64,000 nt of DNA from Candidatus Falkowbacteria bacterium RIFOXYD12_FULL_34_57. Lineage in GTDB: Bacteria; Patescibacteriota; Patescibacteriia; Patescibacteriales; UBA12075. Made by a program: the position numbers and the translations under genes. Positions 1-64,000 of this stretch are shown in pieces (positions within the stretch are counted from its first letter, which is position 1; each line of letters begins with the position of its first letter). The notes below the pieces were generated by a model. The model did no database searches, was not told the DNA's origin, and saw only the letters and a program-made list of their open reading frames with translations. The stretch covers positions 138,200-202,199 of the forward strand of contig MFGN01000005.1 of the NCBI GenBank assembly GCA_001780285.1, in the 5' to 3' direction.

Positions 1-378
1 GATTTATGTGATCATATGAGCACCATGGATTTAAAAGATTTATGCTTCCTAAACAAGGCCCGGGAGAGCTTAGATGATAATTTATGCGAATATATAAAAA
101 TAACAGAAGAAAAAGACGCTTGTTTTTTCTATGTAGCCAGAAATAAAAAAGACGTTCATTTGTGCGCAAAAATGTCAGAAGAGAATGTGGCGGATTGTTA
201 TTCGGGAATTGCCTTGTTGACAGAAAATTTTGATATTTGCAACAGCCCACAAACATTAAGTATAAGAGATAAATGTTATAAAGGTTTAGCTATGGACACA
301 AAAAATTATGAAATTTGCGATAAAATTATTGATAAAAATATACAAGATGAATGTAGAAATAATGAAGATGATGATTAA
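1..378 (+). CDS. hypothetical cysteine-periodic repeat protein, C-terminal fragment (ORF open at window edge)
   Basis: Frame 1 is open from nt 1 (DLCDH...) to the TAA at 376-378. About ten short x-x-C motifs (DLC, DNLC, KDAC, VHLC, VADC, FDIC, RDKC, YEIC, QDEC) recur every 12-17 aa. No family recognised. Confidence 0.5.
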   Translation, partial: DLCDHMSTMDLKDLCFLNKARESLDDNLCEYIKITEEKDACFFYVARNKKDVHLCAKMSEENVADCYSGIALLTENFDICNSPQTLSIRDKCYKGLAMDTKNYEICDKIIDKNIQDECRNNEDDD

Positions 379-415
379 TTTATTTAATATTAGTTAAAAT
401 TTTAAGTTATTCACA

Positions 416-444
416 TTGACAAAATCAGTCTCATATGATATACT
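416..444 (+). promoter_or_regulatory. sigma70-like promoter
   Basis: TTGACA (416-421), 17-nt spacer, TATACT (439-444), upstream of the small ORF at 535. Confidence 0.4.
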
Positions 445-534
445 TAAAATATAAAAATTTTATATTATTAATAAATTAATTTAATAATCAGCCCATAATT
501 AAATTGTGGGCTGGCTGAAAATAAAAACAAAAAA

Positions 535-687
535 ATGCAAAAAGTAAAAAAATGCGGATGCGGTGGCGCATCTTGCGAACCTCAAAAACACACACATATT
601 TTTAACGCCAATTTCTTATTAATAGCTATCACCACCACGGTAACCTATTCGTTTTATATGGTGTGCGCAGTAGCATTTTTGGCATAA
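535..687 (+). CDS. 50-aa small protein, Cys/Gly-rich N-terminus plus hydrophobic C-terminal helix (not in ORF track)
   Basis: ATG 535 to TAA 685-687 translates to MQKVKKCGCGGASCEPQKHTHIFNANFLLIAITTTVTYSFYMVCAVAFLA. A promoter lies upstream and a terminator hairpin downstream. No homology recognised. Confidence 0.35.
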   Translation: MQKVKKCGCGGASCEPQKHTHIFNANFLLIAITTTVTYSFYMVCAVAFLA

Positions 688-713
688 GGATTTATGAACT
701 GATTATATAAAAG

Positions 714-742
714 CAAGGTTTTTCAAAAGCCTTGTTTTTTTT
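714..742 (+). terminator. rho-independent terminator-like hairpin
   Basis: 9-bp stem caaggtttt/aaagccttg (one G-U pair), 3-nt loop, then a T8 run at 735-742. It ends 6 nt before the ATG at 748. Confidence 0.55.
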
Positions 743-747
743 AAAAT

Positions 748-1569
748 ATGGAAATTAATTCTATAGATAAACCAAACACCAAAAAGACTTTTGGAGATTA
801 TTTGAAAATATTAATATATAAACTCGGGGGAACGATGGAAATAGCGATGATCATATTTTTTTGGTTGCTTATTTTTAATAATACCGCCAGCTTTGAAGGA
901 TTTAGCCGTGAAGAAATAATTACCTATATTTTGGTTGGGGGCATTATTGGGCTTTTCGGGGGCTATATGCTTTCTAAAATAATCATACACGGCATCAGCC
1001 ATGAAAGCATTGAACTCTTAATTAAAGACCCCTATCAATACTTTTTAAAAATTTTTAAAAGAAGTTTGGATAAAATGTTTATTCCTTTTGTGTCGGCGGT
1101 ATTTTTGCAGGTCATATTGTTGTATTTTTTGGTGGAGAATATAATTATCAATCTTAACTTGTTTTATTGGGTGGTTATTTTAATCATGATATTTTTATCT
1201 TTAATTTCTGAATTTTTAATGTTTTATCTGTTTAGGATTCTGTTTATTACGAATATTGAATCCAAAGACATTTATCATATTATCGTCAGGTTAAAAAATA
1301 TTTTTGCCGGCAGATATTTTCCTTTAAGTATGTTGGGATTTGTGTTCTTAAATATCAGCCTGTCTCTACCTTTCGCATATTCATTTTTTGTCCCTACTCA
1401 GCTTTATTTGCGGGAAATTGATATTATGGTGGGAGTAGGAGGATTATTTATTCAATTGATATGGATATTTATTTTTTATTGGGCAATCAGATTTTTTTGG
1501 CAGAATAGAAATAAAAAAGAAGAAAAGAAAAAATGGCAGCCGGAGTTTAAAGAATTTCAAAATAATTAG
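748..1569 (+). CDS. polytopic membrane protein, ABC-2-type permease-like
   Basis: 273-aa ORF with about six hydrophobic segments and a Lys-rich tail. Overall resemblance to ABC-2/DUF990-type permease components. No ATPase partner in the window. Confidence 0.5.
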   Translation: MEINSIDKPNTKKTFGDYLKILIYKLGGTMEIAMIIFFWLLIFNNTASFEGFSREEIITYILVGGIIGLFGGYMLSKIIIHGISHESIELLIKDPYQYFLKIFKRSLDKMFIPFVSAVFLQVILLYFLVENIIINLNLFYWVVILIMIFLSLISEFLMFYLFRILFITNIESKDIYHIIVRLKNIFAGRYFPLSMLGFVFLNISLSLPFAYSFFVPTQLYLREIDIMVGVGGLFIQLIWIFIFYWAIRFFWQNRNKKEEKKKWQPEFKEFQNN

Positions 1570-1588
1570 CATAGCAGACATACATAAT

Positions 1589-1792
1589 ATGAAGCCAGAT
1601 TTAAAATTAAAAATTAATATGGAAGGGAATATCAGTAATGCACAATATTTTGTTAAAAATGGAGAATATGTTGATTTGTTTTTACCTTTAAATTTTCAAT
1701 ATATTCTTAGTAATAATTCTTCAAACAATAAAAAAATTAAGAAGCAATGGGATAAAGAGCAAAATATAAAGATTTTAGATAATTGGTTTTAA
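1589..1792 (+). CDS. hypothetical protein (67 aa)
   Basis: ORF only; Asn/Lys-rich, no recognisable motif. Confidence 0.25.
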   Translation: MKPDLKLKINMEGNISNAQYFVKNGEYVDLFLPLNFQYILSNNSSNNKKIKKQWDKEQNIKILDNWF

Positions 1793-1831
1793 TTTTTTAA
1801 TTCTAAATAAATAGAAATTATTGTAAGTATT

Positions 1832-2572
1832 TTATTTTTTAGCGGTAGACCAGAGAAGTTTGAATTGTTCAAGATGAGAAATGCGCAGTTTCTCATTTTT
1901 TATTTCAATAATAAAGGGATCATCAGTAAAAGATTGGATGTTTACGCAATTTGGCCAGATAACAGTAGTTGAGAGGTGAGTCAGATTATAGGGGAGGAAA
2001 CGGGTTTGTTTTAATTGTTTGTTTTTCTGGTGATTCCCGAACTCATTTCTAAATTTTTCATTAGCTAGGTGCTGAGAATAAATTTTTCTTTTAGTGCGCA
2101 GTTTTTCGTATTCTTCATCCATGAATTTATTACCGATAATATCATTGAATTTTCCGGAATAGCCGTTAATAATATGAACTGTTTCTCCTGCGGGAAAATT
2201 GCGGAATTTATTAATAATATATCTTTTAATTTTTTCTCTTCCGTCATAAACATTGATTTCATGTTCATGGCGGCTTTTTTTCATAGATTCTTTTATGGTC
2301 TTTGCCAATCTGACGGCTATGATTTCCTGTTTTTTGGCATTTTCAATCAAAATATCAGGGTTCATGATTTTGTAATGGCTGATTTTGTTTTTGATATTTT
2401 TAAAGACCATATTGCGGTCTTCCAGTTCTTCCAGGGCGTTATAAATACTTTGTCTGTGTAGTTTGAGGTCAGAAATAATAGAGCCTACCGATGTTTCACC
2501 AATTTTTAAGAGACTGAGATAAACCAATATGGCATTATGGCTTAGCCCCATTTTTTGTAGATCTTCTTTCAT
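1832..2572 (-). CDS. TrmB-family HTH transcriptional regulator
   Basis: N-terminal winged-HTH pattern LQKMGLSHNAILVYLSLLKIGETSVGSIISDLKLHRQSIYNALEELEDRNMV. Start moved to the internal MKEDLQK Met (2572); the track start at 2617 adds 15 unlikely residues. Confidence 0.7.
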   Translation of the reverse strand: MKEDLQKMGLSHNAILVYLSLLKIGETSVGSIISDLKLHRQSIYNALEELEDRNMVFKNIKNKISHYKIMNPDILIENAKKQEIIAVRLAKTIKESMKKSRHEHEINVYDGREKIKRYIINKFRNFPAGETVHIINGYSGKFNDIIGNKFMDEEYEKLRTKRKIYSQHLANEKFRNEFGNHQKNKQLKQTRFLPYNLTHLSTTVIWPNCVNIQSFTDDPFIIEIKNEKLRISHLEQFKLLWSTAKK

Positions 2573-2638
2573 ATTAGTAGTACGGATGTGTACGGATTCT
2601 ATAACGAATACATACAAATCACAGATTATTTTTTTTGT

Positions 2639-2718
2639 GTCATTCTGAACTTGATTCAGAATCTATGAGGTGCTCAAAAAGTTTTACTATGTGGATTCTG
2701 AATCAAGTTCAGAATGAC
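2639..2718. repeat. GTCATTCTGA-family palindromic element, copy 1
   Basis: Perfect 25-bp inverted arms gtcattctgaacttgattcagaatc (2639-2663) and gattctgaatcaagttcagaatgac (2694-2718) around a 30-nt spacer. Each arm is itself a small palindrome (ttctgaa/ttcagaa). Confidence 0.9.
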
Positions 2719-2881
2719 AGAGAAGGGGGGTAATTTTTAAAAATTTATTTTTTTGAAAAAAATCTAAAAAAAGTAATGATTTTAAAGGGTATTTAGGGGT
2801 GTCTAAATTTTTTTGACAATAAAATTATTATTTAGCTAATTATAGTATTAGTATATATCAAAAATGATTAGTTGTCAAGTA

Positions 2882-2927
2882 TTGTCAACCAAAAAAGGTT
2901 GACAAGTTTTAAAAAGTGCGCTATAGT
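2882..2927 (+). promoter_or_regulatory. promoter with overlapping palindromic operator for the nucleotide operon
   Basis: TTGACA (2899-2904), 17 nt, TATAGT (2922-2927). A perfect 9-bp inverted repeat ttgtcaacc (2882-2890) / ggttgacaa (2897-2905) overlaps the -35. An extra ttgtcaa half-site lies just upstream. Confidence 0.55.
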
Positions 2928-3004
2928 GTTTGTGTTAAGAGAGAAATGAAAGAAAAATTTTTGTTCTTTACAATTTAAATTTTTAATTCAAAAAGGAGGA
3001 AATT

Positions 3005-3634
3005 ATGCAGGTAGGATTACCCAAGGGGCACCTGAAAGAAAATATTATTAGGATTTTGTCAGAAAGCGGAATTACTTTTACCTTTAAAAATGATCGTGAT
3101 TATCGCCCTGTTTGCAATTTGTCCTGGATTGAAGCTAAAATGTTTCGGGCCGGAGCAATTCCCCAACTTGTATCTTTGGGAAAAGTCGATATGGGATTTT
3201 GCGGACTGGATTTGGTTCGGGAAAAAGATTATGAAAATGTTTGTGTGATTTATGATTTGGGTCTTAATCCGGTAAGGCTGATGGTCGCTGTCCACGAATC
3301 TCAGAAAGGTATTCTGGATTATCCCCCCGAGCGTCCCTTGATTATTGCCACTGAGTATGAATCTTTGGCTGCTAGGTGGGCTTTCGAAAAAGGATTGAGC
3401 CATATCACTGTTCAGACCCATGGTTCTACCGAGGCATATGCTCCGGAACATGCTGATATTATTTTTGATTGTGTGGAAACAGGGGTTACCATGAAAGCTA
3501 ATAATTTGGTTATCGTTGATGAGATTTTAGATAGTACTACGCATTTAGTGGCTAATAAATTTTCTCTTCGTAATAGATATCTAAGTGAACAGATAGAAGA
3601 AGTTGTGGAAAAAATACGTAGGAGCAATCACTAA
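3005..3634 (+). CDS. hisG: ATP phosphoribosyltransferase-like protein (short-form HisG family)
   Basis: Strong SD (aaaggagga) 7 nt upstream. Collinear with HisG: LPKG..., DMGFCGLDL, RLMVAV, IATEY, and the near-signature EAYAPEHADIIFDCVETGVTM. No other his genes in the window. Confidence 0.7.
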   Translation: MQVGLPKGHLKENIIRILSESGITFTFKNDRDYRPVCNLSWIEAKMFRAGAIPQLVSLGKVDMGFCGLDLVREKDYENVCVIYDLGLNPVRLMVAVHESQKGILDYPPERPLIIATEYESLAARWAFEKGLSHITVQTHGSTEAYAPEHADIIFDCVETGVTMKANNLVIVDEILDSTTHLVANKFSLRNRYLSEQIEEVVEKIRRSNH

Positions 3635-3673
3635 TTAACTAAATTAAAAATTATGACAAAAAAGGAGAAAAAA

Positions 3674-4924
3674 ATGAGCATCAACGTTATTATCGGAGCC
3701 CAGTGGGGCGATGAGGGTAAGGGGAAACACGGCGATATTATTTCGGAAAAAGCAGATTATATGGTTCGTTTTCAGGGCGGCGCTAATGCCGGGCATACTT
3801 TGGTAATTGACGGAGAGAAGATTATTATGCATCTTTTGCCGGTAGGTATCATGCGTCCTAGTGTTGTTAATCTGGTCGGTCCTTATGTCTTGATGGATTT
3901 AGAAGTTCTGGAAGAGGAATTAGCAATTGCTAAAAAATGTGGCGCTAAAATTATTCTGGATAGTTCTGCTCCGGTAGTTTTACCGATTCATAAGCAGATT
4001 GACCGGGGTCGTGAAAAATTAGCCGGTAAGAGTGCTATTGGTACGACTCAGAGGGGCATCGGTCCGACTTATGAAGATTTTTGGTCTCGTCGTTTTGTGA
4101 AATTGGGTGATCTGGTGAGTAAAGAAAGGTTTAGTAAAGCTTTACTTCAGAGCGGATATCTTCAAGAAAAGACAGCTCAGGTTAAATTTTTGCGCGAAAA
4201 TCCTTGGAGTCATAAAAAGTTATTGGAATGGGGTGATAAGTTCTATGATTTAATCAAACCCTTTTTGGGAGATACCAGGGCTATTGTAGCAAAAGCCATT
4301 GCCGAAAAGAAGAATATTCTTTTTGAAGGGGCGCAGGGAGTTATGCTTGACGCTCTGCATGGAGCTCATCCCTATTGTACTTCTTCCTTTTGTACTTTGG
4401 CTGCAGTTAACGCCAGTTTCGGAGTTTATAATTTTGATCGAGTAATCGGGATTGCTAAGGCTTATGTAACTCGTGTCGGAGCCGGTCCTTTTCCCACAAA
4501 ATTGGATAATTCCATTGGTGAAAATATCAGGACTGTCGGAGCAGAGTTCGGTGCTACCACTGGTCGGCCCAGAGATTGTGGCTGGCTCGATTTGGTAGCT
4601 CTTAAATACGCTTGTCGGATGGGGGGGGTAACAGAATTGCAGATCACTAAATTGGACGTAATGACCGGTCTGAAAGAAATTAAAGTTTGCGTGGGATATG
4701 AAGATGTGGATGAATACGCCTCACTTACTCTTGATGTTTTGGAAAATGCTAAACCAGTATACAATGTATTTCCGGTTTGGGAAGACGATATTTCGAAAGT
4801 AAGTGAATATGATAAACTCCCGCCGGAAGCAAAAGAATATTTGGCATTTTTGGAAAATTTCCTTGGTGTACGGATCTCTGCTGTCGGAGTCGGTCCTGAC
4901 CGTAAACAGATTCTTTACTGTTAA
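3674..4924 (+). CDS. purA: adenylosuccinate synthetase
   Basis: GAQWGDEGKGK P-loop, GGANAGHT, TTQRGIGP, GTTGRPR motifs. Start set at 3674 (AAGGAG SD upstream) rather than the track start 3653. Confidence 0.95.
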   Translation: MSINVIIGAQWGDEGKGKHGDIISEKADYMVRFQGGANAGHTLVIDGEKIIMHLLPVGIMRPSVVNLVGPYVLMDLEVLEEELAIAKKCGAKIILDSSAPVVLPIHKQIDRGREKLAGKSAIGTTQRGIGPTYEDFWSRRFVKLGDLVSKERFSKALLQSGYLQEKTAQVKFLRENPWSHKKLLEWGDKFYDLIKPFLGDTRAIVAKAIAEKKNILFEGAQGVMLDALHGAHPYCTSSFCTLAAVNASFGVYNFDRVIGIAKAYVTRVGAGPFPTKLDNSIGENIRTVGAEFGATTGRPRDCGWLDLVALKYACRMGGVTELQITKLDVMTGLKEIKVCVGYEDVDEYASLTLDVLENAKPVYNVFPVWEDDISKVSEYDKLPPEAKEYLAFLENFLGVRISAVGVGPDRKQILYC

Positions 4925-4986
4925 ACAAAATAAAAGGGCTTACGTAGAAAATGCGTAAGCCTTAAAATTTTCATAGAGGAGATAAA

Positions 4987-5865
4987 ATGATTGATATTAA
5001 TAAGCTTACGGAAGAAGAGTTTAAAGCATTACCCTCAGTAGCTGAAGGTGAAAGTAAAGAAGTTCGTTATGCCGGTAAGGGATTGGTGGTTATTCGTTTT
5101 AAACCTACGATTTATAGTTTTACTGCTAATCGTTGCGGTGTGGTTCCTGGATCTGATATTTTAAGACTTCGGGCTAGTAAGGTTTTTTTGGAGCTTTTTC
5201 GGCAGAAAGGGATTAAACATGCTTATCGGGAAATTAATGATAAGTGGGTCTTGTCTGATTTAATATTACAACCCGGGACAGAGCTGAATCCCCACCCTTT
5301 CAGACCCGATGATATGAATAAAGAAGAAATTGCTAAACTAGCTGTTGCTGCTCCGATTGAAATAGTTGTAAAGAATATGCATACCGGCACATCCAAACAT
5401 CGTTATTATGGAATGATCGGTCATCCGATTAGAAAAAGTCATAATTTTTATCCTGGATTTACCTTTGAAGGAGATGGCGCTTATCCGGAGACAGTAGTTC
5501 GTTTTGATTGGCGTAATCCTTTAAAAGATAACAATGGTAACCGTTTGGCAGATGAGATTCTACCTGATGAATTAGCGGACTGGTATATTAATACTAAAAA
5601 GGCCAGAGGAACAGCCCTTAAAGTGGGAGATGTTGTGGCCGAATTCTTAAATGAATATGATATTGTTTTTTATGACCTTTGTTTGTTCATTACAGAAGAC
5701 GGTGAAACTGTTTTTGGTGAGATTAGTCAGGATTGTGGCCGGTATCGTCATTTTGACCTTGGATCTCTGGATAAAGATGCCTGGCGTGCCGGAGGGTCAA
5801 GCGAGATAGTTTTGAAAAAGTGGGATTTGCTTTTAAAATATATTACCGACAAAGGAGGGGAATAA
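4987..5865 (+). CDS. purC: SAICAR synthetase-like (PurC family) protein, divergent
   Basis: By-eye collinearity with PurC: EGESKEVRY (vs GKAKTVY), IEIVVKNMHTGT (vs VECVVRNRAAGS), FYDLCLF...GEISQDCGRYR (vs LVDFKLEFG...DEFSPDGSRLW), DKDAWR (vs DKDRFR). SD GAGGAG upstream. Confidence 0.55.
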   Translation: MIDINKLTEEEFKALPSVAEGESKEVRYAGKGLVVIRFKPTIYSFTANRCGVVPGSDILRLRASKVFLELFRQKGIKHAYREINDKWVLSDLILQPGTELNPHPFRPDDMNKEEIAKLAVAAPIEIVVKNMHTGTSKHRYYGMIGHPIRKSHNFYPGFTFEGDGAYPETVVRFDWRNPLKDNNGNRLADEILPDELADWYINTKKARGTALKVGDVVAEFLNEYDIVFYDLCLFITEDGETVFGEISQDCGRYRHFDLGSLDKDAWRAGGSSEIVLKKWDLLLKYITDKGGE

Positions 5866-5866
5866 A

Positions 5867-6523
5867 TTGAAAAAGTTTTTTATTGGTACGACCAATCCGA
5901 ACAAGATAAGGGAAATCGGTGGAATACTGCGATCTACGGGTTGTGAATTTGAGCCCATTGGTACAGTAGATCCGGAAGAAACTGAAGATAATTTTGAAGG
6001 CAACGCTATTATTAAGGCTTTAGCTTATGCAAAAGCCAGTAGAGGCATCACTATTTCAGAGGATTCCGGAATTCTGATTCCGTCTCTGAATAATTTACCC
6101 GGTCCTTGGTCAGCCAGATTTAGTGATTGTAAACTGGAAAAAGAAAATGGTATCTATCGGATTCTGGAATATCATGAAAGTGCTTTATCCCGTGAAGATA
6201 TTGATCGTAAGAACAATGAATTGGTATTGGATTTGATGAAAGATGTTCCCTTTTCCAAGCGAGTAGCAAAATTTTGTGTGATTTTGATTGTGGCTAATGA
6301 AAGAGGAAATATTCTTTTTAAGGCAAGCGGCGAAAGTACGGGGTGGATTAGTACGGAAATGCATGGAATGAATGGTTTCGGGTATGATCCGATATTTGTT
6401 GGGGGTGACACTCATGGTAAAACCTATGCGGAACTTGATAACATGAGAAAGAATCTCAGAAGTCATCGAAAAAAGGTTTTGGATGAATTTAAAGCCTGGT
6501 TGGGATTTTATTTGAAAAAATGA
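5867..6523 (+). CDS. rdgB: non-canonical purine NTP pyrophosphatase (RdgB/Ham1 family)
   Basis: GTTNPNKIREI, SEDSGIL, GFGYDPIF and SHR motifs. TTG start with GGAGGGG SD; abuts the stop of the upstream gene. Confidence 0.9.
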   Translation: MKKFFIGTTNPNKIREIGGILRSTGCEFEPIGTVDPEETEDNFEGNAIIKALAYAKASRGITISEDSGILIPSLNNLPGPWSARFSDCKLEKENGIYRILEYHESALSREDIDRKNNELVLDLMKDVPFSKRVAKFCVILIVANERGNILFKASGESTGWISTEMHGMNGFGYDPIFVGGDTHGKTYAELDNMRKNLRSHRKKVLDEFKAWLGFYLKK

Positions 6524-6888
6524 AAATTATAATTGATGGTAATGACGGAGTAGGGAAGAGTACTTTGGTGCTTTCCTTGAAAGATTTGGGATATGAGGTT
6601 TCTGACAGAGGACTTCCCACTATCATGACCGATGATCCAAATACTGAATTAAAGCAAAATGAAATTTATATTATTCTGGATGTTTCGGTTGAGATTTCTC
6701 AAAAGAGACTTCTGGAAGCCGGTAAGGATTTGAATGAAAGATATCATTGTTTGGATGATTTGAAATATTATCGGGAAAAATTTCTGGAAATACAAAAAAA
6801 ATTACCTTTTTCAGTATTAATTGATGCTTCTGTTTCGAAGCAAGAAGTATTACAGAATTCTTTGGAGTTTATAAAAAAATTTTTATAA
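6520..6888 (+). CDS. small P-loop nucleotide/nucleoside kinase-like protein
   Basis: N-terminal IIIDGNDGVGKST resembles the thymidylate/deoxynucleoside kinase P-loop. Only 122 aa. ATGA start/stop overlap with rdgB. Confidence 0.5.
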   Translation: MKIIIDGNDGVGKSTLVLSLKDLGYEVSDRGLPTIMTDDPNTELKQNEIYIILDVSVEISQKRLLEAGKDLNERYHCLDDLKYYREKFLEIQKKLPFSVLIDASVSKQEVLQNSLEFIKKFL

Positions 6889-6895
6889 AAATAAT

Positions 6896-6925
6896 AAAAC
6901 CGTTCTAAAATAGAACGGTTTTTAT
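6896..6925. terminator. bidirectional rho-independent terminator
   Basis: Hairpin aaccgttc-taaaata-gaacggtt flanked by an A-run and a T-run, between convergent genes. Confidence 0.7.
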
Positions 6926-6940
6926 ATTGAAGAAAACTTT

Positions 6941-9900
6941 TTATTCGGATATCTTCATTTTATCCTTGCATAGGCCGATATAGATGATGGGGATTACTAC
7001 CAGGGTAAGGATAGTAGAGAAAATTAATCCAAAAATTACAGTAAGGCTTAAGCCGCGCCACATTTCATCAGCATAGATCAATGGGAAAATACCGGCGATA
7101 GTGGTGATGGATGTCAGGAATATCGGCTGCATGCGGGTGACGCCGGCATCGATGATCGCTCCGAAGAATTCCATGCCGTGGCTGATGTTTTTGTTTATAC
7201 GATCGATCAGCACAATGGCGTCATTGACTACGATGCCGGCCAATGAGACAATACCGATAAATGCCGGAAAAGAAAATGGCTGCCCGCAAATATTCAGGCC
7301 GATAATTACGCCGATGATGGCTAGCGGTAGAGAAAAAATAATGATAAACGGCTGTTTAAACGAATTGAATTGTAAAACCAATATAAAGGCAATTAAGATT
7401 ACTGCCACAATCATAGAGTAAAAAATTTCACTGAATGATTTTTGAATATCTTCGGTTTCCCCGCCAACTTTAATAGATACGCCCTTTGGCAGATTTAATT
7501 CTTTTTGAAATTTATCAAATTGGCCCATTATGTTTTGCAGATTTACCCCTTCTTTGGTGTAGGCCGAAACTATTACCACGGTTTCACCATCGCGGTGTTT
7601 AATAGAGAGCAGGGATGGGTTCAGGCTTATTGAGGCGACTTGTTTCAATTGAATTGTCTCTCCCGTGTTTGTAAAAAGCAGAATGTTTTCTAGGTCGTTT
7701 ACAGTATTAAAAGATTGCTCTTCATATTTTACTGTAATATCAATAGTTTCGCCATCGCGAGTTATGTCTCCGGCATTGGCTCCGAAAACCGCATTTCTTA
7801 GAGTGGATGCAATACCACTAATGCTTAACCCATAATAATTAGCTTTTTGTTTATCGACTACAAAAGTGAACTCTCCAGAAGCGTTTTCTAGATTATTTTT
7901 AATGTTAACTACGCCAGGCACAGAGGAGAGGAAGCCTTGAATTTCTCTAGCTAAATTTGAAAGGTCTTTCATTTCGTCTCCGAAAATGCGGATTTCAATC
8001 GGTGCTCCGCTTGGGGGTCCTGCGCTTAATTCTTCTACGGTTACCTTGGCGCCTTGTATGGTTTCTAATTCCGGCCTAAGGCTTTCTGAAATTTCAAAAC
8101 TTTTTCTTTTGCGTTTTTCAGAATCAACTAAATTAACTGTAATGTTTGCCAGATGGGTTCCGTTTCCGCCCCCCGAACCATACCCCAGAGACGCAGTAGA
8201 TCCAATATTTACAACATAATTATCCAGTTCCGGCACTCTGGATATTATTTTTTCTGTTTCTTTTGATATTTCTTCTGTTTTTTCTAAAACAGAACCCACG
8301 GGAAGCTCGATATTTACTACAAAATAATCAATATCTACCTTTGGGAACATCTCTATTTTCATAATTCCGGATATGGGGGTAGCTACAGCTAAAATAAAAA
8401 GGATAACAAAAATTGTGATAACTTTTCTTCTTTTGTTTTTGTGCGGTAATGTTTTTTGGAGGAAATTAATATATTTGATTTGAATTTTGTTAAAAATAGT
8501 TTCTACTCTTTTTTTCCTTTTTGAATTTTCTTGATGTTTTTGCTCTCCTTTCATGAAGCGGGTGGCAAGCGCAGGAACCACTGCTAGCGCCACAAATAAG
8601 CTGGAGAGCAGGGTGGTGGTGATGGTTTTTGGCAAGATAGACATATATTCTCCCATAATGCCGGAGACAAGAAGCATGGGCAGGAAGGCGGCAACGGTGG
8701 TCATGGTGCCAGAGATGATAGCCCATTTAAAGTTCCAAACAGAAAGAATGGCCGCTTCAAATATAGATTTTTTATGTTGGGATATATATTCGTTTATTCC
8801 CTCAATAACTATAATAGCATTATCAACCATTAACCCAAGAGAAAGCACCAATGAAAAAAGCACCATGCTATTTAAAGTCATTCCCTGTATTTTTAGGGCT
8901 GAAAAAGTAATTAAAAAGGCGATGGGTATAGATAATGCGGTGATTATAGCTCCGTTCAAGCTTAGAATTAGCATTAGTATCAAGGCAATAAGCACCATAG
9001 TTTGAAGTCCGCTAGACCCCAAAGTATGAATATCTTTTTTTATAAAAACTGAGTTATCGTTTGTTTTTATGATTTGCAGATTTTTCGGAATTATTCCTTT
9101 TTCGTATAGTTCATCAATTTTTGCACCAGAATCTTTTACGATATTTAAAATATTTCCGCCGGTTTTTTTGTATATTTGCAGGGAAATGGTTTGTTTTGAT
9201 TCTTGATTTTTGAGACCAATTCTTGATTTACTATTTTTTTCTTTTATACCTTCTTTAACTAAGGCAATATCTTTTAGAAATACGGGGGAGTTGTTGTATG
9301 TTGTAATCACCACATTGTTTAAATCTATAGCATCCAAGAATTTACCCTTAACCCGCACATCATATTTAAATCCGTCTACTTCTATGTTTCCCGAAGGAAG
9401 ACTGAAATTGTTGGTGTGAATAGCATTTACAATCTGACCCATGGATATGTTGAAATAAGCTAATTTGGTTTGATGCACCATGATTTGAAACTCTTTTTCT
9501 ATACCGCCGATAATTCGGCTTTCCGAAACATTTTTGATATTTTCAAAATTTTCTTGGCAGATGTCCGCATATTTTTTTAACTCTTCTTCTGTATAATCCC
9601 CAAGCAGTGAGTATGTGATAATGGGAAGATCGTTAAAATTTATTTCACTAACTATCGGATTTTCAGCCATCTCCGGAAGCTCCGACTCGACATTATCTAC
9701 TTCCTCTCGGAGTTTGCGAAAAGATTCCCGCAGGTCGGCACTGGCTTCAAATTCTATAAAGATAGAAGAGAATCCTTCACCGGAAGAAGATTCAAATTTA
9801 TTGACATTATCCAAGTTTTCAATTTTCTTTTCCAGTTTTTTTGTGATCATTTCTTCTATGTCTTTTGGATTTGCTCCCGGGTAAACTGTTGTTACTATCG

Positions 9901-10102
9901 CATATGGTACTTGGATTTCCGGTTCAGCTTCTTTGGGGAGGGTAAAAAGAGAATAAATACCGCTAAATGTGATTGCAATCAGAAGCAGATAGGTAAGCCT
10001 GAAATTTTTAATAAAAAAACCAAAAAAAGATTTTTTTTCTTTTTCCAGTCCTTCCTCCATTATCTTTTTATAATTATCCGAGTAATTATTTTTATTGTTC
10101 AT
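6941..10102 (-). CDS. RND efflux transporter, AcrB/AcrD/AcrF family
   Basis: 1053 aa with the 12-TM architecture and two large extracytoplasmic loops. Typical RND segments (e.g. NAIVLIDRIN, GIVVNDAI, MRLRPILMT-like MQPIFLTSITT). Confidence 0.9.
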   Translation of the reverse strand: MNNKNNYSDNYKKIMEEGLEKEKKSFFGFFIKNFRLTYLLLIAITFSGIYSLFTLPKEAEPEIQVPYAIVTTVYPGANPKDIEEMITKKLEKKIENLDNVNKFESSSGEGFSSIFIEFEASADLRESFRKLREEVDNVESELPEMAENPIVSEINFNDLPIITYSLLGDYTEEELKKYADICQENFENIKNVSESRIIGGIEKEFQIMVHQTKLAYFNISMGQIVNAIHTNNFSLPSGNIEVDGFKYDVRVKGKFLDAIDLNNVVITTYNNSPVFLKDIALVKEGIKEKNSKSRIGLKNQESKQTISLQIYKKTGGNILNIVKDSGAKIDELYEKGIIPKNLQIIKTNDNSVFIKKDIHTLGSSGLQTMVLIALILMLILSLNGAIITALSIPIAFLITFSALKIQGMTLNSMVLFSLVLSLGLMVDNAIIVIEGINEYISQHKKSIFEAAILSVWNFKWAIISGTMTTVAAFLPMLLVSGIMGEYMSILPKTITTTLLSSLFVALAVVPALATRFMKGEQKHQENSKRKKRVETIFNKIQIKYINFLQKTLPHKNKRRKVITIFVILFILAVATPISGIMKIEMFPKVDIDYFVVNIELPVGSVLEKTEEISKETEKIISRVPELDNYVVNIGSTASLGYGSGGGNGTHLANITVNLVDSEKRKRKSFEISESLRPELETIQGAKVTVEELSAGPPSGAPIEIRIFGDEMKDLSNLAREIQGFLSSVPGVVNIKNNLENASGEFTFVVDKQKANYYGLSISGIASTLRNAVFGANAGDITRDGETIDITVKYEEQSFNTVNDLENILLFTNTGETIQLKQVASISLNPSLLSIKHRDGETVVIVSAYTKEGVNLQNIMGQFDKFQKELNLPKGVSIKVGGETEDIQKSFSEIFYSMIVAVILIAFILVLQFNSFKQPFIIIFSLPLAIIGVIIGLNICGQPFSFPAFIGIVSLAGIVVNDAIVLIDRINKNISHGMEFFGAIIDAGVTRMQPIFLTSITTIAGIFPLIYADEMWRGLSLTVIFGLIFSTILTLVVIPIIYIGLCKDKMKISE

Positions 10103-10116
10103 AATTTTGAATTTTT

Positions 10117-11913
10117 TTAATTCATTATTTCCACTCGCTCCCCATCTTCTAAAATTTTACCGCCCTCAACTATTAATTCATCTTGCGCGTTCAAACCATC
10201 TATTACTTCTATTAAATTACCCTCGGTTTTTCCGGTGGTTATTTGTATTATTTGAGCTGTTGGCATGTTTTTTTCATTTGTTTTAACTATAAATACGAAA
10301 CTCCCGTTTTGAGTAATGGTTACGGCGCGCAATGGGATATATATTGATTCACTGTGTGTTTTTTCCAGATGTTTAATCGGAAGTAAGACATCAGTAAATG
10401 TTCCGGAAATTAATTCTTTATTTTTATTATTAAAGAGAATGGTGATTTTTACTTTTTTAGTAATAGGATCGGCTACCGGATCAATGGAAGAAATTTTTCC
10501 CACAAAGCCATCCCCAATGATTACCTCCGCTTCTTTGTTGATGCGATATACATCTTCACTGGATATGCTTACTTCAATTTTTAAATTATCAATTTGAGAG
10601 ACTTCGGCTATTTTTTGTCCGGGACCCACCTCTGTTCCAACCTCTATTAGTTTTTTTGTTATTTTTCCGGCAATTGGAGATTTAATTGAAAGATCCCCGG
10701 CTTGAGTTCGAGCGAGATTTAACTGCCCCCCCGCACTATCTAAAGAAATTTGCGAAGATAGTTTTTTTTGATCTTGTCCCCTTTGAGCTGTTTCAAGCGA
10801 TGCTAAGGCGTTGATGTATCCAGTTTGGGCAATAATTAAATTATTTTCCGCAGCTTTTACTGAATTTTCCAGAGTGATAATTTCTTGATTATAACTTAGG
10901 TTGATATTTTGTAGTATTTGCAGGGTATTCTCTGCTCCGGTTTGGGTTCCGGTAAATGATGCATGCAGTGATATAAGAGACTGCTTTAAATTACTTAAAG
11001 CGGTTTCATTGAAATCCGAGCTGGATATAGTATTGTTGATTACCTCCAATGTGTCATCAATAGATTGTTTTACAAGCGAAAGACAATTAATCATATCAAG
11101 CATCTTTTCTTTTATGTCTTCAGTGTTTGGTGTTGCTTTTTTCAAAATGTCGTATTGATTTTTGGCTGCACGGTAACTGGTTTCGGCTATATGCACCGTT
11201 GATAATTTTTTTACTCCCAGCACATATTCTATACCGGTAATTTGCGCTGTCCCATCTTCCACATCTAGTATCTGATTAATTTGGTTTAGGGCGTTAAAAA
11301 TAGAATTGAGATAGCTGTTAAAAGATATGATTGCATTGGTTTTTACATCTATTTTATTTTTATCTTTTAATGTTTTAATGTTTGCGAGGTTGTCTTGGGC
11401 GGAATTAAGAGCGATTTCAGCTGATTTTATGGTTTCTTCTGCGCTTTGTACGCCGATTTCAGCTTGTCTTATGGCTTCGTTTCCCAAGATTTCCGTTGAA
11501 GAAAGGTTGTTTTGCATATTAGCATAATTGGTTTGAGCATTGTTGAGTCCGGTAAGCACAGCCCCGTCATATAGGGATGCTAATAATTTATTAACATAAA
11601 CATCGTCGCCAATATTAAAATAAATATTTTTAACAGAACCGCCGATATTTGCGGTAACATCAATTTGTGTTTCCGGTTTTATGGCACCGATAGTTTCTAT
11701 AAAAGCATCGTCATTATTCATGTCTAATATGATTGTTTCTACTTTTTTTAATTTTTGCGCCATAACTTCCTGCGGTTCTTGATTGTTTTTATTTTGTATT
11801 ATTTTAAAAGAAGCAAAAATGCCGCTAGACATAATTAAAATAGAAATAATTATCACGATTGGTTTTTTGTAGATTTTTTTATCTTTGAATATTTGTTTAA
11901 TTTTATTTAACAT
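10117..11913 (-). CDS. efflux membrane-fusion (periplasmic adaptor) protein with greatly extended coiled coil
   Basis: N-terminal TM anchor; C-terminal lipoyl/beta-barrel region (IKSPIAGKITKKLIEVGTEVGPGQKIAEV...). About 280 aa of helical Q/N/A/L-rich sequence in between. 598 aa total. Confidence 0.8.
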   Translation of the reverse strand: MLNKIKQIFKDKKIYKKPIVIIISILIMSSGIFASFKIIQNKNNQEPQEVMAQKLKKVETIILDMNNDDAFIETIGAIKPETQIDVTANIGGSVKNIYFNIGDDVYVNKLLASLYDGAVLTGLNNAQTNYANMQNNLSSTEILGNEAIRQAEIGVQSAEETIKSAEIALNSAQDNLANIKTLKDKNKIDVKTNAIISFNSYLNSIFNALNQINQILDVEDGTAQITGIEYVLGVKKLSTVHIAETSYRAAKNQYDILKKATPNTEDIKEKMLDMINCLSLVKQSIDDTLEVINNTISSSDFNETALSNLKQSLISLHASFTGTQTGAENTLQILQNINLSYNQEIITLENSVKAAENNLIIAQTGYINALASLETAQRGQDQKKLSSQISLDSAGGQLNLARTQAGDLSIKSPIAGKITKKLIEVGTEVGPGQKIAEVSQIDNLKIEVSISSEDVYRINKEAEVIIGDGFVGKISSIDPVADPITKKVKITILFNNKNKELISGTFTDVLLPIKHLEKTHSESIYIPLRAVTITQNGSFVFIVKTNEKNMPTAQIIQITTGKTEGNLIEVIDGLNAQDELIVEGGKILEDGERVEIMN

Positions 11914-11914
11914 A

Positions 11915-12493
11915 TTATTTCAATATTAGTTTTATAATATAATTGATAACTTCTTTTTTGTTCAGCACCTCTTCATTTAGCATGGCTTTATTTAGGGCAT
12001 ATGAATTAATGGTGCCGAATATTAATAAAAATAGAAATTCTTTTTTTATGTTTTTTAGATTATTGTTTTTTTCTATAATTTCGTCAAAAAGAGGAGAGAG
12101 GGTTTTATATAATTGGTTTTTTGCTTTTTTTAGAAAAATAGTTGCATTTTCATCATGTTTAGAAAGTTTTTGCATTATTATCATATTATGACATTCGTTT
12201 TTTTTGTTTTTGCATAATTTTAATTCCAAAAACAGCGATAGTATTTTTTTTAGTTTTTCCTTGGTTTTAATATTCTTTTTTATTATTTTTTCAAAATTTT
12301 TTATAAAATAACCGTAAACATCTTGTACAGCCCCTAAATAAATTTCCCCCTTATTAGCAAAATGATGATATAATGCTGGTTTGCTAATATTTAATTTTTG
12401 AGCAATATCATTCATGGATACGGAATCATAGTTATAAACGGAAAAAAGTTCTTTAGCGGTTGTAATAATTTGTTTCTTTGTTGTTTTGGGCAT
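11915..12493 (-). CDS. TetR/AcrR family transcriptional repressor
   Basis: N-terminal HTH AKELFSVYNYDSVSMNDIAQKLNISKPALYHHFANKGEIY. First gene of the efflux operon. Confidence 0.9.
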   Translation of the reverse strand: MPKTTKKQIITTAKELFSVYNYDSVSMNDIAQKLNISKPALYHHFANKGEIYLGAVQDVYGYFIKNFEKIIKKNIKTKEKLKKILSLFLELKLCKNKKNECHNMIIMQKLSKHDENATIFLKKAKNQLYKTLSPLFDEIIEKNNNLKNIKKEFLFLLIFGTINSYALNKAMLNEEVLNKKEVINYIIKLILK

Positions 12494-12513
12494 ATATTGT
12501 GTTCTTTGTAATT

Positions 12514-12531
12514 ACTTACCGATCGGTAAGT
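12514..12531. promoter_or_regulatory. perfect 18-bp palindromic operator (probable TetR site)
   Basis: ACTTACCGATCGGTAAGT, located 10 nt downstream of the -10 element of the minus-strand promoter. Confidence 0.65.
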
Positions 12532-12541
12532 TGTAAATTGA

Positions 12542-12569
12542 ATTATAGCAAGAGAAAAAAAATTGTCAA
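12542..12569 (-). promoter_or_regulatory. consensus sigma70 promoter of the tetR-MFP-RND operon
   Basis: On the minus strand TTGACA (12569-12564), 16 nt, TATAAT (12547-12542). Confidence 0.7.
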
Positions 12570-12734
12570 CTCCTCCTTTGCCCCATATCTTATTTTGTAA
12601 TTTTTAGTTTGGGGTTTTGAGTTTTGAGTTAGACACTGTTTTGTTTTTGTGTTAAGCTTGTTTAAATTTTATTGATTTTTAACAAGGGTGTTGGATTTTA
12701 ATTTTAGATATACGCGGGGGGTGTTGTGAAGAGC

Positions 12735-13151
12735 GAAATGAAGAAAAAAAATGAAATTAAACATCAATTATATAATCCTTCATGGATTGTGAAATTGGCA
12801 GAGAAACAGCTTCCTGAAAAACAAGAATTTATTCAGGCTTGGTTTGGGTGTTCCCCTAAATTTTTTAATTTTAATTTTGATAACCCCTATAAAGGTATAA
12901 AAAACATAGAGCAAATTCCGGAAAAAAGTGATATTATAAAAATTTTAAAAAAATGTACAAAGGTTTATGCCTATTGTGAGTGCGGATGCGGAGACCCTTA
13001 TTTTGTGGTGAGTGGCTTAAAAGAATTAAAAGAAAAAAATTTTCATATTATTCTTAAAAGAGAAGATGGAGTATCTGTTATTTTGGATTTTCTAAAAGTT
13101 GGAAAAAAAATGATATATGTAGAAATTGGAAAATGGGGAGAAAAAAAATAA
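12735..13151 (+). CDS. hypothetical protein
   Basis: ORF with an ATG at 12735 (track uses GTG at 12726). Contains YCECGCGDPYF; no family recognised. Confidence 0.45.
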   Translation, partial: EMKKKNEIKHQLYNPSWIVKLAEKQLPEKQEFIQAWFGCSPKFFNFNFDNPYKGIKNIEQIPEKSDIIKILKKCTKVYAYCECGCGDPYFVVSGLKELKEKNFHIILKREDGVSVILDFLKVGKKMIYVEIGKWGEKK

Positions 13152-13258
13152 AAATATCAAACTGTTGTGATAAATACAACGGTTTTTTAATTTTTGAAAA
13201 ATTCTTTACCCTTTGTATTAAATATTGTATAATAAAATAGTAAATCCAAATATTTTAC

Positions 13259-14383
13259 ATGAGGATATCAGACAAAATTTTATTAATCGTTTTTGTATTA
13301 GCCACTGTTTTGGTTCTGGTGGTCGCACTTTTAATTGGTGGTTCGCTGCAGCAGGTACTTCTTCTTGGTCAGGCCGTATACATTTTTGTTTTTATTACCT
13401 CTTTTATGATTAGTCGCAAGCTAAGCCAAAGAATAATAAGTCTTTCTTTTAATGTAGAAGAGATGGCTGCCGGTAATTTTTCTAAAAAAATAGAAATAGA
13501 CAGTCGAGATGAGATTGGGCAGCTAGCCAGTGCTTTAAATGATTTGCTTTCCAGGCTGCGCACCAATGTAGCCATTGATGTTTCCAAGGATACGGAGCTT
13601 GCCAAGGCTAAGACCGATTTTGTAACTTTGGCTTCGCACCAATTGCGCACCCCGCTTTCTATTATAAAATGGTATGTTGATTTTTTGGTAACCGGAGAAG
13701 CAGGAGAGATAAACAAGGAGCAAAAAAAGTACTTAGAAGAAGTTTATCTTAGCAATGAAAGGTTGATAGAATTAGTAAACGCGCTTTTGGATGTTTCCAG
13801 GATAGATGTGGGTACTTTCTCTATAGAACCGGAGCCGACTGATATCGTGGAAAGAGCAGAAAATGCTCTGCGAAAATATTTGCCGCAGATTAAGCAAAAA
13901 GAAATACATTTGAAAAAGGCTTATGATGATATTCCAAAGATTAATTTGGACCCCAGACTTACTAAAATGGTTTTTGATATTGTGATTTCCAATGCGGTGA
14001 AATATACGAACAAAGGCGGAATGATAAAAATTACAATCAAAAAAACAGAGAACAACATACTAACCCAGGTTTCAGATTCTGGATGTGGCATTCCCCGTGA
14101 ACAGCAGCCGAAAGTATTTTCTAAATTATTTCGGGCAGATAATGTCAGGAGAATGGAGTCGGTTGGTACGGGCCTCGGGCTTTATATTGCTAAGGCTGTT
14201 ATTGAGAAATCAGGAGGCAAGATTTGGTTTGAGTCCCCAAGCTTGGAGTTTCTTTTGTCTGAAGAATATAAAGGAAAAAAAATAACCCCCGATAAAGCTA
14301 ATAAAGGTACCACTATATTTTTTACTATACCGCTTAAGGGAATGAAAAAGAAATTAGGAACAAAAAAATTATCCAGCCTATAA
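13259..14383 (+). CDS. sensor histidine kinase (TM-HAMP-HisKA-HATPase)
   Basis: Two N-terminal TM segments, a HAMP-like linker, H-box FVTLASHQLRTPL, N-box ISNAVKYT, and G-boxes DSGCGIP and GTGLGLYIAK. Confidence 0.9.
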   Translation: MRISDKILLIVFVLATVLVLVVALLIGGSLQQVLLLGQAVYIFVFITSFMISRKLSQRIISLSFNVEEMAAGNFSKKIEIDSRDEIGQLASALNDLLSRLRTNVAIDVSKDTELAKAKTDFVTLASHQLRTPLSIIKWYVDFLVTGEAGEINKEQKKYLEEVYLSNERLIELVNALLDVSRIDVGTFSIEPEPTDIVERAENALRKYLPQIKQKEIHLKKAYDDIPKINLDPRLTKMVFDIVISNAVKYTNKGGMIKITIKKTENNILTQVSDSGCGIPREQQPKVFSKLFRADNVRRMESVGTGLGLYIAKAVIEKSGGKIWFESPSLEFLLSEEYKGKKITPDKANKGTTIFFTIPLKGMKKKLGTKKLSSL

Positions 14384-14408
14384 TAATTTAAATTTAAATA
14401 TTAATAAT

Positions 14409-14789
14409 ATGTCAAAAGTTAAAAAAGTATTAATTGTTGAGGATGAAATAGCCATGCTCAATGCTCTGGTAAGTAAATTTGAAAAAGCCGGATTTGATGT
14501 TTTGAGTGCTCAAGATGGAAAAGAAGGTGTTCGTATCGCCAAAAAAGAATCTCCTGATTTATTGATTTTAGATATTATTATGCCAAAGATGGATGGAATT
14601 TCTGTTGTGAAAGAGATAAGGAGTGACAATAATTGGGGCAGTGATGTGCCAATTATCATGCTTTCTAATTTGAGTGATCCTGAAAGCGTATCCAGTGTTG
14701 CCAAGTATAATGTTTATGATTTTCTAGTAAAAACTGATTGGCGGATTGATGATATTATTAATTTAGCAAAAGAAAAATTAAACATATGA
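14409..14789 (+). CDS. response regulator, receiver domain only
   Basis: VLIVEDE, DLLILDIIMPKMDG, and a Lys region near the C-terminus. 126 aa with no output domain. Confidence 0.9.
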   Translation: MSKVKKVLIVEDEIAMLNALVSKFEKAGFDVLSAQDGKEGVRIAKKESPDLLILDIIMPKMDGISVVKEIRSDNNWGSDVPIIMLSNLSDPESVSSVAKYNVYDFLVKTDWRIDDIINLAKEKLNI

Positions 14790-14949
14790 TTTTTAATTCC
14801 AGTAAGGCAGGAGTCAGCTTTGTTAAAATTTTTGTTTTAGAATTCGTGGGTTTGGGGATTATCGGATTCTTATTGATTGTATTATAGTTTTTATAGCTTA
14901 TAGAGTGTTTCTTGTGTTAAAAGTCAACATCTAAAAGCTAAACTAGTGT

Positions 14950-15492
14950 ATGGAAATTAAAAGATTGGTTGTCGGCCAGATAGAAACGAATTGTTATATT
15001 TTGATTTCAAATAGTGAAATGGCCGTTATTGATCCGGGTGATGAAGCTGAAAGAATAATTTCTGAATTCAAAAAACATTCCGCGAAATTAAAGTATATCA
15101 TTCATACTCATTATCATTATGACCATTGTCTGGCTACCGAAGACATAAAAAGACAAACCGGAGCAGTAGCCCTGATTCATAAAAACGATCAGGGTTTTGT
15201 AGAAAATTTTATTCCCGATCAGTATTTGTCTGATGGGGATTTTATTAATATTGGAGAAGAAGCGCTTCGGGTCGTTTTGACCCCCGGGCATACGCGCGGT
15301 AGTATATGTTTGTTTGATAGAGGGGGGAGATTTATTTTTACCGGAGACACTTTATTTTTTGACGGATATGGCCGAACCGATTTACCGGGAGGAGATGAAG
15401 TACAAATGGAAAGGTCTTTGGCGATGTTAAAAGAGTTGATTAAATCAGGGATGAAAGTATATCCGGGACACGGAGATTTGTATATAGTTTAA
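14950..15492 (+). CDS. MBL-fold metallo-hydrolase
   Basis: HTHYHYDH metal-binding motif, TPGHTRGS, and a C-terminal PGHG. Confidence 0.85.
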   Translation: MEIKRLVVGQIETNCYILISNSEMAVIDPGDEAERIISEFKKHSAKLKYIIHTHYHYDHCLATEDIKRQTGAVALIHKNDQGFVENFIPDQYLSDGDFINIGEEALRVVLTPGHTRGSICLFDRGGRFIFTGDTLFFDGYGRTDLPGGDEVQMERSLAMLKELIKSGMKVYPGHGDLYIV

Positions 15493-15522
15493 AAGGGGTT
15501 AGGAAATTTGTAAATAAATATA

Positions 15523-15553
15523 AAAAAGTTTCTAAATAAATTAGAAACTTTTT
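15523..15553. terminator. bidirectional rho-independent terminator
   Basis: aaaaagtttctaa-ataaa-ttagaaacttttt between the convergent MBL hydrolase gene and rpmB. Confidence 0.7.
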
Positions 15554-15575
15554 GAAGGTGTTTGTAATATGGGAA

Positions 15576-15749
15576 TTATTTTGTTTTTGCCATAGTTCTC
15601 ATACATCCGGTGCATACTATTTTTTTAACTCCGTCGATTTTTTTTGATTGCAAATTTATATATTGTCTTTTTATTGTTTTGATATTAGAGTGAGATCTAG
15701 ATGCTCCTTTAGTTGAGCTGCGTCCGCATATATCACATTGTTTAGCCAT
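15576..15749 (-). CDS. rpmB: 50S ribosomal protein L28 (not in ORF track, 57 aa)
   Basis: Minus-strand translation MAKQCDICGRSSTKGASRSHSNIKTIKRQYINLQSKKIDGVKKIVCTGCMRTMAKTK matches the L28 pattern (MAK.C..CG......VSHSN.KT.R...NLQ......VCT.C). Confidence 0.85.
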   Translation of the reverse strand: MAKQCDICGRSSTKGASRSHSNIKTIKRQYINLQSKKIDGVKKIVCTGCMRTMAKTK

Positions 15750-16039
15750 ATATTTTGTTATTTAGCTTATAGGTTATAGCAAAATAGCTTTTAGGGGTAA
15801 TAGGTTTTAAAGTTAATTCTATAAGCTAACACCCAAAAGCTATAAGCTACTCTATCATGTTTTGATAAAATTTGCAAGATGTGGTAAACTTTTTTTAGAA
15901 TTGGTATATAATTTATAAAGAATTTTGTTGTAATATTAAATTTTAATAATAATTTAAGGCGGAGACTTCAAAAAGCCTTTCAGGCTTTTCTTGAGTTTTA
16001 AATTGTTGCTTTTAGTTTTTCGTTTTTAGTTTTCAAAAT

Positions 16040-16642
16040 ATGACAGAGATTTTTTCTATAGTAATATTAATTTTTTCAGCAATTATACATGAGTATATGC
16101 ATGGTTGGATGGCTGACAGATTGGGTGACCCTACGGCCAAAAACGCCGGCAGACTTACCTTGAATCCCATACATCATATTGATTTTTTTGGCTCTATTCT
16201 CCTTCCTTTTATTTTGGTAGTATCCAAGGCCGGTTTTGTTTTTGGTTGGGCCAAGCCGGTTCCATTCAACCCTTATAATTTAAGGGATGCGAAGTACGGA
16301 GGTGCAAAAGTAGCAATTGCCGGTCCGATGGGAAATTTTATTACTGCTGTTTTTTTTGGAATTTTAATTAGGTTCACACCGGTTTTTTCCTTATCTCTTC
16401 TTGGTATTTTTCATTCAGTGGTATTTATTAATTTATTGTTAATGGTTTTCAACCTGGTTCCTATACCCCCATTAGATGGTTCAAAGGTTATAATGCCGTT
16501 TTTACCATATAATTGGCAGTTAAAATTTGCAGAATTGGAAAGATATGGTATGTTTTTAGTGCTAATATTTGTAATGTTTGGTATCCCATTTATTTATCCC
16601 ATAATATTTTTTCTTTATAAGGTAATTGTTGGTGGGTATTAA
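16040..16642 (+). CDS. site-2 protease / peptidase M50-family membrane metalloprotease
   Basis: HEYMH (HExxH) inside the first TM region, with a downstream LVPIPPLDG motif. About six TM segments. Confidence 0.8.
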   Translation: MTEIFSIVILIFSAIIHEYMHGWMADRLGDPTAKNAGRLTLNPIHHIDFFGSILLPFILVVSKAGFVFGWAKPVPFNPYNLRDAKYGGAKVAIAGPMGNFITAVFFGILIRFTPVFSLSLLGIFHSVVFINLLLMVFNLVPIPPLDGSKVIMPFLPYNWQLKFAELERYGMFLVLIFVMFGIPFIYPIIFFLYKVIVGGY

Positions 16643-16666
16643 AAAATAATGAAAAATTTAAATTTG

Positions 16667-16697
16667 AACGGATTATTTTTAAATAATCCGTTTTTTG
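16667..16697 (+). terminator. rho-independent terminator
   Basis: aacggattattt...aaataatccgtt stem followed by T6. Confidence 0.65.
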
Positions 16698-16700
16698 GTA

Positions 16701-16729
16701 TTGATTTTTTTAAAGATTTAATTTATAAT
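16701..16729 (+). promoter_or_regulatory. sigma70-like promoter
   Basis: TTGATT (16701-16706), 17 nt, TATAAT (16724-16729). Confidence 0.45.
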
Positions 16730-16733
16730 AAAA

Positions 16734-16846
16734 ATGCAGTTAAGAGATATTTGGGTTGTGCGGCTGAATAATAAAATTTGTTGCTACCGCTTCTCAAGAA
16801 CCTAAATAACAATAATTATTAAATTTAAATTTTTAACTGCATATTC
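16734..16846 (+). promoter_or_regulatory. candidate structured 5-prime leader of the CNNM/CBS gene
   Basis: A perfect 10-nt complementarity, atgcagttaa (16734-16743) with ttaactgcat (16833-16842), closes the whole leader and ends 5 nt before the ATG. Inner helices tttgggtt/aacctaaa and gcgg/ccgc are possible. Confidence 0.3.
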
Positions 16847-17857
16847 ATGGATTATTTTATAGTCATTATTTTAATTTTAATTTCAGCATTTTTTTCCGGC
16901 TCGACTTTGGGATTTTTTAGTTTGAATCGTGGAGACTTGGAACGCAAAGCTAAATTAGGAGATAAAAAAGCTAAAAAGGTATACAATTTACGAAAAAACG
17001 GAAATTTACTCTTGTGTACTCTATTAATTGGCAATGTAGCGGTAAATGCCGCTATTTCTATTTATCTAGGGTCTATTGTTTCCGGAGTTTTAGCCGGAAT
17101 TATGGCCACTATTTTAATTGTTATTTTCGGTGAGATTATTCCACAGGCCGTATTTTCTAGATATGCACTGAAGGTTGGTTCGAAAATGGCTTGGTTGGTT
17201 CATTTGACAGTTTGGTTTTTTTATCCAGTTTGTAGGCCCATGGCATGGGTTTTAGATAAAGCTCTGGGAGACGAAATTCCGACCGTTTATTCTAAAAGGG
17301 AGTTAATTAAAATGGTAAAAGATCATGAAGAACTGCAAAATAGCGAGATTGATGCCGATGAAGAAAGGATTATTCGCGGGGCATTATCTTTTTCTGATAA
17401 AACGGTGGAGTCTGTAATGACCCCGCGTACCGGAATGTTTGCTTTGCACCATGAAGAGACTTTAAACAGAAGAACAATCTCAGAGATTAGCAATAGTGGA
17501 CACTCTAGAATACCGGTTTATAAAAAAGACAGAGATGAGATAATCGGCACTCTTTATGTAAAAGATTTGATAAAAAAAGATTGGCGCGGGAAAAAAGTCG
17601 GCGATGCTGCTCGCCGAGATGTGATATTTGTGAATAATGAAAAACATTTAGATAAGGTGTTAAATGATTTTAAACGAACCAGGCATCATTTGTTTATTGT
17701 GGTCAGTAAGTTTGGAGATGTTGTGGGGCTTGTTACCATTGAGGATATATTAGAGGAAATAATTGGCGAGGAAATTGTGGATGAGTTTGATAAAGTGGAT
17801 GATTTGCGCGAAGAAGCCAAACGAAAATTTAAAAAGAGAAAAATCAACACAGTTTAA
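16847..17857 (+). CDS. CNNM/DUF21 transmembrane domain plus CBS-pair protein (CorC/TlyC-like, lacks the CorC_HlyC tail)
   Basis: N-terminal DUF21 pattern (ILISAFFSGSTLGFFSL, GNVAVNA, EIIPQA). Followed by two CBS-like repeats (VMTPR..., HSRIPVY, HLFIVVSKFGDVVGLVTIEDILEEIIGEI). Confidence 0.85.
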   Translation: MDYFIVIILILISAFFSGSTLGFFSLNRGDLERKAKLGDKKAKKVYNLRKNGNLLLCTLLIGNVAVNAAISIYLGSIVSGVLAGIMATILIVIFGEIIPQAVFSRYALKVGSKMAWLVHLTVWFFYPVCRPMAWVLDKALGDEIPTVYSKRELIKMVKDHEELQNSEIDADEERIIRGALSFSDKTVESVMTPRTGMFALHHEETLNRRTISEISNSGHSRIPVYKKDRDEIIGTLYVKDLIKKDWRGKKVGDAARRDVIFVNNEKHLDKVLNDFKRTRHHLFIVVSKFGDVVGLVTIEDILEEIIGEEIVDEFDKVDDLREEAKRKFKKRKINTV

Positions 17858-17880
17858 AATTTATAGTTCTCAATATAAAG

Positions 17881-17972
17881 GGTCTGTCGCCAAACACTGT
17901 CACGGCCCAAATTTTAGTCTTTTGCTGTAAAATCTAAAAAATTTGACTCGCAACAGTGTTTGGCGACAGGTC
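17881..17972. repeat. CTGTCGCCAAA-family palindromic element, copy 1
   Basis: Perfect 17-bp arms ctgtcgccaaacactgt (17884-17900) / acagtgtttggcgacag (17953-17969). The loop segment aaaaaatttgactcgcaaca is shared with the copy at 56667-56720. Confidence 0.85.
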
Positions 17973-18046
17973 CATTAAATCTCGCTCTTATATAAAGCGG
18001 GATTTATTTTCAAAAATTATATTTATGAAAAGTGGGATGTAAAAAC

Positions 18047-18070
18047 ATGTTAAAATGTTAAGATGAATTT
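18047..18070 (+). promoter_or_regulatory. ATGTTAAA octamer array with extended -10-like TGTTAAAAT; predicted leaderless start of leuS
   Basis: Octamers atgttaaa|atgttaag|atgaattt. TG (18048-18049), n, TAAAAT (18051-18056), 6 nt, then ATG 18063. Confidence 0.4.
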
Positions 18071-21000
18071 TATGACTAATAAATATAACCATCAAAAAAT
18101 TGAAAAGAAATGGGCGGAAAGATGGGTAAAAGATAAGGTTTTTTCGCCTGATTTAAAAAAATCAGAGAACCCCTATTATGCCTTGTTTATGTTTCCTTAT
18201 CCTAGTGCAGAAGGGCTCCATATCGGCAATTTTTATGCATTTACCTGTGTTGATGTCATGGCTAAATATAAGAAATTACAGGGAATGGACGTGTTTGAAC
18301 CGGTTGGTTTTGATGCTTTTGGAATTCATAGTGAAAATTATGCATTAAAAATAGGGGAAACTCCTCGGAAAATGTTGGATAGGACTATTGTTAATTTTCG
18401 CAAGCAGCTTAGCTCAGCCGGACTTGGCTGTGATTGGACTCGCGAAATAGATACCACCACTCCGGAGTATTACAAGTGGACACAATGGATTTTTACCAAG
18501 CTTTTTGAAAAAGATCTCGCTTATCAAAAAGAAGCTTTGCTTAATTGGTGTTCCGGATGCAAAACAGTATTGGCTGATGAGCAAATTGAGGATGGGGTCT
18601 GCGAACGATGCAAGACTGTTCCGGAAAAAAAAACAATGAAGCAATGGTTTTTCAGAATCACCAAATATGCCGAGAAGCTTTTAAACGGACTTGAGACGAT
18701 GGATTGGTCGGATATCACCAAGTCGGCGCAAAGAAATTGGATTGGCCGCAGCGAAGGAGCGGAAGTAGAGTTTGTTATAAAAAACGAAAGAAATGATATA
18801 AAAAAAATTTATCTTGGAACAGGTAATAAATCAAAAATAGAAAGACTGGAAAAAATTTTTAAATATGTTAATCCGGATATTAAAATTGAACAAGTTCCGG
18901 AAGTGGTTGATGTTCCGGAAGAAAGCGATAATGGACTGGAGAATTCTAAGCAGAAAGTTTTAGCTTATCATGGTAAATATGACTATCCGGTTGTCTCTTG
19001 TGATACTTCTGTATTTTTTGAAGGAGAAGATTTTGATCCGACGCATGTCAAGAGGGTTGCTCTGGGGGGCGAGGATGAATCCGGCTTTAGCCAGAGGGAA
19101 ATTGCGGAAAAAATAAAGGATTTTTATATAGACATTGCCAGGAAATACGGAGGTCGGAAAGAATTTTATTTTGAGGATGCCTGGACAATTCTTTTTCCCA
19201 ATGGTGAAATTAAGCAGTTAAAATATCGCAGAGAATACATTATGACAGATAAATTGCAGGGGGAGCTTGATATTTATTTTCCGATGAGAAGCCTGTATCT
19301 GGTCAAAGCGACAGGCAGAGATATTTTTAATCAGACCGAGGAAGAATGGAAAAAAGAATTTCAGCCCCAGATTGATGCCTTTAGCGGTGTTTTTGGAAAA
19401 AGTAAATTAAAAGTTTTTACCACTAGACCGGATACATTGTTTGGCGCGACTTATTTTGTAATGTCTCCTGAACACCCGTTAGTGAGGGAAATAACCACAA
19501 AAGAACAAAGCGAAAAAATAGAGGATTATATTAAAAAATCTGGAGCGAAGTCTGAATTGGAAAGAACGGAAAACAAGGAAAAAACAGGAGAATTTACCGG
19601 CGCCTATGTTGTAAATCCGGTAAATAACGAAGAAATCCCGGTGTTTGTGGCGGATTATGTAATGATGGGATATGGCACCGGAGCTATAATGGCTGTACCG
19701 GCGCATGATGAACGCGATTTTGAGTTTGCAAAAAAATTTAACATTTCGATTAAAGAAGTGGTCAAACCAAAAAATAGCGGAAAAGATAAAACAATTTTAG
19801 TGCTTCACGGACTTTGCGATGATTCTTCCAAACACTGGTTTCCATGGTTTAAGCAGGAGTTTGGTGGCAGGGGCTACAATGTGATTATTCCGGATATGCC
19901 CAATCCGCATTTGCCTCGCGTAGAAAGATGGATGGATTGCTTAAAAGAATTAAAAGATGATTTAAGCGGGAATTTGACCATTGTTGGTTTTAGCTTGGGA
20001 ACACAAGCGGCGTGCATGTTTATTGATAAATATAATGTTGCAGTAAATAATTTAATTTTAGTGGGGCCAAGTGAAAAAGAGGGAAAGACGATTGAGGAAT
20101 TAGTTGAGGCCGGACTGCCCAGAGAAAGCCTCGAACATAGCGAAAAATTCGGAGAAGAGAGGGTTGATTGGAAAAATGTAAGAAGACTGGTTAAAAACAC
20201 TATTCAATATTTGTCCAGCAATGATCCCTATATTGAAATAGAAACTGAAAAATATTCAGATGTTTTAAATCCGCAAAAAAGAATATTTTTTAATAGGGGG
20301 CATTTTACGGAAAAATTCGGCATAGATAAGATACTGGAATTAATTCCTGATATTGAAGGCTGTACGGTTGGCGATGGCATAGCTGTGAATTCTGGATTCT
20401 TGGACGGTTTAGAAACTTCGACAGCAAAAGAAAAAATGATATCTTGGCTGGAAGGAAAGAAAATTGGCAAAGGAGTAGTGAATTATCGCTTAAGGGATTG
20501 GTGTATATCCAGACAAAGATATTGGGGCCCTCCTGTACCGATTGTGTATTGCGCGAAGTGCGGAGCTTTGGCTGTTTTCGAAAAAGATTTGCCGGTAAGG
20601 CTGCCCGAACTAGAGAAGGGCTGGGAGCCCGTGGGAGACGGAAGGGGGCCCTTGGCCAATGTTGATGATTTTATGAATACAACTTGTCCAAAATGCGGAG
20701 GCGCGGCCAGCCGCGAAGCGGATGTGATGGATAATTTTCTCGATTCGGCTTGGTATTTTTTTAGATATATAGACCCTAAAAATAACAATAAAATTTTTGA
20801 TCAAAAGCTTGGTAAAAAATGGCTTCCAGTTGATTTTTATGTAGGGGGAAATGAGCACGCAGTTCTTCACTTAATGTATACAAGATTTATCACTATGGCG
20901 CTGCACGATATCGATCTGATTGATTTTGATAATCCCTTCAAAAAATTTCGCGCTAACGGCATGATACTTAAAGACGGAAAAAAAATGAGCAAATCCAAAG

Positions 21001-21656
21001 GTAATGTTATTAATCCGGAAGAATATGGGGAAAAGGTGGGCTATGATGCCCTGAAAACATATTTATTATTTTTAGGGCCATTAAATGAAGATCGTTCATT
21101 TACCGATGAGGGTGTGCGCGGAACAAAACGATGGGTGGAGAAAATTGCGCGACTGGAAGAAAAAATTAAAAATAGCCATAAAGACGAAAATGAAATTATA
21201 AACAAATTACATAAAACTATAAAAATGGTAACAGATGACTTTGAAGACCAGAGATATAATACAGCTGTTGCCAGACTCATGGAATTAACTAATGTTTTAA
21301 ATTTAGCAGATAAAATTTCCACTCAAACATGGAAATCCTTTTTGGTTTTAGTATCCCCCTTTGTTCCGTCTATAGCCGAGGAAATGTGGGAAAGACTGGG
21401 AAATAAGAATTCAATTTTTAGCGACAAGCTGTGGCCCGAATATGATGCAAAATTAGCTCATGACGAATTTATTGAGTTGATTGTTCAGGTCAATGGAAAA
21501 TTAAGAGAAAAAATTGAAGTATCTATAGATATCACGGAGGAAGAAGCAAAAAAAATTGCATTAGAAAGTGGAAAAATAAAAAAATGGATAGAAGGAAAAA
21601 AGATTGAAAAAGTGATTTTTGTAAAAGGAAAATTGATAAATATTGTTGTTAAATAA
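18063..21656 (+). CDS. leuS: leucyl-tRNA synthetase with two large inserted domains (1197 aa)
   Basis: Motifs: HIGN (HIGH), RNWIGRSEGAEVEF, TTRPDTLFGATY and GTGAIMAVPAHDERDFEFA (CP1 editing), NYRLRDWCISRQRYWG, KMSKSKGN. About 340 extra residues lie in two blocks (about nt 18783-19403 and 19782-20357). Confidence 0.95.
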   Translation: MNFMTNKYNHQKIEKKWAERWVKDKVFSPDLKKSENPYYALFMFPYPSAEGLHIGNFYAFTCVDVMAKYKKLQGMDVFEPVGFDAFGIHSENYALKIGETPRKMLDRTIVNFRKQLSSAGLGCDWTREIDTTTPEYYKWTQWIFTKLFEKDLAYQKEALLNWCSGCKTVLADEQIEDGVCERCKTVPEKKTMKQWFFRITKYAEKLLNGLETMDWSDITKSAQRNWIGRSEGAEVEFVIKNERNDIKKIYLGTGNKSKIERLEKIFKYVNPDIKIEQVPEVVDVPEESDNGLENSKQKVLAYHGKYDYPVVSCDTSVFFEGEDFDPTHVKRVALGGEDESGFSQREIAEKIKDFYIDIARKYGGRKEFYFEDAWTILFPNGEIKQLKYRREYIMTDKLQGELDIYFPMRSLYLVKATGRDIFNQTEEEWKKEFQPQIDAFSGVFGKSKLKVFTTRPDTLFGATYFVMSPEHPLVREITTKEQSEKIEDYIKKSGAKSELERTENKEKTGEFTGAYVVNPVNNEEIPVFVADYVMMGYGTGAIMAVPAHDERDFEFAKKFNISIKEVVKPKNSGKDKTILVLHGLCDDSSKHWFPWFKQEFGGRGYNVIIPDMPNPHLPRVERWMDCLKELKDDLSGNLTIVGFSLGTQAACMFIDKYNVAVNNLILVGPSEKEGKTIEELVEAGLPRESLEHSEKFGEERVDWKNVRRLVKNTIQYLSSNDPYIEIETEKYSDVLNPQKRIFFNRGHFTEKFGIDKILELIPDIEGCTVGDGIAVNSGFLDGLETSTAKEKMISWLEGKKIGKGVVNYRLRDWCISRQRYWGPPVPIVYCAKCGALAVFEKDLPVRLPELEKGWEPVGDGRGPLANVDDFMNTTCPKCGGAASREADVMDNFLDSAWYFFRYIDPKNNNKIFDQKLGKKWLPVDFYVGGNEHAVLHLMYTRFITMALHDIDLIDFDNPFKKFRANGMILKDGKKMSKSKGNVINPEEYGEKVGYDALKTYLLFLGPLNEDRSFTDEGVRGTKRWVEKIARLEEKIKNSHKDENEIINKLHKTIKMVTDDFEDQRYNTAVARLMELTNVLNLADKISTQTWKSFLVLVSPFVPSIAEEMWERLGNKNSIFSDKLWPEYDAKLAHDEFIELIVQVNGKLREKIEVSIDITEEEAKKIALESGKIKKWIEGKKIEKVIFVKGKLINIVVK

Positions 21657-21671
21657 AATACATGTCATTAT

Positions 21672-21708
21672 GTCATTCTCGCCAGTCTAGCTGAGTCTGG
21701 ACGAATGA
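21672..21708. repeat. GTCATTCT-family element, short degenerate copy
   Basis: gtcattctcgcc...ggacgaatgaag forms an imperfect inverted repeat directly after the leuS stop. Confidence 0.5.
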
Positions 21709-21762
21709 AGGTTGGAATTTGTCGTAGGCTTCTTTATTGAACATGGTTAAACTAATTTTAGC

Positions 21763-21854
21763 GTCATTCTGAACGAAACGCAGTGGAGTGAAGAATCTAA
21801 TGGATGATAGCAAAGCCTAATTTGATAAGATTCTTCGCTTACGCTCTGAATGAC
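21763..21854. repeat. GTCATTCTGA-family palindromic element, copy
   Basis: gtcattctgaacg...gtgaagaatct pairs with agattcttcgcttacgctctgaatgac. Confidence 0.85.
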
Positions 21855-21895
21855 AGGGTGGTACATTTTCGACTTTACAAACTAAACCAAACTAC

Positions 21896-23047
21896 ATGTT
21901 CAAAAAAATTATTCATCAAGATTTATCTGCCGGATTTGTTTCTTTGTTTTCCGGAAGAATGATTCAGCACGCCGGAACCAGTTTAATTGGCTTGTTTTTA
22001 CCCATTTATCTTTTTATCGCCTATGGATACGATATAAAGAAAGTAATCTATTTTTATTTAATTGGACATTTGATTTATGCGGTTCTTTTGCCCTGGGGCG
22101 CTCAGTTTTTAAACAAAATAGGGTTGAGACGCTCTTTGCAGATTAGCATCCCCATTTTAGCCGGCTATTATGTGGCAATTTACTTTATCGTGTCGGATGT
22201 TTTGTTTTTTTCAGTATTGGCTATTTTTGCTATAACCATTGGAAGAATACTTTTTTGGATACCATACCATACCGATATGGCTAAATTTGCCGCTCCAAAT
22301 ACCAGGGGAAGAGGGATAGGTTTAATGTGGGCATCAAAAACATTTTTAAGCGTAATCATGCCGTTGGCTTCCGGATTTATAATCGCCAGATTTGGCTACA
22401 ACCTTGTTTTTGTTTTAGCTATTGTGGTTTATATGGCGTCTATTATTCCCTTTTTGACCATTCCTCATACCCGTGAAAAATATTCTTGGGGCTACATTGA
22501 AACATTTAAACATTTTTTTAAGAAAAAAAATAGAACGTTGATTTTGGCGAATATGGCAAATGGGGCTGAAAATGCCGTGGGTATTATTGTTTGGCCGATA
22601 TTTATCTGGAAATTGCTTGAAGGTGATTATGCTGCTGTGGGCGCTCTTTCTTCTCTGATAGTGGTGGTTACCATTGTTTTACAATTAATGGTTGGTAAAT
22701 ACACGGATATTCTTAATAAAAGAAAGATAATCCATTGGGGCAGTATTTTTTATGCCTTGGGATGGGTGGGAAAGATATTTGTTTTAACTTCTTTTCAAAT
22801 TTTTATTGCCGGAGCATATCATCAGTTCGTACAGATTTTTAAAGATACTCCATTTGACGCCTTGAATTATGAAATTATGGCAGATCATGGGCATTATGTG
22901 GACGAATATACAGTTTTGAAAGAAATAGCAGTACAGCTCGGAAAGGTTTTGATATTACTATTTATACTCCTAATAGCTTTAAACCTCGGTTTAAATTGGA
23001 CTTTTGTCTTAGCGGCTCTCGCCTCCCTGTTTGTTAATTTGCTATAA
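21896..23047 (+). CDS. MFS-type transporter
   Basis: 383 aa, about 11-12 hydrophobic helices, with basic loop motifs (NKIGLRRS, NTRGRGIG) at MFS loop 2-3/8-9-like positions. Confidence 0.7.
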   Translation: MFKKIIHQDLSAGFVSLFSGRMIQHAGTSLIGLFLPIYLFIAYGYDIKKVIYFYLIGHLIYAVLLPWGAQFLNKIGLRRSLQISIPILAGYYVAIYFIVSDVLFFSVLAIFAITIGRILFWIPYHTDMAKFAAPNTRGRGIGLMWASKTFLSVIMPLASGFIIARFGYNLVFVLAIVVYMASIIPFLTIPHTREKYSWGYIETFKHFFKKKNRTLILANMANGAENAVGIIVWPIFIWKLLEGDYAAVGALSSLIVVVTIVLQLMVGKYTDILNKRKIIHWGSIFYALGWVGKIFVLTSFQIFIAGAYHQFVQIFKDTPFDALNYEIMADHGHYVDEYTVLKEIAVQLGKVLILLFILLIALNLGLNWTFVLAALASLFVNLL

Positions 23048-23070
23048 GAATTTTATAATATTGAATATTG

Positions 23071-23101
23071 AAAAAAATCGGTAAAATTTACCGATTTTTT
23101 G
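23071..23101. terminator. bidirectional rho-independent terminator
   Basis: aaaaatcggtaaa-a-tttaccgattttt between convergent genes. Confidence 0.7.
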
Positions 23102-23132
23102 ATTAATATCAACCTTTGATTTTATAAATTTT

Positions 23133-24095
23133 CTACAAGTTGGATAAATACCATTCCCCGCTTAATTCTTTAATGACATAAAAATAAGCCGGATAGTAAT
23201 TACCCTGGAAATATATTTTGGTGGAATAGGTTTTTTGGTTATCAGCGGATTCCAAAAGAGTGCTTCCCGAAAGAATGTTGGCCAGAGTAAACTTTTGTTC
23301 AGCATTTAGATGCTCCATAGAATATTCAATGGAGGCATGCATTTGAGGAATGAAATAGCTAATAGTTTTTTGAGTATCATTGGCGCGAATCGCGTCGGCT
23401 ATATTCTGTAATATATTATCACCACTACTATTATTAATGTTGTTTGTTTGATTTTGATTTTGGGTAATTTGATTCAAGTGTCCGATAGTAATTTGATTTA
23501 AGTTCTGATTGGTAATTCCTAGACCCAGCTTTTGCATAACCAGAAAAGCATCTATTGGGCGTCCCAGATAATATCTTTTTTTATCTTGGGGGTTTATATA
23601 CCAAGCTTCGCCGTTTTGCTCTACCTGCAGGAATATTTTACCCAGATTTTGCTGTGTAAATTTTTCATCCAGAGGCATTTTTCTATAGTTTAACGGGTCG
23701 TAACCACCCGCTAACTCTTCTTTATCCAAGAACCCGTCGCCGTCAGAGTCTTTGTTCTGCGGATTGGTGCCCAGTGCAGTTTCCAGTCTATCGGCGAGTC
23801 CGTCAGAATCGCTGTCACTGTCTGTGTAGTCAATTAAGCCAATGGGAATTTTATTTAAATTATTATTTGTGATGCCGATGCCCAAACCCCTCATTAAATC
23901 AAAAGCATCTTTGGGTCTATTTAGAAAATATTTTTTGAAGTCAGCAGGATTTATATACCAGGCTTCGCCGTTTTCTTCAACTTGTAATAAAATTCTACCG
24001 CTCATTTTTTCCGCTAAAGCTTGTGTAGCAGAGTAAATTTGCGTAATAGGAAACAGAAACAATATTAATAGGATGATAGTAAAGATTTTGTACAT
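23133..24095 (-). CDS. secreted protein with duplicated GEAWYINP domain and thrombospondin-type-3-like Ca-binding repeats
   Basis: Signal peptide (ILLILFLFPITQIYSA). An internal duplication ...LLQVEENGEAWYINPADFKKYFLNRPKDAF.../...FLQVEQNGEAWYINPQDKKRYYLGRPIDAF... Asp-rich DSDSDSDGLADRLE...DSDGDGFLDKEE between the copies. Confidence 0.7.
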   Translation of the reverse strand: MYKIFTIILLILFLFPITQIYSATQALAEKMSGRILLQVEENGEAWYINPADFKKYFLNRPKDAFDLMRGLGIGITNNNLNKIPIGLIDYTDSDSDSDGLADRLETALGTNPQNKDSDGDGFLDKEELAGGYDPLNYRKMPLDEKFTQQNLGKIFLQVEQNGEAWYINPQDKKRYYLGRPIDAFLVMQKLGLGITNQNLNQITIGHLNQITQNQNQTNNINNSSGDNILQNIADAIRANDTQKTISYFIPQMHASIEYSMEHLNAEQKFTLANILSGSTLLESADNQKTYSTKIYFQGNYYPAYFYVIKELSGEWYLSNL

Positions 24096-24228
24096 AATTT
24101 TTGACTAAATTAAGGATATTACTTTTAACTTTATAAACTTTCGACTTTTAACTATTGTTATTATATCATTAGTGACTATTTTAGTGAAATTTGATACAAT
24201 TAAAGTGTTATATTATTATTTCATTTCT

Positions 24229-24315
24229 GTCATTTTGAGAAGCGAAGCGACGAAGAATCCCGTGAAGTTGGACTTAGCGCGTTTCAATGAGATTCTTCAC
24301 TGCATTCAGAATGAC
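24229..24315. repeat. GTCATTCTGA-family palindromic element, copy
   Basis: gtcattttgagaagcgaagcgacgaagaatc ... gattcttcactgcattcagaatgac. Confidence 0.8.
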
Positions 24316-24337
24316 ATAGGGTACAATTACAATTATT

Positions 24338-24865
24338 ATGTTTAAATTTAATAAAAAGAAAATATTTCTTTTTTCTTCATTTTTTTTAGTATTTTTAGTG
24401 GTGGGAGCAATAGTTTTTAATTTATTTATTTTTAATTATGCGGGTTATTTTAGGGCTAAGGATGTTATGGCCACCAGTGGTTATTCTTTTTTGATTGGAT
24501 TGAGCAGTTCCGTGGCGATACAATGTTTTACTACCGGCACCCCCCCTCTTTGTACCGGAGGAACGCTTTGCAACATAAAAGATGCAGCCAGATGCGCAAT
24601 GTATTCTGATGTTTCCGGTTCGCCATCCGGCGGAATGGGCAGTAATGCTATTTTTTTAACTTCTAATTTAAGCGCAGCAGGAGCTGCCGGCGGCGGACCG
24701 ATAATAGCCGGAGGAATGTCTATGACCGAGATGGATAATGGGGTAATAGCCGGCATAGGCGGATGCATAGGAACCGGTTGTACGGTGGGAATAAATAATG
24801 GTGATAGTTTGCTTATAAAAACAGCCAAAAAATTTGCTAATTTTATGATTGCGGGAATAAAATAA
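24338..24865 (+). CDS. hypothetical membrane-anchored Gly/Ala/Cys-rich protein
   Basis: N-terminal TM segment, then a low-complexity G/A/S/C-rich ectodomain (8 Cys). Locally much more GC-rich than its flanks. No family recognised. Confidence 0.55.
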   Translation: MFKFNKKKIFLFSSFFLVFLVVGAIVFNLFIFNYAGYFRAKDVMATSGYSFLIGLSSSVAIQCFTTGTPPLCTGGTLCNIKDAARCAMYSDVSGSPSGGMGSNAIFLTSNLSAAGAAGGGPIIAGGMSMTEMDNGVIAGIGGCIGTGCTVGINNGDSLLIKTAKKFANFMIAGIK

Positions 24866-24989
24866 CTTAGCTGAAAGTCTGTAAAGTCCATAAAGTTGAA
24901 AGTTTTTTAATTTAGTAAAGTTTGTTTTGCAAATTTTAACTTGTTGATTTTATAAACTTTCGACTTTTAACTTTTTACTAGATATTATT

Positions 24990-25838
24990 ATGTCTATTTT
25001 AACTAAAACAAAAAAATTATGTCAGGAATATAGGATTGAGCCAACTCGTTCGCGCGGGCAGAATTTTTTAATACATGAAGAAACTTATAGTCAAATATTG
25101 GGTGCGGCAGATTTAAATGATGGAGATGTTGTTTTAGAGGTGGGGCCGGGATTGGGTTTTTTAACCATGGAACTTGCTTCCAGGGCAAGAAAGGTGATTG
25201 CGGTGGAATTGGATGATCGTTTGGCCGGAGTACTTAAAAGAAGATTAAGGGAAGAGGGAATCGACAATGTGCGGGTCATCAATAAAAATGTATTGGATTT
25301 AACTGATGAAGATCTTAAAAAGAATGGAAATTATAAAATAGTAGCGAATTTGCCATACAATATTACTTCTGTTTTTTTGCGGAAGTTTTTAAATGTAAAA
25401 CATAAACCGGAATTTATGGTTTTGATGCTGCAAAAGGAGGTAGCGGAAAGAATTGTAGCCAGTCCTCCGAAAATGAGTGTTTTGGCTATTTCCGTGCAGC
25501 GTTATGCTGATGCGCGCATTATAGTGGAAAGAGTGGAGAAAGATTATTTTTTTCCAAGACCGGAAGTAGATTCAGCGATTATCAGGATTGATCTTAAAAA
25601 ATCGAAAATCACAGGAGTTAAATCCATGGAAAAAGAAAAAGAATTTTTTCGATTGGTAAAAATAGGTTTTAGCCAGAAAAGAAAAATGCTTAAAAATAAT
25701 TTGGCTAGCGGATTTCATATTGATATAATTAAGGCAGAAGAAATACTTGAGAAAATCGGTTTGAATAAAAAGGTGCGGGCGCAGGAACTGTCAATAAATG
25801 ATTGGGAGGCAATATTGAAAGTATTAAGTATAATGTAA
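24990..25838 (+). CDS. rsmA: 16S rRNA (adenine1518/1519-N6)-dimethyltransferase
   Basis: RGQNFL, VLEVGPGLGFLT (SAM motif I) and ANLPYNITS motifs. Confidence 0.92.
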   Translation: MSILTKTKKLCQEYRIEPTRSRGQNFLIHEETYSQILGAADLNDGDVVLEVGPGLGFLTMELASRARKVIAVELDDRLAGVLKRRLREEGIDNVRVINKNVLDLTDEDLKKNGNYKIVANLPYNITSVFLRKFLNVKHKPEFMVLMLQKEVAERIVASPPKMSVLAISVQRYADARIIVERVEKDYFFPRPEVDSAIIRIDLKKSKITGVKSMEKEKEFFRLVKIGFSQKRKMLKNNLASGFHIDIIKAEEILEKIGLNKKVRAQELSINDWEAILKVLSIM

Positions 25839-25857
25839 AATATTTACTAGAGCTAGT

Positions 25858-25941
25858 GTCATTCTGAACGCAGTGAAGAATTCCGTGTTATAGAAGAAAA
25901 ACGAGATTCTTCGACTTCGCTATCGCTCCGCTCAGAATAAC
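25858..25941. repeat. GTCATTCTGA-family palindromic element, copy
   Basis: gtcattctgaacgcagtgaagaattc ... gattcttcgacttcgctatcgctccgctcagaataac. Confidence 0.8.
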
Positions 25942-25975
25942 ATGAAATATTTAGTAAGGTTAATACTAAATTTGT

Positions 25976-26005
25976 TTGGCATTTTTTATTTAAATGTGTT
26001 ATAAT
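25976..26005 (+). promoter_or_regulatory. promoter P1 of the envelope locus
   Basis: TTGGCA (25976-25981), 18 nt ending in AAATGTGT, TATAAT (26000-26005) with an extended-10 TG. Nearly the same architecture as 36854-36883. Confidence 0.5.
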
Positions 26006-26040
26006 AACATTAAATTAACAAGATTAATTTTTTAAATTAA

Positions 26041-26628
26041 ATGGATAATTTAAACAATAATATTACAACCAATCAAAAAATAGCAGTTGGTCTTTTGTTG
26101 TTTTTTGCTGTTTTGGTTGTTTTTTTGTGGGTAATTCAATTTAGAAGCGGTTTGGGTCTGGGTCGGGAAGCAACGCAAGATAATACTGTTTTAAACGAAA
26201 ATTCATATTCAGTAGATATCAACAAGGATACGGACGGCGACGGACTTTCGGACGCGGATGAATTGAATATTTATAAAACATCCCCATATTTAGAGGATAG
26301 CGATAGCGATGGTTTTTCGGATTTTGAGGAGGTAAACTCCAATAATGATCCGAACTGTCCAATAGGTAGGATTTGTACTACTGCGCCCATAAAAAATGAC
26401 TTGGGTCAGGAATTTTTAAATGAAATGCGGGATGCAGAAGATTTGGTTAATACCGTTATCGAAGAAAGACCAGCACAAGTAGATATGGGTGGTATTTTAA
26501 GCGGAAACAGCGATGCTCAGACCCTTAGAACTTCATTGATTAATGCCGGTTTTGATCCGGAAATGCTCAAACAGATCAGCGACGAAGATCTGCTCCAAGC
26601 TTATAAGGAGATTTTAAGTGAAAAATAA
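26041..26628 (+). CDS. membrane-anchored protein with thrombospondin-type-3-like Ca-binding repeats
   Basis: N-terminal TM (IAVGLLLFFAVLVVFLWVI), then DTDGDGLSDADELNIYKTSPYLEDSDSDGFSDFEEVNSNNDP. Confidence 0.7.
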   Translation: MDNLNNNITTNQKIAVGLLLFFAVLVVFLWVIQFRSGLGLGREATQDNTVLNENSYSVDINKDTDGDGLSDADELNIYKTSPYLEDSDSDGFSDFEEVNSNNDPNCPIGRICTTAPIKNDLGQEFLNEMRDAEDLVNTVIEERPAQVDMGGILSGNSDAQTLRTSLINAGFDPEMLKQISDEDLLQAYKEILSEK

Positions 26629-26654
26629 CTTTGCATTTTTCAGCCCAAAGCTGA

Positions 26655-26690
26655 TCCGCTCCGCCAACTGGTGGAGGGCGGAGATTTTTC
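26655..26690 (+). terminator. possible (leaky) terminator hairpin
   Basis: GC-rich stem tccgctc/gggcgga followed by T5 (26685-26689). A TATAAT at 26693-26698 follows. Confidence 0.35.
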
Positions 26691-26715
26691 CAATATAATT
26701 TAATTTTTTAACTTT

Positions 26716-29700
26716 ATGTTCAACAAACCTATTCTTAAATTGATACTGCCGGTAGTTATTATTTTTGTTTTGTTTTTTGGTTCAAGTAGTGTTATTTTGG
26801 CGCAGACAATACAAACAACTGATTGGGAGTCTATTAATACTGAAATAGAGGGTAATGTGCAAAATGAAAAGAATTGGCTTAAGGATTCACTTATGTGGCT
26901 TCAAAATTTTTCTTGGAAAAAGGCTGGTTCGGTGGCTTTTTGGTCGGCTGTAAAAAGCGCTTTGAACCAGATTGCTTATGATACCGCCACTTGGATCGGT
27001 TCCGGCGGCAAAGGACAGAAGCCGATGTTTATTACCGAGGGGTGGGGGGAATATTTAAAAAATATCGGAGATAACGCTGCTGGAACTTTTTTAGAAAGTT
27101 TGGGAAATGAGAATGGCTGGAAAAAGTTTAATCTTTGCAATCCAAGTTCGGATATAAGAATCAAAATAGGATTGGGACTCGTGGACGATTATAGGCCCAA
27201 GAAACCCTCATGTACTTTTTCTAAAATGAAAGAAAATTGGTCTCAGGCCCTAAAAAGCGATAATTTTTTAACCAATCTGCAGAATGCTTTTGATCCGACC
27301 GAGTCTACCTTGATCCAGGCTCTGTCGATTCATACTAGTTTTTGGGGCACTCTGGATCTAAAAAAAGAAGTAGATGGTTTGGATAGGATAGAAAATGAGG
27401 GTTGGTTGGATATTAGCGGTATAGCCGGTACCAGAGAAAATCCGCCGGGACACGCCAAAAGCAAGTTAGAGCAAGCTAAAAGGATTAGGGAGGCGTCTTT
27501 TTCCGAGAACACGGAAGACGCTTTTGAAGATGCTATCAATATATTTTTAAATAAGCTGGCAGTAGAGCTTTTTAATCGTTTACTGGAGTCGTTGGGGAAG
27601 GGCAGTAAATACTCAGGCTCTTATAATTGGAGCGGTTTAAATATTGGCAGCTTGTCGGATTTTTATAGTGAAAACGATTCAGGGGGAGTAGTGGCCGCAA
27701 AAGTAAAATTTAAAAAATTAGTTGAACCGAGTTTTAATGTCCGTGGGGATTATAATATTCTAGCAGAACTTGCTATGTGTCCAGATCCAAACAAGGCCGG
27801 ACCCACTAACTGTGTTATCTCTGAAGAGTTTAAAACCGCAGTGGAAAACAACATGACGGTAGGAGAGGCAATACGTGCCGGCTATCTGGACCCAAGCGGC
27901 ATTTTTGGATTTAATGCTAATGGCATAGAACCTTTGTATAATGAAGGATATCCTTATCGCTCCATGGTAATTTTACGAAAATTCAGAATTCTGCCTGTCG
28001 GCTGGGAACTTGCCGCCCAGTTTATTAAGGATAACCAGCAAATAACAGGCGGAGCGCAGAATTTGGAATATTTAGTAAATTGTTTTGACCCTAACGATGA
28101 TTACGGAAACATTTCACCTGTTTGGTGCCGTGGATTTGTGGACCCGAATTGGGTACTCAAGGCCCCGCTTAATTATTGCGAGCGCTCAGGCCCGGGACCG
28201 GAAATATTGTATCAGACAATAGTTGGTCAGGGGGGCGATAGTAGTTTGGTGGTGAGCAGAAATGATGATTACTGCGCCGATGAGAAAACATGCATAAAAG
28301 AGGAGAATGGAATTTGCAGGCTGTATGGATATTGTACTGAAGAAAAACGAACCTGGAATTTTGGCAATAATTCTTGTCAGCCGGAATTTAATACTTGCCA
28401 GGCTTTTCAGTTTTATCAAGGCAACACTTTTGGTTATCTGGAAAATACTTTAGAATATGGCACTTGCAGTATAGATAATGTGGGCTGCCGGGAATACTGC
28501 GAAGATTATGATTATACCAACTCTAATTACACCTGTAATGTTAGTGCTGGAAATAAAATTTATTTAGATCGCGATGCAGAGGTATGTGATAAGGATTCTG
28601 ATGGATGCAGTGAATTTATCAGAACCAAGCCGGTGGCTAAGGCAAATCTGCTTTATGATTCCAGTTTTGAAACTAATTTTGGAATATCTGGTTTGCCTGT
28701 AGTAAACAGGTTGTGCGACGGCGATATGGTGGATGGTGTTTGTAGTTTGCAGTTGACGGGTGATGTGGCACCTGGTGTGGTTCCGATTTTTGATAGCAGT
28801 AATATTCCCCTGCAGGGAGAAGCATTTACTTTTTCTATTTATGCTAAAAATTGCGGTGATGCCGGCAGGATTTTAATTGGGGGAGATGTAAATTGGAGCT
28901 TGAATCACTCTTCCACCACCCTCTCCACTTCTGACACTTGGCAGCGCTTTAGCGTCAGCCATTTGATGATTCCCGGCACCAATGAGGTGTGGGTGGGTAT
29001 AGAAGATATAATTGATAATGGTAATTGCGCAGGTAACGACTGTTGCCGCATTGATTCTGCTAAAATAGAAAGAGGGGAAGGAGCAAGCCCTTATAGTGAT
29101 TACCGGGAAGAAGGGCTTATATACATGAAGCTTCTGCCTGATTATTTGGAAAATGAGTGTTATGTTAATCCGGGAATGGATTACAGCCTAAAAACCAATT
29201 ATCCGGAAGTTTGTGATAATTATAATCGCAAGTGCAATGAAGAGGAATGGGGCTGTGATCTTTATACTTCTATTAAAAATAAATTATCTGTTCCGGCTAT
29301 TACCAAGGCGATGGATTATTGTACGGAAGAGTGTCTTGGATACGATGAGTATTTACAGATGGAATCTCTTTTTGAATCAAAAAATTTGCAATATTTTATT
29401 CCAAAAACTGCCAGAAAATGCAGCGCAGGAGCCGAGGGGTGCAGTGAATTTACTAATTTAGACACTATTCAAGAGGGGGGAGAGAATAGGGAATATTACA
29501 AACACCTTCGAAGATGTATTCGTCCAAATGATCCATTTGCAAATTGCAGCGAGTTTTATACTTGGGAAGGATCATCCGAAACAGGTTTTCAATTGAAAGT
29601 TCATGTTTTACAAGTAGACGAAGACGCAGACGATGTAGTTGGTGTGGATGGTATGTATACCGGAGATCCTGATGTAATAGAAGGGGATCAGCTTGTTTGC

Positions 29701-32700
29701 AATCAAGCTATATATAATTTGCCGGCCACGGATCCTGGATACAATGAGGATTGTTTGGAATATTATAATACAGCCGGAGAAGTTTCTTATCATGTTAATA
29801 GTAACACCATATCTTGCACAGAAAATTGCCACCCTTATAGAAAAACGGATAATAATGTGGTGCGGGATCCGGTTTCAAATAATCATTATACCCAGATTCA
29901 ATGTGAAAATCTTTCAAAGTATCCGGGCACATGGATAGATATCAGTAGAAATTTTTATTTGGATGCCGATCCAACCAATGATCAATGCGTATTTTGCAAA
30001 GCTGATGGCGTATGGAGCAATGAACATGGCAAATGTCTTTATATGGCCATACCAAATGAGGGAATAAAATGTTCGGCTTCGCAAAGCGGTTGTAGGGAAT
30101 ATAGTGGAAGTGAAGGAAACAATGTGCGTATTGTTGCGAATGATGATTTTGAAGGAAGTTTAAATAATTGGGAAGGATTTGGCGGCAGTTCGGTCTTGGT
30201 TGACAGTGAATCATTGATAGTAGGAGGGGAGTCGCTCAAAGTAACTGGCGGTTCAATTAAAAAGACAATAAATGCCTGGAATAATAGATCATACATGTTG
30301 ACATTTTTAGCTAAAGAAGACACTTCCACCGGAAATGAGGCTCAAAATTTTACTTCCGTAAGATTTGATAATGTGTCTTTGTTTGCCCCATTGCCAACAG
30401 TAATAAACGCCGGTTGGAGTCTATATAAATTTAATTTAGATATAGCCACTTCAGCCAAAGAATTGATTATAGTGGCTGATGGAGATTTTTTCATTGATAA
30501 TATTAGGTTAACGGAAATTTCAGATCGTTATTTCTTAATTAAAGATTCATGGAATACCCCGAATTCCTGCTATAATGACATTTTTGGGAATTACAGAGGA
30601 CCAACTTTTAATTTGGGGTGTGATGCTTATACTGATAAAGCGGGAGATGTGCATTTTTTGCATAGTTTTTCCGAGCTTTGCCAGGAATCGGCAGTGGGCT
30701 GTGAATTGATGATTGATACTCATAATTACAGCAGTTTTGAGGCGGGAATTTGGAATGATCAAAATTCAGATGGGTTTTGCACTGTTATTGATGGACAAGA
30801 TTGTGAATATATAGAGGGTGATAGTTTGATTTATGCGGTTTATAATGAAGATCATGAGTGTAATAACGATGAAAAAGGATGTCTGCGTATCGGAGAACCT
30901 TATTTTTATGCGGGAGACGTGGTTTATACGGATAAATATCTGGAAAATAATCCAGATCAATATACAAACATTTTGTGTAATGAAGATGGATCCGGATGTG
31001 ATGAATGGCTGACGGGTAAGGGAATATCTTATTTTAAATATCCAGAAGATCAGGTTTGTGAGTGGAGGCAGGAAGGGATAAACGGTATTAATGTTTGGGA
31101 TTGGTATAAAAAGAAAATAAAAAGATGTGATGATGGCGCGGGTACCGGGGTAGTAAACGGCAAAATAGATGTGGGTGGCGCCGGTTTGCCAGAAGAAGCT
31201 AGTATTTGCTTGCGAAACAGTAATTGTGACGATAATGGTTTTGCATGTACTGAAAATAAGGACTGTAGAATGCAGGCATGTGTTGCCGGTGTGTGTTCTG
31301 CAACTCGCGAGGCTTGTATAAATAATGATCAATGTCCTATTTTGGGAAGTTGTGAAAATAATTTGTGTCACTATTCTTGTATTCAGGATACAAATAATTA
31401 TGATTGTGTTTTGGATATTGATTCGGGTGTACCGGGTAAAACCTTGGGTCATGGGGGGGGTAATGAAAAAGTGGGACAACCAACAAACAGTTTGGATGGA
31501 AACTGGGTAGGTCTTTGCCCCGTGTCAGATTCTGGATGCACGGAATATATTGATCCGATTTCTAGAGAATCTATCAACGCAGTCTTTAACGGAGATTTTT
31601 CTCAGGATATAAATGGTGATAGTTTAGCCGATGGCTTTAACGGTGCTGGACAACAGGAACTAACACTTAAACCAAGCACACCCTATATATTGTCAATCGA
31701 AAGTAATAGTTTAAGTGTGACTGCGAGTTTGAATAGCACTAATAATGACCTTGTTCCGTTTAATGAAACCAACAATAGATTTTTAAATGCTACCCCCAAT
31801 ATTAGCGTTGTTAATGTTATTGGTGAAAGAAATAGTATTTTATTCTACACCTCAGAAGGTTTAAATGATACGGTCACTCTCACGTTAAGCAGTATAGCTA
31901 CCGGCAACAATACTAAAGTGGGAATAAGAAAAGCACTTGTAAAGTATTCCCTTGAACAAGGTTTAGATAAGACATCGTGTAATGGGGGAGTAAGTTTTGA
32001 GCAAGGATGCGTTTTGTTTAATGAAAGAAAAGTTACAGGTGGAAATGGTTTAGGCAGCTTTAGTTATAAAAGTTTGGGATATGATGCAGACAATAGTCCG
32101 AATTTGAGTAATGGACCGGAAGACTGTCCTTTGGGTGGATGTGATTCAAATGTTATATTAAAGGTAGCACCAGACAGGGTGTGTGATCAATGGTTGGCTT
32201 GTAAGAGTTATATCCATGACAAAAACGGCAATCCAGAATGTTTTGACATCGGGCTCTGCAATAGTGTGAATGACAATGGTTTCTGTAATAGTTTTATTAA
32301 TGAAGAGGACAACACATTACAAGTAATAGGTCTTGGTAACCCTATTGATAAATATCAAAATGTTTCTGGCTATGTAAAAGTTGGTATGTCCAGCGCAAGT
32401 GAAGAGGGAATGAAGGGAACATATAAATTTAATAACATGACGCAAGAAGGATCCACCACCCTTGTTCCCAATGGAAGTTTTGAAGATATTGGCAATAATA
32501 AATATCCTATAGCTTGGGTAATGAAAGATAATACCGGCGGTAGCGTATCATGGGGTGATCAAATGATGCGCGTTATTGATAATCCGGCGGAAATGCAGAA
32601 TGAAGGCATAAGCCATGTTCCCGAGGGAAGAAATTTCTTAAAGCTTGGTTCTATATATAAAGCGGTTTCAGAAAACATAGATGTTGTCAGCGGAGCGGAA

Positions 32701-35271
32701 TATTTTGTCTCCGGACACATAAATACTTTAAAATTATCGGGTGGTACTGCTAAAATAAAAGTAATAGGTGGCTTAGGCAATAATGAAATATTGGTAAATA
32801 ATGGTTTGGATTGGACATTTGGTATGCGCAAATTTACAGCTTTGGGAAATTTGCTTTCCATTGAGCTATATGCCGAACTTCCTGGAGGAGGAGAGCCTGT
32901 GGGAAATTTTTTCTTTGATAGTATTCGTTTAACTCCGGCGCTTAAAATTAGGGATACTTCATATGTGTCAAAGAGCTGTCGGTTGTATCCTCAAAGTGAT
33001 TCTATGTCATGTGAATATATTACCGATTCAGGCGCTCGCGAGAAAGGGTGGTATGGATATTGTCTTGAATACGATCGTTTTCCGGGCAGTGAAAATACCT
33101 GCCTTCAGTGGTGGCCGGTTGATCGGGTAGAGGGAGAAGGTATAGAGGGTGACTATGGATATCTGGATTCTTTCCCGCTTTATTATTGTCAAGAAGCATA
33201 TACTAATCGGCCGGTTGAAAGACGAAGACTGAGAAATGCTTCTTCGGACATAGTTTGGGGAGAATGCAATAGCGGATGTCTGAATACGGAGTACAATTGC
33301 CCGATAGGATATAGGCGCAGATTGGAATTGATTGATCCTGGCCAGTGTCCCAGTGACGGAAAAAAGTTCATTATTTGGACAATTGACGAAGGAACCCCGG
33401 GTTATAATTCGCAATGCACTCCTACATGTGTAGCTGATGGCGCAAGATATTTGACTACCGAAGACGGACAATATGGATGGTATGATTATTTAAACGGTAT
33501 AATGGATGCCACGGAGGTGGTGGTGTATGGTGATATAACAATTATGATTCCGGCTGAAAATGGAGTTAGATTTTTTAATCCGACTACGAATGTAATTACC
33601 GATGATATAGCGGATTGCTTGCAGGTTACCCAGGTAGTAACTCCTAGCGGCCAAAATAAGTACTGGAGCGGAAGAGTGTATGAGAATAGTAATTATTTTG
33701 TAAATGGCGTTGGTGCCATGGCTGATCTTGGTTATTCTTATGATACCCCCAATTCTCCATTTGGTTCCATGATGCCTCCCGAGCCGCTTAGTAATCCGTA
33801 TGAATGGTCCCGTTCAACCCAAAGACCAGTACCTGTGTCTATACCCCCTAATTCAGATAGGGCGAATGCCGGATATCCTTATAGTTTAAGCGGTGGCGTA
33901 GTTTTTCCCGGTTCTATTTACGGGATTTGTAGCGGATCCAGAACAATGTGTATCAGTCCCGCTACACCTGGCAGTAAGTACGACTGCAAATTCGGCGAGG
34001 TTTGCAATTCATTTCCGAATCAATCTCCTCTTAATGCGATTGATAATTTAAAAAGGTTGTATGCTAAGAATTATGGCACTTGGGTTTGGGACGAAAATTT
34101 AAACAGATATATATTAAGGGCCTTTGCCTCTGTCACGCAGGGAAATTGCAGTATTAGCGGTTTACCATGTAATTTTAATGAATGCGGTGTGCAAAATTGC
34201 ACATTTGATACAACCAGAAGCACCTGTAATGGCGGCACAGCGTCCGGTGCAGAGTGTACTAATAATTGCGTGGGCGTCGGTTGCGGGATATCATTTACAA
34301 TTCCTCTGTTTGCCTGTTCCGATAATCCGAACATGAATTGCTGCGCCGGTGCTTCACAGGCAGTGGCTACTTGCGGCGTAGGAGAAGATTGTTTATTGAC
34401 ATACGGCGGAACTTTCCGATGCGAATTTAGCGGCAACTATTGCAATCCGGTGTCGCCGGGGAATGGTTTTGTTTGTACTGGCGGAGCCAATATTGGAGAT
34501 ATTGTGCCTCAGGCGAGCTGCAGTGCCGGTTTTTGTAATCCGCTTGGCACAAGCAGAACTTATAATGTAAATGCTTGCGATATCGCAGCGCCTGCACCCA
34601 ATGCTTTTTTGCAACGCTGTTGCCCTGGCGGTAACTGCATTCCGGAAAATATATATACCTGCGGAGCATTATCACTTGCGCTTGGCGGACAACAATGTTT
34701 TCAATGTCCGGACGGGGGACACTGTGTTATTCAAAATAATCCCGGTGCTCAAAACAACCTTTGGGGTCCCCCAGGAACAAATGGAGAGCCCAATAATGGC
34801 TTGTGTGTCGGCGGTGTTAGAAATATAGATGATTATTGCGCGATACTACCTGTGATAAACAATAACAATATAAAAGTAAATGGAGAAAATGTTGCATTAA
34901 CCATTCAGGAAGAATTTAAATTTGTAAATTTAACCTTTAATAGCGATGTTGATGAGAATCAATTACCCATGGTTATGTATGCTGTTGATTGGGGTGATGG
35001 ATCGGCCACCAATATTTCCGGAGCAGAAATGATAGAAAAGCCAAATGCAGACAACCCGCACTCTTTATATCACCTATATGATTATTGGAATATGAAAAAT
35101 AAATTACCATCATGTGGAGGAGGTCTTGTTGTTAATTGTTGTTTTTCTGATCATTGCGTGATTCAGCCGAGAATAAAAATAAAAGATAATTGGGGGTGGT
35201 GTAATCATGGCGTAAATATTAACGATTGTTCTCATTGGGATTTTCGTCCGATCATCACTATTTATGAATAA
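26716..35271 (+). CDS. giant (2851 aa) secreted/anchored cysteine-rich multidomain surface protein
   Basis: Uninterrupted 8.6-kb ORF with an N-terminal signal/anchor (LILPVVIIFVLFFGSSSVILAQT). About 130 Cys by manual count. Four Cys-poor jelly-roll/CBM-like modules (N.DFE/NGSFE openings, ...IDNIRLTE/FDSIRLTP endings). Recurrent C-x-E-[YFW] motifs and a C-terminal PKD-like YAVDWGDGS. Confidence 0.9.
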   Translation: MFNKPILKLILPVVIIFVLFFGSSSVILAQTIQTTDWESINTEIEGNVQNEKNWLKDSLMWLQNFSWKKAGSVAFWSAVKSALNQIAYDTATWIGSGGKGQKPMFITEGWGEYLKNIGDNAAGTFLESLGNENGWKKFNLCNPSSDIRIKIGLGLVDDYRPKKPSCTFSKMKENWSQALKSDNFLTNLQNAFDPTESTLIQALSIHTSFWGTLDLKKEVDGLDRIENEGWLDISGIAGTRENPPGHAKSKLEQAKRIREASFSENTEDAFEDAINIFLNKLAVELFNRLLESLGKGSKYSGSYNWSGLNIGSLSDFYSENDSGGVVAAKVKFKKLVEPSFNVRGDYNILAELAMCPDPNKAGPTNCVISEEFKTAVENNMTVGEAIRAGYLDPSGIFGFNANGIEPLYNEGYPYRSMVILRKFRILPVGWELAAQFIKDNQQITGGAQNLEYLVNCFDPNDDYGNISPVWCRGFVDPNWVLKAPLNYCERSGPGPEILYQTIVGQGGDSSLVVSRNDDYCADEKTCIKEENGICRLYGYCTEEKRTWNFGNNSCQPEFNTCQAFQFYQGNTFGYLENTLEYGTCSIDNVGCREYCEDYDYTNSNYTCNVSAGNKIYLDRDAEVCDKDSDGCSEFIRTKPVAKANLLYDSSFETNFGISGLPVVNRLCDGDMVDGVCSLQLTGDVAPGVVPIFDSSNIPLQGEAFTFSIYAKNCGDAGRILIGGDVNWSLNHSSTTLSTSDTWQRFSVSHLMIPGTNEVWVGIEDIIDNGNCAGNDCCRIDSAKIERGEGASPYSDYREEGLIYMKLLPDYLENECYVNPGMDYSLKTNYPEVCDNYNRKCNEEEWGCDLYTSIKNKLSVPAITKAMDYCTEECLGYDEYLQMESLFESKNLQYFIPKTARKCSAGAEGCSEFTNLDTIQEGGENREYYKHLRRCIRPNDPFANCSEFYTWEGSSETGFQLKVHVLQVDEDADDVVGVDGMYTGDPDVIEGDQLVCNQAIYNLPATDPGYNEDCLEYYNTAGEVSYHVNSNTISCTENCHPYRKTDNNVVRDPVSNNHYTQIQCENLSKYPGTWIDISRNFYLDADPTNDQCVFCKADGVWSNEHGKCLYMAIPNEGIKCSASQSGCREYSGSEGNNVRIVANDDFEGSLNNWEGFGGSSVLVDSESLIVGGESLKVTGGSIKKTINAWNNRSYMLTFLAKEDTSTGNEAQNFTSVRFDNVSLFAPLPTVINAGWSLYKFNLDIATSAKELIIVADGDFFIDNIRLTEISDRYFLIKDSWNTPNSCYNDIFGNYRGPTFNLGCDAYTDKAGDVHFLHSFSELCQESAVGCELMIDTHNYSSFEAGIWNDQNSDGFCTVIDGQDCEYIEGDSLIYAVYNEDHECNNDEKGCLRIGEPYFYAGDVVYTDKYLENNPDQYTNILCNEDGSGCDEWLTGKGISYFKYPEDQVCEWRQEGINGINVWDWYKKKIKRCDDGAGTGVVNGKIDVGGAGLPEEASICLRNSNCDDNGFACTENKDCRMQACVAGVCSATREACINNDQCPILGSCENNLCHYSCIQDTNNYDCVLDIDSGVPGKTLGHGGGNEKVGQPTNSLDGNWVGLCPVSDSGCTEYIDPISRESINAVFNGDFSQDINGDSLADGFNGAGQQELTLKPSTPYILSIESNSLSVTASLNSTNNDLVPFNETNNRFLNATPNISVVNVIGERNSILFYTSEGLNDTVTLTLSSIATGNNTKVGIRKALVKYSLEQGLDKTSCNGGVSFEQGCVLFNERKVTGGNGLGSFSYKSLGYDADNSPNLSNGPEDCPLGGCDSNVILKVAPDRVCDQWLACKSYIHDKNGNPECFDIGLCNSVNDNGFCNSFINEEDNTLQVIGLGNPIDKYQNVSGYVKVGMSSASEEGMKGTYKFNNMTQEGSTTLVPNGSFEDIGNNKYPIAWVMKDNTGGSVSWGDQMMRVIDNPAEMQNEGISHVPEGRNFLKLGSIYKAVSENIDVVSGAEYFVSGHINTLKLSGGTAKIKVIGGLGNNEILVNNGLDWTFGMRKFTALGNLLSIELYAELPGGGEPVGNFFFDSIRLTPALKIRDTSYVSKSCRLYPQSDSMSCEYITDSGAREKGWYGYCLEYDRFPGSENTCLQWWPVDRVEGEGIEGDYGYLDSFPLYYCQEAYTNRPVERRRLRNASSDIVWGECNSGCLNTEYNCPIGYRRRLELIDPGQCPSDGKKFIIWTIDEGTPGYNSQCTPTCVADGARYLTTEDGQYGWYDYLNGIMDATEVVVYGDITIMIPAENGVRFFNPTTNVITDDIADCLQVTQVVTPSGQNKYWSGRVYENSNYFVNGVGAMADLGYSYDTPNSPFGSMMPPEPLSNPYEWSRSTQRPVPVSIPPNSDRANAGYPYSLSGGVVFPGSIYGICSGSRTMCISPATPGSKYDCKFGEVCNSFPNQSPLNAIDNLKRLYAKNYGTWVWDENLNRYILRAFASVTQGNCSISGLPCNFNECGVQNCTFDTTRSTCNGGTASGAECTNNCVGVGCGISFTIPLFACSDNPNMNCCAGASQAVATCGVGEDCLLTYGGTFRCEFSGNYCNPVSPGNGFVCTGGANIGDIVPQASCSAGFCNPLGTSRTYNVNACDIAAPAPNAFLQRCCPGGNCIPENIYTCGALSLALGGQQCFQCPDGGHCVIQNNPGAQNNLWGPPGTNGEPNNGLCVGGVRNIDDYCAILPVINNNNIKVNGENVALTIQEEFKFVNLTFNSDVDENQLPMVMYAVDWGDGSATNISGAEMIEKPNADNPHSLYHLYDYWNMKNKLPSCGGGLVVNCCFSDHCVIQPRIKIKDNWGWCNHGVNINDCSHWDFRPIITIYE

Positions 35272-36760
35272 AAACTCGTTTGAAAAAATAAAAACAAGCT
35301 ATAAGTTACCAATAATCTCCGGTGTTTCAGCTGCTTGTTCTTTGTTGTTCGGTTTTTTTGACTACTTTATTTTTGTTGGTTTGGTACCGTTTTTTTTGTT
35401 TGTTTATTACGAAAAGAGCTTAGTCCGTCTATGGCTGGGCTCTTTTTTGTTTTATTGTATTTTTAATACCATGCTTGGTTTGTTCGTAGTGATTGAGCCC
35501 CTTAATTGGATATTAATGGGATTATTATTTGGGTTTTATGGCATTATGCTTGGTTTAACAAAAAAATATTTTTCGCCTTGGTTTTTTTGGTTTCTGACGC
35601 CGGTTTTATTTGTGTTGCTGGAATATGGATTTAATGTTTTTAATTATATACCCGGTCTTCCTTTGGCTTTGGGTAATACTCTTGGTTCTACTATTTTTCT
35701 GCCCTTGGCTAGAATTGCCGGGGTGTGGGGACTTGGCCTAGTGGTCTTTATTGTAAATTTACTGGTTTGTAAAATTATTATTGATTGGAAAAACAGAAGA
35801 AAGTGGTTTTTTATAATTATTGCCGTATTGGTGTTTTTGGTTTCGCTTAGCGGTGTTTTGTGGATACAAGCTAAAAATAAAAAACTGGCTGATAATATAA
35901 ATTTAGCGGTAATTTCTTTTTCTACCAAAGTTATAGAAAACAGTCCGGAATATAAAGAGTTGGGAGCAAGTATGGCTTATGCTGACAGTGCAAAAGTAAA
36001 TATTTTTTTAGAAAAAATTACCAAGGAAATAATAGGAATAATACCTGAGACGGCTGATTATGTTTTTTTGCCCACGCATATTTTTAATAGTACCAGAGAA
36101 AATGAAATAGAAAGCGAAGTATTTAGTGAATATGGCATCAATAATAACGGATCTATAATTGTTTTCGCACGCCAATTGGCTAAAATTTTAAATAAAAATG
36201 TTATTACGGGAATAGTTACCCGGGAATATGGGAAAAAGTATAATTCGGTTTTGTTTTTTGATAGAAATGGTAATTTGGTGGATATTTATCATAAGACAAA
36301 TTTGGTTATTGGCTCAGAATATTGGCCATTTGGCGATTGGGTGCCGTTTTGGATGTATTGGTTGAGCGGAGCTAAACCGGGACAAAAATTATATATTAAA
36401 TCCGGTTTTTCGCGCAGCGAAACTCCGTTTTCTGTTTTAAAATCTGAGAATTTAAATATTGGTGTTTTGATTTGTTCGGAACCGCGGATACCTGGTAATT
36501 TTGTAAAAACAAAGAGTAATAAAGCGCAGATTGTTTTTACTCCGGTAAATAATGATTGGTATTATGGTTTGGGTATCGCCTTTTTTCAAAAAAAGTATTT
36601 TAATACTTTGAGAGTAAATTCTGTTTATCACGATATTCCGATTATAGTAAACGGCAAAGAAAATTATGCAGGAATAATTTATCCGGATGGGGAATATGAC
36701 ATTGTTAAGCCTGAAAAAGATCAGAAATTTAATGTTTGGTCTGGGTCGCTGAAATATTAG
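35264..36760 (+). CDS. apolipoprotein N-acyltransferase-like protein (polytopic N-domain plus CN-hydrolase domain)
   Basis: About 6-8 TM helices followed by a nitrilase-fold region with YHKTNLV...PFGDW and IGVLICSEP (Lnt K and C positions). ATG overlaps the giant-gene stop by 8 nt (ATGAATAA). Confidence 0.65.
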   Translation: MNKNSFEKIKTSYKLPIISGVSAACSLLFGFFDYFIFVGLVPFFLFVYYEKSLVRLWLGSFLFYCIFNTMLGLFVVIEPLNWILMGLLFGFYGIMLGLTKKYFSPWFFWFLTPVLFVLLEYGFNVFNYIPGLPLALGNTLGSTIFLPLARIAGVWGLGLVVFIVNLLVCKIIIDWKNRRKWFFIIIAVLVFLVSLSGVLWIQAKNKKLADNINLAVISFSTKVIENSPEYKELGASMAYADSAKVNIFLEKITKEIIGIIPETADYVFLPTHIFNSTRENEIESEVFSEYGINNNGSIIVFARQLAKILNKNVITGIVTREYGKKYNSVLFFDRNGNLVDIYHKTNLVIGSEYWPFGDWVPFWMYWLSGAKPGQKLYIKSGFSRSETPFSVLKSENLNIGVLICSEPRIPGNFVKTKSNKAQIVFTPVNNDWYYGLGIAFFQKKYFNTLRVNSVYHDIPIIVNGKENYAGIIYPDGEYDIVKPEKDQKFNVWSGSLKY

Positions 36761-36798
36761 GAAAGTGTATTAAAATTTATAAAAAATAAATAATTCAT

Positions 36799-36826
36799 AA
36801 AAAACTTAAAATTTTAAGTTTTTTTG
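36799..36826 (+). terminator. rho-independent terminator
   Basis: aaaaacttaaaattttaagttttttt: a palindromic stem followed by a T-run. Confidence 0.6.
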
Positions 36827-36853
36827 TTAACTTATAAGATTTTTGGGAAATTC

Positions 36854-36883
36854 TTGGAAAATATATCTAAAATGTGTTATAAT
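36854..36883 (+). promoter_or_regulatory. promoter P2 of the envelope locus
   Basis: TTGGAA (36854-36859), 18 nt ending in AAATGTGT, TATAAT (36878-36883). Confidence 0.5.
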
Positions 36884-36917
36884 TATAATAACATTTTAAG
36901 TTTTTTGTTTTGTGCAT

Positions 36918-37403
36918 ATGTCTAATAATGACCAAGAATTTGACGAGGAAGAAGCGGCTGACAGGCTGCAGCAGGAAAAGAATAAAAGTCAAAGCGCTTT
37001 AAAGGAAGTGGTGGCGGATGTGGCTACGGCGCCGGTCAGAATAGGGACAAGTAATTTATTGCGCAGCGCCTGGTTGTCCTTTTTTAGTGTTGTCGGCTTT
37101 ATATTTATCGGTTTGCCCTATATCAATCTGCATGCTTTCGGGCATTTTATTATGCCGAGTTTTTTTGCTAATTTGGGAGAAGAATGGGTGCCCGGGAGCG
37201 TCAAACAGTTTGCCGGAAGCCTGGGACAGGGAAGCATTTGGCTTACTATTATTGAATGGATTGCATTGATTGTTTTGGATATTGCAGTTTTGATTATAAT
37301 TATAGTAAGTTTAATGACTATTTTTATAATATTTGATATAGCACATGGGTGGTTTGGGTTTTTTCTTGACATATATTTAAAATTAAAAGGAGCTGTGAGC
37401 TAA
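36918..37403 (+). CDS. hypothetical membrane protein (acidic N-terminus, 3-4 TM)
   Basis: ATG at 36918 (track starts at GTG 36912). Hydrophobic segments SAWLSFFSVVGFIFIGLPYI and WLTIIEWIALIVLDIAVLIIIIVSLMTIFIIF. Confidence 0.6.
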   Translation: MSNNDQEFDEEEAADRLQQEKNKSQSALKEVVADVATAPVRIGTSNLLRSAWLSFFSVVGFIFIGLPYINLHAFGHFIMPSFFANLGEEWVPGSVKQFAGSLGQGSIWLTIIEWIALIVLDIAVLIIIIVSLMTIFIIFDIAHGWFGFFLDIYLKLKGAVS

Positions 37404-37419
37404 ATAATTTTTTATAAAC

Positions 37420-39978
37420 ATGAATAAAGTAAAAACAATTTTAAAAAGCAAGAATTTCAGAGTGTTTGTAATACTTTTAGTGTTTTGCTTTGCTTTTTTT
37501 ATATTTTCCAATATCGTTAGTGCACAAGAAGGTATAAGTGATTCTTGGATGAGAACAAGCCAAACATCACCAACTTCAACGCCAGACCCATTAGATTGGG
37601 TTAAGGGTAAGTTATTGGTCGGACTCGCCTGGGTAGTGTATGCCTTTGTGTGGGTTATCGGCCTTTTATTTATTTTTATTACCTTTTTATTGTCAAAGGT
37701 GGCAGCTTATAACAACTTTATTAATGTACAGACTGTTTCTATTGGATGGGGGATTGTGCGGGATCTGTGCAATATGTTTTTTATTTTGATTTTACTTGTA
37801 ATCGCTTTTGCCACAATTCTGCGGGTGGAGAGTTATAACGCTAAAAGGCTTCTGCCTAAGCTTTTGATTATGGCCGTATTAATCAATTTTTCCAAAATGA
37901 TCTGCGGCTACATTATAGATTTTTCTCAGGTGATTATGTTTACTTTTGTTAGTATTCTGGATAGCGGTAATAGTTGGAACAAATTACCGGAATTATTAGG
38001 TATAGATAAAATTATTGAAATAGTAAAAAATGGAAACGAAAATCCGGATTTTTCAGTTGGTGGAATAGAGGTAGTTGGATCATTAATAGCCGCTTTAATG
38101 GTTATGGTTGTGGCTTTTGCAGTAGTTTTGGCGATGTTGGTGATGCTTATTTTTAGGATTATTATGCTATGGGTATATGTAATCCTCTCCCCGATTGCTT
38201 TTTTAACAGCTACATTTCCAGCCGGACAAAAATACTCTTCCCAGTGGTGGGGCGAGTTTATGAAGCAGGTGGTTACCGGTCCGATTCTTGCTTTTTTCTT
38301 GTATTTAGCGCTCACCACCCTAGAAACTTCTCTTTCTACCACCCTATCTATTCAAAATAGTAATTTTGTCAGTAAATTTTCTACCGGATTCTGGGAGCCT
38401 GCTATGTTTCAGACTTATGCTATAACCCTAGCCCTGTTGGTTGGTGGACTGGTTGTTACTCAGCAGGCCGGGGGAATAGCCGGAAATATCGCCGGAAAAG
38501 CCCTGGGTGGCGCCAAAGGTGTGATCGGAAAGTATAGCGGAGCTAGAAGGGCAAAAGATCTGTACGGCAGATGGCAGAGCGAGAGGAAAGCGAAGATGGA
38601 GATGGCGGATCAAAAGAGATATGCTTCTCTTAAAACAATGGCTCAAGCTCCCGGTGCGGCACTTTCAGGATTGAGAAGAGCTGTAAGTCCGCCAACAACC
38701 CAAAGAACAGAAAAAGAAAAGATAAAGCATCGCGAAACGCAAAGAAAGAGAGAGGCAGAAGAACATATATTTAGCGCCTTAGAAAATTTACGAAACAGAA
38801 AAACCGGTGAGACATATACAAAAGGGGGATATACATATGAAAAAACTTCCGGAGTTTTGGGTGCGGGTATCAAGATAACGGATGCTAGCGGTAAACAGGT
38901 TGGTAGGGAAAAGAAATTTAAGAGTTTGGATTATAAAGCCGGATATAGAGATAAGATGAGTTCAGCTGCTCAAATCAAAGATAGTATTATGTCGAAAGAA
39001 ATAAACGAGGAGAAATCAAATATGCAGCATCTTTCGGGCGCTGAAATCAGGCAGATTGCTGCAAGCTCCGCCACGCCGCAAAAGAGAAAAATGGCAGCCT
39101 CTATGCTAGTGTCTGAAAAAGAGGCTTTTAGTAGTCAAGAACATTTGCAGAGCATGAAAAGCAATATTGAGAAAATTCCTACCCTACTTAAACAATTCAA
39201 TGAATCCGCCGATAAAAGCTATGGAATATGGAATAATAGCCGGGAAACATTTGAAGCAAAAGTTTCCGATGGTACTATTAATGTGGAGCGTTTAGACACA
39301 TCACAGCTGACAGCTGGCGTATTAGATCAAATACGAAACACGGTCGGCGCTGTTAAATATGGTAAAACCCTGGAAAATATGGGTAGAACCAAGGGGGATG
39401 CCGACAAGATAAAAGAGGTTTCACAGGAAAAGGTTAATGAACTTAACAAGAATCAGGATTATAGCGAAGAAGCTATGACCCACAGGCTGTTTAATGCCAG
39501 AAACTCAGGAAGCTTCATTGAATCAATGGACAGTATGGCATCTTTTCATAGCAACAAAAAAGCTCAAGAGGAAACAGGAAAAGCCATTGGCAGTGCCAAG
39601 GGTATTCATCTGGCAAAATTAAAAGAATTTAATTTTGATGCTGAAAAGGCAAAAGAGAATTATAAGAAAGAAATAGAGAGCGGGGTTATAAAGACAGATG
39701 ATATAGAGAATAGTATAGACGCTTTTAGAAAGCAGTTTCAGAATAATATCAGCGTTGCCCAATTGGATAGCGCCATGAAATCAGGAGAAGCAAATAATAA
39801 TCAAATGAAACAATTGGTACGCACCGCATATGCCAGCGGCAGAAAAGAAATTATGGATGGAATTATAAAGAATAATAATTTAAAATCTTTATTAAACGAA
39901 GAGCAATTAAGAGAGAAGAAAGAAGAAAAAAAGAATAAAGATAAAGAACCGCAGGGACCAGAAGCTGTACTAGTATAA
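37420..39978 (+). CDS. VirB6/TrbL-like polytopic T4SS channel protein with long hydrophilic C-terminal tail
   Basis: Signal peptide (FIFSNIVSAQEG) and about 7 TM helices over residues 60-370. Motif context resembles TrbL/VirB6 and PrgH/TcpH-type proteins. About 470-aa Lys/Glu-rich tail. Located in the T4SS gene neighbourhood. Confidence 0.5.
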   Translation: MNKVKTILKSKNFRVFVILLVFCFAFFIFSNIVSAQEGISDSWMRTSQTSPTSTPDPLDWVKGKLLVGLAWVVYAFVWVIGLLFIFITFLLSKVAAYNNFINVQTVSIGWGIVRDLCNMFFILILLVIAFATILRVESYNAKRLLPKLLIMAVLINFSKMICGYIIDFSQVIMFTFVSILDSGNSWNKLPELLGIDKIIEIVKNGNENPDFSVGGIEVVGSLIAALMVMVVAFAVVLAMLVMLIFRIIMLWVYVILSPIAFLTATFPAGQKYSSQWWGEFMKQVVTGPILAFFLYLALTTLETSLSTTLSIQNSNFVSKFSTGFWEPAMFQTYAITLALLVGGLVVTQQAGGIAGNIAGKALGGAKGVIGKYSGARRAKDLYGRWQSERKAKMEMADQKRYASLKTMAQAPGAALSGLRRAVSPPTTQRTEKEKIKHRETQRKREAEEHIFSALENLRNRKTGETYTKGGYTYEKTSGVLGAGIKITDASGKQVGREKKFKSLDYKAGYRDKMSSAAQIKDSIMSKEINEEKSNMQHLSGAEIRQIAASSATPQKRKMAASMLVSEKEAFSSQEHLQSMKSNIEKIPTLLKQFNESADKSYGIWNNSRETFEAKVSDGTINVERLDTSQLTAGVLDQIRNTVGAVKYGKTLENMGRTKGDADKIKEVSQEKVNELNKNQDYSEEAMTHRLFNARNSGSFIESMDSMASFHSNKKAQEETGKAIGSAKGIHLAKLKEFNFDAEKAKENYKKEIESGVIKTDDIENSIDAFRKQFQNNISVAQLDSAMKSGEANNNQMKQLVRTAYASGRKEIMDGIIKNNNLKSLLNEEQLREKKEEKKNKDKEPQGPEAVLV

Positions 39979-40025
39979 TATATTTTATTGTTACGGAAAT
40001 ACAGAAAATAAAAAATTAATACTTT

Positions 40026-40730
40026 ATGATTGATAATAATAAACAATTAAAAGATGAAATTTTTGATTTATTTCAGGAAAACTTAGTTGATGTTTTGCAA
40101 TTTGATGATCAGGATTTATTGTATGATTTAAATGATGATATTATTGACATCATTGTTTATGATAATATTTTTAAAAAAGAATTAGAAAATTCTCTTTATA
40201 AAAGCAGCGCTAAATTAACCAATAAAGAACTCCTTTTAGATGGTGATGCCCACATACCCAATGTTCAAAATTGGCTCAGTGATTTTATAAAGCAATATGG
40301 AAGCGGTTTTTTTGATAATGTTACATTATCCCGTTATATTACTTTTTCAGAAAATGTCAAAAAACTAGATGAAAATGAGAAAAATTTGGTTAAAAAATTG
40401 CTGCAGCTATACAGAAATTTAAAATTTTTTCCGGATAGCATGAAAGATATTCCTGTTGATGACTGGGAGATTGTTCCGATAGATAAATTTGTTGTAAAAA
40501 AACACTCCGAATTAAGCGGACCGCCAAAGACAAAGGGAGAAAAAGAAATTGAGAAGCTTAGACAGGAAGAAGGTGATTACGCGGAAAATAGTTTAGAGAG
40601 AAAAATGCTTGAAGAAGAAGTAGAAAAGAAAGAACAAATAGAAAATTTGCAATCAGAGGCAAATAAATATCCCCAAGGAAGCTTGGAAAAAAAGGCACTG
40701 GAATCGGAGATTAAAAAATTATTGAAATAG
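40026..40730 (+). CDS. hypothetical protein with C-terminal coiled-coil repeats
   Basis: ORF only. The C-terminus repeats ENSLERKMLEEEVEKK / QGSLEKKALESEIKKL. Confidence 0.55.
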   Translation: MIDNNKQLKDEIFDLFQENLVDVLQFDDQDLLYDLNDDIIDIIVYDNIFKKELENSLYKSSAKLTNKELLLDGDAHIPNVQNWLSDFIKQYGSGFFDNVTLSRYITFSENVKKLDENEKNLVKKLLQLYRNLKFFPDSMKDIPVDDWEIVPIDKFVVKKHSELSGPPKTKGEKEIEKLRQEEGDYAENSLERKMLEEEVEKKEQIENLQSEANKYPQGSLEKKALESEIKKLLK

Positions 40731-40801
40731 GGTAGAAAATAATTTTACATTTTAACTTGTCATTTTAATTTTTGATGTTTGCATTTTGATATTTATTAAT
40801 T

Positions 40802-42355
40802 ATGATTAATTATTTACAACAATTTAAAGAATTGCCGGCAGGCGTGAAAAGAAATATTTCTTCTCCCGATGTAATGAAAGAGGTTGAAATATTGGAAAAA
40901 GAATATGGAATTAGTTTAGCCACTTTAATAATGCGCGTCATGGTAAAGAATATAAAATTTGTGGATTTGGTAAGATATTTTATTTTTGAAGAAAATTTTA
41001 ATATTGAAAAAGCTGAAAAATTAGTAGAGGAACTCAGGGAAAAAGTTTTTAAGAATTCTTTGGTATATTTAGGAGTAGAACAAAGTGTTTCACCTGAAAT
41101 AGATGAAATAGAAATTGGAGGTAGGGAGGCCCTTGATGAAAAACTTAATATTATTGAAATAAATGAAGAAGAAGCGTTGACCCCAAAAAAGAAAGAAGCA
41201 GAATCCGCAGTACAAGGTTCAGATTTTTTCTTTTCTCCGGAAGATGAAGAAGAGGTGAAAAATCTGGCTCAGGCCCTGCAGCATACAGATAAGAGGGAAG
41301 ATCATAAAAGTAATTTGAAAAATCAGGTTTTAAATATAATGAATCAGATGAATATTAGCTTTAGTTCAGATGATGTAAAAGCTAGGTGTGAGAAGGCTAT
41401 AAATACATATTTGAGGGGTGTACGAAATAAAATAGATACAAGACAAACACTCGCTCGAGCTGTGCATCTTGGAGGGGTGGGTCTCCAAGAAGAGGAGATA
41501 GACAAAATATTTTCAATATCTGATAAAGTAAAATTTTCAGAAACGCATGATTATACATTGTTAAAACATGACAAAAAAGATGAATATGAAAAAGAAAAAT
41601 TAAAAAATATCGGTGCCCGTGATGCGGCTTATGATTTTAGTAAATTAGCAGAAAAGTCAAAAGATCAAAAAGTTAAATTGAAAGTCGATGGTCAAGAGTT
41701 GAAGGTTTATAAAACTGAAAATCAAAAAAAACTAGTTACTCCAGAGGAGGCGGTAGAAATTCGTGACAAGACAAATAATAATGATAAGGCAGAGCAAGTT
41801 CAGGTTAAAAATATTGAAATATTAAATTCTGTAAAAAAAGAAACGGATAAACAGGAAGATTTGTCTCCAAGAGAAAAAATAGCACTACAGCCAACAAATG
41901 AACCTCGGATTGAAATTTCTCCTGTTAGTGAACACAGTGAAATGGTCGGTGGGGGGAATATTGCCAGCGTCAGAAAGATGTCGGCGGGTGATGGAAAAGT
42001 AAAAATGGAAGATGTGAAATTTGTTCCTAAGCTCTTGGGACCAATTGAAGAATTAAAAGAAATAGATTTAGTTAATTTTAGACGATTAGACTCTGATCCA
42101 AATAAGGCTATATTTAAAATTAATAATAAAATCAAATTTTTAGAAGAAGAATCTTTTGCTAAAAGACTTGCGGGTATAAAGGCGTGGAGGCAAAGTAAAA
42201 TTAATACCCTATATTTAAATATGGGCAGAGAAAGTATCAACATCCAGAAGCCAATAGAAGATATCATTAATATTAGAAAAAATAATAATCAGGAATATTT
42301 AACCATTGAAGAATTTTCAGCAGTAATGGATTTGAATAAAGGTTTAAGATTCTAG
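40802..42355 (+). CDS. hypothetical protein (517 aa, charged/low-complexity centre)
   Basis: ORF only; no recognised motif. Confidence 0.55.
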   Translation: MINYLQQFKELPAGVKRNISSPDVMKEVEILEKEYGISLATLIMRVMVKNIKFVDLVRYFIFEENFNIEKAEKLVEELREKVFKNSLVYLGVEQSVSPEIDEIEIGGREALDEKLNIIEINEEEALTPKKKEAESAVQGSDFFFSPEDEEEVKNLAQALQHTDKREDHKSNLKNQVLNIMNQMNISFSSDDVKARCEKAINTYLRGVRNKIDTRQTLARAVHLGGVGLQEEEIDKIFSISDKVKFSETHDYTLLKHDKKDEYEKEKLKNIGARDAAYDFSKLAEKSKDQKVKLKVDGQELKVYKTENQKKLVTPEEAVEIRDKTNNNDKAEQVQVKNIEILNSVKKETDKQEDLSPREKIALQPTNEPRIEISPVSEHSEMVGGGNIASVRKMSAGDGKVKMEDVKFVPKLLGPIEELKEIDLVNFRRLDSDPNKAIFKINNKIKFLEEESFAKRLAGIKAWRQSKINTLYLNMGRESINIQKPIEDIINIRKNNNQEYLTIEEFSAVMDLNKGLRF

Positions 42356-42496
42356 TTATTTTAACATTCAAATATTTTAACATGTTAGCATATATAAATG
42401 CAGGACTTACACATTTGTCTATAAAAACGTAAAATTCTATCAAACGCGTAAGCCCTGAAATGTTTAGTTTGTATAACTAAATACACATCTCTTGTC

Positions 42497-42537
42497 ATGT
42501 TAAAATGCTGAAATGTTAAGGTGTTAACATAAAAATT
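42497..42537 (+). promoter_or_regulatory. ATGTTAAA octamer array with extended -10-like TGTTAAAAT and a 4-codon mini-ORF
   Basis: Octamers atgttaaa|atgctgaa|atgttaag|gtgttaac|ataaaaat. TGTTAAAAT (42498-42506), 6 nt, ATG 42513 (MLRC-stop, TAA 42525-42527). The real ATG at 42538 has no SD. Confidence 0.4.
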
Positions 42538-42990
42538 ATGCAACAATTTACGGTCCCACAATTTATAGATGTTGAAGATAAAATTATTGGTCCGATTACC
42601 ACCAGACAGTTTTTGATTATGCTTGCCGGTTGTATGTTGGTTGCCATTTTGTATAAATTATTAGATTTTACCGCATTTTTAACATTCTCCGTGCTTATTT
42701 TTGCCGTTTTTGGCTCATTGGCATTTTTTAAAATCAATGGCATGGCTATGCATTTTTTTATTCTTAATTTTTTAGAAACATTAAGAAAGGCTCCCAAGCG
42801 CGTATGGGATCACACCAGAAAAAAAGAATGGGGAAAAGAGATTGAAGATGATATAAAAATAGAAATAAAGGAAATCATACCAGTAAAAGAATTCAGCGGT
42901 TCTAGGCTTGGTGAATTATCTTTGATTGTGGATACTAGGGGAATGTATAGGGGGGAAGGAAGGGAAAAGGTAAAAGAGTTGGATTTATAG
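42538..42990 (+). CDS. PrgI/VirB3-like small T4SS membrane protein
   Basis: N-terminus MQQFTVPQFIDVEDKIIGPITTRQFLIML followed by two TM helices, as in PrgI-family proteins encoded upstream of VirB4 in Gram-positive-type T4SS. Confidence 0.6.
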   Translation: MQQFTVPQFIDVEDKIIGPITTRQFLIMLAGCMLVAILYKLLDFTAFLTFSVLIFAVFGSLAFFKINGMAMHFFILNFLETLRKAPKRVWDHTRKKEWGKEIEDDIKIEIKEIIPVKEFSGSRLGELSLIVDTRGMYRGEGREKVKELDL

Positions 42991-43157
42991 TGAGAAAATT
43001 ACAAGCAAGAAGCATCAAATCACAAATAGCAATTTAAATACAAAATAAAAATTAATAAAATTATTACTATAAACAATGTTTGATTTTTTTAATTTGTGAT
43101 TTTTGTTAAGATTAAAACATATTTCAGATTGTATTTATAATAGTAAGTTAATATATT

Positions 43158-43841
43158 ATGGCTCAGAATAAATTAGTGAGAAATAAAATTTCGTCTTCTA
43201 CCCAGGAATATCTGGATATTGCTGAAATTAAAGAAGATACGGTAATAATGAGAGATGGCACCCTGCGCAGCGTAATACTTGTTTCAAGTATAAATTTTGC
43301 TTTAAAAAGTGAGGATGAACAAAATGCTATAATTGCCGCCTATGTAGGATTTTTAAACAATATAGATTTTCCCCTGCAGATAGTGATTCAGTCCCGCGAA
43401 TCAAATATAGAAAATTATTTAAATAGTTTAAGGCAAAAAGAAAAAGAGCAGACTAATGAGCTTTTAAAAATGCAAATTGGGGAATATTTGCAGTATATTA
43501 ATGAACTTATTGCTATGAGCAAGATAATGAATAAAAGATTTTATGTAGTGGTTCCGTATAACCCCATGACAGATAACCAGAAGAATTTTTTTTCTAGAGT
43601 TTTGGATGTATTTAAGCCGGCTACTATTATAAAAATGAAAACATCATTATTTGAGCATAGAAAAAAGGAATTGAGTAAAAGAATAGACAATATTATGTCC
43701 GGTCTTAGTTCTATCGGCCTTAATGCCGTGCCGCTTGATACACAAGGACTGATAGAATTGTATTTTAATTCATATAATCCGATTACTTCAGCTAATCAAA
43801 ATTTAACAGATGTAAATCAATTAAGAGTAGAGAAAGACTAA
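43158..43841 (+). CDS. VirB4/TrbE N-terminal-domain-like protein (separate ORF)
   Basis: EYLDIAEIKEDTVIMRDGTLRSVILVSSINFALKSEDEQNAIIAAYVGFLNNIDFPLQIVIQS resembles the N-terminal domain of VirB4/PrgJ ATPases. Located directly upstream of the ATPase ORF. Confidence 0.55.
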   Translation: MAQNKLVRNKISSSTQEYLDIAEIKEDTVIMRDGTLRSVILVSSINFALKSEDEQNAIIAAYVGFLNNIDFPLQIVIQSRESNIENYLNSLRQKEKEQTNELLKMQIGEYLQYINELIAMSKIMNKRFYVVVPYNPMTDNQKNFFSRVLDVFKPATIIKMKTSLFEHRKKELSKRIDNIMSGLSSIGLNAVPLDTQGLIELYFNSYNPITSANQNLTDVNQLRVEKD

Positions 43842-43844
43842 ATT

Positions 43845-43962
43845 CTCGTAACTCGTAACACATAACTCGTAACTATTATTTTTTGCCTTTGGCAAAAAAA
43901 TGAATTGTCGTGTAACAATGATGATATATAAAAGTTATGAGTTATGAGTTCCAAGTTATGAG
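43845..43962. repeat. nested hairpin element with heptamer-repeat arms between the two VirB4 ORFs
   Basis: The 5-prime arm ctcgtaactcgtaacacataactcgtaac (43845-43873) pairs with gttatgagttatgagttccaagttatgag (43934-43962): 24/29 Watson-Crick plus 2 G-U. An inner hairpin tttttgcc-ttt-ggcaaaaa lies at about 43880-43900. Confidence 0.75.
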
Positions 43963-43970
43963 TAAAAATT

Positions 43971-45881
43971 ATGTTTAAACCACAACAAGCAAAACAACAG
44001 GATATAGAAATAGAAGAAAAGAAAAAAAGGGAAGATGCGCAAAAAACCAAAGAAATAAGCCAATCAGTTGAAATTACCAAGGAATATATTGAAGAAGAAA
44101 AAGCTTATAGAAGGGGGATAGTGTCTATCCGTGATTTAATTGCTCCTGCTAGCATGAAGGTCAACCCAAGCTTTATTGTTTTGGGAGATCAATATATCCG
44201 CACATTATTTGTTATTACATACCCTCGCTATATTAGCGTGGGATGGTTTGCCCCCATTATTAACCTGAATTCAACTTTTGATGTGGCCATGTTTTTCTAT
44301 CCTGTTGCCAGTTCTGTAATATTAAAACAACTAAAAAAGAAAGTTGGAAATCTGGAAGCGCAGATTATATCTGATGCCGAAAAAGGAGCAGCTCGCGATC
44401 CTTTGCGCGAAACAGCTCTTCGGGATATCGAAGCTCTTCGCGATGCCCTTACTCAGGGAATAGAGAAATTTTTTCAATTTGCGCTTTATTGTACGCTATA
44501 TGCTGATTCAAAAGAAGAATTGGAGCGCATGACATCCGAATTGGAAAATATTTTTGGCTCTCGTCTGGTTTATTCCAAAAAAGTTTTTTATCAATCGGAA
44601 CAAGGTTTTAATTCCACCCTGCCGCTTTGCAATGATGAATTAGCTATAACATTTAACATGAATTCTTCTCCAATAGCATCTTCTTTTCCTTTTATTTCCA
44701 GTGAACTTACAACCGATAATGGAATTCTTTATGGTATAAACAGACATAACAACAGCTTGATTTTATTTGATAGATTTAGTTTGCAAAACGCCAATACGGT
44801 TGTGTTTGCCACATCTGGTGCGGGAAAAAGTTATGCTATTAAGCTTGAAATTTTGAGATCTTTAATGCTCGGAACAGAGATTATTATTATTGATCCGGAA
44901 TATGAATATAAACATTTGTCGGATGCTGTAGGAGGAACATATATTAATGTTTCGCTTTCCAGTGAAAATAAGATAAATCCCTTTGATCTGCCTAGGGCGC
45001 TGGAAGGGGATTCTAAACCGGGAGACATTATCCGCAGCGCGGTAATTACCATGAAGGGCTTGGTGCGGTTAATGTTGGGAAAACTAAATCATACCGAAGA
45101 TTCGATTGTAGATCGCGCGCTGCTTGAGACTTATGCCAAAAAAGACATTACCGCAGATTCTGATCTTTCTAAGATTGAACCGCCGATTATGCAAGATTTT
45201 CAGGATATCTTAGAAGGTATGGATGGTGGAACAGAGCTTGCCCAAAGAATTCAAAAATATACGCAAGGAACTTTTTCCGGCCTTTTTAATAATCCAACAA
45301 ATGTTAAAATGGAAAATCAATTGGTTAGTTTTTCAGTAAGAGATTTAGAGGACGAGCTTCGACCGATTGCTATTTACATGATTGTAAATTACATTTGGAA
45401 TGTGGTTCGAAGCGAGAGGAAAAAAAGAATATTAGTAATTGACGAAGCTTGGTGGCTGATGCAATATGAGGACAGCGCCAAATTTATTTATGCGCTTGTA
45501 AAGCGTTGTCGAAAGTATTATTTAGGCGTAACCACTATTACCCAGGATGTAAATGATTTTCTTGCCTCACCCTATGGTCAAGCCATTGTTACCAATTCCG
45601 CCCTACAATTATTATTAAAACAATCTTCGGTGGCTATAGATTTGGTGCAAAAAACATTTGCCCTGACAGAAGGAGAAAAATATCTACTTTTAGAATGTGG
45701 CGTGGGCGAGGGTATATTTTTTGCCGGAAGCAAGCATGCGGCCATCAAGGTAGTTGCTTCTTATACTGAAGACCAATTAATTACATCAGATCCGCGCCAG
45801 CTGCTTGAAATAGAGGAAGCAAAAAAAGAATTTGCCGCCAGGATGGGAGAGGATAGTGATGAAAATGAAAAGGGGGATTAG
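43971..45881 (+). CDS. virB4: VirB4/TrbE-family T4SS ATPase (ATPase portion)
   Basis: Walker A VFATSGAGKSY, Walker B RILVIDEAWWLM, IIIDPEYEY, and the C-terminal QSS...L region typical of VirB4/PrgJ. Confidence 0.85.
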   Translation: MFKPQQAKQQDIEIEEKKKREDAQKTKEISQSVEITKEYIEEEKAYRRGIVSIRDLIAPASMKVNPSFIVLGDQYIRTLFVITYPRYISVGWFAPIINLNSTFDVAMFFYPVASSVILKQLKKKVGNLEAQIISDAEKGAARDPLRETALRDIEALRDALTQGIEKFFQFALYCTLYADSKEELERMTSELENIFGSRLVYSKKVFYQSEQGFNSTLPLCNDELAITFNMNSSPIASSFPFISSELTTDNGILYGINRHNNSLILFDRFSLQNANTVVFATSGAGKSYAIKLEILRSLMLGTEIIIIDPEYEYKHLSDAVGGTYINVSLSSENKINPFDLPRALEGDSKPGDIIRSAVITMKGLVRLMLGKLNHTEDSIVDRALLETYAKKDITADSDLSKIEPPIMQDFQDILEGMDGGTELAQRIQKYTQGTFSGLFNNPTNVKMENQLVSFSVRDLEDELRPIAIYMIVNYIWNVVRSERKKRILVIDEAWWLMQYEDSAKFIYALVKRCRKYYLGVTTITQDVNDFLASPYGQAIVTNSALQLLLKQSSVAIDLVQKTFALTEGEKYLLLECGVGEGIFFAGSKHAAIKVVASYTEDQLITSDPRQLLEIEEAKKEFAARMGEDSDENEKGD

Positions 45882-45982
45882 AAAATAATTTAAAATTTAA
45901 AGCACATAATAGTCATTTAAAATAAAATTAAAATAATTTAATAAAATAATGAAAATGAATTTGTAAGGTGTCTATTTGGGGG

Positions 45983-46034
45983 TTGATAGGCTTTAGGGGT
46001 TGTAAATATTTTTGAATCCCTAGCTATCAATTTT
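45983..46034 (+). terminator. possible terminator/structured element after virB4
   Basis: Two-part stem ttgatag/ctatcaa plus taggg/cccta, followed by TTTT. Confidence 0.3.
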
Positions 46035-46091
46035 AAATTCCCGCTTACCGCAGCAGACGAAACACATTTTACATTTTGATTTAACATTATT

Positions 46092-46745
46092 ATGAACAAA
46101 AAAGCTGTAGGAATTTTTATAATATTATTTGGTTTGTTAATGATATCTTTTATAGTATATATATTGTTTTTTAGTAATCTGAAAGCTGAATTTCCGGTAA
46201 ATACCGTAAACATTCAACCGGAACAGGGAAATGAAAATGTAGCTGCAAAAATTATTGAAGGTAAAAAAATAAAGGTTAATTTAAATGCTTTTTCCCCAAA
46301 TGAAGCAATAATAGAGGAGGATGGGGTGATTATTGAGGGTGACATACAAAACAGCCCCAAGAAAAATTTAATGAGAATAGCATCTTCTTTTGCTGAAAGA
46401 CTTGGAAGTTATTCTAATCAATCAAACTTTAATAATATAAAAGATTTGGATGTCTTTATGAGTAAAAAAATGCAAAAATGGGCTAATGATTATATTGTTC
46501 AGAAGAATAAAGAAAATATAATGAGTGAAGTATATTATGGAATTATTACACAATCAACAGATGCGCAAGTTGAGGATATTGATGAAGATGCGGGGACGGC
46601 ATCGGTTTTAGTTAAAACTCGTAGAAGAGAATTTTTAGGTTCAAAAGAAAACGCTTCAGATGTTTTTGCACAAAATATAATAGTTGACTATATAAAGGAG
46701 AGCGGAATATGGAAAGTAAATGAAGCAACTTGGCAAGTAAGATAG
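46092..46745 (+). CDS. N-terminally anchored hypothetical protein, possible VirB8/TcpC-like (NTF2-like) component
   Basis: A single N-terminal TM helix plus a globular region of about 190 aa. The helix-then-beta pattern (…ASVLVKTRRREF…QNIIVDYIKESGIWKVNE) and the position after VirB4 are the only support for the VirB8-like idea. Confidence 0.5.
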   Translation: MNKKAVGIFIILFGLLMISFIVYILFFSNLKAEFPVNTVNIQPEQGNENVAAKIIEGKKIKVNLNAFSPNEAIIEEDGVIIEGDIQNSPKKNLMRIASSFAERLGSYSNQSNFNNIKDLDVFMSKKMQKWANDYIVQKNKENIMSEVYYGIITQSTDAQVEDIDEDAGTASVLVKTRRREFLGSKENASDVFAQNIIVDYIKESGIWKVNEATWQVR

Positions 46746-46786
46746 TATTTATAAAGATTAATTAAAAATAATTTAACAATACAGCA

Positions 46787-47557
46787 ATGAAATTTAAATT
46801 TTTTAAAAAAATAAAATTTCCCACCATTATCCTTGTTAGCTCAGCCTTGATAATTTTTTTAAGTTTGAGCATGATATATCTTTTTGGAAAAATAGGGGCA
46901 GATTATATTCAGATTAATAAATATAAGAGCGATAGCAATGATGAATTACTAGGTAACGAAGAACAGTATTATTTCAAAAAAGCAGAAAAAATTATAGATC
47001 CTTTTATAACCAGAAATCCCGATTTTGACAGATTGCTCGCAGGTCCCATTATTGGAAACAATGATCCGACTATGGGGGATAGGGAGGCAAGAGTGACTAT
47101 TGTTTTTTATTCTGATTTTGATTGCAGTTATTGTCAAATCCAGGAACAAATTTTAAAAAAAATACTTCAAAAATATGAGTATCAAGTTAGGTTGATTTGG
47201 AAAGACTACCCCAAGAACGATAAAGATTCCAGGTCATATAAATCTGCTATTGCTGCCAGATGCGCGCAAGCTCAAAACTCTTTCTGGCCCTATCATGATT
47301 TTCTATATGAATTTAGCGACCGTTTGAATACCGATACATATTTGGAAATTGCAGAAATTTTAAATTTAGATAAAGATAAATTTACCAAATGCTTAGATGG
47401 CGAAGAATCACAAAAACTTATAAATAAAAACATGGAAGAAGCGGATTTGTTGGACATTGCCGGAATCCCCTTTATGTATATCAACACCCAAGAAATAATG
47501 GGACAAATTGATTTTGAAACCTTAGACCAAATGATTACCCACGAACTAAGCAAGTAG
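46787..47557 (+). CDS. DsbA-family thiol:disulfide oxidoreductase, membrane-anchored
   Basis: N-terminal TM and a thioredoxin-fold CxxC (FYSDFDCSYCQ). A DsbA-like helical insertion and a C-terminal GIPFMYIN (cis-Pro loop region). Confidence 0.8.
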   Translation: MKFKFFKKIKFPTIILVSSALIIFLSLSMIYLFGKIGADYIQINKYKSDSNDELLGNEEQYYFKKAEKIIDPFITRNPDFDRLLAGPIIGNNDPTMGDREARVTIVFYSDFDCSYCQIQEQILKKILQKYEYQVRLIWKDYPKNDKDSRSYKSAIAARCAQAQNSFWPYHDFLYEFSDRLNTDTYLEIAEILNLDKDKFTKCLDGEESQKLINKNMEEADLLDIAGIPFMYINTQEIMGQIDFETLDQMITHELSK

Positions 47558-47651
47558 ATTGTTTAGCATATTAGCATGTCAACATTTGGGCATTTTTGCT
47601 TAAATGTTTTTTTATTTAGATATTCTATTTAGATATTTGATAGATATTTGA

Positions 47652-47681
47652 ATGTTTATGTTTATATGTTAAAATATTAAT
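47652..47681 (+). promoter_or_regulatory. ATGTTAAA octamer array with extended -10-like TGTTAAAAT; predicted leaderless start of radA
   Basis: Units atgttt|atgtttat|atgttaaa|atattaat|ATG. TGTTAAAAT (47667-47675), 6 nt, ATG 47682. No SD. Confidence 0.4.
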
Positions 47682-49043
47682 ATGAAGAAAATACAAACAA
47701 TTTATTCTTGTAGTAATTGTGGCGCGCAGTTTTTCAAGTGGAACGGCCGTTGTTTGGAGTGTGGCGGATGGGGGACCCTGAAAGAAGATGTACAAGATGA
47801 GAGAAAAAGAGAAGATAAAAATATCAAGCCCAGCGATTTGGTTAGCTTGGCTGATATTAGTAATAATTTTACTGAGAGCACAGAAGAAAGAATGAAAACA
47901 AATATATCGGAAATTGATCGTGTTTTTGGCGGTGGAATAATTCCCGGATCAATGATCCTCTTATCAGGAGAGCCGGGTATAGGAAAATCTACAATACTTG
48001 CTCAAATTACCGATTTAATTGCACAAAATTATAAAAGTGATACAGGCGTGATATATTGCAGCGGTGAAGAATCAGCCGCGCAGGTTGGAAATAGAATGAA
48101 GCGGCTGGGTTGTATGGGCAAAGGAGTTTTTTTTGTGAACGAGACTAATGCGGAAAAAATAATTTCTACTATTAAAAAACACATCCCCGGAATGGTTATT
48201 ATGGATTCTATCCAGACTATGTATTCTTTGGAGGTGGCGGGCGAACCGGGGGGGATAAATCAAATCAGGGCCTGTACTATGAAATTTCTGGAAGTAGCCA
48301 AGAAAAATGATATCACTATTGTTTTAGTGGGTCATATTACAAAAGACGGAACCGTGGCCGGTCCGAAATTAATGGAACATATGGTAGATGTGGTGGCGTT
48401 GCTGGAAAGCGAGAAATCGCATGATTTTCGCATACTCAGGACCACTAAAAATCGTTTCGGCTCTATCAATGAGGTGGGAATATTTGAGATGACCGGGACA
48501 GGATTTAGGGAAATAAAAAATCCTTCCCAGATTTTTTTAGAGTCAAAGAATAATAATATTTCCGGCTCCGCTGTTTCTTGTATTATGGAAGGTGCCCGGC
48601 CATTTTTAGTGGAAGTTCAGGCTTTGGTTACCAAGACTATATTTGGTTATCCACAAAGAAAAGCCTCCGGTTTTGATTTGAACAGGCTTCAGGTTTTGAC
48701 TGCTGTACTCACTAAGAGAGCGGGGATAAATTTATCTAATCAGGATGTAATACTGAATGTGGTTGGCGGATTAAAAATAAATGATCCCGGACTTGATCTG
48801 GCGGTTTGCATGGCGGTTGCTTCATCTTTTTTCAATAAGCCGATAAAACATAAAACTGTTATTATTGGAGAGGTGGGACTCGGTGGAGAAATTCGTAATA
48901 CTGGTAAAGTAGCGGAAAAGTTAAAAGAAGCCGTAAAGCTCGGTTTTGAAACAGCTATTATTCCGGATATTAAGTTAAACTCAAAAAATATTAATTTAAA
49001 TAATAATAAAAATTTAAGCGATGCGATAAATTTTATTAAGTAA
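47682..49043 (+). CDS. radA: DNA repair protein RadA/Sms
   Basis: N-terminal zinc ribbon CSNCGAQFFKWNGRCLECGGW, Walker A GEPGIGKST, a KNRFG motif, and a Lon-like C-terminal domain. Confidence 0.95.
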   Translation: MKKIQTIYSCSNCGAQFFKWNGRCLECGGWGTLKEDVQDERKREDKNIKPSDLVSLADISNNFTESTEERMKTNISEIDRVFGGGIIPGSMILLSGEPGIGKSTILAQITDLIAQNYKSDTGVIYCSGEESAAQVGNRMKRLGCMGKGVFFVNETNAEKIISTIKKHIPGMVIMDSIQTMYSLEVAGEPGGINQIRACTMKFLEVAKKNDITIVLVGHITKDGTVAGPKLMEHMVDVVALLESEKSHDFRILRTTKNRFGSINEVGIFEMTGTGFREIKNPSQIFLESKNNNISGSAVSCIMEGARPFLVEVQALVTKTIFGYPQRKASGFDLNRLQVLTAVLTKRAGINLSNQDVILNVVGGLKINDPGLDLAVCMAVASSFFNKPIKHKTVIIGEVGLGGEIRNTGKVAEKLKEAVKLGFETAIIPDIKLNSKNINLNNNKNLSDAINFIK

Positions 49044-49103
49044 AGCCTATCGATAAGTTTAAATTTAAAAGTTTTTAAAGTTTATAAAGTCATTTAATAG
49101 TTT

Positions 49104-49634
49104 ATGCTTCCGCAATCATTTTATAATCAAAAAACATTAAAAGTAGCTCAAGATCTCTTGGGTTGTTTTTTAATACGAAAGATTGGTAATAAAACTATTA
49201 GAGCTAAAATTATTGAGACAGAAGGGTATAACGGTCCTCGCGATAAAGCTAGCCATGCCAGCAGGGGAATGACAGAAAGGAACAAGGTAATGTTTGCTTC
49301 ACCGGGAACCATTTATGTTTATTTTACATATGGAATGCATAATATGTTCAATATCGTTACCGAAAGCCAGGGTTATCCGGCTGCGGTTTTAATTCGTGGG
49401 GTTGAGGTCGTTGGAAAGGATAGAAAATTGACCAATGGTCCGGCTAAAATGACCAAATTTTTAAATATCAACAAATCGTTTAATGAGAAAAAAATATTTG
49501 AAAGGAAGAACGGATTGTGGATTGAGGAACGTGAAGAAAAAATTAAATCCACACAAATAAAAAAGACTCCCAGGATAGGAATCGATTATGCAGAGGAGTA
49601 CAAGGATAAATTGTGGAGGTATTTAATCACTTAA
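49104..49634 (+). CDS. mpg: DNA-3-methyladenine glycosylase (Mpg/AAG family)
   Basis: FY...TL.VAQDLLGC, IIETEGY.GP.DKASHA, G.TERN..MF, GTIYVYFTYGMH..N motifs. Confidence 0.9.
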   Translation: MLPQSFYNQKTLKVAQDLLGCFLIRKIGNKTIRAKIIETEGYNGPRDKASHASRGMTERNKVMFASPGTIYVYFTYGMHNMFNIVTESQGYPAAVLIRGVEVVGKDRKLTNGPAKMTKFLNINKSFNEKKIFERKNGLWIEEREEKIKSTQIKKTPRIGIDYAEEYKDKLWRYLIT

Positions 49635-49693
49635 ACATTGAAGCACAGAAACACTCAATCACTCCATTGATTTTTTTATTTAAAAAAGGAAGG

Positions 49694-49722
49694 GGCCGAG
49701 AATTTGCATTCTCGGCCTTTTT
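49694..49722. terminator. rho-independent terminator between convergent genes
   Basis: 10-bp stem ggccgagaat/attctcggcc, loop ttgc, T5. Confidence 0.75.
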
Positions 49723-49762
49723 GAGGGGGGCGGGGGTGAGTTGCTGAGTAGCTCTCGGTTGG

Positions 49763-49942
49763 TTAATTGTAAGTCGGAGGTATAAGTTTTTTTGTGTAGC
49801 ATCGGCTGCACTCGTATCTTTCATTCTCTTTGTTGAGGTTCATAGTGTGGCCGCAGTGGCGGCAGATGCATGTATCGGTATTGGTTGGCAGGTGTGTTGA
49901 TGTTGATGAAAGGGAAGTTGGGGAAGTTGTTGTGGTTAGCAT
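49763..49942 (-). CDS. 59-aa zinc-ribbon protein (not in ORF track)
   Basis: Minus-strand ATG at 49942 preceded by AAGGAGG. Translation MLTTTTSPTSLSSTSTHLPTNTDTCICRHCGHTMNLNKENERYECSRCYTKKLIPPTYN contains CxCxxC...CxxC. Ends before the terminator. Confidence 0.5.
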   Translation of the reverse strand: MLTTTTSPTSLSSTSTHLPTNTDTCICRHCGHTMNLNKENERYECSRCYTKKLIPPTYN

Positions 49943-50064
49943 TTAAAGCCTCCTTATATTATGGTTTTTTAAAACTTATATTTGTTTTTATATTATTATT
50001 AAAAATTTATTTTGTCAATGTTATTTTATGTTATTTAACATAATAACATATTTTTATAAATTTG

Positions 50065-50625
50065 TCAATTATATTTTCTTATGCTAATATCAGCTAAAAA
50101 TTGTTCTTTTTTTTCTTCGAATTTTTTAATAATTTGTTTAGCAGCTTCTTCTGTGGTTTTTCTAAATAATTGTGGATTATTTTTCATATTGATTCCTTCT
50201 TCGGGAACATGAATGATAACATCAGCTTTGTGTTCGATTTTTGTAGGATTCATAGTGATATCCAGAGTAATCCTGTGTACTTTGCCATTGTCGTTAATTT
50301 CCATAAAAGCATCAATTCCATGTTTTTTATCCAAAGTGCTGCCGCAAGCTGTATAAAATTTTATATTTTCCGTACCGTCTAATTCATCCGGGTGTAGGAG
50401 ATAATCTACGGTATCTGTCAGTCCTTCTGCAAACTGAGGAAGTTTTGTTGGTTGATTTTCTTTGACTTGCGCTATTGCCAGATGATATGGTAGATGTTCC
50501 TGATGTTTTTCAGTGCATTCTCCGATTAGTTTGCCTTCGCATATTTTGCCTTCGCTGGGTTTTTCTTGGCGTTCGCTTATTTTTTGTTGATGAAATTTTC
50601 GCATAGCTACTTCTGGGCTTCTCAT
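50065..50625 (-). CDS. hypothetical protein (186 aa)
   Basis: ORF only, immediately downstream of recG on the same strand. No motif recognised. Confidence 0.55.
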   Translation of the reverse strand: MRSPEVAMRKFHQQKISERQEKPSEGKICEGKLIGECTEKHQEHLPYHLAIAQVKENQPTKLPQFAEGLTDTVDYLLHPDELDGTENIKFYTACGSTLDKKHGIDAFMEINDNGKVHRITLDITMNPTKIEHKADVIIHVPEEGINMKNNPQLFRKTTEEAAKQIIKKFEEKKEQFLADISIRKYN

Positions 50626-50656
50626 ATTTTTATGTTTAATAATTTAATATTTAAAA

Positions 50657-52720
50657 TTATTCGAAATGTGCTTCTTCCTGGAATTTTTTTATTTTTTCCT
50701 GCAAGAATGGATATTTGTCCAGTTTATCAATAATAGTTTTAACTTCAGTATCCACGGTTTCAATTAGGGGATAGTCAAATATTGAGGCGATTTGCAATTC
50801 TGGAAAACCTGTTTGAGCTATTCCGTATATTTCTCCCGGACCGCGGAATTTCAGGTCAATCTTAGCCAGATCGAATCCGCTATTATATTTTACCATAGAA
50901 TGGAGCCTGTCTAAAGTTTTTTGGCCGTTATTGTCTGATGACAGGAAACAGTAAGACTGTATATTGCTTCTGCCGACACGACCCCTGAATTGATGCAATT
51001 GCGCCAGGCCGAAGCGGTCTGCACCTTCGATCAACATGATGGTGGCATTGGGCATATCCACGCCGACTTCAATCACCGAAGTGGAAACCAGGATATTGGT
51101 TTTGTTTTGCAGGAATTTTTCCATGATTTCATTTTTTTCTTCAGCTTTTAATTTGCCGTGCAGCATGTTTATCTTTAAATCGGGAAAAATATTTTTATCC
51201 AGTTTTTCATATTCTTCCTTTACGGATTTCACCCCGAGATTGTCGGAAATATCTATCAGCGGACATATCACAAAAGCCTGCCTGCCTGCTTTTATCTCTT
51301 TTTTTATGAATTCATAGGCCTGAGCGCGGTTAGTTTCTGTGATGATGCTGGTAATTATCGGTTTTCTGCCTTTGGGCATTTCATTGATCACGGATACGGA
51401 CAGATCTCCGAACAGTGCAAGCGCCAGGCTGCGGGGGATGGGAGTGGCAGTCATGGATAAAAGGTGGGGGGTGGTCTTGTTATTTCCTGATTTTTCAGTA
51501 ATAGTTTTTCTTTGAGCGACGCCGAAGCGGTGCTGTTCATCAACGATTGTTAATGCCAGGTTTTTGAATTTTATTTTTTCCTGTATCAGGGCATGCGTGC
51601 CGATGATGATTTGCGCCCCTTCGGCTATTTTTCGGGGGATATCCTTCTTTTTCTCACTTTTAATATCAAAATTAGCCATTTTGGCTGTTCTGGAAATTAA
51701 TCCTATTTTCAAATTGAAATTTTTTAATATTTTACAAACTGAATTAAAGTGCTGTCCGGCAAGTATTTCAGTCGGCACCATCAATACGGATTGTTTTTTA
51801 TTCAGAGCCGTATTCAGCATGGCGATTACCGCAACTATTGTTTTGCCGCTGCCGACATCTCCCTGCAGGAGGCGGGACATGGATTTTTCTTTTTCCATAT
51901 CCTGTAAAACCTGCCATGACGCTTTTTTTTGGTCGTCTGTAAGTTGAAAGGGGAGATTTTTTACGAATTCTTGAGTTTCTTTTTCTTTGAATTTTATTGA
52001 TTCTGCTGTTTTTCCAGCAATATCATTTTTTATTATTTGAGACCTGAGTTGTATCAGAAAAAGTTCGTTGAAAGCCAGTCTTTTTTTAGCTTGTTCTGTG
52101 TCGGAAAAATTTTTAGGAAAATGAATATTCCAGATAGCCTCTTTCAAACTTAATAACCCCTGTCTTCTTATAGTTTCTTTTGGCAGCCAGTCCGTGAGCA
52201 GGGAAGAGAGATGTATTATTTGTTTAATTAAAAAACGGATTTGCTTTTGGGTGATATTGGCGGTCAAATGGTACATCGGAATCAACCCTTGAGTGTGCAG
52301 AGATTGATTATTGGTTATTTTTTCATAGTTAGGAGATTTCATAATAATGCCGGTGTAATCTTGCTCAACTTTTCCCGATAAGGAAACCATATCTCCCGGT
52401 TTTAAATTTTTGCTAATAAAGGGCTGATTGAACCAGATTATTTTCATTTGATCAGTTTGGTCGCTGATAATGGCCTCGGTGATGCTTATACGTTTTCTGG
52501 GACTTTTTTTGTTATGAATTAGTTCTATTGCGCCCACGATATTAACATTGGTACCTGTTTGCAGTTCAGATATTTTAGCTTGCCGGCTATAATCTTCATA
52601 TCTGAAAGGAAAATAAAAAAGCAGGTCCTCTATTGTTTCAAGGCCAATTTTTTTCAGGCGACTAGCAATACTTTTACCTACTCCATGAATATTGCGAAGC
52701 TGAGAATTTAAATCAAGCAT
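50657..52720 (-). CDS. recG: ATP-dependent DNA helicase RecG
   Basis: Wedge/OB N-domain, helicase motifs GDVGSGKT, DEQHRFG, SATPIPR-like MTATPIPRS, and QLHQFRGRVGR. Confidence 0.95.
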   Translation of the reverse strand: MLDLNSQLRNIHGVGKSIASRLKKIGLETIEDLLFYFPFRYEDYSRQAKISELQTGTNVNIVGAIELIHNKKSPRKRISITEAIISDQTDQMKIIWFNQPFISKNLKPGDMVSLSGKVEQDYTGIIMKSPNYEKITNNQSLHTQGLIPMYHLTANITQKQIRFLIKQIIHLSSLLTDWLPKETIRRQGLLSLKEAIWNIHFPKNFSDTEQAKKRLAFNELFLIQLRSQIIKNDIAGKTAESIKFKEKETQEFVKNLPFQLTDDQKKASWQVLQDMEKEKSMSRLLQGDVGSGKTIVAVIAMLNTALNKKQSVLMVPTEILAGQHFNSVCKILKNFNLKIGLISRTAKMANFDIKSEKKKDIPRKIAEGAQIIIGTHALIQEKIKFKNLALTIVDEQHRFGVAQRKTITEKSGNNKTTPHLLSMTATPIPRSLALALFGDLSVSVINEMPKGRKPIITSIITETNRAQAYEFIKKEIKAGRQAFVICPLIDISDNLGVKSVKEEYEKLDKNIFPDLKINMLHGKLKAEEKNEIMEKFLQNKTNILVSTSVIEVGVDMPNATIMLIEGADRFGLAQLHQFRGRVGRSNIQSYCFLSSDNNGQKTLDRLHSMVKYNSGFDLAKIDLKFRGPGEIYGIAQTGFPELQIASIFDYPLIETVDTEVKTIIDKLDKYPFLQEKIKKFQEEAHFE

Positions 52721-52876
52721 ATTATTAATTATAAAAAATTATCCCAATAAAAGCAAAAAAATAAATATAAACAAACAGGAGACAAAGACCAAAAAACAAT
52801 TTTTTCTTGAGTATTTCTTGAGTATTGCTTGTAAATATGCTATTATTAAATATAATAATAAATAATATATAATTTT

Positions 52877-53200
52877 ATGACACAACATTTTACAGATGAA
52901 AATTTTTCAAAAGAAGTTTTAGAAGCCTCTAATACCAAGCCGGTTTTGGTGGATTTTTTTGCTGTGTGGTGCGGTCCGTGCAAAATGCAGGCTCCGATTA
53001 TTGATGAAGTGGCAGAATCTATGGGAGAAAAGGCTATAATTGGCAAAGTTGATACAGAAGAATCCCCAAAAATCGCTCAAGAACTCGGAGTAATAAGCAT
53101 CCCCACCTTGATTCTTTTTAAGGGTGGAAGGGCGGTAGAGACTATGGTTGGCATGCAGCCAAAAGAAACATTGGAAGCTACTATTAATAAATATTTGTAG
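52877..53200 (+). CDS. trxA: thioredoxin
   Basis: WCGPCK active site; 107 aa. Confidence 0.95.
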   Translation: MTQHFTDENFSKEVLEASNTKPVLVDFFAVWCGPCKMQAPIIDEVAESMGEKAIIGKVDTEESPKIAQELGVISIPTLILFKGGRAVETMVGMQPKETLEATINKYL

Positions 53201-53335
53201 TCTTACCCCTATAACTATTGACTTCTGTATTGGTTTTTGCATTATTTTGCGGTATAATACCAATATAAGTGGAAAAACGTGGAAAAATTATTTTCTTTTA
53301 AAAAATAATAATTAATTTATTAATTAAAAAAAATT

Positions 53336-53617
53336 ATGGCAAAAATGACAAAATCTCAATTGCTAAACATTTTAGCTGAGAAAACAGGTCTTAGCAAAAA
53401 GGATGTGGGAGGTTTCTTCGATGAATTAACCAACCTAGCCTATGGCGAAGTAAAAAAACACGGAGAATTCGTATTACCAGGCTTTGGTAAATTGGTAAAA
53501 GCTCACAGAAAAGAAAGAATGGGAAGAAATCCGGCTACAGGGGAAGAAATCAAAATTCCTGCAAAAACAGTTGTAAAATTCAGATTAGCAAAAGCTGTAA
53601 AAGATGCAGTTCTATAA
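53336..53617 (+). CDS. hup: HU-family DNA-binding protein
   Basis: GFGKL..., RMGRNPATGEEIKIPAKTVVKF arm motif; 93 aa. Confidence 0.92.
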   Translation: MAKMTKSQLLNILAEKTGLSKKDVGGFFDELTNLAYGEVKKHGEFVLPGFGKLVKAHRKERMGRNPATGEEIKIPAKTVVKFRLAKAVKDAVL

Positions 53618-53635
53618 CTTGTAAAAAGTTACATA

Positions 53636-53675
53636 AAACAAAAACGGCCCCTTCTAGAAGGCTGTTTTTGTTTTG
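53636..53675 (+). terminator. rho-independent terminator
   Basis: Long stem acaaaaacggcccttc...gaagggctgtttttgt followed by a T-rich tail. Confidence 0.7.
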
Positions 53676-53830
53676 TGTTCGTATAGGAATTTCCCCCCTA
53701 ACCCCATATCTGTTATATGGCTTCATCTTGTGGGGGATCTCCCGAAGGGGGATTATTTTTTACTATTTATAAAGGGTAAAAGTGTTTAATATTTAGATAT
53801 TCCATTATTTATTCACCACGCCGTGGATTA

Positions 53831-53864
53831 AAAAATCCTCAGGTATTTACCTGAGGATTTTTTT
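53831..53864. terminator. rho-independent terminator of the AOR gene (palindromic, A/T-run flanked)
   Basis: aaaaatcctcaggta-ttt-acctgaggattttt ending 5 nt from the minus-strand stop at 53869-53871. Confidence 0.75.
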
Positions 53865-53868
53865 GGTT

Positions 53869-55641
53869 TTAAATATTAAATCCTTTTTTTATAAGTCGTT
53901 CTTTTTCTGCTGCCATAGCTTTGTAAACTGCTTCTTTCATAGCATGAAAAAATTCAGTTGTGTTGAAGTGGGGGATGATAGCATCTTTTCCCCAAAGATC
54001 TTCAAAACAGCGACCAGGAAGATCGTCATCTTCTTCCCTGAATCCGAGGCGTTCATCGATATCTCTCATTATGAAATATACGGCAAGCGCTGAATCCAAA
54101 AGATCCCTGGGCTTGATATTTTCGTCGTACACCCAATTATAGATAGCGGCGATTTGTTCCAATTTGGCTTTAGCAAATTTACAAAGACAGATCATGTCAT
54201 AGAGAAGGATTTTTGGTCCCCTCATGTTGTTTCCCGCCCATTCTTCCGCGGTATCGGAGTAATCATCATTGTAAGCTGCCTTATAAGTATCATGGGAGGT
54301 GTGCGGACCGGCGATAGCAAAAGCATATCCGGGATTATAGTTTCCGAGATATGCAGCTAGTTCCAGACCTTTGACATGCATGGCATAATGCTGTCGGAAG
54401 CCGTTCTTTTTTACATATCGGAAGAGCCCTTCCGATAATTCATGCGCGCCGCTGCAGATTGCCAAAGCAAGCTTGCGGGCGAATTTGAAATTGCCTAATT
54501 TTTCCTGTCTTTCCATTTCATATCCGAGGCATACCCCCAGTGAGATGGTGTCGACACCGAAATAGTCACCGATGCGGATCAGTGTCATGCGTTGGCGCAT
54601 GTCGTAAATTCCCAGATTCGCTCCCAGTAGTTTACCAGGTTCAAAATCAATTTTGCCCAGATTCTCATTATTATTTTCTATGTCCAATACTTCTTTCCAA
54701 CAACGAATCGTGCATCCCAAGCAACCTTTATTTTTTATTTTTAGACCAATTTTTTCTAGGTCTTCCAGATAGATATCATTCTTTCCGGCGGGGGATGAAA
54801 AATTATTTTCTATACACGCTCGAAAGGCATCAAAGGTTGGTGTATTAGCAAAATATGTTCCCCAGTTACGGTATTTATCGCTGGCTGGATTGGTGCTGAT
54901 CCATTTATTTATTTCCGCGGCAATATCCTTGGGAAAAAGCTTTTTTTCTTTGTTGTTTGAGACAACAATAGCCAATAGGTTCTTAGAACCCATGACAGCA
55001 CCCAAGCCGCCACGGCCGGCATAACGCATATGATGCGTACCGTTTTTGGCTTGGTCATATGTACCGACTGCAATATTGGCGATTCGGCTCTTCTTTTCTC
55101 CTCCGGGGCCGATTACGGCGCAAGCGGAATTTGCGTGTATTTCTGTGAGTTTTTTAGATTTTTCATGAGTCATAAGACCCTGTAAACCTTCAGCATGATT
55201 AAAGGCGACTGAAATACTTCCTCCTATTCTTTTGATTAATAGATAAATCGGTTCGTCGCTTTTTCCGGTAATAACAATAGAATCAATATCCTGACTGCGC
55301 ATAGCAGGGGAAAGAAGTCCGCTCACAGCGGAAAAATATATGCCATTTGTACCATTTTTACTGGTTTTGAGGGGACTTATGGAAGTAAATATTGTTCTGG
55401 CGCCGCCGACAATATTTCTTCCCGAAAGTAGTCCGATATCCAAACAAAGCGGATTATCCGGACTTAAGGCGTTTTTGCCGATTTTCGGATGTTCCTTTAG
55501 ATATTCACGCATAAAAGGCACTGATTGGCCTATTCCGCCAAGTTTTTCCACAAAAGACAATGCTGATACCGGTATAGTTTCCAGATGCCACCTTAGGTCA
55601 TTTAAACTAATAAATAGCCTGTTTAAATAATTTTTGAACAT
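53869..55641 (-). CDS. aor: aldehyde:ferredoxin oxidoreductase family (tungstopterin) enzyme
   Basis: AOR N-domain pattern (KLGGIG..., SPLKT), the 4Fe-4S ligand motif GCLGCTIRC (CxxCxxxC) and a distal ICLCKF cysteine. 590 aa. Confidence 0.8.
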   Translation of the reverse strand: MFKNYLNRLFISLNDLRWHLETIPVSALSFVEKLGGIGQSVPFMREYLKEHPKIGKNALSPDNPLCLDIGLLSGRNIVGGARTIFTSISPLKTSKNGTNGIYFSAVSGLLSPAMRSQDIDSIVITGKSDEPIYLLIKRIGGSISVAFNHAEGLQGLMTHEKSKKLTEIHANSACAVIGPGGEKKSRIANIAVGTYDQAKNGTHHMRYAGRGGLGAVMGSKNLLAIVVSNNKEKKLFPKDIAAEINKWISTNPASDKYRNWGTYFANTPTFDAFRACIENNFSSPAGKNDIYLEDLEKIGLKIKNKGCLGCTIRCWKEVLDIENNNENLGKIDFEPGKLLGANLGIYDMRQRMTLIRIGDYFGVDTISLGVCLGYEMERQEKLGNFKFARKLALAICSGAHELSEGLFRYVKKNGFRQHYAMHVKGLELAAYLGNYNPGYAFAIAGPHTSHDTYKAAYNDDYSDTAEEWAGNNMRGPKILLYDMICLCKFAKAKLEQIAAIYNWVYDENIKPRDLLDSALAVYFIMRDIDERLGFREEDDDLPGRCFEDLWGKDAIIPHFNTTEFFHAMKEAVYKAMAAEKERLIKKGFNI

Positions 55642-55824
55642 TAATTACCTCCGTTTGTATTTTATTAAAAACAACTTTATTATTAAAGTACAAAATCTTA
55701 TAATTATAACAAATAATTATGGATATGTCAAGTTGTTTTAAAAATAAAAAATAGGCCCAGACACAGAGATGAAAATGTATAGATATAGTGCTTTAGTTGC
55801 CTACTTTTTTCTTATTTTTTAGGA

Positions 55825-56214
55825 TTATCGCCATTTTTTAATATATTGACCTATGCCGAATTCGTTTAGTTTATTTTTTAATTTTGTTTTTGTATGTAAA
55901 TACAGGATAGTTGATCGAAAATCTATTAAATAACGGTTTTTTATTATTTTGTAAGCTATTTTTTCGGTTTGAATTGCCCTTCTTATGGTTTTGGTGGTAA
56001 CTCCGCCAAATTTGGCTGCCTCTGAAACAGATATCCATAGCGGATTAGAAACATTTTTTAATAAAATATTTTTGTAATCATCTATTTTGTTTCTTCTCGG
56101 TTCTTTTTGTATAAACGGAGTGGATGCCGCTTGTTTGGGAACGTTAAAAACGCTTTCGTTTGGCAGCATAGGAGTATTGAAAATATTTATTTTTTTTTGA
56201 TTTTGGTCATCCAT
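55825..56214 (-). CDS. helix-turn-helix (excisionase/MerR-like) DNA-binding protein
   Basis: WISVSEAAKFGGVTTKTIRRAIQTEKIAYKII matches the excisionase-family HTH pattern. 129 aa. Confidence 0.6.
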   Translation of the reverse strand: MDDQNQKKINIFNTPMLPNESVFNVPKQAASTPFIQKEPRRNKIDDYKNILLKNVSNPLWISVSEAAKFGGVTTKTIRRAIQTEKIAYKIIKNRYLIDFRSTILYLHTKTKLKNKLNEFGIGQYIKKWR

Positions 56215-56235
56215 TTTACTATATTCTTAACTTTT

Positions 56236-56319
56236 AAGTCTAGAAAATTGTAGACTTAAAATAGAAAAATGCTTAATATAAAATAAAAAACAATTTTTAG
56301 TCTAGGATAAAGTAGACTA
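56236..56319. promoter_or_regulatory. two 7-8-7 inverted-repeat operator-like sites upstream of the HTH gene
   Basis: aagtcta-gaaaattg-tagactt (56236-56257) and tagtcta-ggataaag-tagacta (56298-56319). Same half-site and same 8-nt spacer, 62 nt apart. Confidence 0.5.
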
Positions 56320-56666
56320 AAAAATACAAAATTTGATATTTTTAATAAATAATTTTGTTTAATTTTTATATTATTTAGTGTAAAGTCCAACATGGTATGG
56401 ACTTAAGTATCTACATCTTGGCATAATGGAGAAAAAAAAACAAGAGGGGTAATGCAAAGTATTGCTAGTTAAAAGTTTGAAAGTTAAAATTCTAAAATTC
56501 CACACCTCTAAGCGACACAAGCCTATACACCTGATCTAAAAATTTATAAGTTATATACATTTTAATTTTTCTATTTTTAGACTTCCGGCTTTAAAGAGAA
56601 GGATGATATGTTGAGATATTGCCTTGTTTTTTTTAGAGATACATGTTAGTCTTTAAGATAGTAATG

Positions 56667-56720
56667 GATCTGTCGCAAAATCCAAAAAATTTGACTCGCA
56701 ACAGGATTTGGCGACAGACC
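56667..56720. repeat. CTGTCGC-family palindromic element, copy 2 (shorter)
   Basis: tctgtcgcaaaatcc-aaaaaatttgactcgcaac-aggatttggcgacaga shares the loop and the right arm with 17881-17972. Confidence 0.8.
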
Positions 56721-56873
56721 TATAATATAATAATGTATTAATTACTCTTGCAAAAATGGAATCCCGCAAGCTTAATTTTAATTTAATATAAGCAATTTTT
56801 TGCTATTTTAAAGCTAGGACTATTAAAAAGGTCTGATTTTTTGGTTTGAGGGGGTAAAATTTATATTATATTT

Positions 56874-56966
56874 TTCATCCCGGTTTCATTTGTTTATTCC
56901 CGCGAAGGCGGGAATCTATGAAGGTTAACGCCAAAAACATTTAATTTTTGATTTTGTGGGAATGAC
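56874..56966. repeat. GTCATTCC-type palindromic element with attcccgcgaaggcgggaat hairpin
   Basis: Inner perfect 8-bp hairpin attcccgc-gaag-gcgggaat (56897-56916). Outer tcatccc ... gggaatga complementarity. Confidence 0.6.
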
Positions 56967-57008
56967 AAGTATGGGTGTAACAAATTCAGAAGATTTTCGT
57001 ATAATTAT

Positions 57009-57569
57009 ATGAGTAGTAAAATTAATGATAAAACTTTATATTTTAGAATGAAACAGAAGGATAAAGAAGCTTTTATTTCCGCATATGACTCTTATTTGAA
57101 TGATATATATCGATTTATATATTTCAAGGTTGGAAATAGAGAAGAAGCAGAGGATTTGACCTCGTCGGTTTTTTTAAAAACCTGGAACTATATTCAGGAC
57201 AATAATTTAAAAAGTTATAAGACCTTAAAAGCTTTGTTGTACCGAATCGCCAGAAATGCGGTTATAGATCATTATCGACAAAAAAGCAAAAGACAGGATA
57301 TTAGCTATGATGCGGAACTTGGATTTGATGTAGAGGATGAAAAACAGGATAATCTGCAAAAAATGGAAATGATTGATAGTTATCAAGAGATTGAGGAGCA
57401 CATGAAAGAATTAAAAGACGAGTATCGCGAAATTATTGTTTTAAAATATATAAATGAATTATCTATCTCTGAAATTGCGGAAGTTCTGGATAAGAAAAAG
57501 GGAAATGTTCGGGTGTTGATTCATAGAGCAGAAACCGCATTGAAAGAGATAGTGAAAAAAAATAATTAA
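57009..57569 (+). CDS. ECF-type RNA polymerase sigma-70 family factor
   Basis: Region 2 (YRFIYFKVGNREEAEDLTSSVFLKTW, RIARNAVIDHYRQK) and region 4 HTH (LSISEIAEVLDKKKGNVRVLIHRAETALKE). Confidence 0.9.
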   Translation: MSSKINDKTLYFRMKQKDKEAFISAYDSYLNDIYRFIYFKVGNREEAEDLTSSVFLKTWNYIQDNNLKSYKTLKALLYRIARNAVIDHYRQKSKRQDISYDAELGFDVEDEKQDNLQKMEMIDSYQEIEEHMKELKDEYREIIVLKYINELSISEIAEVLDKKKGNVRVLIHRAETALKEIVKKNN

Positions 57570-57580
57570 TTCCTTTTATT

Positions 57581-57660
57581 TCATCCTGAACTTGATTCAG
57601 GATCCACCACACAATAAGTGATCAAAATGGCATGGATTCTGAATCAAGTTTAGAATGACA
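57581..57660. repeat. GTCATTCTGA-family palindromic element, degenerate copy closely related to copy 1
   Basis: tcatcctgaacttgattcaggatcc ... ggattctgaatcaagtttagaatgaca. Confidence 0.8.
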
Positions 57661-57687
57661 CGATAAAGAAATTTTAGATTAAATTTC

Positions 57688-58665
57688 ATGGAAAAAGAAT
57701 TACTCTCACAATTAAATAAATTAAAAAACATCAAACCCGATACAGCGTGGAAAAATCGTAATCGAGAGATTTTACTTAGTCAGATTTCTTCCAGCACGGT
57801 AGATAAGATTGGGTTTTTTGATATTTTTGCGCAAAAATTGTCATTACTCAGATATGTATCTCAACCGGTAATGGCGGTTTTTTTGATTGCGGGGGTTTTG
57901 CTTGGCGGGGGATTTTTCAGTTTGAATGCCGCCAAGGATACCAAGCCCGGAGATTCACTGTATATTGCCAAGATTATCAGTGAAAAAACCCAATTCGCTT
58001 TAACATTTAACGAAAAGAAAAAAGTAAAATTAGGCATAGAGTTTGCCGGAAACAGGGCCAAAGAGATTACCCAGGTATTATCAGAAGAGGGGGATGTGGA
58101 AATAAGAGTGGAAAAACTGAAGGATAATTTTAAAAAAGAAATAGCCGGGGTGAAAACAAGATTAGAAAATATAAATAATAATAAAATTGCCGCTAATACT
58201 AATATAAAAACGGAGGAAGAAGAAAATATGGAGACAAGTCAAGACGCGTCTCCGGAGGAAGAGGGGGAAATGGTTTTTAGCGCCGGTTTGGGAAAAGAAG
58301 AAAAAGGAATACAGGTTTCAGAAAACAACACCAAAGAAAAACCGATTTTAGAAACTACAGATGAGGGATTGCTAGCGGAAGAAAATATTAATTCAGACGA
58401 ACCAGAAAAGGCCGATCAGCCAGGGGTTGAAAATCCTAATAGCGACACAGGGTCTAGCAGTGAAGATGTGGCAGGCACAGAAAATAAAAACCCACAAACG
58501 ATTTTGGAAAAAGTAGAAGAGTTGTTGGATAATGATAATTATGACGAAACAATGAGCAGGCTGGCGGAGATAGGGGAAATGATTGATCAGGTAAACAGCG
58601 GAGAGGTAAAAGGGGAATATGACTCTGTGATAGATGGTGATTCAGCTACTTCAACAGTTAATTAA
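57688..58665 (+). CDS. membrane protein downstream of the ECF sigma gene (possible anti-sigma/DUF5667-like)
   Basis: Single TM (PVMAVFLIAGVLLGGGFF) after a cytoplasmic N-region of about 60 aa. The KPGDSLYIAKIISEKTQFALTF...AGNRAKEI segment resembles DUF5667. Acidic low-complexity tail. Confidence 0.6.
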   Translation: MEKELLSQLNKLKNIKPDTAWKNRNREILLSQISSSTVDKIGFFDIFAQKLSLLRYVSQPVMAVFLIAGVLLGGGFFSLNAAKDTKPGDSLYIAKIISEKTQFALTFNEKKKVKLGIEFAGNRAKEITQVLSEEGDVEIRVEKLKDNFKKEIAGVKTRLENINNNKIAANTNIKTEEEENMETSQDASPEEEGEMVFSAGLGKEEKGIQVSENNTKEKPILETTDEGLLAEENINSDEPEKADQPGVENPNSDTGSSSEDVAGTENKNPQTILEKVEELLDNDNYDETMSRLAEIGEMIDQVNSGEVKGEYDSVIDGDSATSTVN

Positions 58666-59043
58666 TGAATATTGTTTTTTGAAAATATAAAAAGTAATAA
58701 TTTAAAAATAAAATTTTTATATTTTAATTGTTGTTTTTAGCTTTCAGCTTTTATTTTTTAGATTTTTAGTGCCGATTTAATGGTTTTATATCTGTTATAA
58801 GGTCAATAAATCCGCATTAACTTCTTAAAGGAATTTTGCAGATTCCTTTAAAAATGTTGTGGAGCGGATAAAATGGAGTTAGAAAGGTCGATTTTCGATC
58901 AAGGGACTAAGGTGGTCTCTCGAAAAACTCTATTAGTTTATTAATAAAAAATAAAAGATTCTTTAAAAAAATCTCCGCCGATTTAAATTAAATCGCAGAT
59001 CATTATGCGTTTAATATTTTAAATACAAAGCATTTATTTTTAA

Positions 59044-59078
59044 GTGCTAAAATGTTTAAATGTTAAAATGTTGATATG
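59044..59078 (+). promoter_or_regulatory. tandem extended -10-like elements in an ATGTTAAA octamer array; predicted TSS of a long leader for the S-layer-like gene
   Basis: Octamers gtgctaaa|atgtttaa|atgttaaa|atgttgat|atgagtct. TGCTAAAAT (59045-59053) and TGTTAAAAT (59061-59069), each followed after 6 nt by an ATG (59060, 59076). Confidence 0.4.
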
Positions 59079-59554
59079 AGTCTGCGGGTTAATAAACCAA
59101 CTAAGCTTTTCCCTGCCCCGGTTTGTGCGTTTTAGCGCTTACCGGGAAGATAAGTCAATTGAGACTCGCTTGTCAACAAGAGATTTAATATTGTTTTTAT
59201 CAGGGTTAGTGTCAGAATGTTGAATATATTATTTCTTATATTCACCACCCCTTCGGGGGACTGCGTTAGCTAAGATATTAAAACTTTATTAAGCTTGGGC
59301 AATATGTGTATTATGTTTGATATATTTTTATCGCCCAACTTGTCGTTTTGATTTGCTTGTCTGCACAAACCGGTGCAGGCGAAGCGGGATTCCGGTTGAT
59401 TTGTTAACAGGTTTGGTTTAATGAGGGTTTTAAAAACAGTTTTTGTAACCGTCAGAGGATTATTTAAACTTACGATTTTTATAAAGAATTTTAAACGCTG
59501 TATAAATGACTTGTGCTTTAGGGCCCAAGCTTTTATCGGCAAAACGATTAAATT

Positions 59555-62500
59555 ATGACAAATTTACGCAAAGCTTTAGCTATTAGCGTTATGTCAATCA
59601 CCGTGCTATCAATGAGCATGTTAATGGTGCCTCTAACAGTTGGCGCCGCTGCTCAGGCTGGTGACTTGATTAAAATGGATGGTCTTTCATCTGTTTATTA
59701 CCTTGGCGCTGATGGTAAGCGATACGTTTTCCCTAATGAAGCAACATATTTTTCTTGGTACAGTGATTTCTCAGGCGTAGTAACCGTTCCTCAAAGTGAA
59801 TTAGAATCATATCCTTTGGGAGCAAATGTTACCATGAGAGCAGGAACCAAGTTAGTTAAAATTACTACAAACCCAAAAGTTTACGCTGTTGAACCAGGGG
59901 GCAATCTACGCCCGATTCCTGATGAAACTACAGCTGCAGCTCTTTGGGGTGCAAACTGGAACCAACGCATAGTTGATGTTCCTGATGCTTTTTTTACCAA
60001 TTATACTACTTTAACTAACGAAGTAAGCGCTACTGCTTACCCAGCTGGTTCTTTAGTAAAATATGGTACAGGAGCTGACACCTATTACATTGATGCTGAC
60101 GGAATGGCAAGAAAGATTGCTGACGAAGCAGCATTTATGGCTAATGGATTTTCATGGGACAATGTAGTTACTTCTACATTAACCATGCCAACAGCCGGTG
60201 CTGATATTACCGGTGCTGAAACAGGTATCTCTGATACCTCTGAAGGCGCAGGCGGTGTAGCAGGAGCAGGAACTGGTCTTACAGTTGCCTTGTCTTCAGC
60301 TACTCCAGCTGCAGGAAATATTCCGGCAGGCTCGCCTAATGAATTCTTGAAGCTATCTTTCACAGCCGCCGCTGATGGTGCTGTAAATGTTAATTCTATT
60401 ACATTAACATCTTATAACCTAGGAACACCCACTTATGTTGATAGTGTTACCTTCTTTGATGAAGGTGGTTTAAAAGTTGGTAATGCCAAGAATATGAATT
60501 CTGACGGCGTTGCTGTATTCAACTTTGCAACTCCTTTCAATGTTCCAGCAGGAACCACTAAAACTTTGTTGGTGAAAGCTACAATTGAAGCAGGACAAAC
60601 ATCCGGAAATTTTGCTTTGGGTGTTAAAGCTGTTTCAGACATCGTAACAAACGGTGCTGTGGTTAGCGGATCTTTCCCTGTTATTGGTAATACTAAAGCT
60701 GTGGTTAGCGCTACTATTGGTACAGTTGCCTTGAGCAACCCTGGTTTGACTGATGTATCTGTAGAATTTGGTGAAGATGATGTACTACTTGCTAGTTTTG
60801 ACCTAACAACTGCTAATGAAAATATTCTTTGGGAAACCGCTAGATTTAAAAATGGTGGAACAAACAGTGATTCTATCGTTTCTAATCTAAGACTCATGAT
60901 TAATGATGATGAGGCTGCTACAGCTGCTGGTCTTTCTGATAAATATGTTACTTTTAATTTAGATAGTTTTGTAATGAATAAAGGTGAAACATATAATGTA
61001 GAAGTTTATGGTGATATTGGAACCACAAGAGTTCTAGACACTGTTGATTTGTATGTTTACGATAATATCGACTTTTCATTTGTAGGTCAAAAATACGGAT
61101 ATGGTGTCCAAATGACAAATACTTTACTAGCAGCAGCTGCTTCTGGTATCGTAGCCACATTGGCTGCCGGTGATTTCACTATTGATATGGACAAAGTTGC
61201 CACTCCTGCTAAAGATGTAAGAGCTGGCGACAATGATGTAGTATTAGCTACCATGAAATTAACATCTAATGGTGAGAACGCTACATTAACTCAAATGAAC
61301 GGTTCTTCTGATAACTTTATTATTACCGGTACAGGTCTTGAATGTAATGAAATTGAGAATACCGAATTAAGAGATGTTGATACTGGTGTTGTTTATGATG
61401 TGACAGTTGCTTCAGGAACTGCTTCTTGGACTTGCGCTTTAACTATGACGGATGAAATTTCATTTGTTAAAGGTGTTACCAGAACATTCCAGGTTCGCAC
61501 TGATCTAAAGAGTTCTACAGAAGATTCTGTCAACTATATCAGCGGAGATGACACTCTAAAAGTAACACTCAAGAGCGGTGCTATTAGTAGTTACTTAACA
61601 GGTGATACTTCTGATGCTTCTATCACAAATATCACTCCAAGTTCTGTAACCGGCTCTATTGCTACCGTTAAAGCTTCTGCTTTAACTTGGGAAGTTACTG
61701 CTTTGACAGATAAGACAATTGTACCCGGCGCTTCTGATATAGTGATTTACAAATCTACATTAGAGGCTGGTGCTTCATCTTATATCGATATCACTTCTGT
61801 TAAACTTACTGTTTCAGCTGATAACGGTGATTACACCGGTTCATTTGTTGACAGTAATGTTTCAGCATTAAAGTTATATTTAGATGGTAAATTGTTAAAG
61901 ACACTGTCAAATCAAATTGCTGACGATACTGACGGAACAGCAACTGACAACTATATTGACTTTACTTCACTAGATACCACAAACAGAAGAATTGCTGCCG
62001 GTACCAAAGTCAACTTGGAAGTTATTGCCGACTTTGCCTCTTCTTTTGCGACTACCAGTACTTTCAGCTTGAAGCTTGCTACAGATGCTGATGTTAGTTC
62101 AAAAGACATGGATAGCAGAGCGGTTGATGAAACCGTAACCAACGGAACCTCCGCTTCTAGATCATTGACTTTGGCTTCAACCGGTACCTTGAAAGCCCAG
62201 ATCGAGATTGACGACACCAAAGCTGATGTAGACACCTACATCTTAGCTGGTGCCGAAACCACTCATGGCCGCTACCTTGGTGAAATTATCTTCACCACAG
62301 CTAATGAGCCTGTAAAGGTTAAGACTTTGTTATTGAAAAGAGCTTCCGGCGCTACATTCACTAGCAGTGATGTAAAATACGTTCGTCTTTATGACAAGGA
62401 CGGCGCTATGGTAGCTGAAAAAGCTCCAGATGCCAACGGCGCTGTAAACTTCGACACCTTCAACTATGTGTTGCCTGCTGATCAAGCCACCTCATTATTC

Positions 62501-63223
62501 ATTGGTGTATTGACCAAGACTATCAACAAAGAAGGTGATACAGAAGGTACAGCCAGACAGGGTAGAAGCATCAAATTCATGTTTGATGACGATACCACAG
62601 CTATTACAGCTGAGGGTGTAGATTCTGGCGATGCTATTACCATGACCTTGGATGATAATGGTACTTTGATTGATAATGAATACGAAAGAGCTGCCGAAGG
62701 TGTAACCAAAGAAACCAAGATTACCGGTTCTGTATTAACATCCATTGTTAATACTATGAGCGACGCAGTATTGGTTGGCGGTAACGGCAAAATTATTGGA
62801 AAATACAAATTTGTATTTGACAATGGTTTAAACAGATCTACTACAACCAATGAAGCTTTGTTGGCTGAAATGAAGACTCTAGTCTTGAATGTGGCTACTT
62901 CTACCGGTGTGTTAGTATCCGGTATCCAAGCCTATATTGATGGTAACTCTTCAGCAAAAACAACAGCTGTAAATGTGGATGCCAACGGTGAAGCTACTAT
63001 CAGCTTGAGCACCCTGGATGGTACTACAGAAAAAGTTGATGGCGAGGTTACATTGGTGATTATCGGTAACATTTCTGGCGTATCTACAACCGATTATGTA
63101 CAAACCGAGATCGACAACTTAGCTACTGACTTTACCTATGACGGTGAATCAGGATACGCTGTCGACTTCTCTAATACCAGACTTGATATTACTGAAGTTA
63201 TCGGCGGTACAGCATCTAACTAA
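59555..63223 (+). CDS. large secreted S-layer-like / cell-surface protein (1222 aa)
   Basis: Signal peptide ending VGAAAQA. Three N-terminal repeats of about 50-60 aa (SSVYYLGADGKRYVFP / PKVYAVEPGGNLRPIP / ADTYYIDADGMARKIA). The remainder is T/A/V/G/D/S-rich beta-type sequence with only 2 Cys. Locally higher GC and a strong terminator. Confidence 0.85.
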   Translation: MTNLRKALAISVMSITVLSMSMLMVPLTVGAAAQAGDLIKMDGLSSVYYLGADGKRYVFPNEATYFSWYSDFSGVVTVPQSELESYPLGANVTMRAGTKLVKITTNPKVYAVEPGGNLRPIPDETTAAALWGANWNQRIVDVPDAFFTNYTTLTNEVSATAYPAGSLVKYGTGADTYYIDADGMARKIADEAAFMANGFSWDNVVTSTLTMPTAGADITGAETGISDTSEGAGGVAGAGTGLTVALSSATPAAGNIPAGSPNEFLKLSFTAAADGAVNVNSITLTSYNLGTPTYVDSVTFFDEGGLKVGNAKNMNSDGVAVFNFATPFNVPAGTTKTLLVKATIEAGQTSGNFALGVKAVSDIVTNGAVVSGSFPVIGNTKAVVSATIGTVALSNPGLTDVSVEFGEDDVLLASFDLTTANENILWETARFKNGGTNSDSIVSNLRLMINDDEAATAAGLSDKYVTFNLDSFVMNKGETYNVEVYGDIGTTRVLDTVDLYVYDNIDFSFVGQKYGYGVQMTNTLLAAAASGIVATLAAGDFTIDMDKVATPAKDVRAGDNDVVLATMKLTSNGENATLTQMNGSSDNFIITGTGLECNEIENTELRDVDTGVVYDVTVASGTASWTCALTMTDEISFVKGVTRTFQVRTDLKSSTEDSVNYISGDDTLKVTLKSGAISSYLTGDTSDASITNITPSSVTGSIATVKASALTWEVTALTDKTIVPGASDIVIYKSTLEAGASSYIDITSVKLTVSADNGDYTGSFVDSNVSALKLYLDGKLLKTLSNQIADDTDGTATDNYIDFTSLDTTNRRIAAGTKVNLEVIADFASSFATTSTFSLKLATDADVSSKDMDSRAVDETVTNGTSASRSLTLASTGTLKAQIEIDDTKADVDTYILAGAETTHGRYLGEIIFTTANEPVKVKTLLLKRASGATFTSSDVKYVRLYDKDGAMVAEKAPDANGAVNFDTFNYVLPADQATSLFIGVLTKTINKEGDTEGTARQGRSIKFMFDDDTTAITAEGVDSGDAITMTLDDNGTLIDNEYERAAEGVTKETKITGSVLTSIVNTMSDAVLVGGNGKIIGKYKFVFDNGLNRSTTTNEALLAEMKTLVLNVATSTGVLVSGIQAYIDGNSSAKTTAVNVDANGEATISLSTLDGTTEKVDGEVTLVIIGNISGVSTTDYVQTEIDNLATDFTYDGESGYAVDFSNTRLDITEVIGGTASN

Positions 63224-63280
63224 GATTTCTTAGTCGGATAATACATCTTATACTTTGATAAGTTAAGATAAAAAGCAATA

Positions 63281-63313
63281 ACCCCCCTTCCGTTAATTCG
63301 GGAGGGGGGTTTT
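63281..63313 (+). terminator. rho-independent terminator
   Basis: 11-bp GC-rich stem accccccttcc/gggaggggggt followed by TTT. Confidence 0.8.
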
Positions 63314-63384
63314 GTGCATGATTTGATTTAATAATCCCCCGTAGAGACGCTCCATGGTAAAGATATCCAGAATAGCGCCAATCA

Positions 63385-63414
63385 CGTAGAGACGCGCCGC
63401 GGCGCGTCTCTGCG
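63385..63414. repeat. GC-rich perfect palindrome (AGAGACGCGCCG/CGGCGCGTCTCT)
   Basis: 24-bp perfect palindrome at 63388-63411, extendable to 30 nt with one G-U pair. An 11-nt direct copy cgtagagacgc occurs at 63340-63350. Confidence 0.85.
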
Positions 63415-63478
63415 AGATTGACAGTAATTTAAAATTAAATTATTATTTAAATATAAGCAATAAATTTTGTTAAAAAAT

Positions 63479-63820
63479 ATGCCTAAAAAGGAAATTACAA
63501 ATGAAGAAATTTTACATGTTATGCACAGCAGTTTTAATGATGTGGATAACAGGATAAATATGTTAGAAGAAAAAATGAATGATATGGGAGAAAAAATGAA
63601 TGATATGGGAGAAAAAATGAATGATATGGGAGAAAAAATGAATGAAAAATTTGATCAAGTTTTAACCGCGGTTGATGCTCTCGCCTGCAATAATAAAAAA
63701 TTTGATCAGGAATTAACAGCCAATAGGGCGGCCCATGATCGTATTCAAAATGATGTGAATGAAGTGCGTAAATATGTGAAAATGGATATAAAAAATTCCA
63801 TATTGCGCGATGGAGAATAG
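63479..63820 (+). CDS. hypothetical coiled-coil protein with EKMNDMG tandem repeats
   Basis: ATG at 63479 (track starts at TTG 63467). Contains the in-frame 21-bp tandem repeat. Confidence 0.6.
   Translation: MPKKEITNEEILHVMHSSFNDVDNRINMLEEKMNDMGEKMNDMGEKMNDMGEKMNEKFDQVLTAVDALACNNKKFDQELTANRAAHDRIQNDVNEVRKYVKMDIKNSILRDGE
63569..63645 (+). repeat. 21-bp tandem repeat, about 3.7 copies, in frame
   Basis: gaaaaaatgaatgatatggga x3 exact copies plus a partial fourth; encodes EKMNDMG. Confidence 0.95.
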
Positions 63821-63852
63821 AATTATTTTTATATAAACACTTTTTTAAATAT

Positions 63853-64000
63853 ATGACATTAACACCTGAACAATTCAATAAGATAGCAATGAAGGAAGAT
63901 TTGGAAAAATTAAGAGAAGAAATGATGACTAAAAGCGAAAAAAATGAGATATTATCCAGTATTGATGGTTTAACTAAATTAATAAAAGACGGACAAGATG
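63853..64000 (+). CDS. hypothetical protein, N-terminal fragment (runs off window)
   Basis: ATG 63853, MTLTPEQFNKIAMKEDLEKLREEMMTKSEKNEILSSIDGLTKLIKDGQD... is open to the window end. Similar helical style to the preceding ORF. Confidence 0.5.
   Translation, partial: MTLTPEQFNKIAMKEDLEKLREEMMTKSEKNEILSSIDGLTKLIKDGQD

Follow-up and report, generated by a model that had tools for sequence, protein, structure and literature searches.

Which pathway is served by an operon in which a HisG-like gene is joined to purA, a purC-like gene, an rdgB-like gene and a gene for a diminutive P-loop kinase? The question is raised by five plus-strand genes that form a single operon (positions 3005-6888) in the window, that is, the whole 64,000-nucleotide stretch of DNA analysed here, which comes from a 1.6-Mb, 96.6% complete assembly of a Candidatus Falkowbacteria-like member of the CPR. 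The analysis described below indicates that this operon represents one local version of an accessory module that is rare and has spread horizontally, and that the best explanation of its gene content is the remodelling of adenine nucleotides, as opposed to histidine synthesis, de novo purine synthesis or ordinary salvage.

Organization of the operon

The first-pass annotation of this DNA described five packed plus-strand reading frames, and their positions and spacings (18, 62, 1 and -4 nt) were reproduced exactly; the gene identities were upheld by profile scores for HisG, PurA and Ham1, together with weak matches for the PurC-like and P-loop proteins. In the list below, an asterisk marks the module-specific paralogues.

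1832-2617, minus strand: gene for a TrmB-family HTH regulator (PF01978 TrmB, 42 bits), divergent from the operon
2850-2927, no strand: divergent promoter pair (both TTGACA-17 sites)
2878-2850, minus strand: promoter-like site of the TrmB-like gene, TTGACA-17-TATACT, 11/12 matches, divergent from the operon promoter next to it
2899-2927, plus strand: operon promoter, TTGACA-17-TATAGT, 11/12 matches, strong
3005-3634, plus strand: HisG* (209 aa)
3653-4924, plus strand: PurA (423 aa)
4987-5865, plus strand: PurC* (292 aa)
5867-6523, plus strand: Ham1* (218 aa, TTG start)
6520-6888, plus strand: mini-kinase mK (122 aa)
6896-6922, no strand: intrinsic-terminator-like hairpin at the operon end, bidirectional, 12-bp stem with 4 GC pairs, T-runs on either side
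6941-10102, opposite strand to the operon: AcrB-type pump, the next gene after the operon

The promoter and the terminator that had been proposed to bound the operon are thus both in place. A palindrome read from the sequence, TTGTCAAC-N8-GTTGACAA, extends across both -35 boxes as a possible operator, and the TrmB-family protein is, purely by virtue of its position, a candidate regulator of the operon. No Rfam riboswitch was detected in the operon leader.

A genome without histidine or purine synthesis

The source bacterium, a very small organism from groundwater, is unable to synthesize histidine or purines. Neither HisA/F, HisI, HisE and histidinol dehydrogenase nor canonical PurC, PurH, AIRS, GuaA and A_deaminase are encoded in the assembly; a PurB/Lyase_1 protein is likewise missing from it, both by HMM search and by tblastn with four PurB proteins, and tblastn of the assembly with PurB and HisA-I-E proteins yielded nothing below E 0.1. 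Hence the earlier remark that the window lacks purB and any further his gene applies to the entire assembly. A gene for PRPP synthetase is present, as is a gene for a 350-aa, CBS-less protein of the IMPDH/GMP-reductase type. Because the inventory found no other his, de novo purine, canonical PurC or PurB gene in the genome, and hence neither a his operon nor a de novo purine pathway, the five genes do not complement a canonical pathway encoded elsewhere, the objection that the first-pass annotation itself had foreseen; in the phylogenies, moreover, neither the HisG-like nor the PurC-like protein groups within its canonical clade.

Dedicated paralogues of HisG, PurC, Ham1 and thymidylate kinase

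HisG*, the sole HisG of this genome, is a short-form ATP phosphoribosyltransferase paralogue (TIGR00070, 138.8 bits, with a cut-off of 75.8; PF01634, 122.7 bits) that retains the PRPP-loop DCVETGVT. In the phylogenetic tree, the module sequences comprise a clade (support 97/90) that is separate from the canonical HisG of the genomes that carry both forms; in these larger genomes, the canonical copies score 165-183 bits and the module copies 100-117 bits. The two deviations from the HisG signature that had been pointed out previously, an acidic residue in place of Gly and Cys after the Asp, are real, but are common to most of the module clade and accordingly represent a signature of the clade, not decay. 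A motif scan for this clade recovered only loci that also carry PurC*.

PurC* is the defining member of the module. Its profile match is marginal (PF01259, 24.2 bits; no NCBIfam match), whereas its AF2 model (pLDDT 93) adopts the PurC (SAICAR-synthetase) fold, with TM of 0.82-0.85 on PurC structures at only 14-21% identity (best PDB match: PurC 2z02, TM 0.85, 20% identity), and a very long branch with 99% support splits it from canonical PurC. A comparison of active sites shows that the nucleotide contacts are kept (the phosphate loop, D249/R252 and K263/R267) and that two other positions are replaced: the D-F-K-x-E motif of PurC becomes D-L-C-L-F, so that the invariant Cys232 and the near-invariant Phe234 occupy the sites of the Lys and the Glu that contact aspartate and Mg, respectively (roles from the human PAICS model, PMC9376930). 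In addition, GKAK is replaced by GESK. All positions of the RFDWRNP motif of PurC* are invariant except F173 and D174, each of which is at least 90% conserved. The hallmark motifs (RFDWRNP and D-x-C) are absent from every Actinomycetota genome searched, so, judging by these motifs, PurC* probably lies outside the CofB/PenC lineage and its recruitment was probably independent of the pentostatin, coformycin and adechlorin clusters of that phylum.

Ham1* belongs to the RdgB/ITPase family as a paralogue specific to the module; it contains an internal insertion, is matched by PF01725 in two stretches (142 bits) and falls under the TIGR00042 cut-off (138.9 versus 145.4 bits); the genome has a second Ham1 gene (G000:C16:16518-17093), and both the canonical and the module copies are present in most module genomes. 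The mini-kinase consists of a P-loop and a C-terminal part of the thymidylate kinase type without the NMP-binding core; it is below all profile cut-offs, and its weak PF02223/TIGR00041 matches span profile positions 117-196 only. The family of approximately 120 aa shows 59% column identity, with invariant DGNDGxGK, DRG and YR motifs, and is distinct from the Tmk-like genes on contig C11 of the same genome.

By contrast, PurA is a canonical-type adenylosuccinate synthetase (NF002223, 458 bits, cut-off 402; TIGR00184, 423 bits, above the cut-off) that scores only 98 bits on the PurZ model, the cut-off of which is 300.

A rare and mobile module

The core of the module consists of the HisG paralogue, the 120-aa P-loop mini-kinase, PurC* and the Ham1 paralogue, which may be joined by PurA and by a HisA-HisI-HisE fusion. 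The look at relatives that the first-pass annotation had suggested turned up 59 module loci in GTDB species genomes, with the recurring order [PurA]-HisAIE-HisG*-PurC*-Ham1*-mK, or the same minus HisAIE. Conservation of the gene order extends over several bacterial phyla, over DPANN archaea and to viruses; the carriers include CPR bacteria, DPANN archaea, Myxococcota, Bdellovibrionota, Lak megaphages and giant viruses. The module is nevertheless rare: the PurC* family was found in none of 400 other randomly drawn Patescibacteria and accounts for 383 of 1.84 billion cluster representatives. The HisA-HisI-HisE fusions occur in about half of the modules and pass Pfam cut-offs, and relatives whose PurC* is 60-69% identical encode, right next to HisG* and PurC*, a dedicated HisA-HisI(-HisE) fusion; conversely, HisI, HisE and HisA are absent also from three other genomes and from the Lak phages. 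PurA is located inside the module at six loci and near one giant-virus copy of PurC*. Larger genomes combine canonical and module copies of HisG, HisA, Ham1, PurC and Tmk.

Among the viruses, PurC* is present in all 15 Lak megaphages of INPHARED (51% identity), with HisG* upstream. Lak-like contigs show the order HisG*-mK-Ham1*-NMNAT-like-PurC*, the additional gene being cytidylyltransferase/NMNAT-like (PF01467, 65 bits) and not seen in cellular modules. Contigs of giant-virus MAGs encode proteins of 771-802 aa that unite a P-loop with HisG and PurC* domains. Among 147 cluster representatives, we observed the fusions K-PurC*, PurC*-Ham1 (in 10 representatives), PurC*-Ham1-K, HisAIE-K-PurC* and K-PurC*-HisAIE, and many further genomes and viruses encode the mini-kinase in one polypeptide with HisG* or PurC*. 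HisG*, PurC*, Ham1* and mK are, then, dedicated paralogues that travel together and have been repeatedly fused. No CofA/PenB-type reductase recurs near the module, and the loci examined yielded neither PADLOC hits nor recurrent defence neighbours.

A tentative pathway

That such a rare gene set is common to ultra-small symbionts, predators, megaphages and giant viruses suggests that the module probably makes or converts a purine nucleotide, the candidate product being non-canonical. We tentatively propose, as a serious possibility that falls somewhat short of an even chance, that the operon encodes a dedicated nucleotide-remodelling pathway that starts from ATP and PRPP and follows a logic like that of pentostatin/coformycin synthesis (PenA/PenC). 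HisG* would join PRPP to the N1 position of ATP or of another adenine-type NTP, and mK would help to raise an adenine-type nucleotide to the di- or triphosphate level for this reaction. Ham1* would strip pyrophosphate from the N1-substituted, non-canonical NTP, a HisE-type step in a genome that has no HisE gene. The activated nucleotide would then be attacked by PurC* at its C6 carbon (amidine or carboxamide), with no aspartate ligation of the classical ATP-dependent kind, in parallel to the role of CofB/PenC after ring opening. Finally, PurA, with no lyase downstream, could aspartylate a 6-oxo product or supply the route with adenylosuccinate. Both the sequence of these reactions and the parts assigned to mK, Ham1* and PurA are inferred. 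Given the identity of the carriers, the most likely use is to manipulate purine or deaminase chemistry in a host or in prey, or the nucleotide pool of the carrier itself.

Several observations speak against this proposal. With HisI, HisE and HisA missing, known enzymes cannot make the ring-opened substrate of CofB in this genome; no CofA/PenB-type reductase recurs near the module; and the hallmark motifs of PurC* were found in no Actinomycetota genome. Five Saccharibacteria and one 3.4-Mb member of the Oligoflexia have no HisG but carry PurC*, Ham1 and a kinase; their PurC* has hardly changed and is scattered among the other sequences in the tree, so the substrate of PurC* may not be a HisG product.

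Alternative explanations

The salvage or interconversion route of the first-pass annotation retains its negative part, in that neither the canonical histidine pathway nor the canonical purine pathway is involved, but housekeeping salvage with cleansing by RdgB fits poorly with the rarity of PurC*, the viral carriage, the frequent fusion into one protein and the presence of the paralogues beside housekeeping copies. In an elaborated form, which we consider unlikely, the operon would close the gaps between adenylate and inosinate in a purine-auxotrophic symbiont: a GuaC-like enzyme and PurA would convert GMP to IMP and then to adenylosuccinate, and a module protein, most plausibly PurC* as a putative binder of succinyl-type ligands, would replace the missing lyase; alternatively or additionally, HisG* would prime adenine nucleotides by N1-phosphoribosylation, their deamination would give inosinate, and Ham1* would draw ITP toward IMP. 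The gene content of the source genome is compatible with such a scheme, since the CBS-less IMPDH/GMP-reductase-type gene and canonical PurA are present and PurB, GuaA and A_deaminase are absent. Furthermore, PurA recurs beside PurC* in distant branches, PurC* retains the equivalents of PAICS K228 and R232, which bind the aspartate/succinyl carboxylate, and PurB is missing from 7 of the 9 small module-bearing genomes with canonical PurA, compared to 12 of 54 among randomly drawn Patescibacteria (Fisher p = 0.002, phylogeny ignored), a point in favour of the annotation. However, Myxococcota and other carriers possess PurC* in addition to full canonical PurA/PurB/PurC/His sets, PurA and PurB are both missing from many carriers, the HisA-HisI-HisE fusions are left without a role, and deamination at the expense of PRPP would be far costlier than the use of a hydrolytic deaminase.

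A true pathway of the coformycin/pentostatin type appears decidedly unlikely. Here HisG*, HisE or Ham1*, HisI and HisA would yield PRFAR, which PurC* would cyclise to a 1,3-diazepine nucleotide resembling 8-ketocoformycin-5'-phosphate, an inhibitor of host or prey adenosine or AMP deaminases. The fusions of HisA-HisI(-HisE) next to HisG* and PurC*, the proteins that combine HisAIE, kinase and PurC*, and a gene logic identical to that of PenA/PenC and AdeC/AdeK/AdeA all speak for it, and the loss of the Mg- and aspartate-binding residues from PurC* fits CofB, which is reportedly independent of phosphoryl transfer. Nevertheless, the absence of HisI, HisE and HisA from the source genome makes this strict route unlikely here. 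Additionally, some carriers have no HisG at all, no reductase accompanies the module, the small carriers have no A_deaminase of their own as a target, and no Actinomycetota genome yielded the hallmark motifs.

N1-(5-phosphoribosyl)-AMP is cyclic ADP-ribose with the pyrophosphate opened, so the module could conceivably make, mimic or recycle a signal or cofactor of the ADP-ribose type, for example, in viral or symbiont counter-defence, a candidate role that we regard as very improbable. HisG chemistry forms an N1-glycosidic bond, as in PR-ATP and cADPR, the Lak-like phages contribute the NMNAT-like gene, and the presence of the module in megaphages and giant viruses is in keeping with a function in conflicts; by contrast, the cellular modules do without that gene, an N1-ribosyl-adenylate would not survive the HisI, HisA and HisE partners, and defence genes are not regular neighbours in the loci examined. 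Finally, a chance or convenient juxtaposition of housekeeping genes that share no pathway, although tight packing of unrelated genes is typical of CPR genomes and PurA and Ham1 are common, can hardly be entertained given the conserved gene order, the multiple independent fusions, and the second Ham1 and separate Tmk genes in the same genome.

Comparison with known systems

The remodelling of adenine nucleotides that we favour has several partial precedents. With steps 1-4 of histidine biosynthesis (HisG, HisE, HisI and HisA), the module shares a HisG* that passes the HisG equivalog model and, in relatives, the HisA-HisI-HisE fusions, but HisZ, HisF/H, HisB, HisC and HisD are missing, as are HisE, HisI and HisA in the source genome, and the module copies form their own clades. 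PurC*, for its part, conserves the ribotide-phosphate loop, the DxxR Asp/Arg pair and the DKDxxR motif of PurC/PAICS, whereas Cys and Phe substitute for the aspartate-binding Lys and the Mg-binding Glu, Glu substitutes for the first Lys of GKAK, and there is no PurE/K or PurB context.

PurZ-MazZ-DatZ is a viral cluster for 2-aminoadenine genomes. Formycin synthesis reportedly uses the purine-enzyme paralogues ForA/ForB/ForC (bioRxiv 10.1101/728154). In these sets, some of which are virus-borne, paralogues of the PurA/PurC families are combined with an NTP pyrophosphatase and kinases to yield a non-canonical purine nucleotide, much as is proposed for the module; unlike them, the operon has a canonical PurA equivalog, no PurB-type lyase and no sign of a modified genome. 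A further parallel is Cns3 of Cordyceps militaris, reportedly a nucleoside-kinase domain fused to a HisG domain and encoded in the pentostatin/cordycepin cluster. By description, it is like the small nucleotide-kinase-like domain fused to or adjoining a HisG paralogue at two of the module loci and in the giant-virus fusions, although Cns3 is fungal and its cluster is said to include no PurC-like or Ham1 partner.

A close analogy is with the pentostatin, coformycin and adechlorin clusters of Actinomycetota, for which homologues of HisG (PenA/AdeC), PriA/HisA (AdeK) and SAICAR synthetase (PenC/AdeA/CofB) have been recruited (PMC12648386, PMC13055916). In both cases, paralogues of HisG and of the SAICAR-synthetase fold, sometimes joined by HisA, have been diverted from primary metabolism, in these clusters to turn ATP + PRPP chemistry toward a modified purine nucleoside. 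Unlike these clusters, with their reductases PenB or CofA, the module has no reductase, occurs also in genomes without HisI, HisE and HisA or even without HisG, and has Ham1* and the mini-kinase as constant partners; and whereas the clusters belong to antibiotic-producing actinomycetes, the module belongs to CPR bacteria, DPANN archaea, predators and large viruses.

A five-gene operon

All five plus-strand open reading frames lie exactly where the first-pass annotation had placed them, and they comprise a compact operon that encodes distinct paralogs of HisG, PurC and Ham1 (hereinafter module HisG, module PurC and module Ham1), together with PurA and a short P-loop protein, the mini-kinase.

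The operon and its flanks in the window
1832-2617, minus strand: TrmB-family regulator gene
2878-2850, minus strand: opposing promoter that serves the TrmB-family regulator gene
2899-2927, plus strand: near-consensus operon promoter, TTGACA-17-TATAGT
3005-3634, plus strand: gene 1, module HisG (TIGR00070, 138.8 bits, cut-off 75.75; PF01634, 122.7 bits)
3653-4924, plus strand: gene 2, canonical-type PurA (NF002223, 458 bits against 402; TIGR00184, 423 against 396)
4987-5865, plus strand: gene 3, module PurC (PF01259, 24.2 bits, marginal at a cut-off of 20; no NCBIfam model matches)
5867-6523, TTG start, plus strand: gene 4, module Ham1 (PF01725, 142 bits)
6520-6888, plus strand: gene 5, mini-kinase, 122 aa (thymidylate-kinase-type P-loop and C-terminal part)
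6896-6922: terminator-like 12-bp hairpin with T-runs that closes the operon

The open reading frames are separated by 18, 62 and 1 nt, the last pair overlaps by 4 nt, and the encoded proteins are small and soluble-looking. A palindrome covers the -35 boxes of both divergent promoters, and the gene beyond the hairpin, an AcrB-type pump, is convergent with the operon. Neither the 78-nt leader nor ten related loci contain an Rfam riboswitch. With a GC content of 0.39, the operon does not stand out from other conserved genes of the genome, and base composition gives no sign of a recent transfer. Just upstream of the TrmB-like gene start, a 31-nt inverted repeat (2633-2724, 94% complementary, 30-nt loop), for which Rfam gives only spurious microRNA-precursor matches, could represent a small hairpin element, or it may have a regulatory role.

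Elsewhere in the window, a serine-hydrolase domain, PF06821, is inserted into a leucyl-tRNA synthetase of 1197 aa (18063-21656, plus strand), where it takes up residues 578-751. At E 1e-5, Pfam recognizes nothing in three very large plus-strand open reading frames (26716-35271, 37420-39978 and 59555-63223; 2851, 852 and 1222 aa), near which a TraG-type P-loop protein is encoded (43971-45881).

Divergent paralogs of HisG, Ham1 and thymidylate kinase

The PRPP-binding loop D-x3-(S/T)-G-x-T is present in module HisG of the window as DCVETGVT and is kept in most of the 16 module HisG sequences, with deviations in the Falkowbacteria and Woesearchaeota rows. In the phylogenetic tree, module HisG forms a single clade (support 97/90) that mixes phyla; of six canonical HisG proteins from genomes that possess both forms, five lie outside it and the sixth is its long-branch sister. 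A motif scan for this clade, built from an alignment of 8 sequences, recovered only contigs already known to carry module PurC. Prediction of a complex between module HisG and the mini-kinase gave a score of 0.01, which we count neither for nor against an interaction. In a Polyangiaceae MAG (L011:7362-7982), the module HisG gene contains an in-frame TAA stop, which points to a pseudogene or to an error of assembly.

Module Ham1 scores 138.9 bits with TIGR00042, just under the cut-off of 145.35, and its PF01725 match is split by an insertion; a second Ham1 gene is present in the same genome, and a weak Ham1-like stretch was noticed at window positions 18807-19058, within the span of the leucyl-tRNA synthetase gene. 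The possibility that module Ham1 is a plain substitute for HisE falls short as a full explanation, as module Ham1 stands alongside a HisE domain in many modules. The mini-kinase matches only the P-loop and profile positions 117-196, misses all cut-offs, and lacks the entire NMP-binding core of thymidylate kinase. It is not the housekeeping Tmk, given that separate Tmk-like genes reside on another contig of the assembly, C11; likewise, the Saccharibacterial kinase that adjoins module PurC is additional to the housekeeping Tmk.

In larger genomes, canonical and module copies of HisG, HisA, Ham1 and PurC coexist and differ in profile score: 165-183 bits for canonical HisG versus 100-117 for the module form, 196-287 versus 130-147 for HisA, about 190-220 versus 140-160 for Ham1, and 200-295 versus 29-41 for PurC.

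A PurC-fold family with replaced active-site residues

The AF2 model of module PurC (pLDDT 93) retrieved PurC and PAICS structures as all of the best 38 Foldseek matches, with TM scores up to 0.85 and sequence identities of 14-21%, from a PDB set that contains no CofB structure. We compared residues using profile alignments to PurC structures, with roles taken from the model of human PAICS, in which K17, K191 and E193 are Mg-ATP/aspartate catalytic and binding residues, Lys191 binding aspartate and Glu193 being a Mg ligand, and K228/R232 bind the aspartate carboxylate (PMC9376930). In module PurC, the position of Lys191 is occupied by a cysteine (Cys232) that is invariant in the family, and those of Glu193 and Lys17 by the nearly invariant Phe234 and Glu22, respectively. 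Retained are K24, the second lysine of the GKxK loop, the Mg-bridging glutamate E125, the ribotide-phosphate loop G134-T-S, D249/R252 (PAICS D212/R215) and K263/R267 (PAICS K228/R232), and the family additionally conserves an RFDWRNP motif and a further cysteine, C250. Given the active-site replacements, classical Mg-ATP-dependent aspartate ligation by this protein looks unlikely; a cysteine-based chemistry at the carbon equivalent to purine C6 seems a reasonable, though tentative, suggestion.

In the phylogenetic tree of this family, a very long branch (support 99) divides the module PurC superfamily from the canonical enzyme, and the protein from the window falls in a well-supported clade of 23 rows. 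Within this clade, versions with and without HisG, HisAIE (a HisA-HisI(-HisE) fusion) and PurA interleave on short branches, so that these companions have been gained and lost repeatedly beside a nearly unchanged module PurC.

The module in diverse prokaryotes, megaphages and giant viruses

A set of 5.8 billion proteins yielded 477 relatives of module PurC; those listed are 50-71% identical and come from several phyla, leaving aside a fragment of the protein itself (99% identity). The family is rare, with 383 matches among 1.84 billion cluster representatives and none in a random draw of 400 further Patescibacteria. Scanning 185,579 species genomes for its motifs led to 59 loci, from Saccharibacteria, Uhr-, Falkow-, Vogel- and Parcubacteria, Woesearchaeota, Myxococcota, Bdellovibrionota/Oligoflexia, Blastocatellia, Herpetosiphon and a MAG labelled Planctomycetia; Bradyrhizobium, Devosia and Nostocales encode less closely related members. 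No module PurC was found on plasmids, and PADLOC and PHROGs contain no match for module HisG, PurC or Ham1.

Mapping with tblastn revealed the recurring order [PurA] - HisA-HisI(-HisE) fusion - HisG - PurC - Ham1 - mini-kinase. The dedicated HisAIE fusion is present in about half of the related modules; the versions without it include those of the window and of one Falkowbacteria and one Woesearchaeota genome. An Uhrbacteria locus (L026) has the same gene order as the window. The module consists of just kinase - PurC - Ham1 in an Oligoflexia genome and in Saccharibacteria, where the kinase is a full-length Tmk-like protein.

The module is also found in viruses. All 15 Prevotella Lak megaphages of INPHARED encode module PurC (51% identity over the full length), with module HisG located approximately 1.7 kb upstream; a HisAIE homolog was found in none of the 15. 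Lak-like IMG/VR contigs (code 15) show the order HisG - mini-kinase - Ham1 - cytidylyltransferase/NMNAT-like gene - PurC, and a separate 335-kb phage contig has Ham1 - HisG - PurC - HisAIE. In one Lak-like contig, the cytidylyltransferase/NMNAT-like gene between Ham1 and PurC encodes 163 aa (L151:7425-7916), and an RNA-ligase-like gene lies upstream (L151:4559-5242). A 9.7-kb contig from an 'uncultured Bacilli' MAG (L033) harbors a module PurC that falls inside the Lak-like phage clade (branch 0.09) and probably is a mis-binned megaphage fragment. In giant-virus MAG contigs with eukaryote-type neighbor genes (ubiquitin-LRR, poly(A) polymerase), single proteins of 771-802 aa combine a HisG domain, a P-loop and a C-terminal module PurC domain. 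In the literature that we searched, no paper reports SAICAR-synthetase, HisG or HAM1 genes in connection with megaphages, huge phages or giant viruses.

Among the best 147 new cluster representatives, local BLAST detected 26 kinase-PurC, 10 PurC-Ham1 and 2 PurC-Ham1-kinase fusions, and several HisAIE-kinase-PurC or kinase-PurC-HisAIE proteins of 1000-1340 aa. Because these fusions are independent, the sequence evidence strongly indicates that module HisG, HisAIE, kinase, PurC and Ham1 work in one pathway. PurA is a frequent neighbor of the module; no PurA fusion was seen.

Genome inventory and PurA without PurB

In the assembly that contains the window (1.62 Mb, 37 contigs, 96.6% complete), RadA is most similar to proteins from MAGs of Patescibacteria and Candidatus Falkowbacteria, at 55-63% identity. 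The sequencing runs retrieved for this DNA are DNA runs from groundwater and soil, possibly its source, with no RNA run among them. The assembly lacks a second HisG, HisA/HisF, HisI and histidinol dehydrogenase, without a match to PF00977, PF01502 or PF00815, and also lacks canonical PurC, PurH, AIRS-domain proteins (PurM/PurL), GuaA, adenosine/AMP deaminase, and PurB or any other Lyase_1 protein, such that both the histidine-pathway context of HisG and the de novo purine context of PurC are absent. The adenylosuccinate-lyase partner of PurA is missing by TIGR00928 and PF00206, and tblastn searches with four PurB and two HisA-HisI(-HisE) proteins yielded nothing below E 0.1. The first-pass annotation had suggested that the operon belongs to neither canonical pathway, and this view stands: the inventory revealed no complete histidine operon or purine pathway elsewhere, and module HisG and module PurC fall outside the canonical clades.

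The genome does encode PRPP synthetase, a 350-aa CBS-less IMPDH/GMP-reductase-type protein, ThyA and two Tmk-like proteins, one of them fused to dUTPase. A compact deoxynucleotide cluster on C11 consists of the 440-aa thymidylate kinase-dUTPase fusion (G000:C11:37207-38529, equivalent to L146:8208-9530), the second Tmk-like gene, ThyA, a dNMP-kinase-like gene and the GMP-reductase-type gene.

The PurA of the window scores only 98 bits with the PurZ model, against a cut-off of 300. Among small module-bearing genomes with canonical PurA, PurB is missing in seven of nine, compared with a background of 12 of the 54 that encode canonical PurA among 400 randomly sampled Patescibacteria (Fisher p = 0.002, uncorrected for phylogeny and including incomplete MAGs; MAG incompleteness bears on every absence call beyond the window's own genome). 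Two readings fit: PurA was acquired as part of the module and functions in it, or the lyase is replaced by one of the module proteins. A divergent 463-aa PurA-like protein (113 bits) is encoded in another operon of the same genome (G000:C5:5185-10411, minus strand; L147), about 128 kb upstream of the window, with the gene itself 132 kb away, next to an isochorismatase-family gene and genes for three proteins (296, 373 and 336 aa) without a significant Pfam match; similar genes recur in other module-bearing CPR genomes. Many random Patescibacteria encode a PurA-like protein of 480-530 aa whose match to the PurA model (200-250 bits) is confined to roughly the first 285 positions (e.g. G194:C1:217217-218110); it usually co-occurs with PurB and may be a CPR-specific form of PurA.

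A tentative pathway

Our functional statements on the module draw on sequence, structure prediction and gene context. We tentatively favor, at somewhat under even confidence, a dedicated route from an adenine nucleotide and PRPP to a non-canonical purine nucleotide, because the gene logic matches the only characterized precedent, that of pentostatin, coformycin and adechlorin in Actinomycetota. Under this scheme, module HisG would make an N1-phosphoribosyl NTP, module Ham1 would remove pyrophosphate, module PurC would perform the committed, non-ligase step, and the mini-kinase and PurA would set the phosphorylation state and the 6-substituent.

Purine interconversion, including a substitute for the lyase, finds its best support in the excess of PurA without PurB among module genomes; we consider it unlikely. 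A strict coformycin-type product appears somewhat less probable still, given that HisI, HisE and HisA are missing from the window genome, several others and the Lak phages, that module PurC, Ham1 and kinase persist in genomes without any HisG, and that no reductase accompanies the module. An ADP-ribose or NAD-type nucleotide is a far weaker candidate, and chance juxtaposition of the genes can be practically dismissed.

Beyond the dedicated route, it is possible, though less likely than not, that the PurC-fold family with cysteine in place of the Lys/Glu pair catalyzes an undescribed reaction on an adenine-derived nucleotide, perhaps chemistry at C6 of N1-phosphoribosyl-adenylate or a fumarate elimination that replaces adenylosuccinate lyase, and that, together with module HisG, Ham1 and mini-kinase, it constitutes a pathway shared by dependents on another cell's nucleotide pool (ultra-small symbionts, predatory bacteria, megaphages and giant viruses), yielding a nucleotide for that conflict. 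If so, a compact set of enzymes assembled from histidine and purine biosynthesis parts has been spread by gene transfer among CPR bacteria, DPANN archaea, bacterial predators, 0.5-Mb gut megaphages and giant viruses of protists. With the product identified, a new branch of purine chemistry would be established, a conserved gene set of Lak phages and giant viruses would gain a function, and the retention of PurA without PurB in several CPR genomes would be explained; a new small-molecule weapon or counter-defence, such as a deaminase inhibitor or a modified nucleotide, could also come to light.

Comparison with coformycin and pentostatin systems

Actinomycetota recruit HisG, HisA/PriA and SAICAR-synthetase homologs for the synthesis of pentostatin, coformycin and adechlorin (PMC12648386, PMC13055916). 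The hallmark motifs of module PurC have no Actinomycetota match among the 185,579 species genomes, an indirect hint that it may lie outside the CofB/PenC clade. In the systems with the diazepine-forming SAICAR-synthetase homologs CofB/PenC, PRFAR is supplied via HisE, HisI and HisA, whereas the window genome is devoid of all three. Furthermore, the partner of CofB/PenC is the NADPH reductase CofA/PenB, whereas no extra family recurs beside module PurC in the 59 loci, and no SDR was found among the module neighbors examined by Pfam. What the two have in common is that a SAICAR-synthetase homolog is clustered with a HisG homolog.

What the first reader, a model, noticed from the sequence alone, without database searches (positions are those of the whole stretch)
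18047..59083. Phased ATGTTAAA octamer arrays with an extended -10-like TGTTAAAAT abut four start sites and predict leaderless leuS and radA mRNAs
At four loci the DNA just upstream of a start is a run of 8-nt units beginning ATG. These are 18047 atgttaaa|atgttaag|ATGaattt (leuS) and 47658 atgtttat|atgttaaa|atattaat|ATGaagaa (radA). The other two are 42497 atgttaaa|atgctgaa|atgttaag|gtgttaac|ataaaaat (before the prgI-like gene) and 59044 gtgctaaa|atgtttaa|atgttaaa|atgttgat|atgagtct. Each contains TG-n-TAAAAT followed after exactly 6 nt by an ATG. That is the spacing expected between a -10 hexamer and the transcription start. For leuS and radA this ATG is the start of the long ORF and no Shine-Dalgarno is present, so the mRNAs would be leaderless. 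At the other two loci the ATG opens mini-ORFs: MLRC-stop at 42513, MLKC-stop at 59060, and 17 codons at 59076. Other genes here, such as the hisG-like and purC-like genes, have strong SDs, so two initiation modes coexist.
Basis: seen in the sequence. Interest (0 to 1): 0.58.

Follow-up and report, generated by a model that had tools for sequence, protein, structure and literature searches.

The report
Reiterated promoter cores; probable leaderless genes
In this uncultured Falkowbacteria (candidate phyla radiation) genome, a strong promoter motif, TGTTAAAAT, is repeated every 8 bases just upstream of several genes; at radA and leuS it lies exactly where it should if their messenger RNAs began at the start codon, a known but here untested way of starting translation without a ribosome-binding site.

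Summary
In intergenic DNA, same-strand RTGYT cores lie 8 nt apart 13 times, against 0.3 expected. TGTTAWAAT is intergenic in 10 of 11 cases.

The window comes from Candidatus Falkowbacteria RIFOXYB2_FULL_34_18. TGTTAAAAT reads as an extended -10 promoter core.

The leaderless reading of radA and leuS is supported, not proven:
- The nearest RadA relative (81% identity) keeps TGATAAAAT-N6-ATG although the spacer has diverged.
- Relatives show a sharp peak at exactly 6 nt, and 11 of 12 such ATGs open genes.
- Another 9 kb of the same genome holds two more such genes, without arrays.

Other parts of the interpretation fail:
- The phased ATGs and mini-ORFs follow arithmetically from repeating TGnTAAAA every 8 nt. 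The ORF at 59076 (19 codons, not 17) overlaps a conserved structured RNA and is not conserved.
- Lack of an SD is uninformative, since only 5 of 46 genes have one.
- The arrays are not conserved in the closest relative.

No transcription starts are mapped. Verdict: a known kind of system (leaderless promoters) in a new lineage, with an unusual octamer reiteration. Moderate interest.

The parts
18047..18062 (+). Two-unit array ATGTTAAA|ATGTTAAG upstream of leuS. Extended -10 TGTTAAAAT at 18048-18056 is 6 nt from ATG 18063. A second, weaker extended -10-like TGTTAAGAT at 18056-18064 is 7 nt from the in-frame ATG 18072.
   Evidence: The geometry is read from the sequence.
18063..21656 (+). leuS, 1197 aa with Ser_hydrolase and Ham1-like insertions. 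There are two in-frame candidate starts, 18063 (MNFMTNKYNH) and 18072 (MTNKYNH).
   Evidence: Pfam. Homologue N-termini (MEKYNH, MSEKYNH, MEEKYNH) fit 18072 better.
42497..42536 (+). Four- to five-unit array upstream of the PrgI-family gene. TGTTAAAAT at 42498-42506 predicts a start at A42513. TGTTAACAT at 42522-42530 is 7 nt from the gene's ATG at 42538.
   Evidence: PrgI Pfam hit.
42356..42391 (-). Complementary-orientation array (ATGCTAAC ATGTTAAA ATATTTGA ATGTTAAA on the minus strand) with two TGTTAAAAT (42374-42382 and 42358-42366). It lies just after the stop of the 517-aa gene and forms an inverted repeat with 42497-42532.
   Evidence: Inverted repeat of 36 nt, 72% complementary. The two arms pair in the predicted fold, z = -3.3.
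47658..47681 (+). Array ATGTTTAT|ATGTTAAA|ATATTAAT abutting radA. Extended -10 TGTTAAAAT at 47667-47675 is 6 nt from ATG 47682. A -35-like TTGAAT lies at 47648-47653 with a 16-nt spacer.
47682..49043 (+). radA. The start is unambiguous: MKKIQTIYSCSNCG, with a stop codon in frame just upstream.
47562..47608 (.). Minus-strand array (ATGCCCAA ATGTTGAC ATGCTAAT ATGCTAAA, 47562-47593). It overlaps the left arm of the terminator-like hairpin of the upstream DsbA-like gene (47581-47608, followed by a T run).
   Evidence: In the predicted fold the left array pairs with the right array around the terminator hairpin, z = -4.9.
59044..59075 (+). Four-unit array with two extended -10 cores, TGCTAAAAT (59045-59053) and TGTTAAAAT (59061-59069). 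They predict starts at A59060 and A59076.
59087..59405 (+). Conserved structured RNA element in the leader of the 1222-aa surface-protein gene (59555-63223). It begins 11 nt after the predicted start at 59076. The closing helix is AAAYCAAC/GTTGATTT, followed by a covarying long helix and the invariant AGCGGGATTCCGGTTGATTTG.
   Evidence: No Rfam match.
50034..50068 (-). Near-consensus promoter TTGACA-17-TGTTATTAT. Its -10 region is a two-unit array, ATGTTATT|ATGTTAAA.
14821..14829 (+). Solitary TGTTAAAAT in the intergenic region, 120 nt upstream of the MBL-fold gene at 14950.

Best explanation
The octamers are reiterated copies of an extended -10 promoter core for the housekeeping sigma factor. 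The core is R-TG-n-TAAAAT: the 'TGn' or '-16 region' motif followed by a -10 hexamer.

At radA the core lies 6 nt from the ATG. At leuS it lies 6 nt from ATG 18063, and a second core lies 7 nt from the in-frame ATG 18072. Transcription would therefore begin on the A of the start codon, giving a leaderless mRNA, or a leader of at most 9 nt for leuS. At the PrgI-like gene and at the 59-kb locus the same cores act as tandem promoters. At 59 kb they drive a roughly 480-nt structured leader of a conserved surface-protein gene.

The 8-nt phasing arises because 8 nt is the register at which TGnTAAAA overlaps itself. Each repeat unit then rebuilds a full 9-nt core and places an ATG 6 nt after the previous one. 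The arrays probably grew by the short tandem duplication that is common in intergenic DNA of this clade. The internal ATGs and mini-ORFs are by-products.

Shown here: motif statistics, geometry, conservation of the geometry, and repeat prevalence. Inferred: promoter activity, transcription start positions, leaderless translation, and a duplication origin for the arrays.
For: Motif statistics:
- 10 of 11 TGTTAWAAT in the window are intergenic, against 1.46 expected.
- In an independent 9.25 kb of the same genome, all 5 TGnTAWAAT are intergenic.
- Spacings of 8 and 16 nt are about 40-fold and 20-fold above shuffles.
- The array at 50034 (minus) is the -10 of a TTGACA-17-TGnTATTAT promoter.

radA needs its own promoter. 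A 12-bp hairpin plus T run lies at 47581-47608, leaving only 73 nt before the ATG.

Conservation of the geometry:
- The 81%-identical RadA locus L004 has a diverged spacer but keeps TGATAAAAT-N6-ATG.
- Among 237 first-in-operon-like genes of relatives, the gap from TGnTAnAAT to ATG peaks at exactly 6 nt: 8 cases, with none at 5 or 7.
- 11 of 12 TGnTAnAAT-N6-ATG in relatives open long ORFs.
- Two more genes of the same genome show the pattern without any array: L181:4834 and L181:3476 (minus). The second has TTGTCA at 17 nt.

recG orthologues give independent support. Nine of 26 have a -10 or extended -10 at N6, and in three the ATG directly abuts the 3' end of tRNA-Arg. This implies that leaderless or near-leaderless recG mRNAs are tolerated in the clade.

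The predicted start at 59076 lies 11 nt before a conserved covarying RNA element that precedes orthologues of the 1222-aa gene.

Repeats of 7-8 nt are the dominant tandem-repeat periods in Patescibacteria loci (36 and 17 arrays in 819 kb) and are nearly absent in control loci (2 and 0 in 334 kb).

A -10 box 6-8 nt from the start codon is the accepted in-silico signature of leaderless transcription (PMC6028130, read).
Against: - No transcription start, RNA or ribosome data exist for this organism.
- LeuS homologue N-termini favour ATG 18072 over 18063.
- The leuS arrangement is not conserved. In L075 and L076 leuS follows the upstream gene by 6 nt, and in L073 the spacer is unrelated.
- The arrays themselves are absent from the 81% relative, so the reiteration is evolutionarily labile and may have no function.
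- Most genes here are translated without an SD from ordinary leaders, so a leadered radA or leuS mRNA from another start would still be translatable.
- A weaker TATATT lies at 18019 upstream of leuS.
- The minus-strand arrays carry equally good TGTTAAAAT motifs that point antisense into the upstream genes. Their pairing with the plus-strand arrays is not explained by a promoter model.
- Three contigs of the population show no copy-number variation, so there is no direct evidence of ongoing slippage in this genome.
Confidence: 0.55

Rival explanations
1. The arrays are neutral products of a lineage-specific tendency to make 7-8-nt tandem repeats in AT-rich spacers. Their promoter-like look is incidental or only partly functional. 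leuS and radA are expressed from ordinary leadered transcripts and translated by the SD-independent mode used by most genes here.
For: - Period-7 and period-8 tandem repeats with many different units are common in the window and in relatives.
- Locus L073 holds perfect octamer arrays even inside coding sequence.
- The arrays are not conserved in the closest relative.
- 41 of 46 genes lack an SD.
- An alternative -10-like TATATT lies at 18019.
Against: - The same unit recurs at seven or more separate places and matches the extended -10 consensus at its critical positions (TG, T-12, A-11, T-7).
- TGnTAWAAT is almost exclusively intergenic.
- The N6 geometry at gene starts recurs without arrays in the same genome and in relatives.
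- A terminator-like hairpin upstream of radA leaves little room for another promoter.
Confidence: 0.2
2. The arrays are arms of a structured intergenic module. The left array, in complementary orientation, pairs with the right array in read-through RNA or as a DNA cruciform. This would terminate, insulate or direct processing of the upstream transcript. A leaderless 5' end, if present, would then come from RNA cleavage rather than from initiation.
For: - The inverted array pairs at 42356-42391/42497-42532 and 47562-47578/47657-47673 form long-range helices in the minimum-free-energy folds, with z = -3.3 and -4.9.
- L073 has several inverted pairs of octamer arrays just after genes: TTAACGAG/TTAACTCG, ATTGTTAA/AACAATTT.
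- In some relatives the recG ATG abuts a tRNA 3' end, so 5' ends made by processing exist in the clade.
Against: - Only two of the four loci have an inverted partner.
- The helices are AT-rich and 72-79% complementary.
- The z-scores largely restate that the arms share one unit.
- This model does not explain why the unit equals the extended -10 consensus, nor the array-free N6 cases.
- L004 keeps the terminator hairpin but not the arrays.
Confidence: 0.12
3. The octamers are direct-repeat binding sites (TGTTAA every 8 bp, on both strands) for a DNA-binding regulator or nucleoid protein that controls these genes.
For: - The units are reiterated, intergenic, present in both orientations and shared by several loci.
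- The window encodes TrmB-family, HU, response-regulator and ECF sigma proteins.
Against: - A spacing of 8 bp puts successive sites on different faces of the helix, unlike known direct-repeat operators (10-11 bp) or iterons (own knowledge).
- The genes share no functional theme: leuS, radA, a PrgI-like gene and a surface protein.
- The arrays are not conserved in the nearest relative.
- No cognate factor can be named.
Confidence: 0.08
4. The phased ATGs are functional. Transcripts starting at successive A residues carry a 5'-terminal AUG that recruits 70S ribosomes. These are either mini-ORF decoys (MLKC, MLRC, MLR) or 5'-uAUG enhancers, and they tune translation of the downstream gene.
For: - 5'-terminal AUGs on leadered mRNAs affect expression in E. 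coli (PMC4965119; abstract seen).
- Every predicted start in the arrays is the A of an ATG.
- The MLR-stop ORF overlaps the leuS ATG as ATGA.
Against: - An ATG at every unit is an arithmetic consequence of repeating TGnTAAAA, so it needs no selection.
- In relatives only 1 of 12 N6-ATGs is a short ORF, and that one also lies inside an array.
- The 19-codon ORF at 59076 is not conserved and overlaps a structured RNA.
Confidence: 0.05

Closest known systems
Leaderless transcription units of Actinobacteria and Deinococcus (GeneMarkS-2 'group C'; Mycobacterium tuberculosis, Deinococcus deserti)
   Same: A -10 (Pribnow) box lies 6-8 nt upstream of an ATG start codon of first-in-operon genes. There is no SD. 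These genes coexist with leadered genes (PMC6028130; PMC3898074, listed).
   Different: - The lineage here is an AT-rich candidate-phyla-radiation bacterium.
- The box is an extended -10 (TGn).
- Only a minority of transcription units show it: 2-4 in 64 kb, plus 2 in another 9 kb.
- The other genes mostly lack an SD as well.
- No transcription start mapping exists.
Extended -10 / '-16 region' (TRTGn) promoters of Gram-positive bacteria and E. coli
   Same: TG lies one base upstream of a TAnAAT hexamer, usually preceded by a purine, and often without a good -35. Cited from own knowledge: Voskuil and Chambliss 1998; Mitchell et al. 2003.
   Different: Here the core is reiterated head to tail every 8 nt, and in two regions it is mirrored on the other strand. 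I know of no described case of this.
Tandem promoters and long 5' leaders of surface-layer protein genes (Brevibacillus cwp operon, Lactobacillus slpA)
   Same: Several closely spaced promoters are followed by a long structured leader upstream of a very large secreted surface protein, as at the 59-kb locus. Cited from own knowledge.
   Different: - The spacing here is 16 nt, inside an octamer array.
- The leader contains a conserved Patescibacteria-specific RNA element with no Rfam family.
- The protein has no Pfam domain, and an S-layer role is only a guess.
Simple-sequence-repeat contingency loci in promoters (Haemophilus, Neisseria, Mycoplasma)
   Same: Short tandem repeats lie within or next to promoter elements.
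   Different: - The units here are degenerate rather than perfect.
- No copy-number variation is seen among three population contigs.
- Adding or removing a unit would not change the spacing from the last -10 to the ATG, so it would not switch expression.
5'-terminal uAUGs on leadered E. coli mRNAs (PMC4965119)
   Same: An AUG at the predicted 5' end of a transcript whose main ORF starts further downstream, as at loci 42513 and 59060/59076.
   Different: Here the AUG is explained by the repeat arithmetic. No expression data exist.

Membership tests
Extended -10 (TGn) sigma-70-type promoter | TG at -15/-14, one base upstream of a -10 hexamer with A at -11 and T at -7 | tested here: met
   TGTTAAAAT or TGCTAAAAT is present in every array.
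Extended -10 (TGn) sigma-70-type promoter | Located in intergenic DNA upstream of, and co-oriented with, transcription units | tested here: met
   10 of 11 TGTTAWAAT are intergenic, against 1.46 expected. In a further 9 kb of the same genome, 5 of 5 are intergenic. Exception: the two minus-strand copies at 42358 and 42374 point antisense.
Extended -10 (TGn) sigma-70-type promoter | Transcription initiates 6-8 nt downstream of the hexamer | not testable with these tools
   Needs dRNA-seq, 5' RACE or in-vitro transcription.
Leaderless mRNA gene | -10 box 6-8 nt upstream of the start codon, seen as a localised peak across genes | tested here: met
   - radA: N6.
- leuS: N6 to ATG 18063 and N7 to ATG 18072.
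- Relatives: peak at exactly 6 nt (8 cases, none at 5 or 7).
- 11 of 12 N6-ATGs in relatives open genes.
- Two further genes in L181.
Leaderless mRNA gene | AUG start codon that is the first possible start of the ORF | tested here: inconclusive
   Met for radA: an in-frame stop lies just upstream and the N-terminus is conserved. Ambiguous for leuS: there are two in-frame ATGs and homologues fit the second.
Leaderless mRNA gene | The gene has its own promoter, meaning it is first in its operon with termination upstream | tested here: met
   The scan finds a terminator-like hairpin plus T run at 47581-47608 before radA. Before leuS, hairpin 17976-18006 followed by TTTATTTTC is seen by eye and in the fold but is not flagged by the scan.
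Leaderless mRNA gene | The mapped 5' end of the mRNA coincides with the A of the AUG, and translation starts from it | not testable with these tools
   No transcriptome or ribosome profiling is available for this uncultured organism.
Phase-variable simple-sequence-repeat locus | Copy number of the unit varies among closely related genomes | tested here: not met
   L001-L003, three assemblies of the population, are identical across the radA and PrgI arrays. The sample is small.
Upstream ORF / leader peptide | The peptide or ORF is conserved in orthologous leaders | tested here: not met
   Relatives have no ATG at the position of the 59076 ORF, and that region is a covarying RNA helix. The four-codon ORFs are repeat-derived.
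Direct-repeat operator / iteron array | Repeat spacing in phase with the DNA helix (about 10-11 or 21-22 bp) | tested here: not met
   The spacing is 8 bp.
Replication origin (DnaA-box cluster) | GC-skew inversion and DnaA boxes near dnaA/dnaN | tested here: not met
   Cumulative GC skew rises monotonically across the window. The arrays lie at four or more dispersed loci. TGTTAAAAT matches the reverse DnaA box at only 7 of 9 positions.

The most novel reading that the evidence does not exclude
Patescibacteria may have a lineage-specific intergenic architecture built from 7-8-nt tandem repeats. In this genome, octamer arrays that are themselves extended -10 cores are paired with complementary arrays at the end of the upstream gene. 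One module would then both close off or process the upstream transcript, through the long-range helix, and launch a leaderless mRNA for the downstream gene. The clade-wide excess of heptamer and octamer repeats, including perfect octamer arrays inside genes in L073, would reflect a dedicated repeat-generating mechanism rather than ordinary slippage.
Probability: 0.12. Interest if true: 0.65.

Novelty: new variant of a known kind. Interest (0 to 1): 0.4.

Why it matters
Candidate-phyla-radiation bacteria are uncultured, have reduced ribosomes, and in this genome almost never use Shine-Dalgarno sequences. How they start transcription and translation is essentially unstudied.

The -10-at-6-nt signature is sharp and conserved. 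It appears at radA, leuS, recG orthologues and two further genes of this genome. Some recG orthologues start directly at a tRNA 3' end. Together these indicate that leaderless initiation is a working mode in this lineage.

This matters in three practical ways:
- It would improve start-codon calling in Patescibacteria assemblies.
- It gives concrete coordinates to test in existing aquifer metatranscriptomes.
- It flags the reiterated octamers and the excess of 7-8-nt repeats as an unexplained feature of their intergenic DNA.

It does not reveal a new mechanism.

Tried and rejected
- **Known RNA at 59 kb.** Rfam at gathering threshold on the whole window and at E <= 10 on 58950-59600 gave nothing meaningful. 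ARAGORN found no tRNA or tmRNA in the window.
- **Mobile element (MITE).** The intergenic regions at the four loci share only the octamers. Their blastn hits in the fetched loci are short, weak matches (E from 4e-4 to about 1), the best being to the L016 array.
- **Replication origin or DnaA boxes.** There is no GC-skew inversion.
- **LexA/SOS box.** This was considered because radA and recG are repair genes. AACAT/ATGTT half-sites exist, but not in Cheo-box spacing or orientation, and leuS and the surface-protein gene do not fit. It was rejected on sequence inspection only.
- **Conservation of the leuS arrangement.** The nearest usable relatives either fuse leuS to the upstream CNNM gene or have an unrelated spacer, so this test was uninformative.
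- **Conserved promoter upstream of the RNA element in relatives.** The 50-nt contexts show no consistent -10, so the start at 59076 rests on the motif alone.
- **Homology between the 517-aa protein and the 521-aa protein downstream of the L016 array.** None was found.
- **Copy-number variation of the arrays among population contigs.** None was found.
- **Literature on leaderless mRNAs or promoter maps in CPR/Patescibacteria.** Nothing specific was found in the held library.

Full report
**Source and setting.** RadA and LeuS of the window are identical to proteins of Candidatus Falkowbacteria bacterium RIFOXYB2_FULL_34_18 / RIFOXYC2_FULL_34_220. This is a candidate-phyla-radiation (Patescibacteria) genome from an aquifer; the contig is MFGO01000008.1. 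The window is 29-41% G+C. By my ORF-based gene map, 12.5% of it is intergenic, at 27% G+C.

**The observation.**
- In intergenic DNA, same-strand [AG]TG[CT]T cores are spaced 8 nt apart 13 times and 16 nt apart 6 times. Dinucleotide-preserving shuffles give 0.30 +/- 0.55 and 0.27 (maximum 3 in 500). Other spacings are at background, and coding DNA shows no peak.
- TGTTA[AT]AAT occurs 11 times, 10 of them intergenic, against 1.46 expected.
- Small correction: the ORF at 59076 has 19 codons, not 17.

- Arrays of the same unit lie on the minus strand at 42356-42391 and 47562-47593, in the same two spacers as the plus-strand arrays.
- Another lies at 50034-50057 (minus), where it forms the -10 region of a near-consensus TTGACA-17-TGTTATTAT promoter.

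**What the unit is.** The conserved positions of the octamer are R, T, G and then T-A. With the first two bases of the next unit, this reads R-TG-n-TAAAAT. That is a -10 hexamer (A at -11, T at -7) preceded by the TGn '-16 region' motif. Other promoters in the window use the same core as TGTTATAAT with ordinary leaders: 25997, 36875, and 55703 on the minus strand with a perfect TTGACA. The intergenic bias repeats in 9.25 kb of the same genome outside the window, where all 5 TGnTAWAAT are intergenic.

**Why 8 nt, and why the ATGs.** The 9-nt core TGnTAAAAT overlaps itself at a shift of 8, because its last T is the first T of the next copy. A head-to-tail run of TGnTAAAA therefore rebuilds the full core in each unit. 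It also creates ATG (A and T of the hexamer plus G of the next TG) every 8 nt, and so places an ATG exactly 6 nt after every hexamer. This means 'TGnTAAAAT, 6 nt, ATG' is not independent evidence inside an array. Of six such cases in the window, four are internal to arrays and open ORFs of 3-19 codons. In relatives, where arrays are rare, 11 of 12 such ATGs open long ORFs. The internal ATGs and mini-ORFs are best read as by-products.

**Leaderless reading of radA and leuS.** 'No SD' carries no weight here. Only 5 of 46 genes have an SD-like motif: hisG-like, purC-like, a Ham1 gene, an aldehyde:ferredoxin oxidoreductase and one unknown. The other genes have an A/T-rich context with T at -1 in 33 of 46, including genes inside operons. 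The geometry is what counts, and it is supported by comparison.
1. radA is preceded by a terminator-like hairpin with a T run (47581-47608). Its promoter must therefore lie in the last 73 nt, where TGTTAAAAT, with TTGAAT at a 16-nt spacer, is the only good candidate.
2. The closest RadA relative (81% identity, L004) has a diverged spacer but keeps the terminator hairpin and TGATAAAAT-atttat-ATG, again 6 nt.
3. Across 237 first-in-operon-like genes in about 50 related loci, the gap between TGnTAnAAT and the ATG peaks at exactly 6 nt: 8 cases, with none at 5 or 7.
4. Two further genes of the same genome, outside the window and without arrays, have TGATATAAT-N6-ATG and TTGTCA-17-TGATAAAAT-N6-ATG.
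5. Of 26 recG orthologues, eight have an extended -10 and one a -10-like hexamer at N6. Ten lie 0-16 nt from the 3' end of tRNA-Arg(GCG), three of them at 0 nt. In those three, tRNA processing would leave a leaderless mRNA.

A Pribnow box 6-8 nt from the start codon is the recognised in-silico signature of leaderless transcription (PMC6028130).

Caveats for leuS:
- Homologues begin M-x-(x)-KYNH, which fits the second in-frame ATG (18072) better than 18063. The second unit, TGTTAAGAT, lies 7 nt from that ATG, so either start could be leaderless.
- More distant relatives either fuse leuS to the upstream gene or have an unrelated spacer.
- There are no transcription start data.

**The other two loci.** At the PrgI-family gene, TGTTAAAAT predicts a start at 42513. 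This gives a 25-nt leader with the usual SD-less context. A weaker TGTTAACAT lies 7 nt from the gene's ATG at 42538.

At 59 kb, two cores 16 nt apart predict starts at 59060 and 59076. No gene starts there. Instead, 11 nt downstream begins a conserved RNA element (59087-59405).
- Its closing helix is AAAYCAAC/GTTGATTT.
- A long helix follows whose sequence differs between genomes but stays complementary.
- It ends in the invariant AGCGGGATTCCGGTTGATTTG.

The element is found in the roughly 460-600-nt spacer between an ECF sigma/DUF5667 gene pair and orthologues of the 1222-aa secreted protein. The 18-nt core CGGGATTCCGGTTGATTT occurs in 80 listed metagenome loci. In 47 of the 68 with enough downstream sequence, the orthologue starts a median of 129 nt after the core. 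The 19-codon ORF overlaps this helix and has no ATG in relatives, so it is not a gene. Rfam has no family for the element.

**Context: short tandem repeats.**
- The window's spacers hold many other 7-11-nt tandem repeats, such as TTTTAGT, CTCGTAA, AGTTATG and TTTTAGA.
- In 819 kb of Patescibacteria loci, periods 7 and 8 dominate (36 and 17 arrays). In 334 kb of non-Patescibacteria loci they are nearly absent (2 and 0).
- Locus L073 has octamer arrays of many different units, often as inverted pairs just after genes, and perfect octamer arrays inside genes.
- L016 has a six-unit ATGTTTAA-type array that contains TGCTAAAAT and runs into a 521-aa ORF.

The ATGTTAAA arrays are therefore one instance of a clade-wide habit. 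Here it acts on a unit that happens to regenerate a promoter core. The arrays are not conserved in the 81% relative. They do not vary among three population contigs.

**Unexplained.** The minus-strand arrays carry TGTTAAAAT motifs as good as those on the plus strand, pointing antisense into the upstream genes. If the spacers are folded as read-through RNA, the left array pairs with the right array around the internal hairpins (z = -3.3 and -4.9). This could mean an RNA or DNA structural role, antisense promoters, or merely an inverted duplication. I cannot decide among these. The leuS spacer also has a minus-strand TTTACA-16-TATAAT.

**Verdict.**
- The promoter reading and the leaderless reading of radA (and probably leuS) are the best available explanation, with overall confidence about 0.55.
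- The mini-ORF and 'two modes' parts are not supported.
- The system is a known kind (extended -10 promoters and leaderless genes) in a lineage where it has not been described, with an unusual octamer reiteration.

Noticed in passing
window 59087-59405; also L081-L084 and about 23 of the loci L085-L164: Candidate new structured RNA in the leader of a conserved, roughly 1220-aa Patescibacteria surface-protein gene.
- The closing helix is AAAYCAAC/GTTGATTT.
- A long helix with many compensatory changes follows. One flanking pair of the closing helix is G-C in 9 sequences and A-U in 7.
- It also has a small GGGAUUCC hairpin and a variable insert. The minimal form in L092 is 57 nt.
- Rfam has no family for it.
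- The synteny is ECF sigma, DUF5667, a 460-890-nt gap, then the large protein.
   Followed up: partly
L025, L026, L029 (gap 0); L046, L047, L048, L041, L019, L014, L027 (gap 3-16); 20 of 26 recG loci overall: tRNA-Arg(GCG) lies immediately upstream of recG in most related Patescibacteria. In three genomes the recG ATG directly follows the tRNA 3' end. tRNA processing would then produce a leaderless mRNA, resembling mitochondrial 'tRNA punctuation'.
   Followed up: partly
L073 (for example 1334-1405, 3824-3877, 8470-8538, 11152-11191, 14367-14437); Patescibacteria loci generally: There is a clade-wide excess of 7- and 8-nt tandem repeats. L073 has inverted pairs of octamer arrays after genes. 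It also has perfect octamer arrays inside coding sequence: (AAAAACAC)x5 in leuS and (TGTTTTCG)x6.8 in a POR gene.
   Followed up: partly
window 17880-17973: A 95-nt, GC-rich, near-perfect hairpin (arms of 32 nt, 84% complementary) lies between the CNNM-family gene and leuS. The spacer fold has z = -8. A smaller terminator-like hairpin follows at 17976-18006.
   Followed up: no
window about 2620-2700 (minus), 21830-21870, 24270-24310, 57620-57660: A repeated inverted-repeat element of the type GATTCTGAATCAAGTTCAGAATGACA lies upstream of four genes (1832 minus, 21896, 24338, 57688). It could be a REP-like element, a terminator or an operator.
   Followed up: no
window 47610-47651: Two sets of direct repeats (TATTTAGATATTC x2, period 13; TAGATATTTGA x2, period 11) overlap the -35 region of the radA promoter. 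They might be a regulator binding site.
   Followed up: no
window 18063-21656: LeuS is 1197 aa and carries an alpha/beta serine-hydrolase domain and a weak Ham1-like segment. Relatives carry hydrolase, NUDIX or other inserts at the same places.
   Followed up: no
window 3005, 4987, 5867, 12726, 53869 (minus): Only five genes have strong SD sequences: hisG-like, SAICAR-synthetase-like, a Ham1 gene, an unknown gene, and an aldehyde:ferredoxin oxidoreductase. Most are metabolic, which may point to acquisition from SD-using donors. All other genes show A/T-rich upstream sequence, with T at -1 in 33 of 46.
   Followed up: partly
window 18016-18043 (minus strand): A near-consensus TTTACA-16-TATAAT (11 of 12 matches) lies on the minus strand inside the leuS spacer. 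It points back toward the large hairpin and the upstream gene.
   Followed up: no
window 63568-63645: A perfect 21-nt tandem repeat (3.7 copies, 100% identity) lies inside the ORF at 63467-63820.
   Followed up: no

What the first reader, a model, noticed from the sequence alone, without database searches (positions are those of the whole stretch)
19782..20357. LeuRS insertion 2: a YdeN/RBBP9-type serine hydrolase domain with an intact-looking Ser-Asp-His triad inside CP1
A block of about 190 aa lies after the conserved [27 protein letters not shown] and before GIAVNSGFLDGL...VNYRLRDW. It reads KTILVLHGLCDDSSKHWFPWFKQEFGGRGYNVIIPDMPNPHLPRVERWMDCL...LTIVGFSLGTQAA...LILVGP...YLSSNDPYIEIE...NRGHF. 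This matches the small alpha/beta serine-hydrolase family typified by YdeN/RBBP9 (ILxVHG...SHWxPWL...P.xP.P....W). It has a G-x-S-x-G nucleophile elbow (GFSLG, aa about 643), an Asp (SNDPY, about 721) and a His (GHF, about 747) at family-typical spacing. An esterase embedded in the aminoacyl-tRNA editing domain is a striking combination, because aminoacyl-tRNA is itself an ester. The canonical editing residues (TTRPDT, the Asp of AHDERD) are also still present.
Basis: partly seen in the sequence, partly recalled or inferred. Interest (0 to 1): 0.74.

Follow-up and report, generated by a model that had tools for sequence, protein, structure and literature searches.

The report
Serine hydrolase nested inside LeuRS editing domain
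The leucyl-tRNA synthetase of this Candidatus Falkowbacteria genome carries a complete, active-looking small serine esterase/aminoacyl-hydrolase domain spliced into a loop of its proofreading domain, and the same kind of domain has been inserted repeatedly at three sites of this enzyme in ultra-small bacteria and archaea, which points to an undescribed accessory activity at a tRNA synthetase.

Summary
Window 18063..21656 (+) encodes a 1197-aa bacterial-type LeuRS. Residues 569-765 (nt 19767-20357) replace an 11-residue CP1 loop of T. thermophilus LeuRS.

They form a PF06821 (YdeN/RBBP9) serine hydrolase: Pfam E 3.4e-14, an AF2 model with pLDDT 91.9, and TM 0.83/0.89 to YdeN. Ser644, Asp721 and His747 align with RBBP9 Ser75, Asp138 and His165. 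The CP1 editing motifs are intact.

The exact protein is on 15 contigs from three assembly sources, so it is not an assembly artefact.

The same family sits in CPR and DPANN LeuRS at three sites: the start of CP1, this CP1 loop, and the zinc knuckle. Copies are sometimes tandem or double. They belong to distinct hydrolase clades, keep the triad, and diverge at about the rate of the synthetase body.

Close relatives of this LeuRS carry other cassettes in the same loop (NUDIX, NTase-like, unknown) or none. One lineage encodes a free-standing hydrolase-CP1-like-NUDIX protein 14 nt downstream of a plain leuS.

Function is inferred. Characterised relatives remove alpha-aminoacyl groups that have a free amine, including an aminoacyl-nucleoside ester. 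The likeliest role is therefore an extra acyl/aminoacyl-ester hydrolase working beside CP1. No publication describing this was found. Interest 0.68.

The parts
18063..21656 (+). leuS ORF: 1197-aa bacterial-type leucyl-tRNA synthetase carrying two large inserts. The HIGH-like motif LHIGN is at aa 52-56 and KMSKS at aa 974-978. It has no leucine-specific domain.
   Evidence: ORF. TIGR00396 scores 914 bits against a cutoff of 548. Alignment to T. thermophilus LeuRS 1h3n, including a gap opposite Tt 580-636, is. The protein is 100% identical to P0002, 'hypothetical protein A2466_02545, Candidatus Falkowbacteria bacterium RIFOXYC2_FULL_34_220'.
19398..19766 (+). N-terminal part of the CP1 editing domain (aa 446-568), with TTRPDT (aa 453-458, nt 19419-19436), GTG (nt 19674-19682) and AHD (aa 547-549, nt 19701-19709).
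   Evidence: PF13603 matches aa 446-575. The region aligns to Tt LeuRS 242-363.
19767..20357 (+). Insert 2: a YdeN/RBBP9-family (PF06821) alpha/beta serine hydrolase domain, aa 569-765. The folded core runs from strand beta1 at aa 576 to the last helix at aa 760-768. The linkers to CP1 are at most about 7 residues on each side.
   Evidence: Pfam E 3.4e-14. YdeN 5.9e-15. AF2 pLDDT 91.9, pTM 0.90. Foldseek gives 1uxo TM 0.83/0.89 with rmsd 2.3 A, and RBBP9 TM about 0.75/0.80.
19806..19811 (+). His582-Gly583, the 'HG' motif after strand beta1. This is the usual oxyanion-hole position in alpha/beta hydrolases. It is followed by KHWFPWF (aa 590-596), the family's W-x-x-W motif.
   Evidence: H is conserved in 93% and G in 100% of 30 LeuRS-embedded copies. 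W592 is conserved in 80% and W595 in 90%. The oxyanion-hole role is inferred from general alpha/beta-hydrolase knowledge.
19992..19994 (+). Ser644, the predicted nucleophile in the G-F-S-L-G elbow.
   Evidence: It aligns with RBBP9 Ser75 and the YdeN HSLG serine. It is invariant in 30 of 30 embedded copies.
20223..20225 (+). Asp721, the predicted triad acid in S-N-D-P-Y.
   Evidence: It aligns with RBBP9 Asp138. It is Asp in 25 of 30 embedded copies. In 4 of the other 5 a Glu occupies this column and an Asp lies next to it.
20301..20303 (+). His747, the predicted triad base in R-G-H-F.
   Evidence: It aligns with RBBP9 His165. It is conserved in 29 of 30 embedded copies.
20358..20498 (+). C-terminal part of CP1 (aa 766-812: GCTVGDGIAVNSGFLDG...VNYRLRD), resuming directly after the insert.
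   Evidence: It aligns to Tt LeuRS 375-421.
18783..19406 (+). Insert 1 (context, not the finding itself): a Ham1/ITPase-like domain at the start of CP1, aa 241-448.
   Evidence: Pfam PF01725 E 6e-5. AF2 pLDDT 89.7. Foldseek hits to dITP/XTP pyrophosphatases, Ham1 and RdgB with TM 0.6-0.7.

Best explanation
SHOWN. Residues 569-765 of this Falkowbacteria LeuRS are a complete YdeN/RBBP9-family alpha/beta serine hydrolase domain. It has a nucleophile elbow (Ser644), Asp721, His747 and an HG motif. It is nested through short linkers into a surface loop of the CP1 editing domain. The synthetase body and the canonical CP1 editing motifs remain intact.

The insert is one instance of a recurrent, selected feature of LeuRS in CPR/Patescibacteria and at least one DPANN archaeon. 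The same hydrolase family has entered LeuRS at three places: the start of CP1, this CP1 loop, and just after the first CxxC of the zinc knuckle. The copies come from different hydrolase lineages and keep the triad.

INFERRED. The domain is catalytically active. It acts as an accessory acyl- or aminoacyl-ester hydrolase on a substrate handled at the LeuRS CP1 / tRNA 3'-end region. The candidate substrates are a (mis)acylated tRNA-Leu 3' end, or an aminoacyl-nucleoside or aminoacyl-nucleotide species. It would use covalent Ser-His-Asp catalysis and would complement, not replace, the metal-free, non-covalent CP1 editing site.

Confidence by step: domain identity and nesting about 0.97. Real, selected and recurrent feature about 0.9. 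Catalytically active about 0.8. Substrate is an aminoacyl or acyl ester linked to tRNA-Leu or LeuRS chemistry about 0.4.
For: Identity:
- Pfam PF06821 at 53.6 bits.
- YdeN and RBBP9 sequence hits with Ser, Asp and His aligned.
- AF2 pLDDT 91.9; YdeN TM 0.83/0.89.

Real gene: the identical 1197-aa product is on 15 contigs in NCBI GCA_001780255.1, ENA and Logan assemblies.

Recurrence:
- 11 of the 120 best LeuRS relatives carry PF06821.
- Copies sit at three sites, with tandem pairs (P0048, P0122) and one double (P0062).
- Embedded copies fall into several clades whose nearest neighbours are often free-standing proteins.
- Among the best 150 cluster representatives of the family, 16 are in LeuRS and none in any other synthetase.

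Selection:
- Ser is kept in 30 of 30 copies, His in 29 of 30, Asp in 25 of 30. In 4 of the other 5 a Glu occupies the Asp column and an Asp lies next to it.
- The insert diverges about as fast as the synthetase body in some lineage pairs, for example 78% against 72-86%, and somewhat faster in others.

Not a replacement for editing: TTRPDT, GTG and AHDxRD are kept in nearly all hydrolase-bearing LeuRS.

Link to CP1: P0394 is a free-standing protein made of hydrolase, a CP1-like domain with a degenerate T-rich motif, and NUDIX. It is encoded 14 nt downstream of an intact plain leuS and occurs on 6 contigs.

Chemistry of relatives:
- RBBP9 is a serine aminopeptidase that needs a free alpha-amine and forms an aminoacyl-Ser75 intermediate (PMC8866121).
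- RBBP9 activates valacyclovir, an L-valyl ester of a nucleoside analogue (Shenoy et al. 2020, cited in PMC7730578).
- The YdeN homologue ML-005 is a short-chain esterase (PMC6119806).
Against: - There is no biochemical data for any LeuRS-embedded copy.
- I could not obtain model coordinates, so the distance from Ser644 to the CP1 pocket or to the path of A76 is unknown.
- In LeuRS bodies 71-88% identical to this one, the same loop carries a hydrolase of a different clade (30-33% identity), a NUDIX domain, an NTase-like domain, an unknown domain, or nothing. This fits a generally permissive, fast-turnover docking site as well as it fits a hydrolase-specific role.
- The family also fuses to unrelated partners: adenylate kinase, GNAT, inositol monophosphatase, a PBP-like protein and uL22.
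- Free-standing homologues show no leuS or tRNA neighbourhood.
- RBBP9's alpha-amine anchor Glu108 aligns to Glu691 here, but that column is acidic in only 14 of 30 embedded copies.
- CP1 editing looks intact, so no obvious proofreading gap needs filling.
Confidence: 0.45

Rival explanations
1. Permissive-loop cassette, or 'hitch-hiking' enzyme. The CP1 and zinc-knuckle loops of CPR LeuRS tolerate whole domains. Streamlined genomes park assorted small housekeeping hydrolases there: esterase/aminopeptidase, NUDIX, ITPase-like, NTase-like. The hydrolase is active but works on small soluble esters or peptides unrelated to tRNA-Leu. The fusion only provides co-expression or stability.
For: - Site B of LeuRS bodies at least 70% identical to this one holds five or more unrelated contents, or nothing.
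- The window's hydrolase and that of its closest relative P0004 share only 30-33% identity at the same site.
- Insert 1 is 65-82% identical to P0063's, although the two host LeuRS are about 50% identical, which indicates cassette exchange.
- The hydrolase family has many other fusion partners.
- Free-standing copies have unrelated gene neighbourhoods.
Against: - LeuRS is by far the dominant partner: 16 LeuRS against 0 other aaRS among the 150 best family representatives.
- At least three different LeuRS sites were colonised independently by the same family.
- Tandem and double copies exist.
- The hydrolase-CP1-like-NUDIX module persists as its own gene right after leuS. A mere parking site does not explain that.
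Confidence: 0.28
2. Amino-acid supply. The domain is an RBBP9-like N-terminal aminopeptidase that releases hydrophobic residues such as Leu from scavenged peptides right at the synthetase. This would help an amino-acid auxotroph charge its most used tRNA.
For: - RBBP9 is a bona fide aminopeptidase for free-amine N-terminal residues.
- A related plant DUF1234 enzyme removes N-terminal hydrophobic residues (PMC8866121).
- CPR bacteria have reduced biosynthesis (general knowledge).
- A peptidase S51 gene and GNAT genes lie near some free-standing copies.
Against: - The specificity pocket could not be examined.
- It is not clear why NUDIX, ITPase-like or NTase-like domains would occupy the same sites.
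- Channelling from a surface domain to the buried synthetic site is not evident.
- The free-standing module is tied to a CP1-like fold, which binds the tRNA 3' end, and not to the catalytic core.
Confidence: 0.1
3. Guard or repair module in a molecular conflict. The exchangeable cassettes would detoxify aminoacyl-adenylate-mimicking LeuRS inhibitors. Alternatively they would repair tRNA 3' ends damaged by toxins, for example by removing N-acyl-aminoacyl groups, pyrophosphate or extra nucleotides.
For: - The pattern is patchy, fast-turnover, multi-lineage acquisition of different small enzymes among near-identical hosts.
- All of these enzyme types act on nucleotides or acyl-nucleosides.
- The domains sit around the part of LeuRS that handles the tRNA CCA end.
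- GNAT is fused to (P0148) or encoded near (L007, L009) the family.
- From my own knowledge, not tested here: MccF-type serine hydrolases and MccE-type GNATs detoxify aminoacyl-nucleotide antibiotics.
Against: - None of the inserts tested hits PADLOC or PHROGs.
- No toxin genes were seen nearby.
- The idea rests entirely on analogy.
Confidence: 0.12
4. Inactive relic or artefact. The insert would be a misassembly, a decaying domain or a purely structural spacer.
For: - A 108-aa database fragment (P0124) corresponds to this DNA with 155-nt and 107-nt deletions inside the insert.
- P0003, an insert-free LeuRS with identical termini, exists in one source.
Against: - The intact ORF is on 15 contigs from three independent assembly sources.
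- P0003 and P0124 are not on any recorded contig, and the deletion junction is absent from JGI metagenomes.
- The triad and HG motif are conserved across 30 embedded copies.
- The insert diverges about as fast as the host in some lineage pairs and moderately faster in others.
- The fold is predicted with high confidence.
Confidence: 0.03

Closest known systems
YdeN of Bacillus subtilis (PDB 1UXO), the type member of Pfam PF06821 / COG3545
   Same: Best sequence match (E 5.9e-15) and best structural match (TM 0.83/0.89, rmsd 2.3 A). It has the same roughly 190-aa minimal alpha/beta hydrolase fold, the HG...WxxW...P.P motifs and the Ser-Asp-His order.
   Different: YdeN is a free-standing protein of unknown substrate. 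The domain here is nested inside another enzyme's domain. It has Phe instead of His before the nucleophile (GFSLG against GHSLG) and a segment about 13 residues longer between strand beta6 and the Asp loop.
Human RBBP9 (PDB 2QS9, 7OEX): serine aminopeptidase and valacyclovir-activating esterase
   Same: Same family and fold (TM about 0.75/0.80). Ser75, Asp138 and His165 align with Ser644, Asp721 and His747. Its characterised chemistry is removal of an alpha-aminoacyl group with a free amine through an acyl-serine intermediate. That is the reaction type needed to deacylate an aminoacyl ester.
   Different: Only about 20% identity. RBBP9 is free-standing and eukaryotic and prefers Phe/Tyr. Its amine-anchoring Glu108 is not conserved across the LeuRS-embedded copies. 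No tRNA-related role is known for RBBP9.
The canonical CP1 post-transfer editing site of LeuRS (T. thermophilus, E. coli)
   Same: It is the host domain and is also a hydrolase of aminoacyl esters. Its motifs TTRPDT and AHD are intact here.
   Different: CP1 has an unrelated fold and uses no covalent Ser-His-Asp catalysis (established knowledge of LeuRS editing). The insert is an addition to CP1, not a variant of it.
Synthetases carrying an extra enzyme domain, e.g. NCBIfam NF040702 'isoleucine--tRNA ligase, N-acetyltransferase domain-containing'
   Same: This is a class I synthetase with an accessory catalytic domain that curated family models recognise. The model appears in the list.
   Different: The host is IleRS and the accessory domain is a GNAT. 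I have not examined its insertion site. Nothing comparable is curated for LeuRS plus a serine hydrolase.
Free-standing trans-editing factors (AlaX, YbaK/ProX, DTD)
   Same: The idea is the same: an additional hydrolytic module clears wrongly acylated tRNA. The P0394 protein, encoded next to leuS, would be a LeuRS-CP1-derived analogue.
   Different: Those factors have other folds and are homologues of editing domains. An alpha/beta serine hydrolase has not, to my knowledge, been shown to edit aminoacyl-tRNA.

Membership tests
Pfam PF06821 Ser_hydrolase (YdeN/RBBP9, COG3545) | Profile HMM score above the curated gathering threshold | tested here: met
   53.6 bits against a cutoff of 22 for the insert alone; 48.2 bits in the full protein.
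Pfam PF06821 Ser_hydrolase (YdeN/RBBP9, COG3545) | Compact, roughly 190-aa lid-less alpha/beta hydrolase fold | tested here: met
   AF2 pLDDT 91.9, pTM 0.90. The top PDB matches are exactly the family's solved members: 1uxo, 2qs9/7oex/9fcr and 3bdv.
Pfam PF06821 Ser_hydrolase (YdeN/RBBP9, COG3545) | Nucleophile Ser in a G-x-S-x-G elbow, aligned with RBBP9 Ser75 | tested here: met
   GFSLG with Ser644. Invariant in 30 embedded copies.
Pfam PF06821 Ser_hydrolase (YdeN/RBBP9, COG3545) | Acid and base aligned with RBBP9 Asp138 and His165 | tested here: met
   Asp721 and His747. The three-dimensional triad geometry itself could not be measured, because no coordinates are returned.
Pfam PF06821 Ser_hydrolase (YdeN/RBBP9, COG3545) | Hydrolytic activity (ester or aminoacyl-amide cleavage) | not testable with these tools
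   This needs enzyme assays. It is only inferred from conservation of the catalytic residues.
RBBP9-type aminoacyl (free alpha-amine) hydrolases | An alpha-amine anchoring acidic residue (RBBP9 Glu108), plus Ser76 and Tyr99 | tested here: inconclusive
   Glu108 aligns with Glu691 here, in a variable segment. The column is acidic in only 14 of 30 embedded copies. Ser76 corresponds to Leu645 and Tyr99 to Ser670.
Bacterial-type leucyl-tRNA synthetase (TIGR00396) | Equivalog HMM above cutoff, HIGH and KMSKS signatures, CP1 inserted after the first zinc module | tested here: met
   914 bits against a cutoff of 548. LHIGN and KMSKS are present. The alignment to 1h3n covers the body, CP1 and the C-terminal domain.
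LeuRS CP1 post-transfer editing site | T-rich motif TTRPDT, the GTG loop and the conserved Asp of AHD | tested here: met
   All are present in the window and in nearly all hydrolase-bearing LeuRS. Editing activity was not tested.
Known aminoacyl-tRNA editing or deacylase families (AlaX, YbaK/INS, DTD, Pth) | Sequence or fold homology of the insert to one of these families | tested here: not met
   The insert gives no Pfam or NCBIfam hit to them. Its fold matches are alpha/beta hydrolases only. Any deacylase role would be analogous, not homologous.
Inteins / selfish insertions | Intein splicing or homing-endonuclease domains, or flanking repeats | tested here: not met
   There are no such Pfam hits in the 1197-aa protein. 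The only repeats around the insert are short, imperfect chance-level matches.
Anti-phage defence or phage protein families | A match to PADLOC or PHROGs models | tested here: not met
   No hits for insert 2, insert 1 or three other site-B cassettes in PADLOC. No hits for the two window inserts in PHROGs.

The most novel reading that the evidence does not exclude
The hydrolase would be a second, mechanistically distinct proofreading or repair site built into LeuRS, using covalent Ser-His-Asp catalysis. It would act on the tRNA-Leu 3' end or on aminoacyl-nucleotide species. It would belong to a rapidly exchanging set of 3'-end and nucleotide 'sanitising' cassettes: serine hydrolase, NUDIX, ITPase-like and NTase-like. 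CPR bacteria and DPANN archaea would swap these cassettes in and out of three LeuRS loops. The set can also exist as a free-standing CP1-derived trans-factor next to leuS. The turnover may be driven by conflict with toxins that target synthetases or tRNA ends.
Probability: 0.15. Interest if true: 0.9.

Novelty: new variant of a known kind. Interest (0 to 1): 0.68.

Why it matters
Translational proofreading by class I synthetases is thought to rest on the CP1 fold alone. Here a complete serine hydrolase is wired into CP1. Its characterised relatives strip alpha-aminoacyl groups, including one from a nucleoside-analogue ester. The same family has been recruited to LeuRS again and again, at three sites, in the two great radiations of ultra-small symbionts.

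This gives a directly testable candidate for a new kind of quality-control or repair activity at a synthetase. The test would compare S644A against a CP1 Asp mutant in deacylation assays.

Even if the hydrolase proves unrelated to tRNA, the data expose something else. LeuRS loops in CPR and DPANN act as exchangeable docking sites for whole enzymes, with cassette turnover between near-identical hosts. I found no publication describing this mode of protein evolution in an essential gene. It also matters for annotation, because the window's protein is deposited only as 'hypothetical protein'.

Tried and rejected
- Assembly artefact: rejected. The identical protein is on 15 contigs from NCBI, ENA and Logan.
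- Hydrolase compensating for a dead CP1: rejected. Editing motifs are intact here and in nearly all hydrolase-bearing LeuRS.
- Intein or mobile element: no intein or endonuclease domains and no real flanking repeats.
- Defence or phage origin: no PADLOC or PHROGs hits.
- Guilt by association for free-standing homologues: three loci inspected, with no leuS or tRNA link.
- A second copy of the hydrolase in the window: none found in a six-frame HMM scan.
- The search for homologous proteins with the insert alone returned only one hit, because of its word filter. The exhaustive representative search was needed.
- The search for related loci with hydrolase alignments failed twice, for lack of a sufficiently conserved stretch.
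- The afdb50 fold library was unavailable.
- P0003 and P0124 could not be traced to any contig. The inferred P0124 deletion junction is absent from JGI metagenome contigs.
- Literature searches for LeuRS or aaRS inserts in CPR, Patescibacteria or DPANN, LeuRS plus NUDIX, and LeuRS CP1 plus a hydrolase domain found nothing relevant.
- Triad distances and the position of Ser644 relative to the CP1 pocket could not be computed, because model coordinates are not exposed.
Full report
**1. The observation**

Window 18063..21656 (+) is one uninterrupted ORF of 1197 aa. It is a bacterial-type leucyl-tRNA synthetase: TIGR00396 scores 914 bits against a cutoff of 548. It is about 350-400 aa longer than usual.

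Aligned to T. thermophilus LeuRS (1h3n), the body matches in four blocks. Two stretches are left unaligned:
- Window aa 242-447, between Tt 238 and 242, at the start of CP1.
- Window aa 569-765, between Tt 363 and 375, inside CP1.

The second stretch is the finding. It follows [27 protein letters not shown] and precedes GIAVNSGFLDG...VNYRLRDW. Base composition shows no break across it. No meaningful repeats flank it.

**2. What the insert is**

- On its own the insert scores 53.6 bits (E 3.4e-14) on Pfam PF06821 Ser_hydrolase, against a cutoff of 22.
- Against PDB sequences the best hit is B. subtilis YdeN (E 5.9e-15), followed by human RBBP9.
- An AlphaFold2 model built on 74 sequences has mean pLDDT 91.9 and pTM 0.90, with the strand-helix alternation of an alpha/beta hydrolase.
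- Foldseek ranks YdeN first (TM 0.83/0.89, rmsd 2.3 A). Next come the RBBP9 entries (TM about 0.75/0.80) and the YdeN-like 3bdv. Generic small esterases follow.
- In the RBBP9 alignment, Ser75, Asp138 and His165 fall on Ser644 (G-F-S-L-G), Asp721 (S-N-D-P-Y) and His747 (R-G-H-F).
- An H582-G583 motif after strand beta1 and the family's W-x-x-W motif (KHWFPWF) are also present.

The folded core runs from strand beta1 at aa 576 to the last helix at aa 760-768. Only about 4-7 linker residues therefore join it to CP1 on each side. The domain replaces a loop that is 11 residues long in T. thermophilus.

**3. It is real**

The protein is 100% identical to 'hypothetical protein A2466_02545' of Candidatus Falkowbacteria bacterium RIFOXYC2_FULL_34_220. 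The identical product is called on 15 contigs. These include NCBI GCA_001780255.1, an ENA assembly and an independent Logan assembly of SRR3989339, all with the same neighbours.

**4. It is not a one-off**

Among the 120 best LeuRS relatives, 11 carry PF06821. Reading their sequences and mapping inserts against a plain 807-aa LeuRS gives three insertion sites for the hydrolase:
- Site A: between GRSEGAE.EF and VFTTRPDT.
- Site B: the window's site, after [12 protein letters not shown].
- Site C: directly after the first CxxC of the zinc knuckle, Tt Cys439/Cys442.

P0048 and P0122 have tandem copies at site A. P0062 has one copy at B and one at C.

An exhaustive HMMER search of 1.84 billion cluster representatives found 1401 family members. 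Among the best 150:
- 16 are in LeuRS: 8 at site B, 7 at site C and 1 at site A.
- 1 is a CP1-like protein.
- About 11 are other fusions.
- About 120 are free-standing proteins of roughly 190 aa.
- None is in another synthetase.

One site-B example is from a DPANN archaeon, Nanohaloarchaeota RLG13644.1. IMG already labels another one 'leucyl-tRNA synthetase/predicted alpha/beta hydrolase family esterase'.

**5. Independent acquisitions under selection**

The embedded copies fall into several clades, each tied to one site. Their next neighbours are often free-standing proteins. The window's copy has no close relative. Its best matches are a free-standing protein at 41% identity and embedded copies at 37-39%.

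Across 30 embedded copies the Ser is invariant, His is kept in 29 and Asp in 25. In 4 of the remaining 5 a Glu occupies the Asp column and an Asp lies next to it.

Within lineage pairs the hydrolase diverges about as fast as the synthetase body in some cases, for example 78% against 72-86%, and 56% against 45-52%. In other pairs it diverges somewhat faster.

The CP1 motifs TTRPDT, GTG and AHDxRD are kept in nearly all hydrolase-bearing LeuRS. The hydrolase therefore adds to canonical editing and does not replace it.

**6. The loop is a cassette site**

LeuRS bodies 71-88% identical to the window's carry different contents at site B:
- A hydrolase of another clade, 30-33% identical (P0004).
- NUDIX (P0005, P0012).
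- An NTase-like domain (P0016; weak PF14907/PF10706 hits on the related P0021).
- Unknown domains (P0020; P0057).
- Only 10-36 residues (P0006, P0007, P0009).

Conversely, the window's insert 1 is 65-82% identical to that of P0063, although the two LeuRS bodies are only about 50% identical. Insert 1 is an ITPase/Ham1-like domain: PF01725 E 6e-5, AF2 pLDDT 89.7, PDB hits to RdgB, Ham1 and ITPA at TM 0.6-0.7.

Whole domains therefore seem to be exchanged between LeuRS genes. Free-standing NUDIX proteins 50-60% identical to embedded ones exist in Saccharibacteria, Paceibacterota and Nomurabacteria genomes.

**7. A telling relative**

P0394 is 515 aa and consists of a PF06821 hydrolase, a LeuRS-CP1-like domain with NUDIX at site B, and the CP1 C-terminus. 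In the CP1-like part the T-rich motif has decayed to VNRPEA, but AHD is kept.

It is a separate gene starting 14 nt after the stop of an intact, insert-free 807-aa leuS. A Sua5/YrdC-family gene follows it and a MetRS gene lies upstream. It occurs on six contigs.

The hydrolase and NUDIX thus travel with the CP1 fold, the part of LeuRS that holds the tRNA 3' end. They can evidently operate in trans next to leuS. A hydrolase 59% identical to site-C copies is fused to ribosomal protein uL22.

**8. Mechanism**

Shown: an intact catalytic apparatus, nesting with short linkers, recurrence, and selection.

Known for relatives:
- RBBP9 is a serine aminopeptidase that requires a free alpha-amine and forms an aminoacyl-Ser75 intermediate (PMC8866121).
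- RBBP9 was identified as a valacyclovir-activating enzyme, meaning it cleaves an L-valyl ester of a nucleoside analogue (Shenoy et al. 2020, cited in PMC7730578).
- ML-005, a YdeN homologue, is a short-chain esterase (PMC6119806).

Inferred: the embedded domain hydrolyses an acyl or aminoacyl ester presented at the CP1 / tRNA 3'-end region, as an extra quality-control or repair activity. I put this at about 0.4-0.45.

The main rival, at about 0.28, is that the LeuRS loops are simply permissive docking sites for assorted small hydrolases with no tRNA role. The cassette diversity favours this rival. The LeuRS specificity, the three-site recurrence and the P0394 module argue against it.

Lesser rivals:
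- A peptide-to-leucine supply function (0.1).
- A conflict-driven guard or repair function (0.12). It has no support from PADLOC or PHROGs.
- A relic or artefact (0.03).

**9. Limits**

- Model coordinates are not exposed, so triad geometry and the distance to the CP1 pocket were not measured.
- RBBP9's amine anchor Glu108 aligns with Glu691 here, but that column is acidic in only 14 of 30 embedded copies.
- Free-standing homologues show no informative gene neighbourhood.
- Two odd database entries, P0003 and P0124, could not be traced to any contig.

**10. Novelty**

Each part belongs to a known family, and annotation pipelines have registered the domain combination. Six full-text searches found no paper describing hydrolase, NUDIX or ITPase inserts in LeuRS of CPR or DPANN, or any alpha/beta serine hydrolase linked to a synthetase editing domain.

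I rate it a new variant of a known kind: a synthetase with an accessory enzyme domain. The novel-case reading is a new proofreading or repair mechanism with an exchangeable cassette system, at about 0.15 probability.

Noticed in passing
window 18783-19406 (+), aa 241-448 of the same LeuRS: Insert 1, at the start of CP1, is a divergent Ham1/ITPase-like domain. Evidence: PF01725 E 6e-5; AF2 pLDDT 89.7; Foldseek hits to dITP/XTP pyrophosphatases, RdgB and ITPA at TM 0.6-0.7; also to the KomBC defence complex. It is 65-82% identical to the insert of P0063, although the two host LeuRS bodies are only about 50% identical, which suggests lateral exchange of the cassette.
   Followed up: partly
L011 3563-7548 (JGI 3300045398 contig Ga0490024_001563): An intact plain 807-aa leuS is followed 14 nt later by P0394. 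P0394 is a free-standing 515-aa protein made of a Ser_hydrolase, a CP1-like editing domain (T-rich motif decayed to VNRPEA, AHD kept) and NUDIX. A Sua5/YrdC-family gene follows and overlaps it; MetRS lies upstream. It is seen on 6 contigs. I know of no described free-standing LeuRS-CP1 paralogue.
   Followed up: partly
site B of related LeuRS: P0005/P0012 (NUDIX), P0016/P0021/P0029 (NTase-like), P0020/P0032 and P0057/P0085 (two unknown domains), P0113 (ASCH plus hydrolase at site A): The same CP1 loop hosts at least five unrelated domains among LeuRS bodies that are at least 70% identical. About 35 of 115 close relatives have a site-B insert of 60-240 aa.
   Followed up: partly
P0251 (395 aa, JGI): A PF06821 hydrolase, 59% identical to the site-C LeuRS copies, is fused to ribosomal protein uL22. 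Other fusions of the family are with adenylate kinase (P0247), GNAT (P0148), inositol monophosphatase (P0189) and a penicillin-binding-protein-like C-terminus (P0248; not checked by Pfam).
   Followed up: partly
P0003 (828 aa, source label 'src', no contig on record): This LeuRS has N- and C-terminal ends 100% identical to the window's. Identity falls gradually to about 70% in the middle, and both inserts are missing. It could not be located on any assembly and its origin is unclear: a recombinant allele, a chimera or a non-natural sequence.
   Followed up: partly
window 19705-20290 versus P0124 (108 aa): P0124 is a database fragment that equals the translation of this DNA with two internal deletions: 155 nt (19792-19946) and 107 nt (20142-20248). 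The deletions would break the LeuRS frame. P0124 is not on any recorded contig, and junction 1 is absent from JGI metagenome contigs. It may be an assembly shortcut through A-rich microhomology or a rare deleted variant.
   Followed up: partly
window about 20970-20985 (aa 970-974): This LeuRS lacks the leucine-specific domain. T. thermophilus residues about 580-636 have no counterpart just before KMSKS.
   Followed up: no
P0122 (1169 aa, ENA) and P0126 (238 aa): P0122 starts at QRNWIGKSEG, so it lacks the N-terminal catalytic half. It then has two tandem hydrolases, CP1, NUDIX and a long unusual C-terminal extension. P0126 joins a LeuRS N-terminal peptide directly to a hydrolase. These may be split or rearranged leuS genes in that lineage, or gene-calling artefacts.
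   Followed up: no
window 1-64000: ARAGORN finds no tRNA gene in the whole 64-kb window. The window also holds a 2851-aa ORF (26716-35271) and a 1222-aa ORF (59555-63223), neither of which I examined.
   Followed up: no
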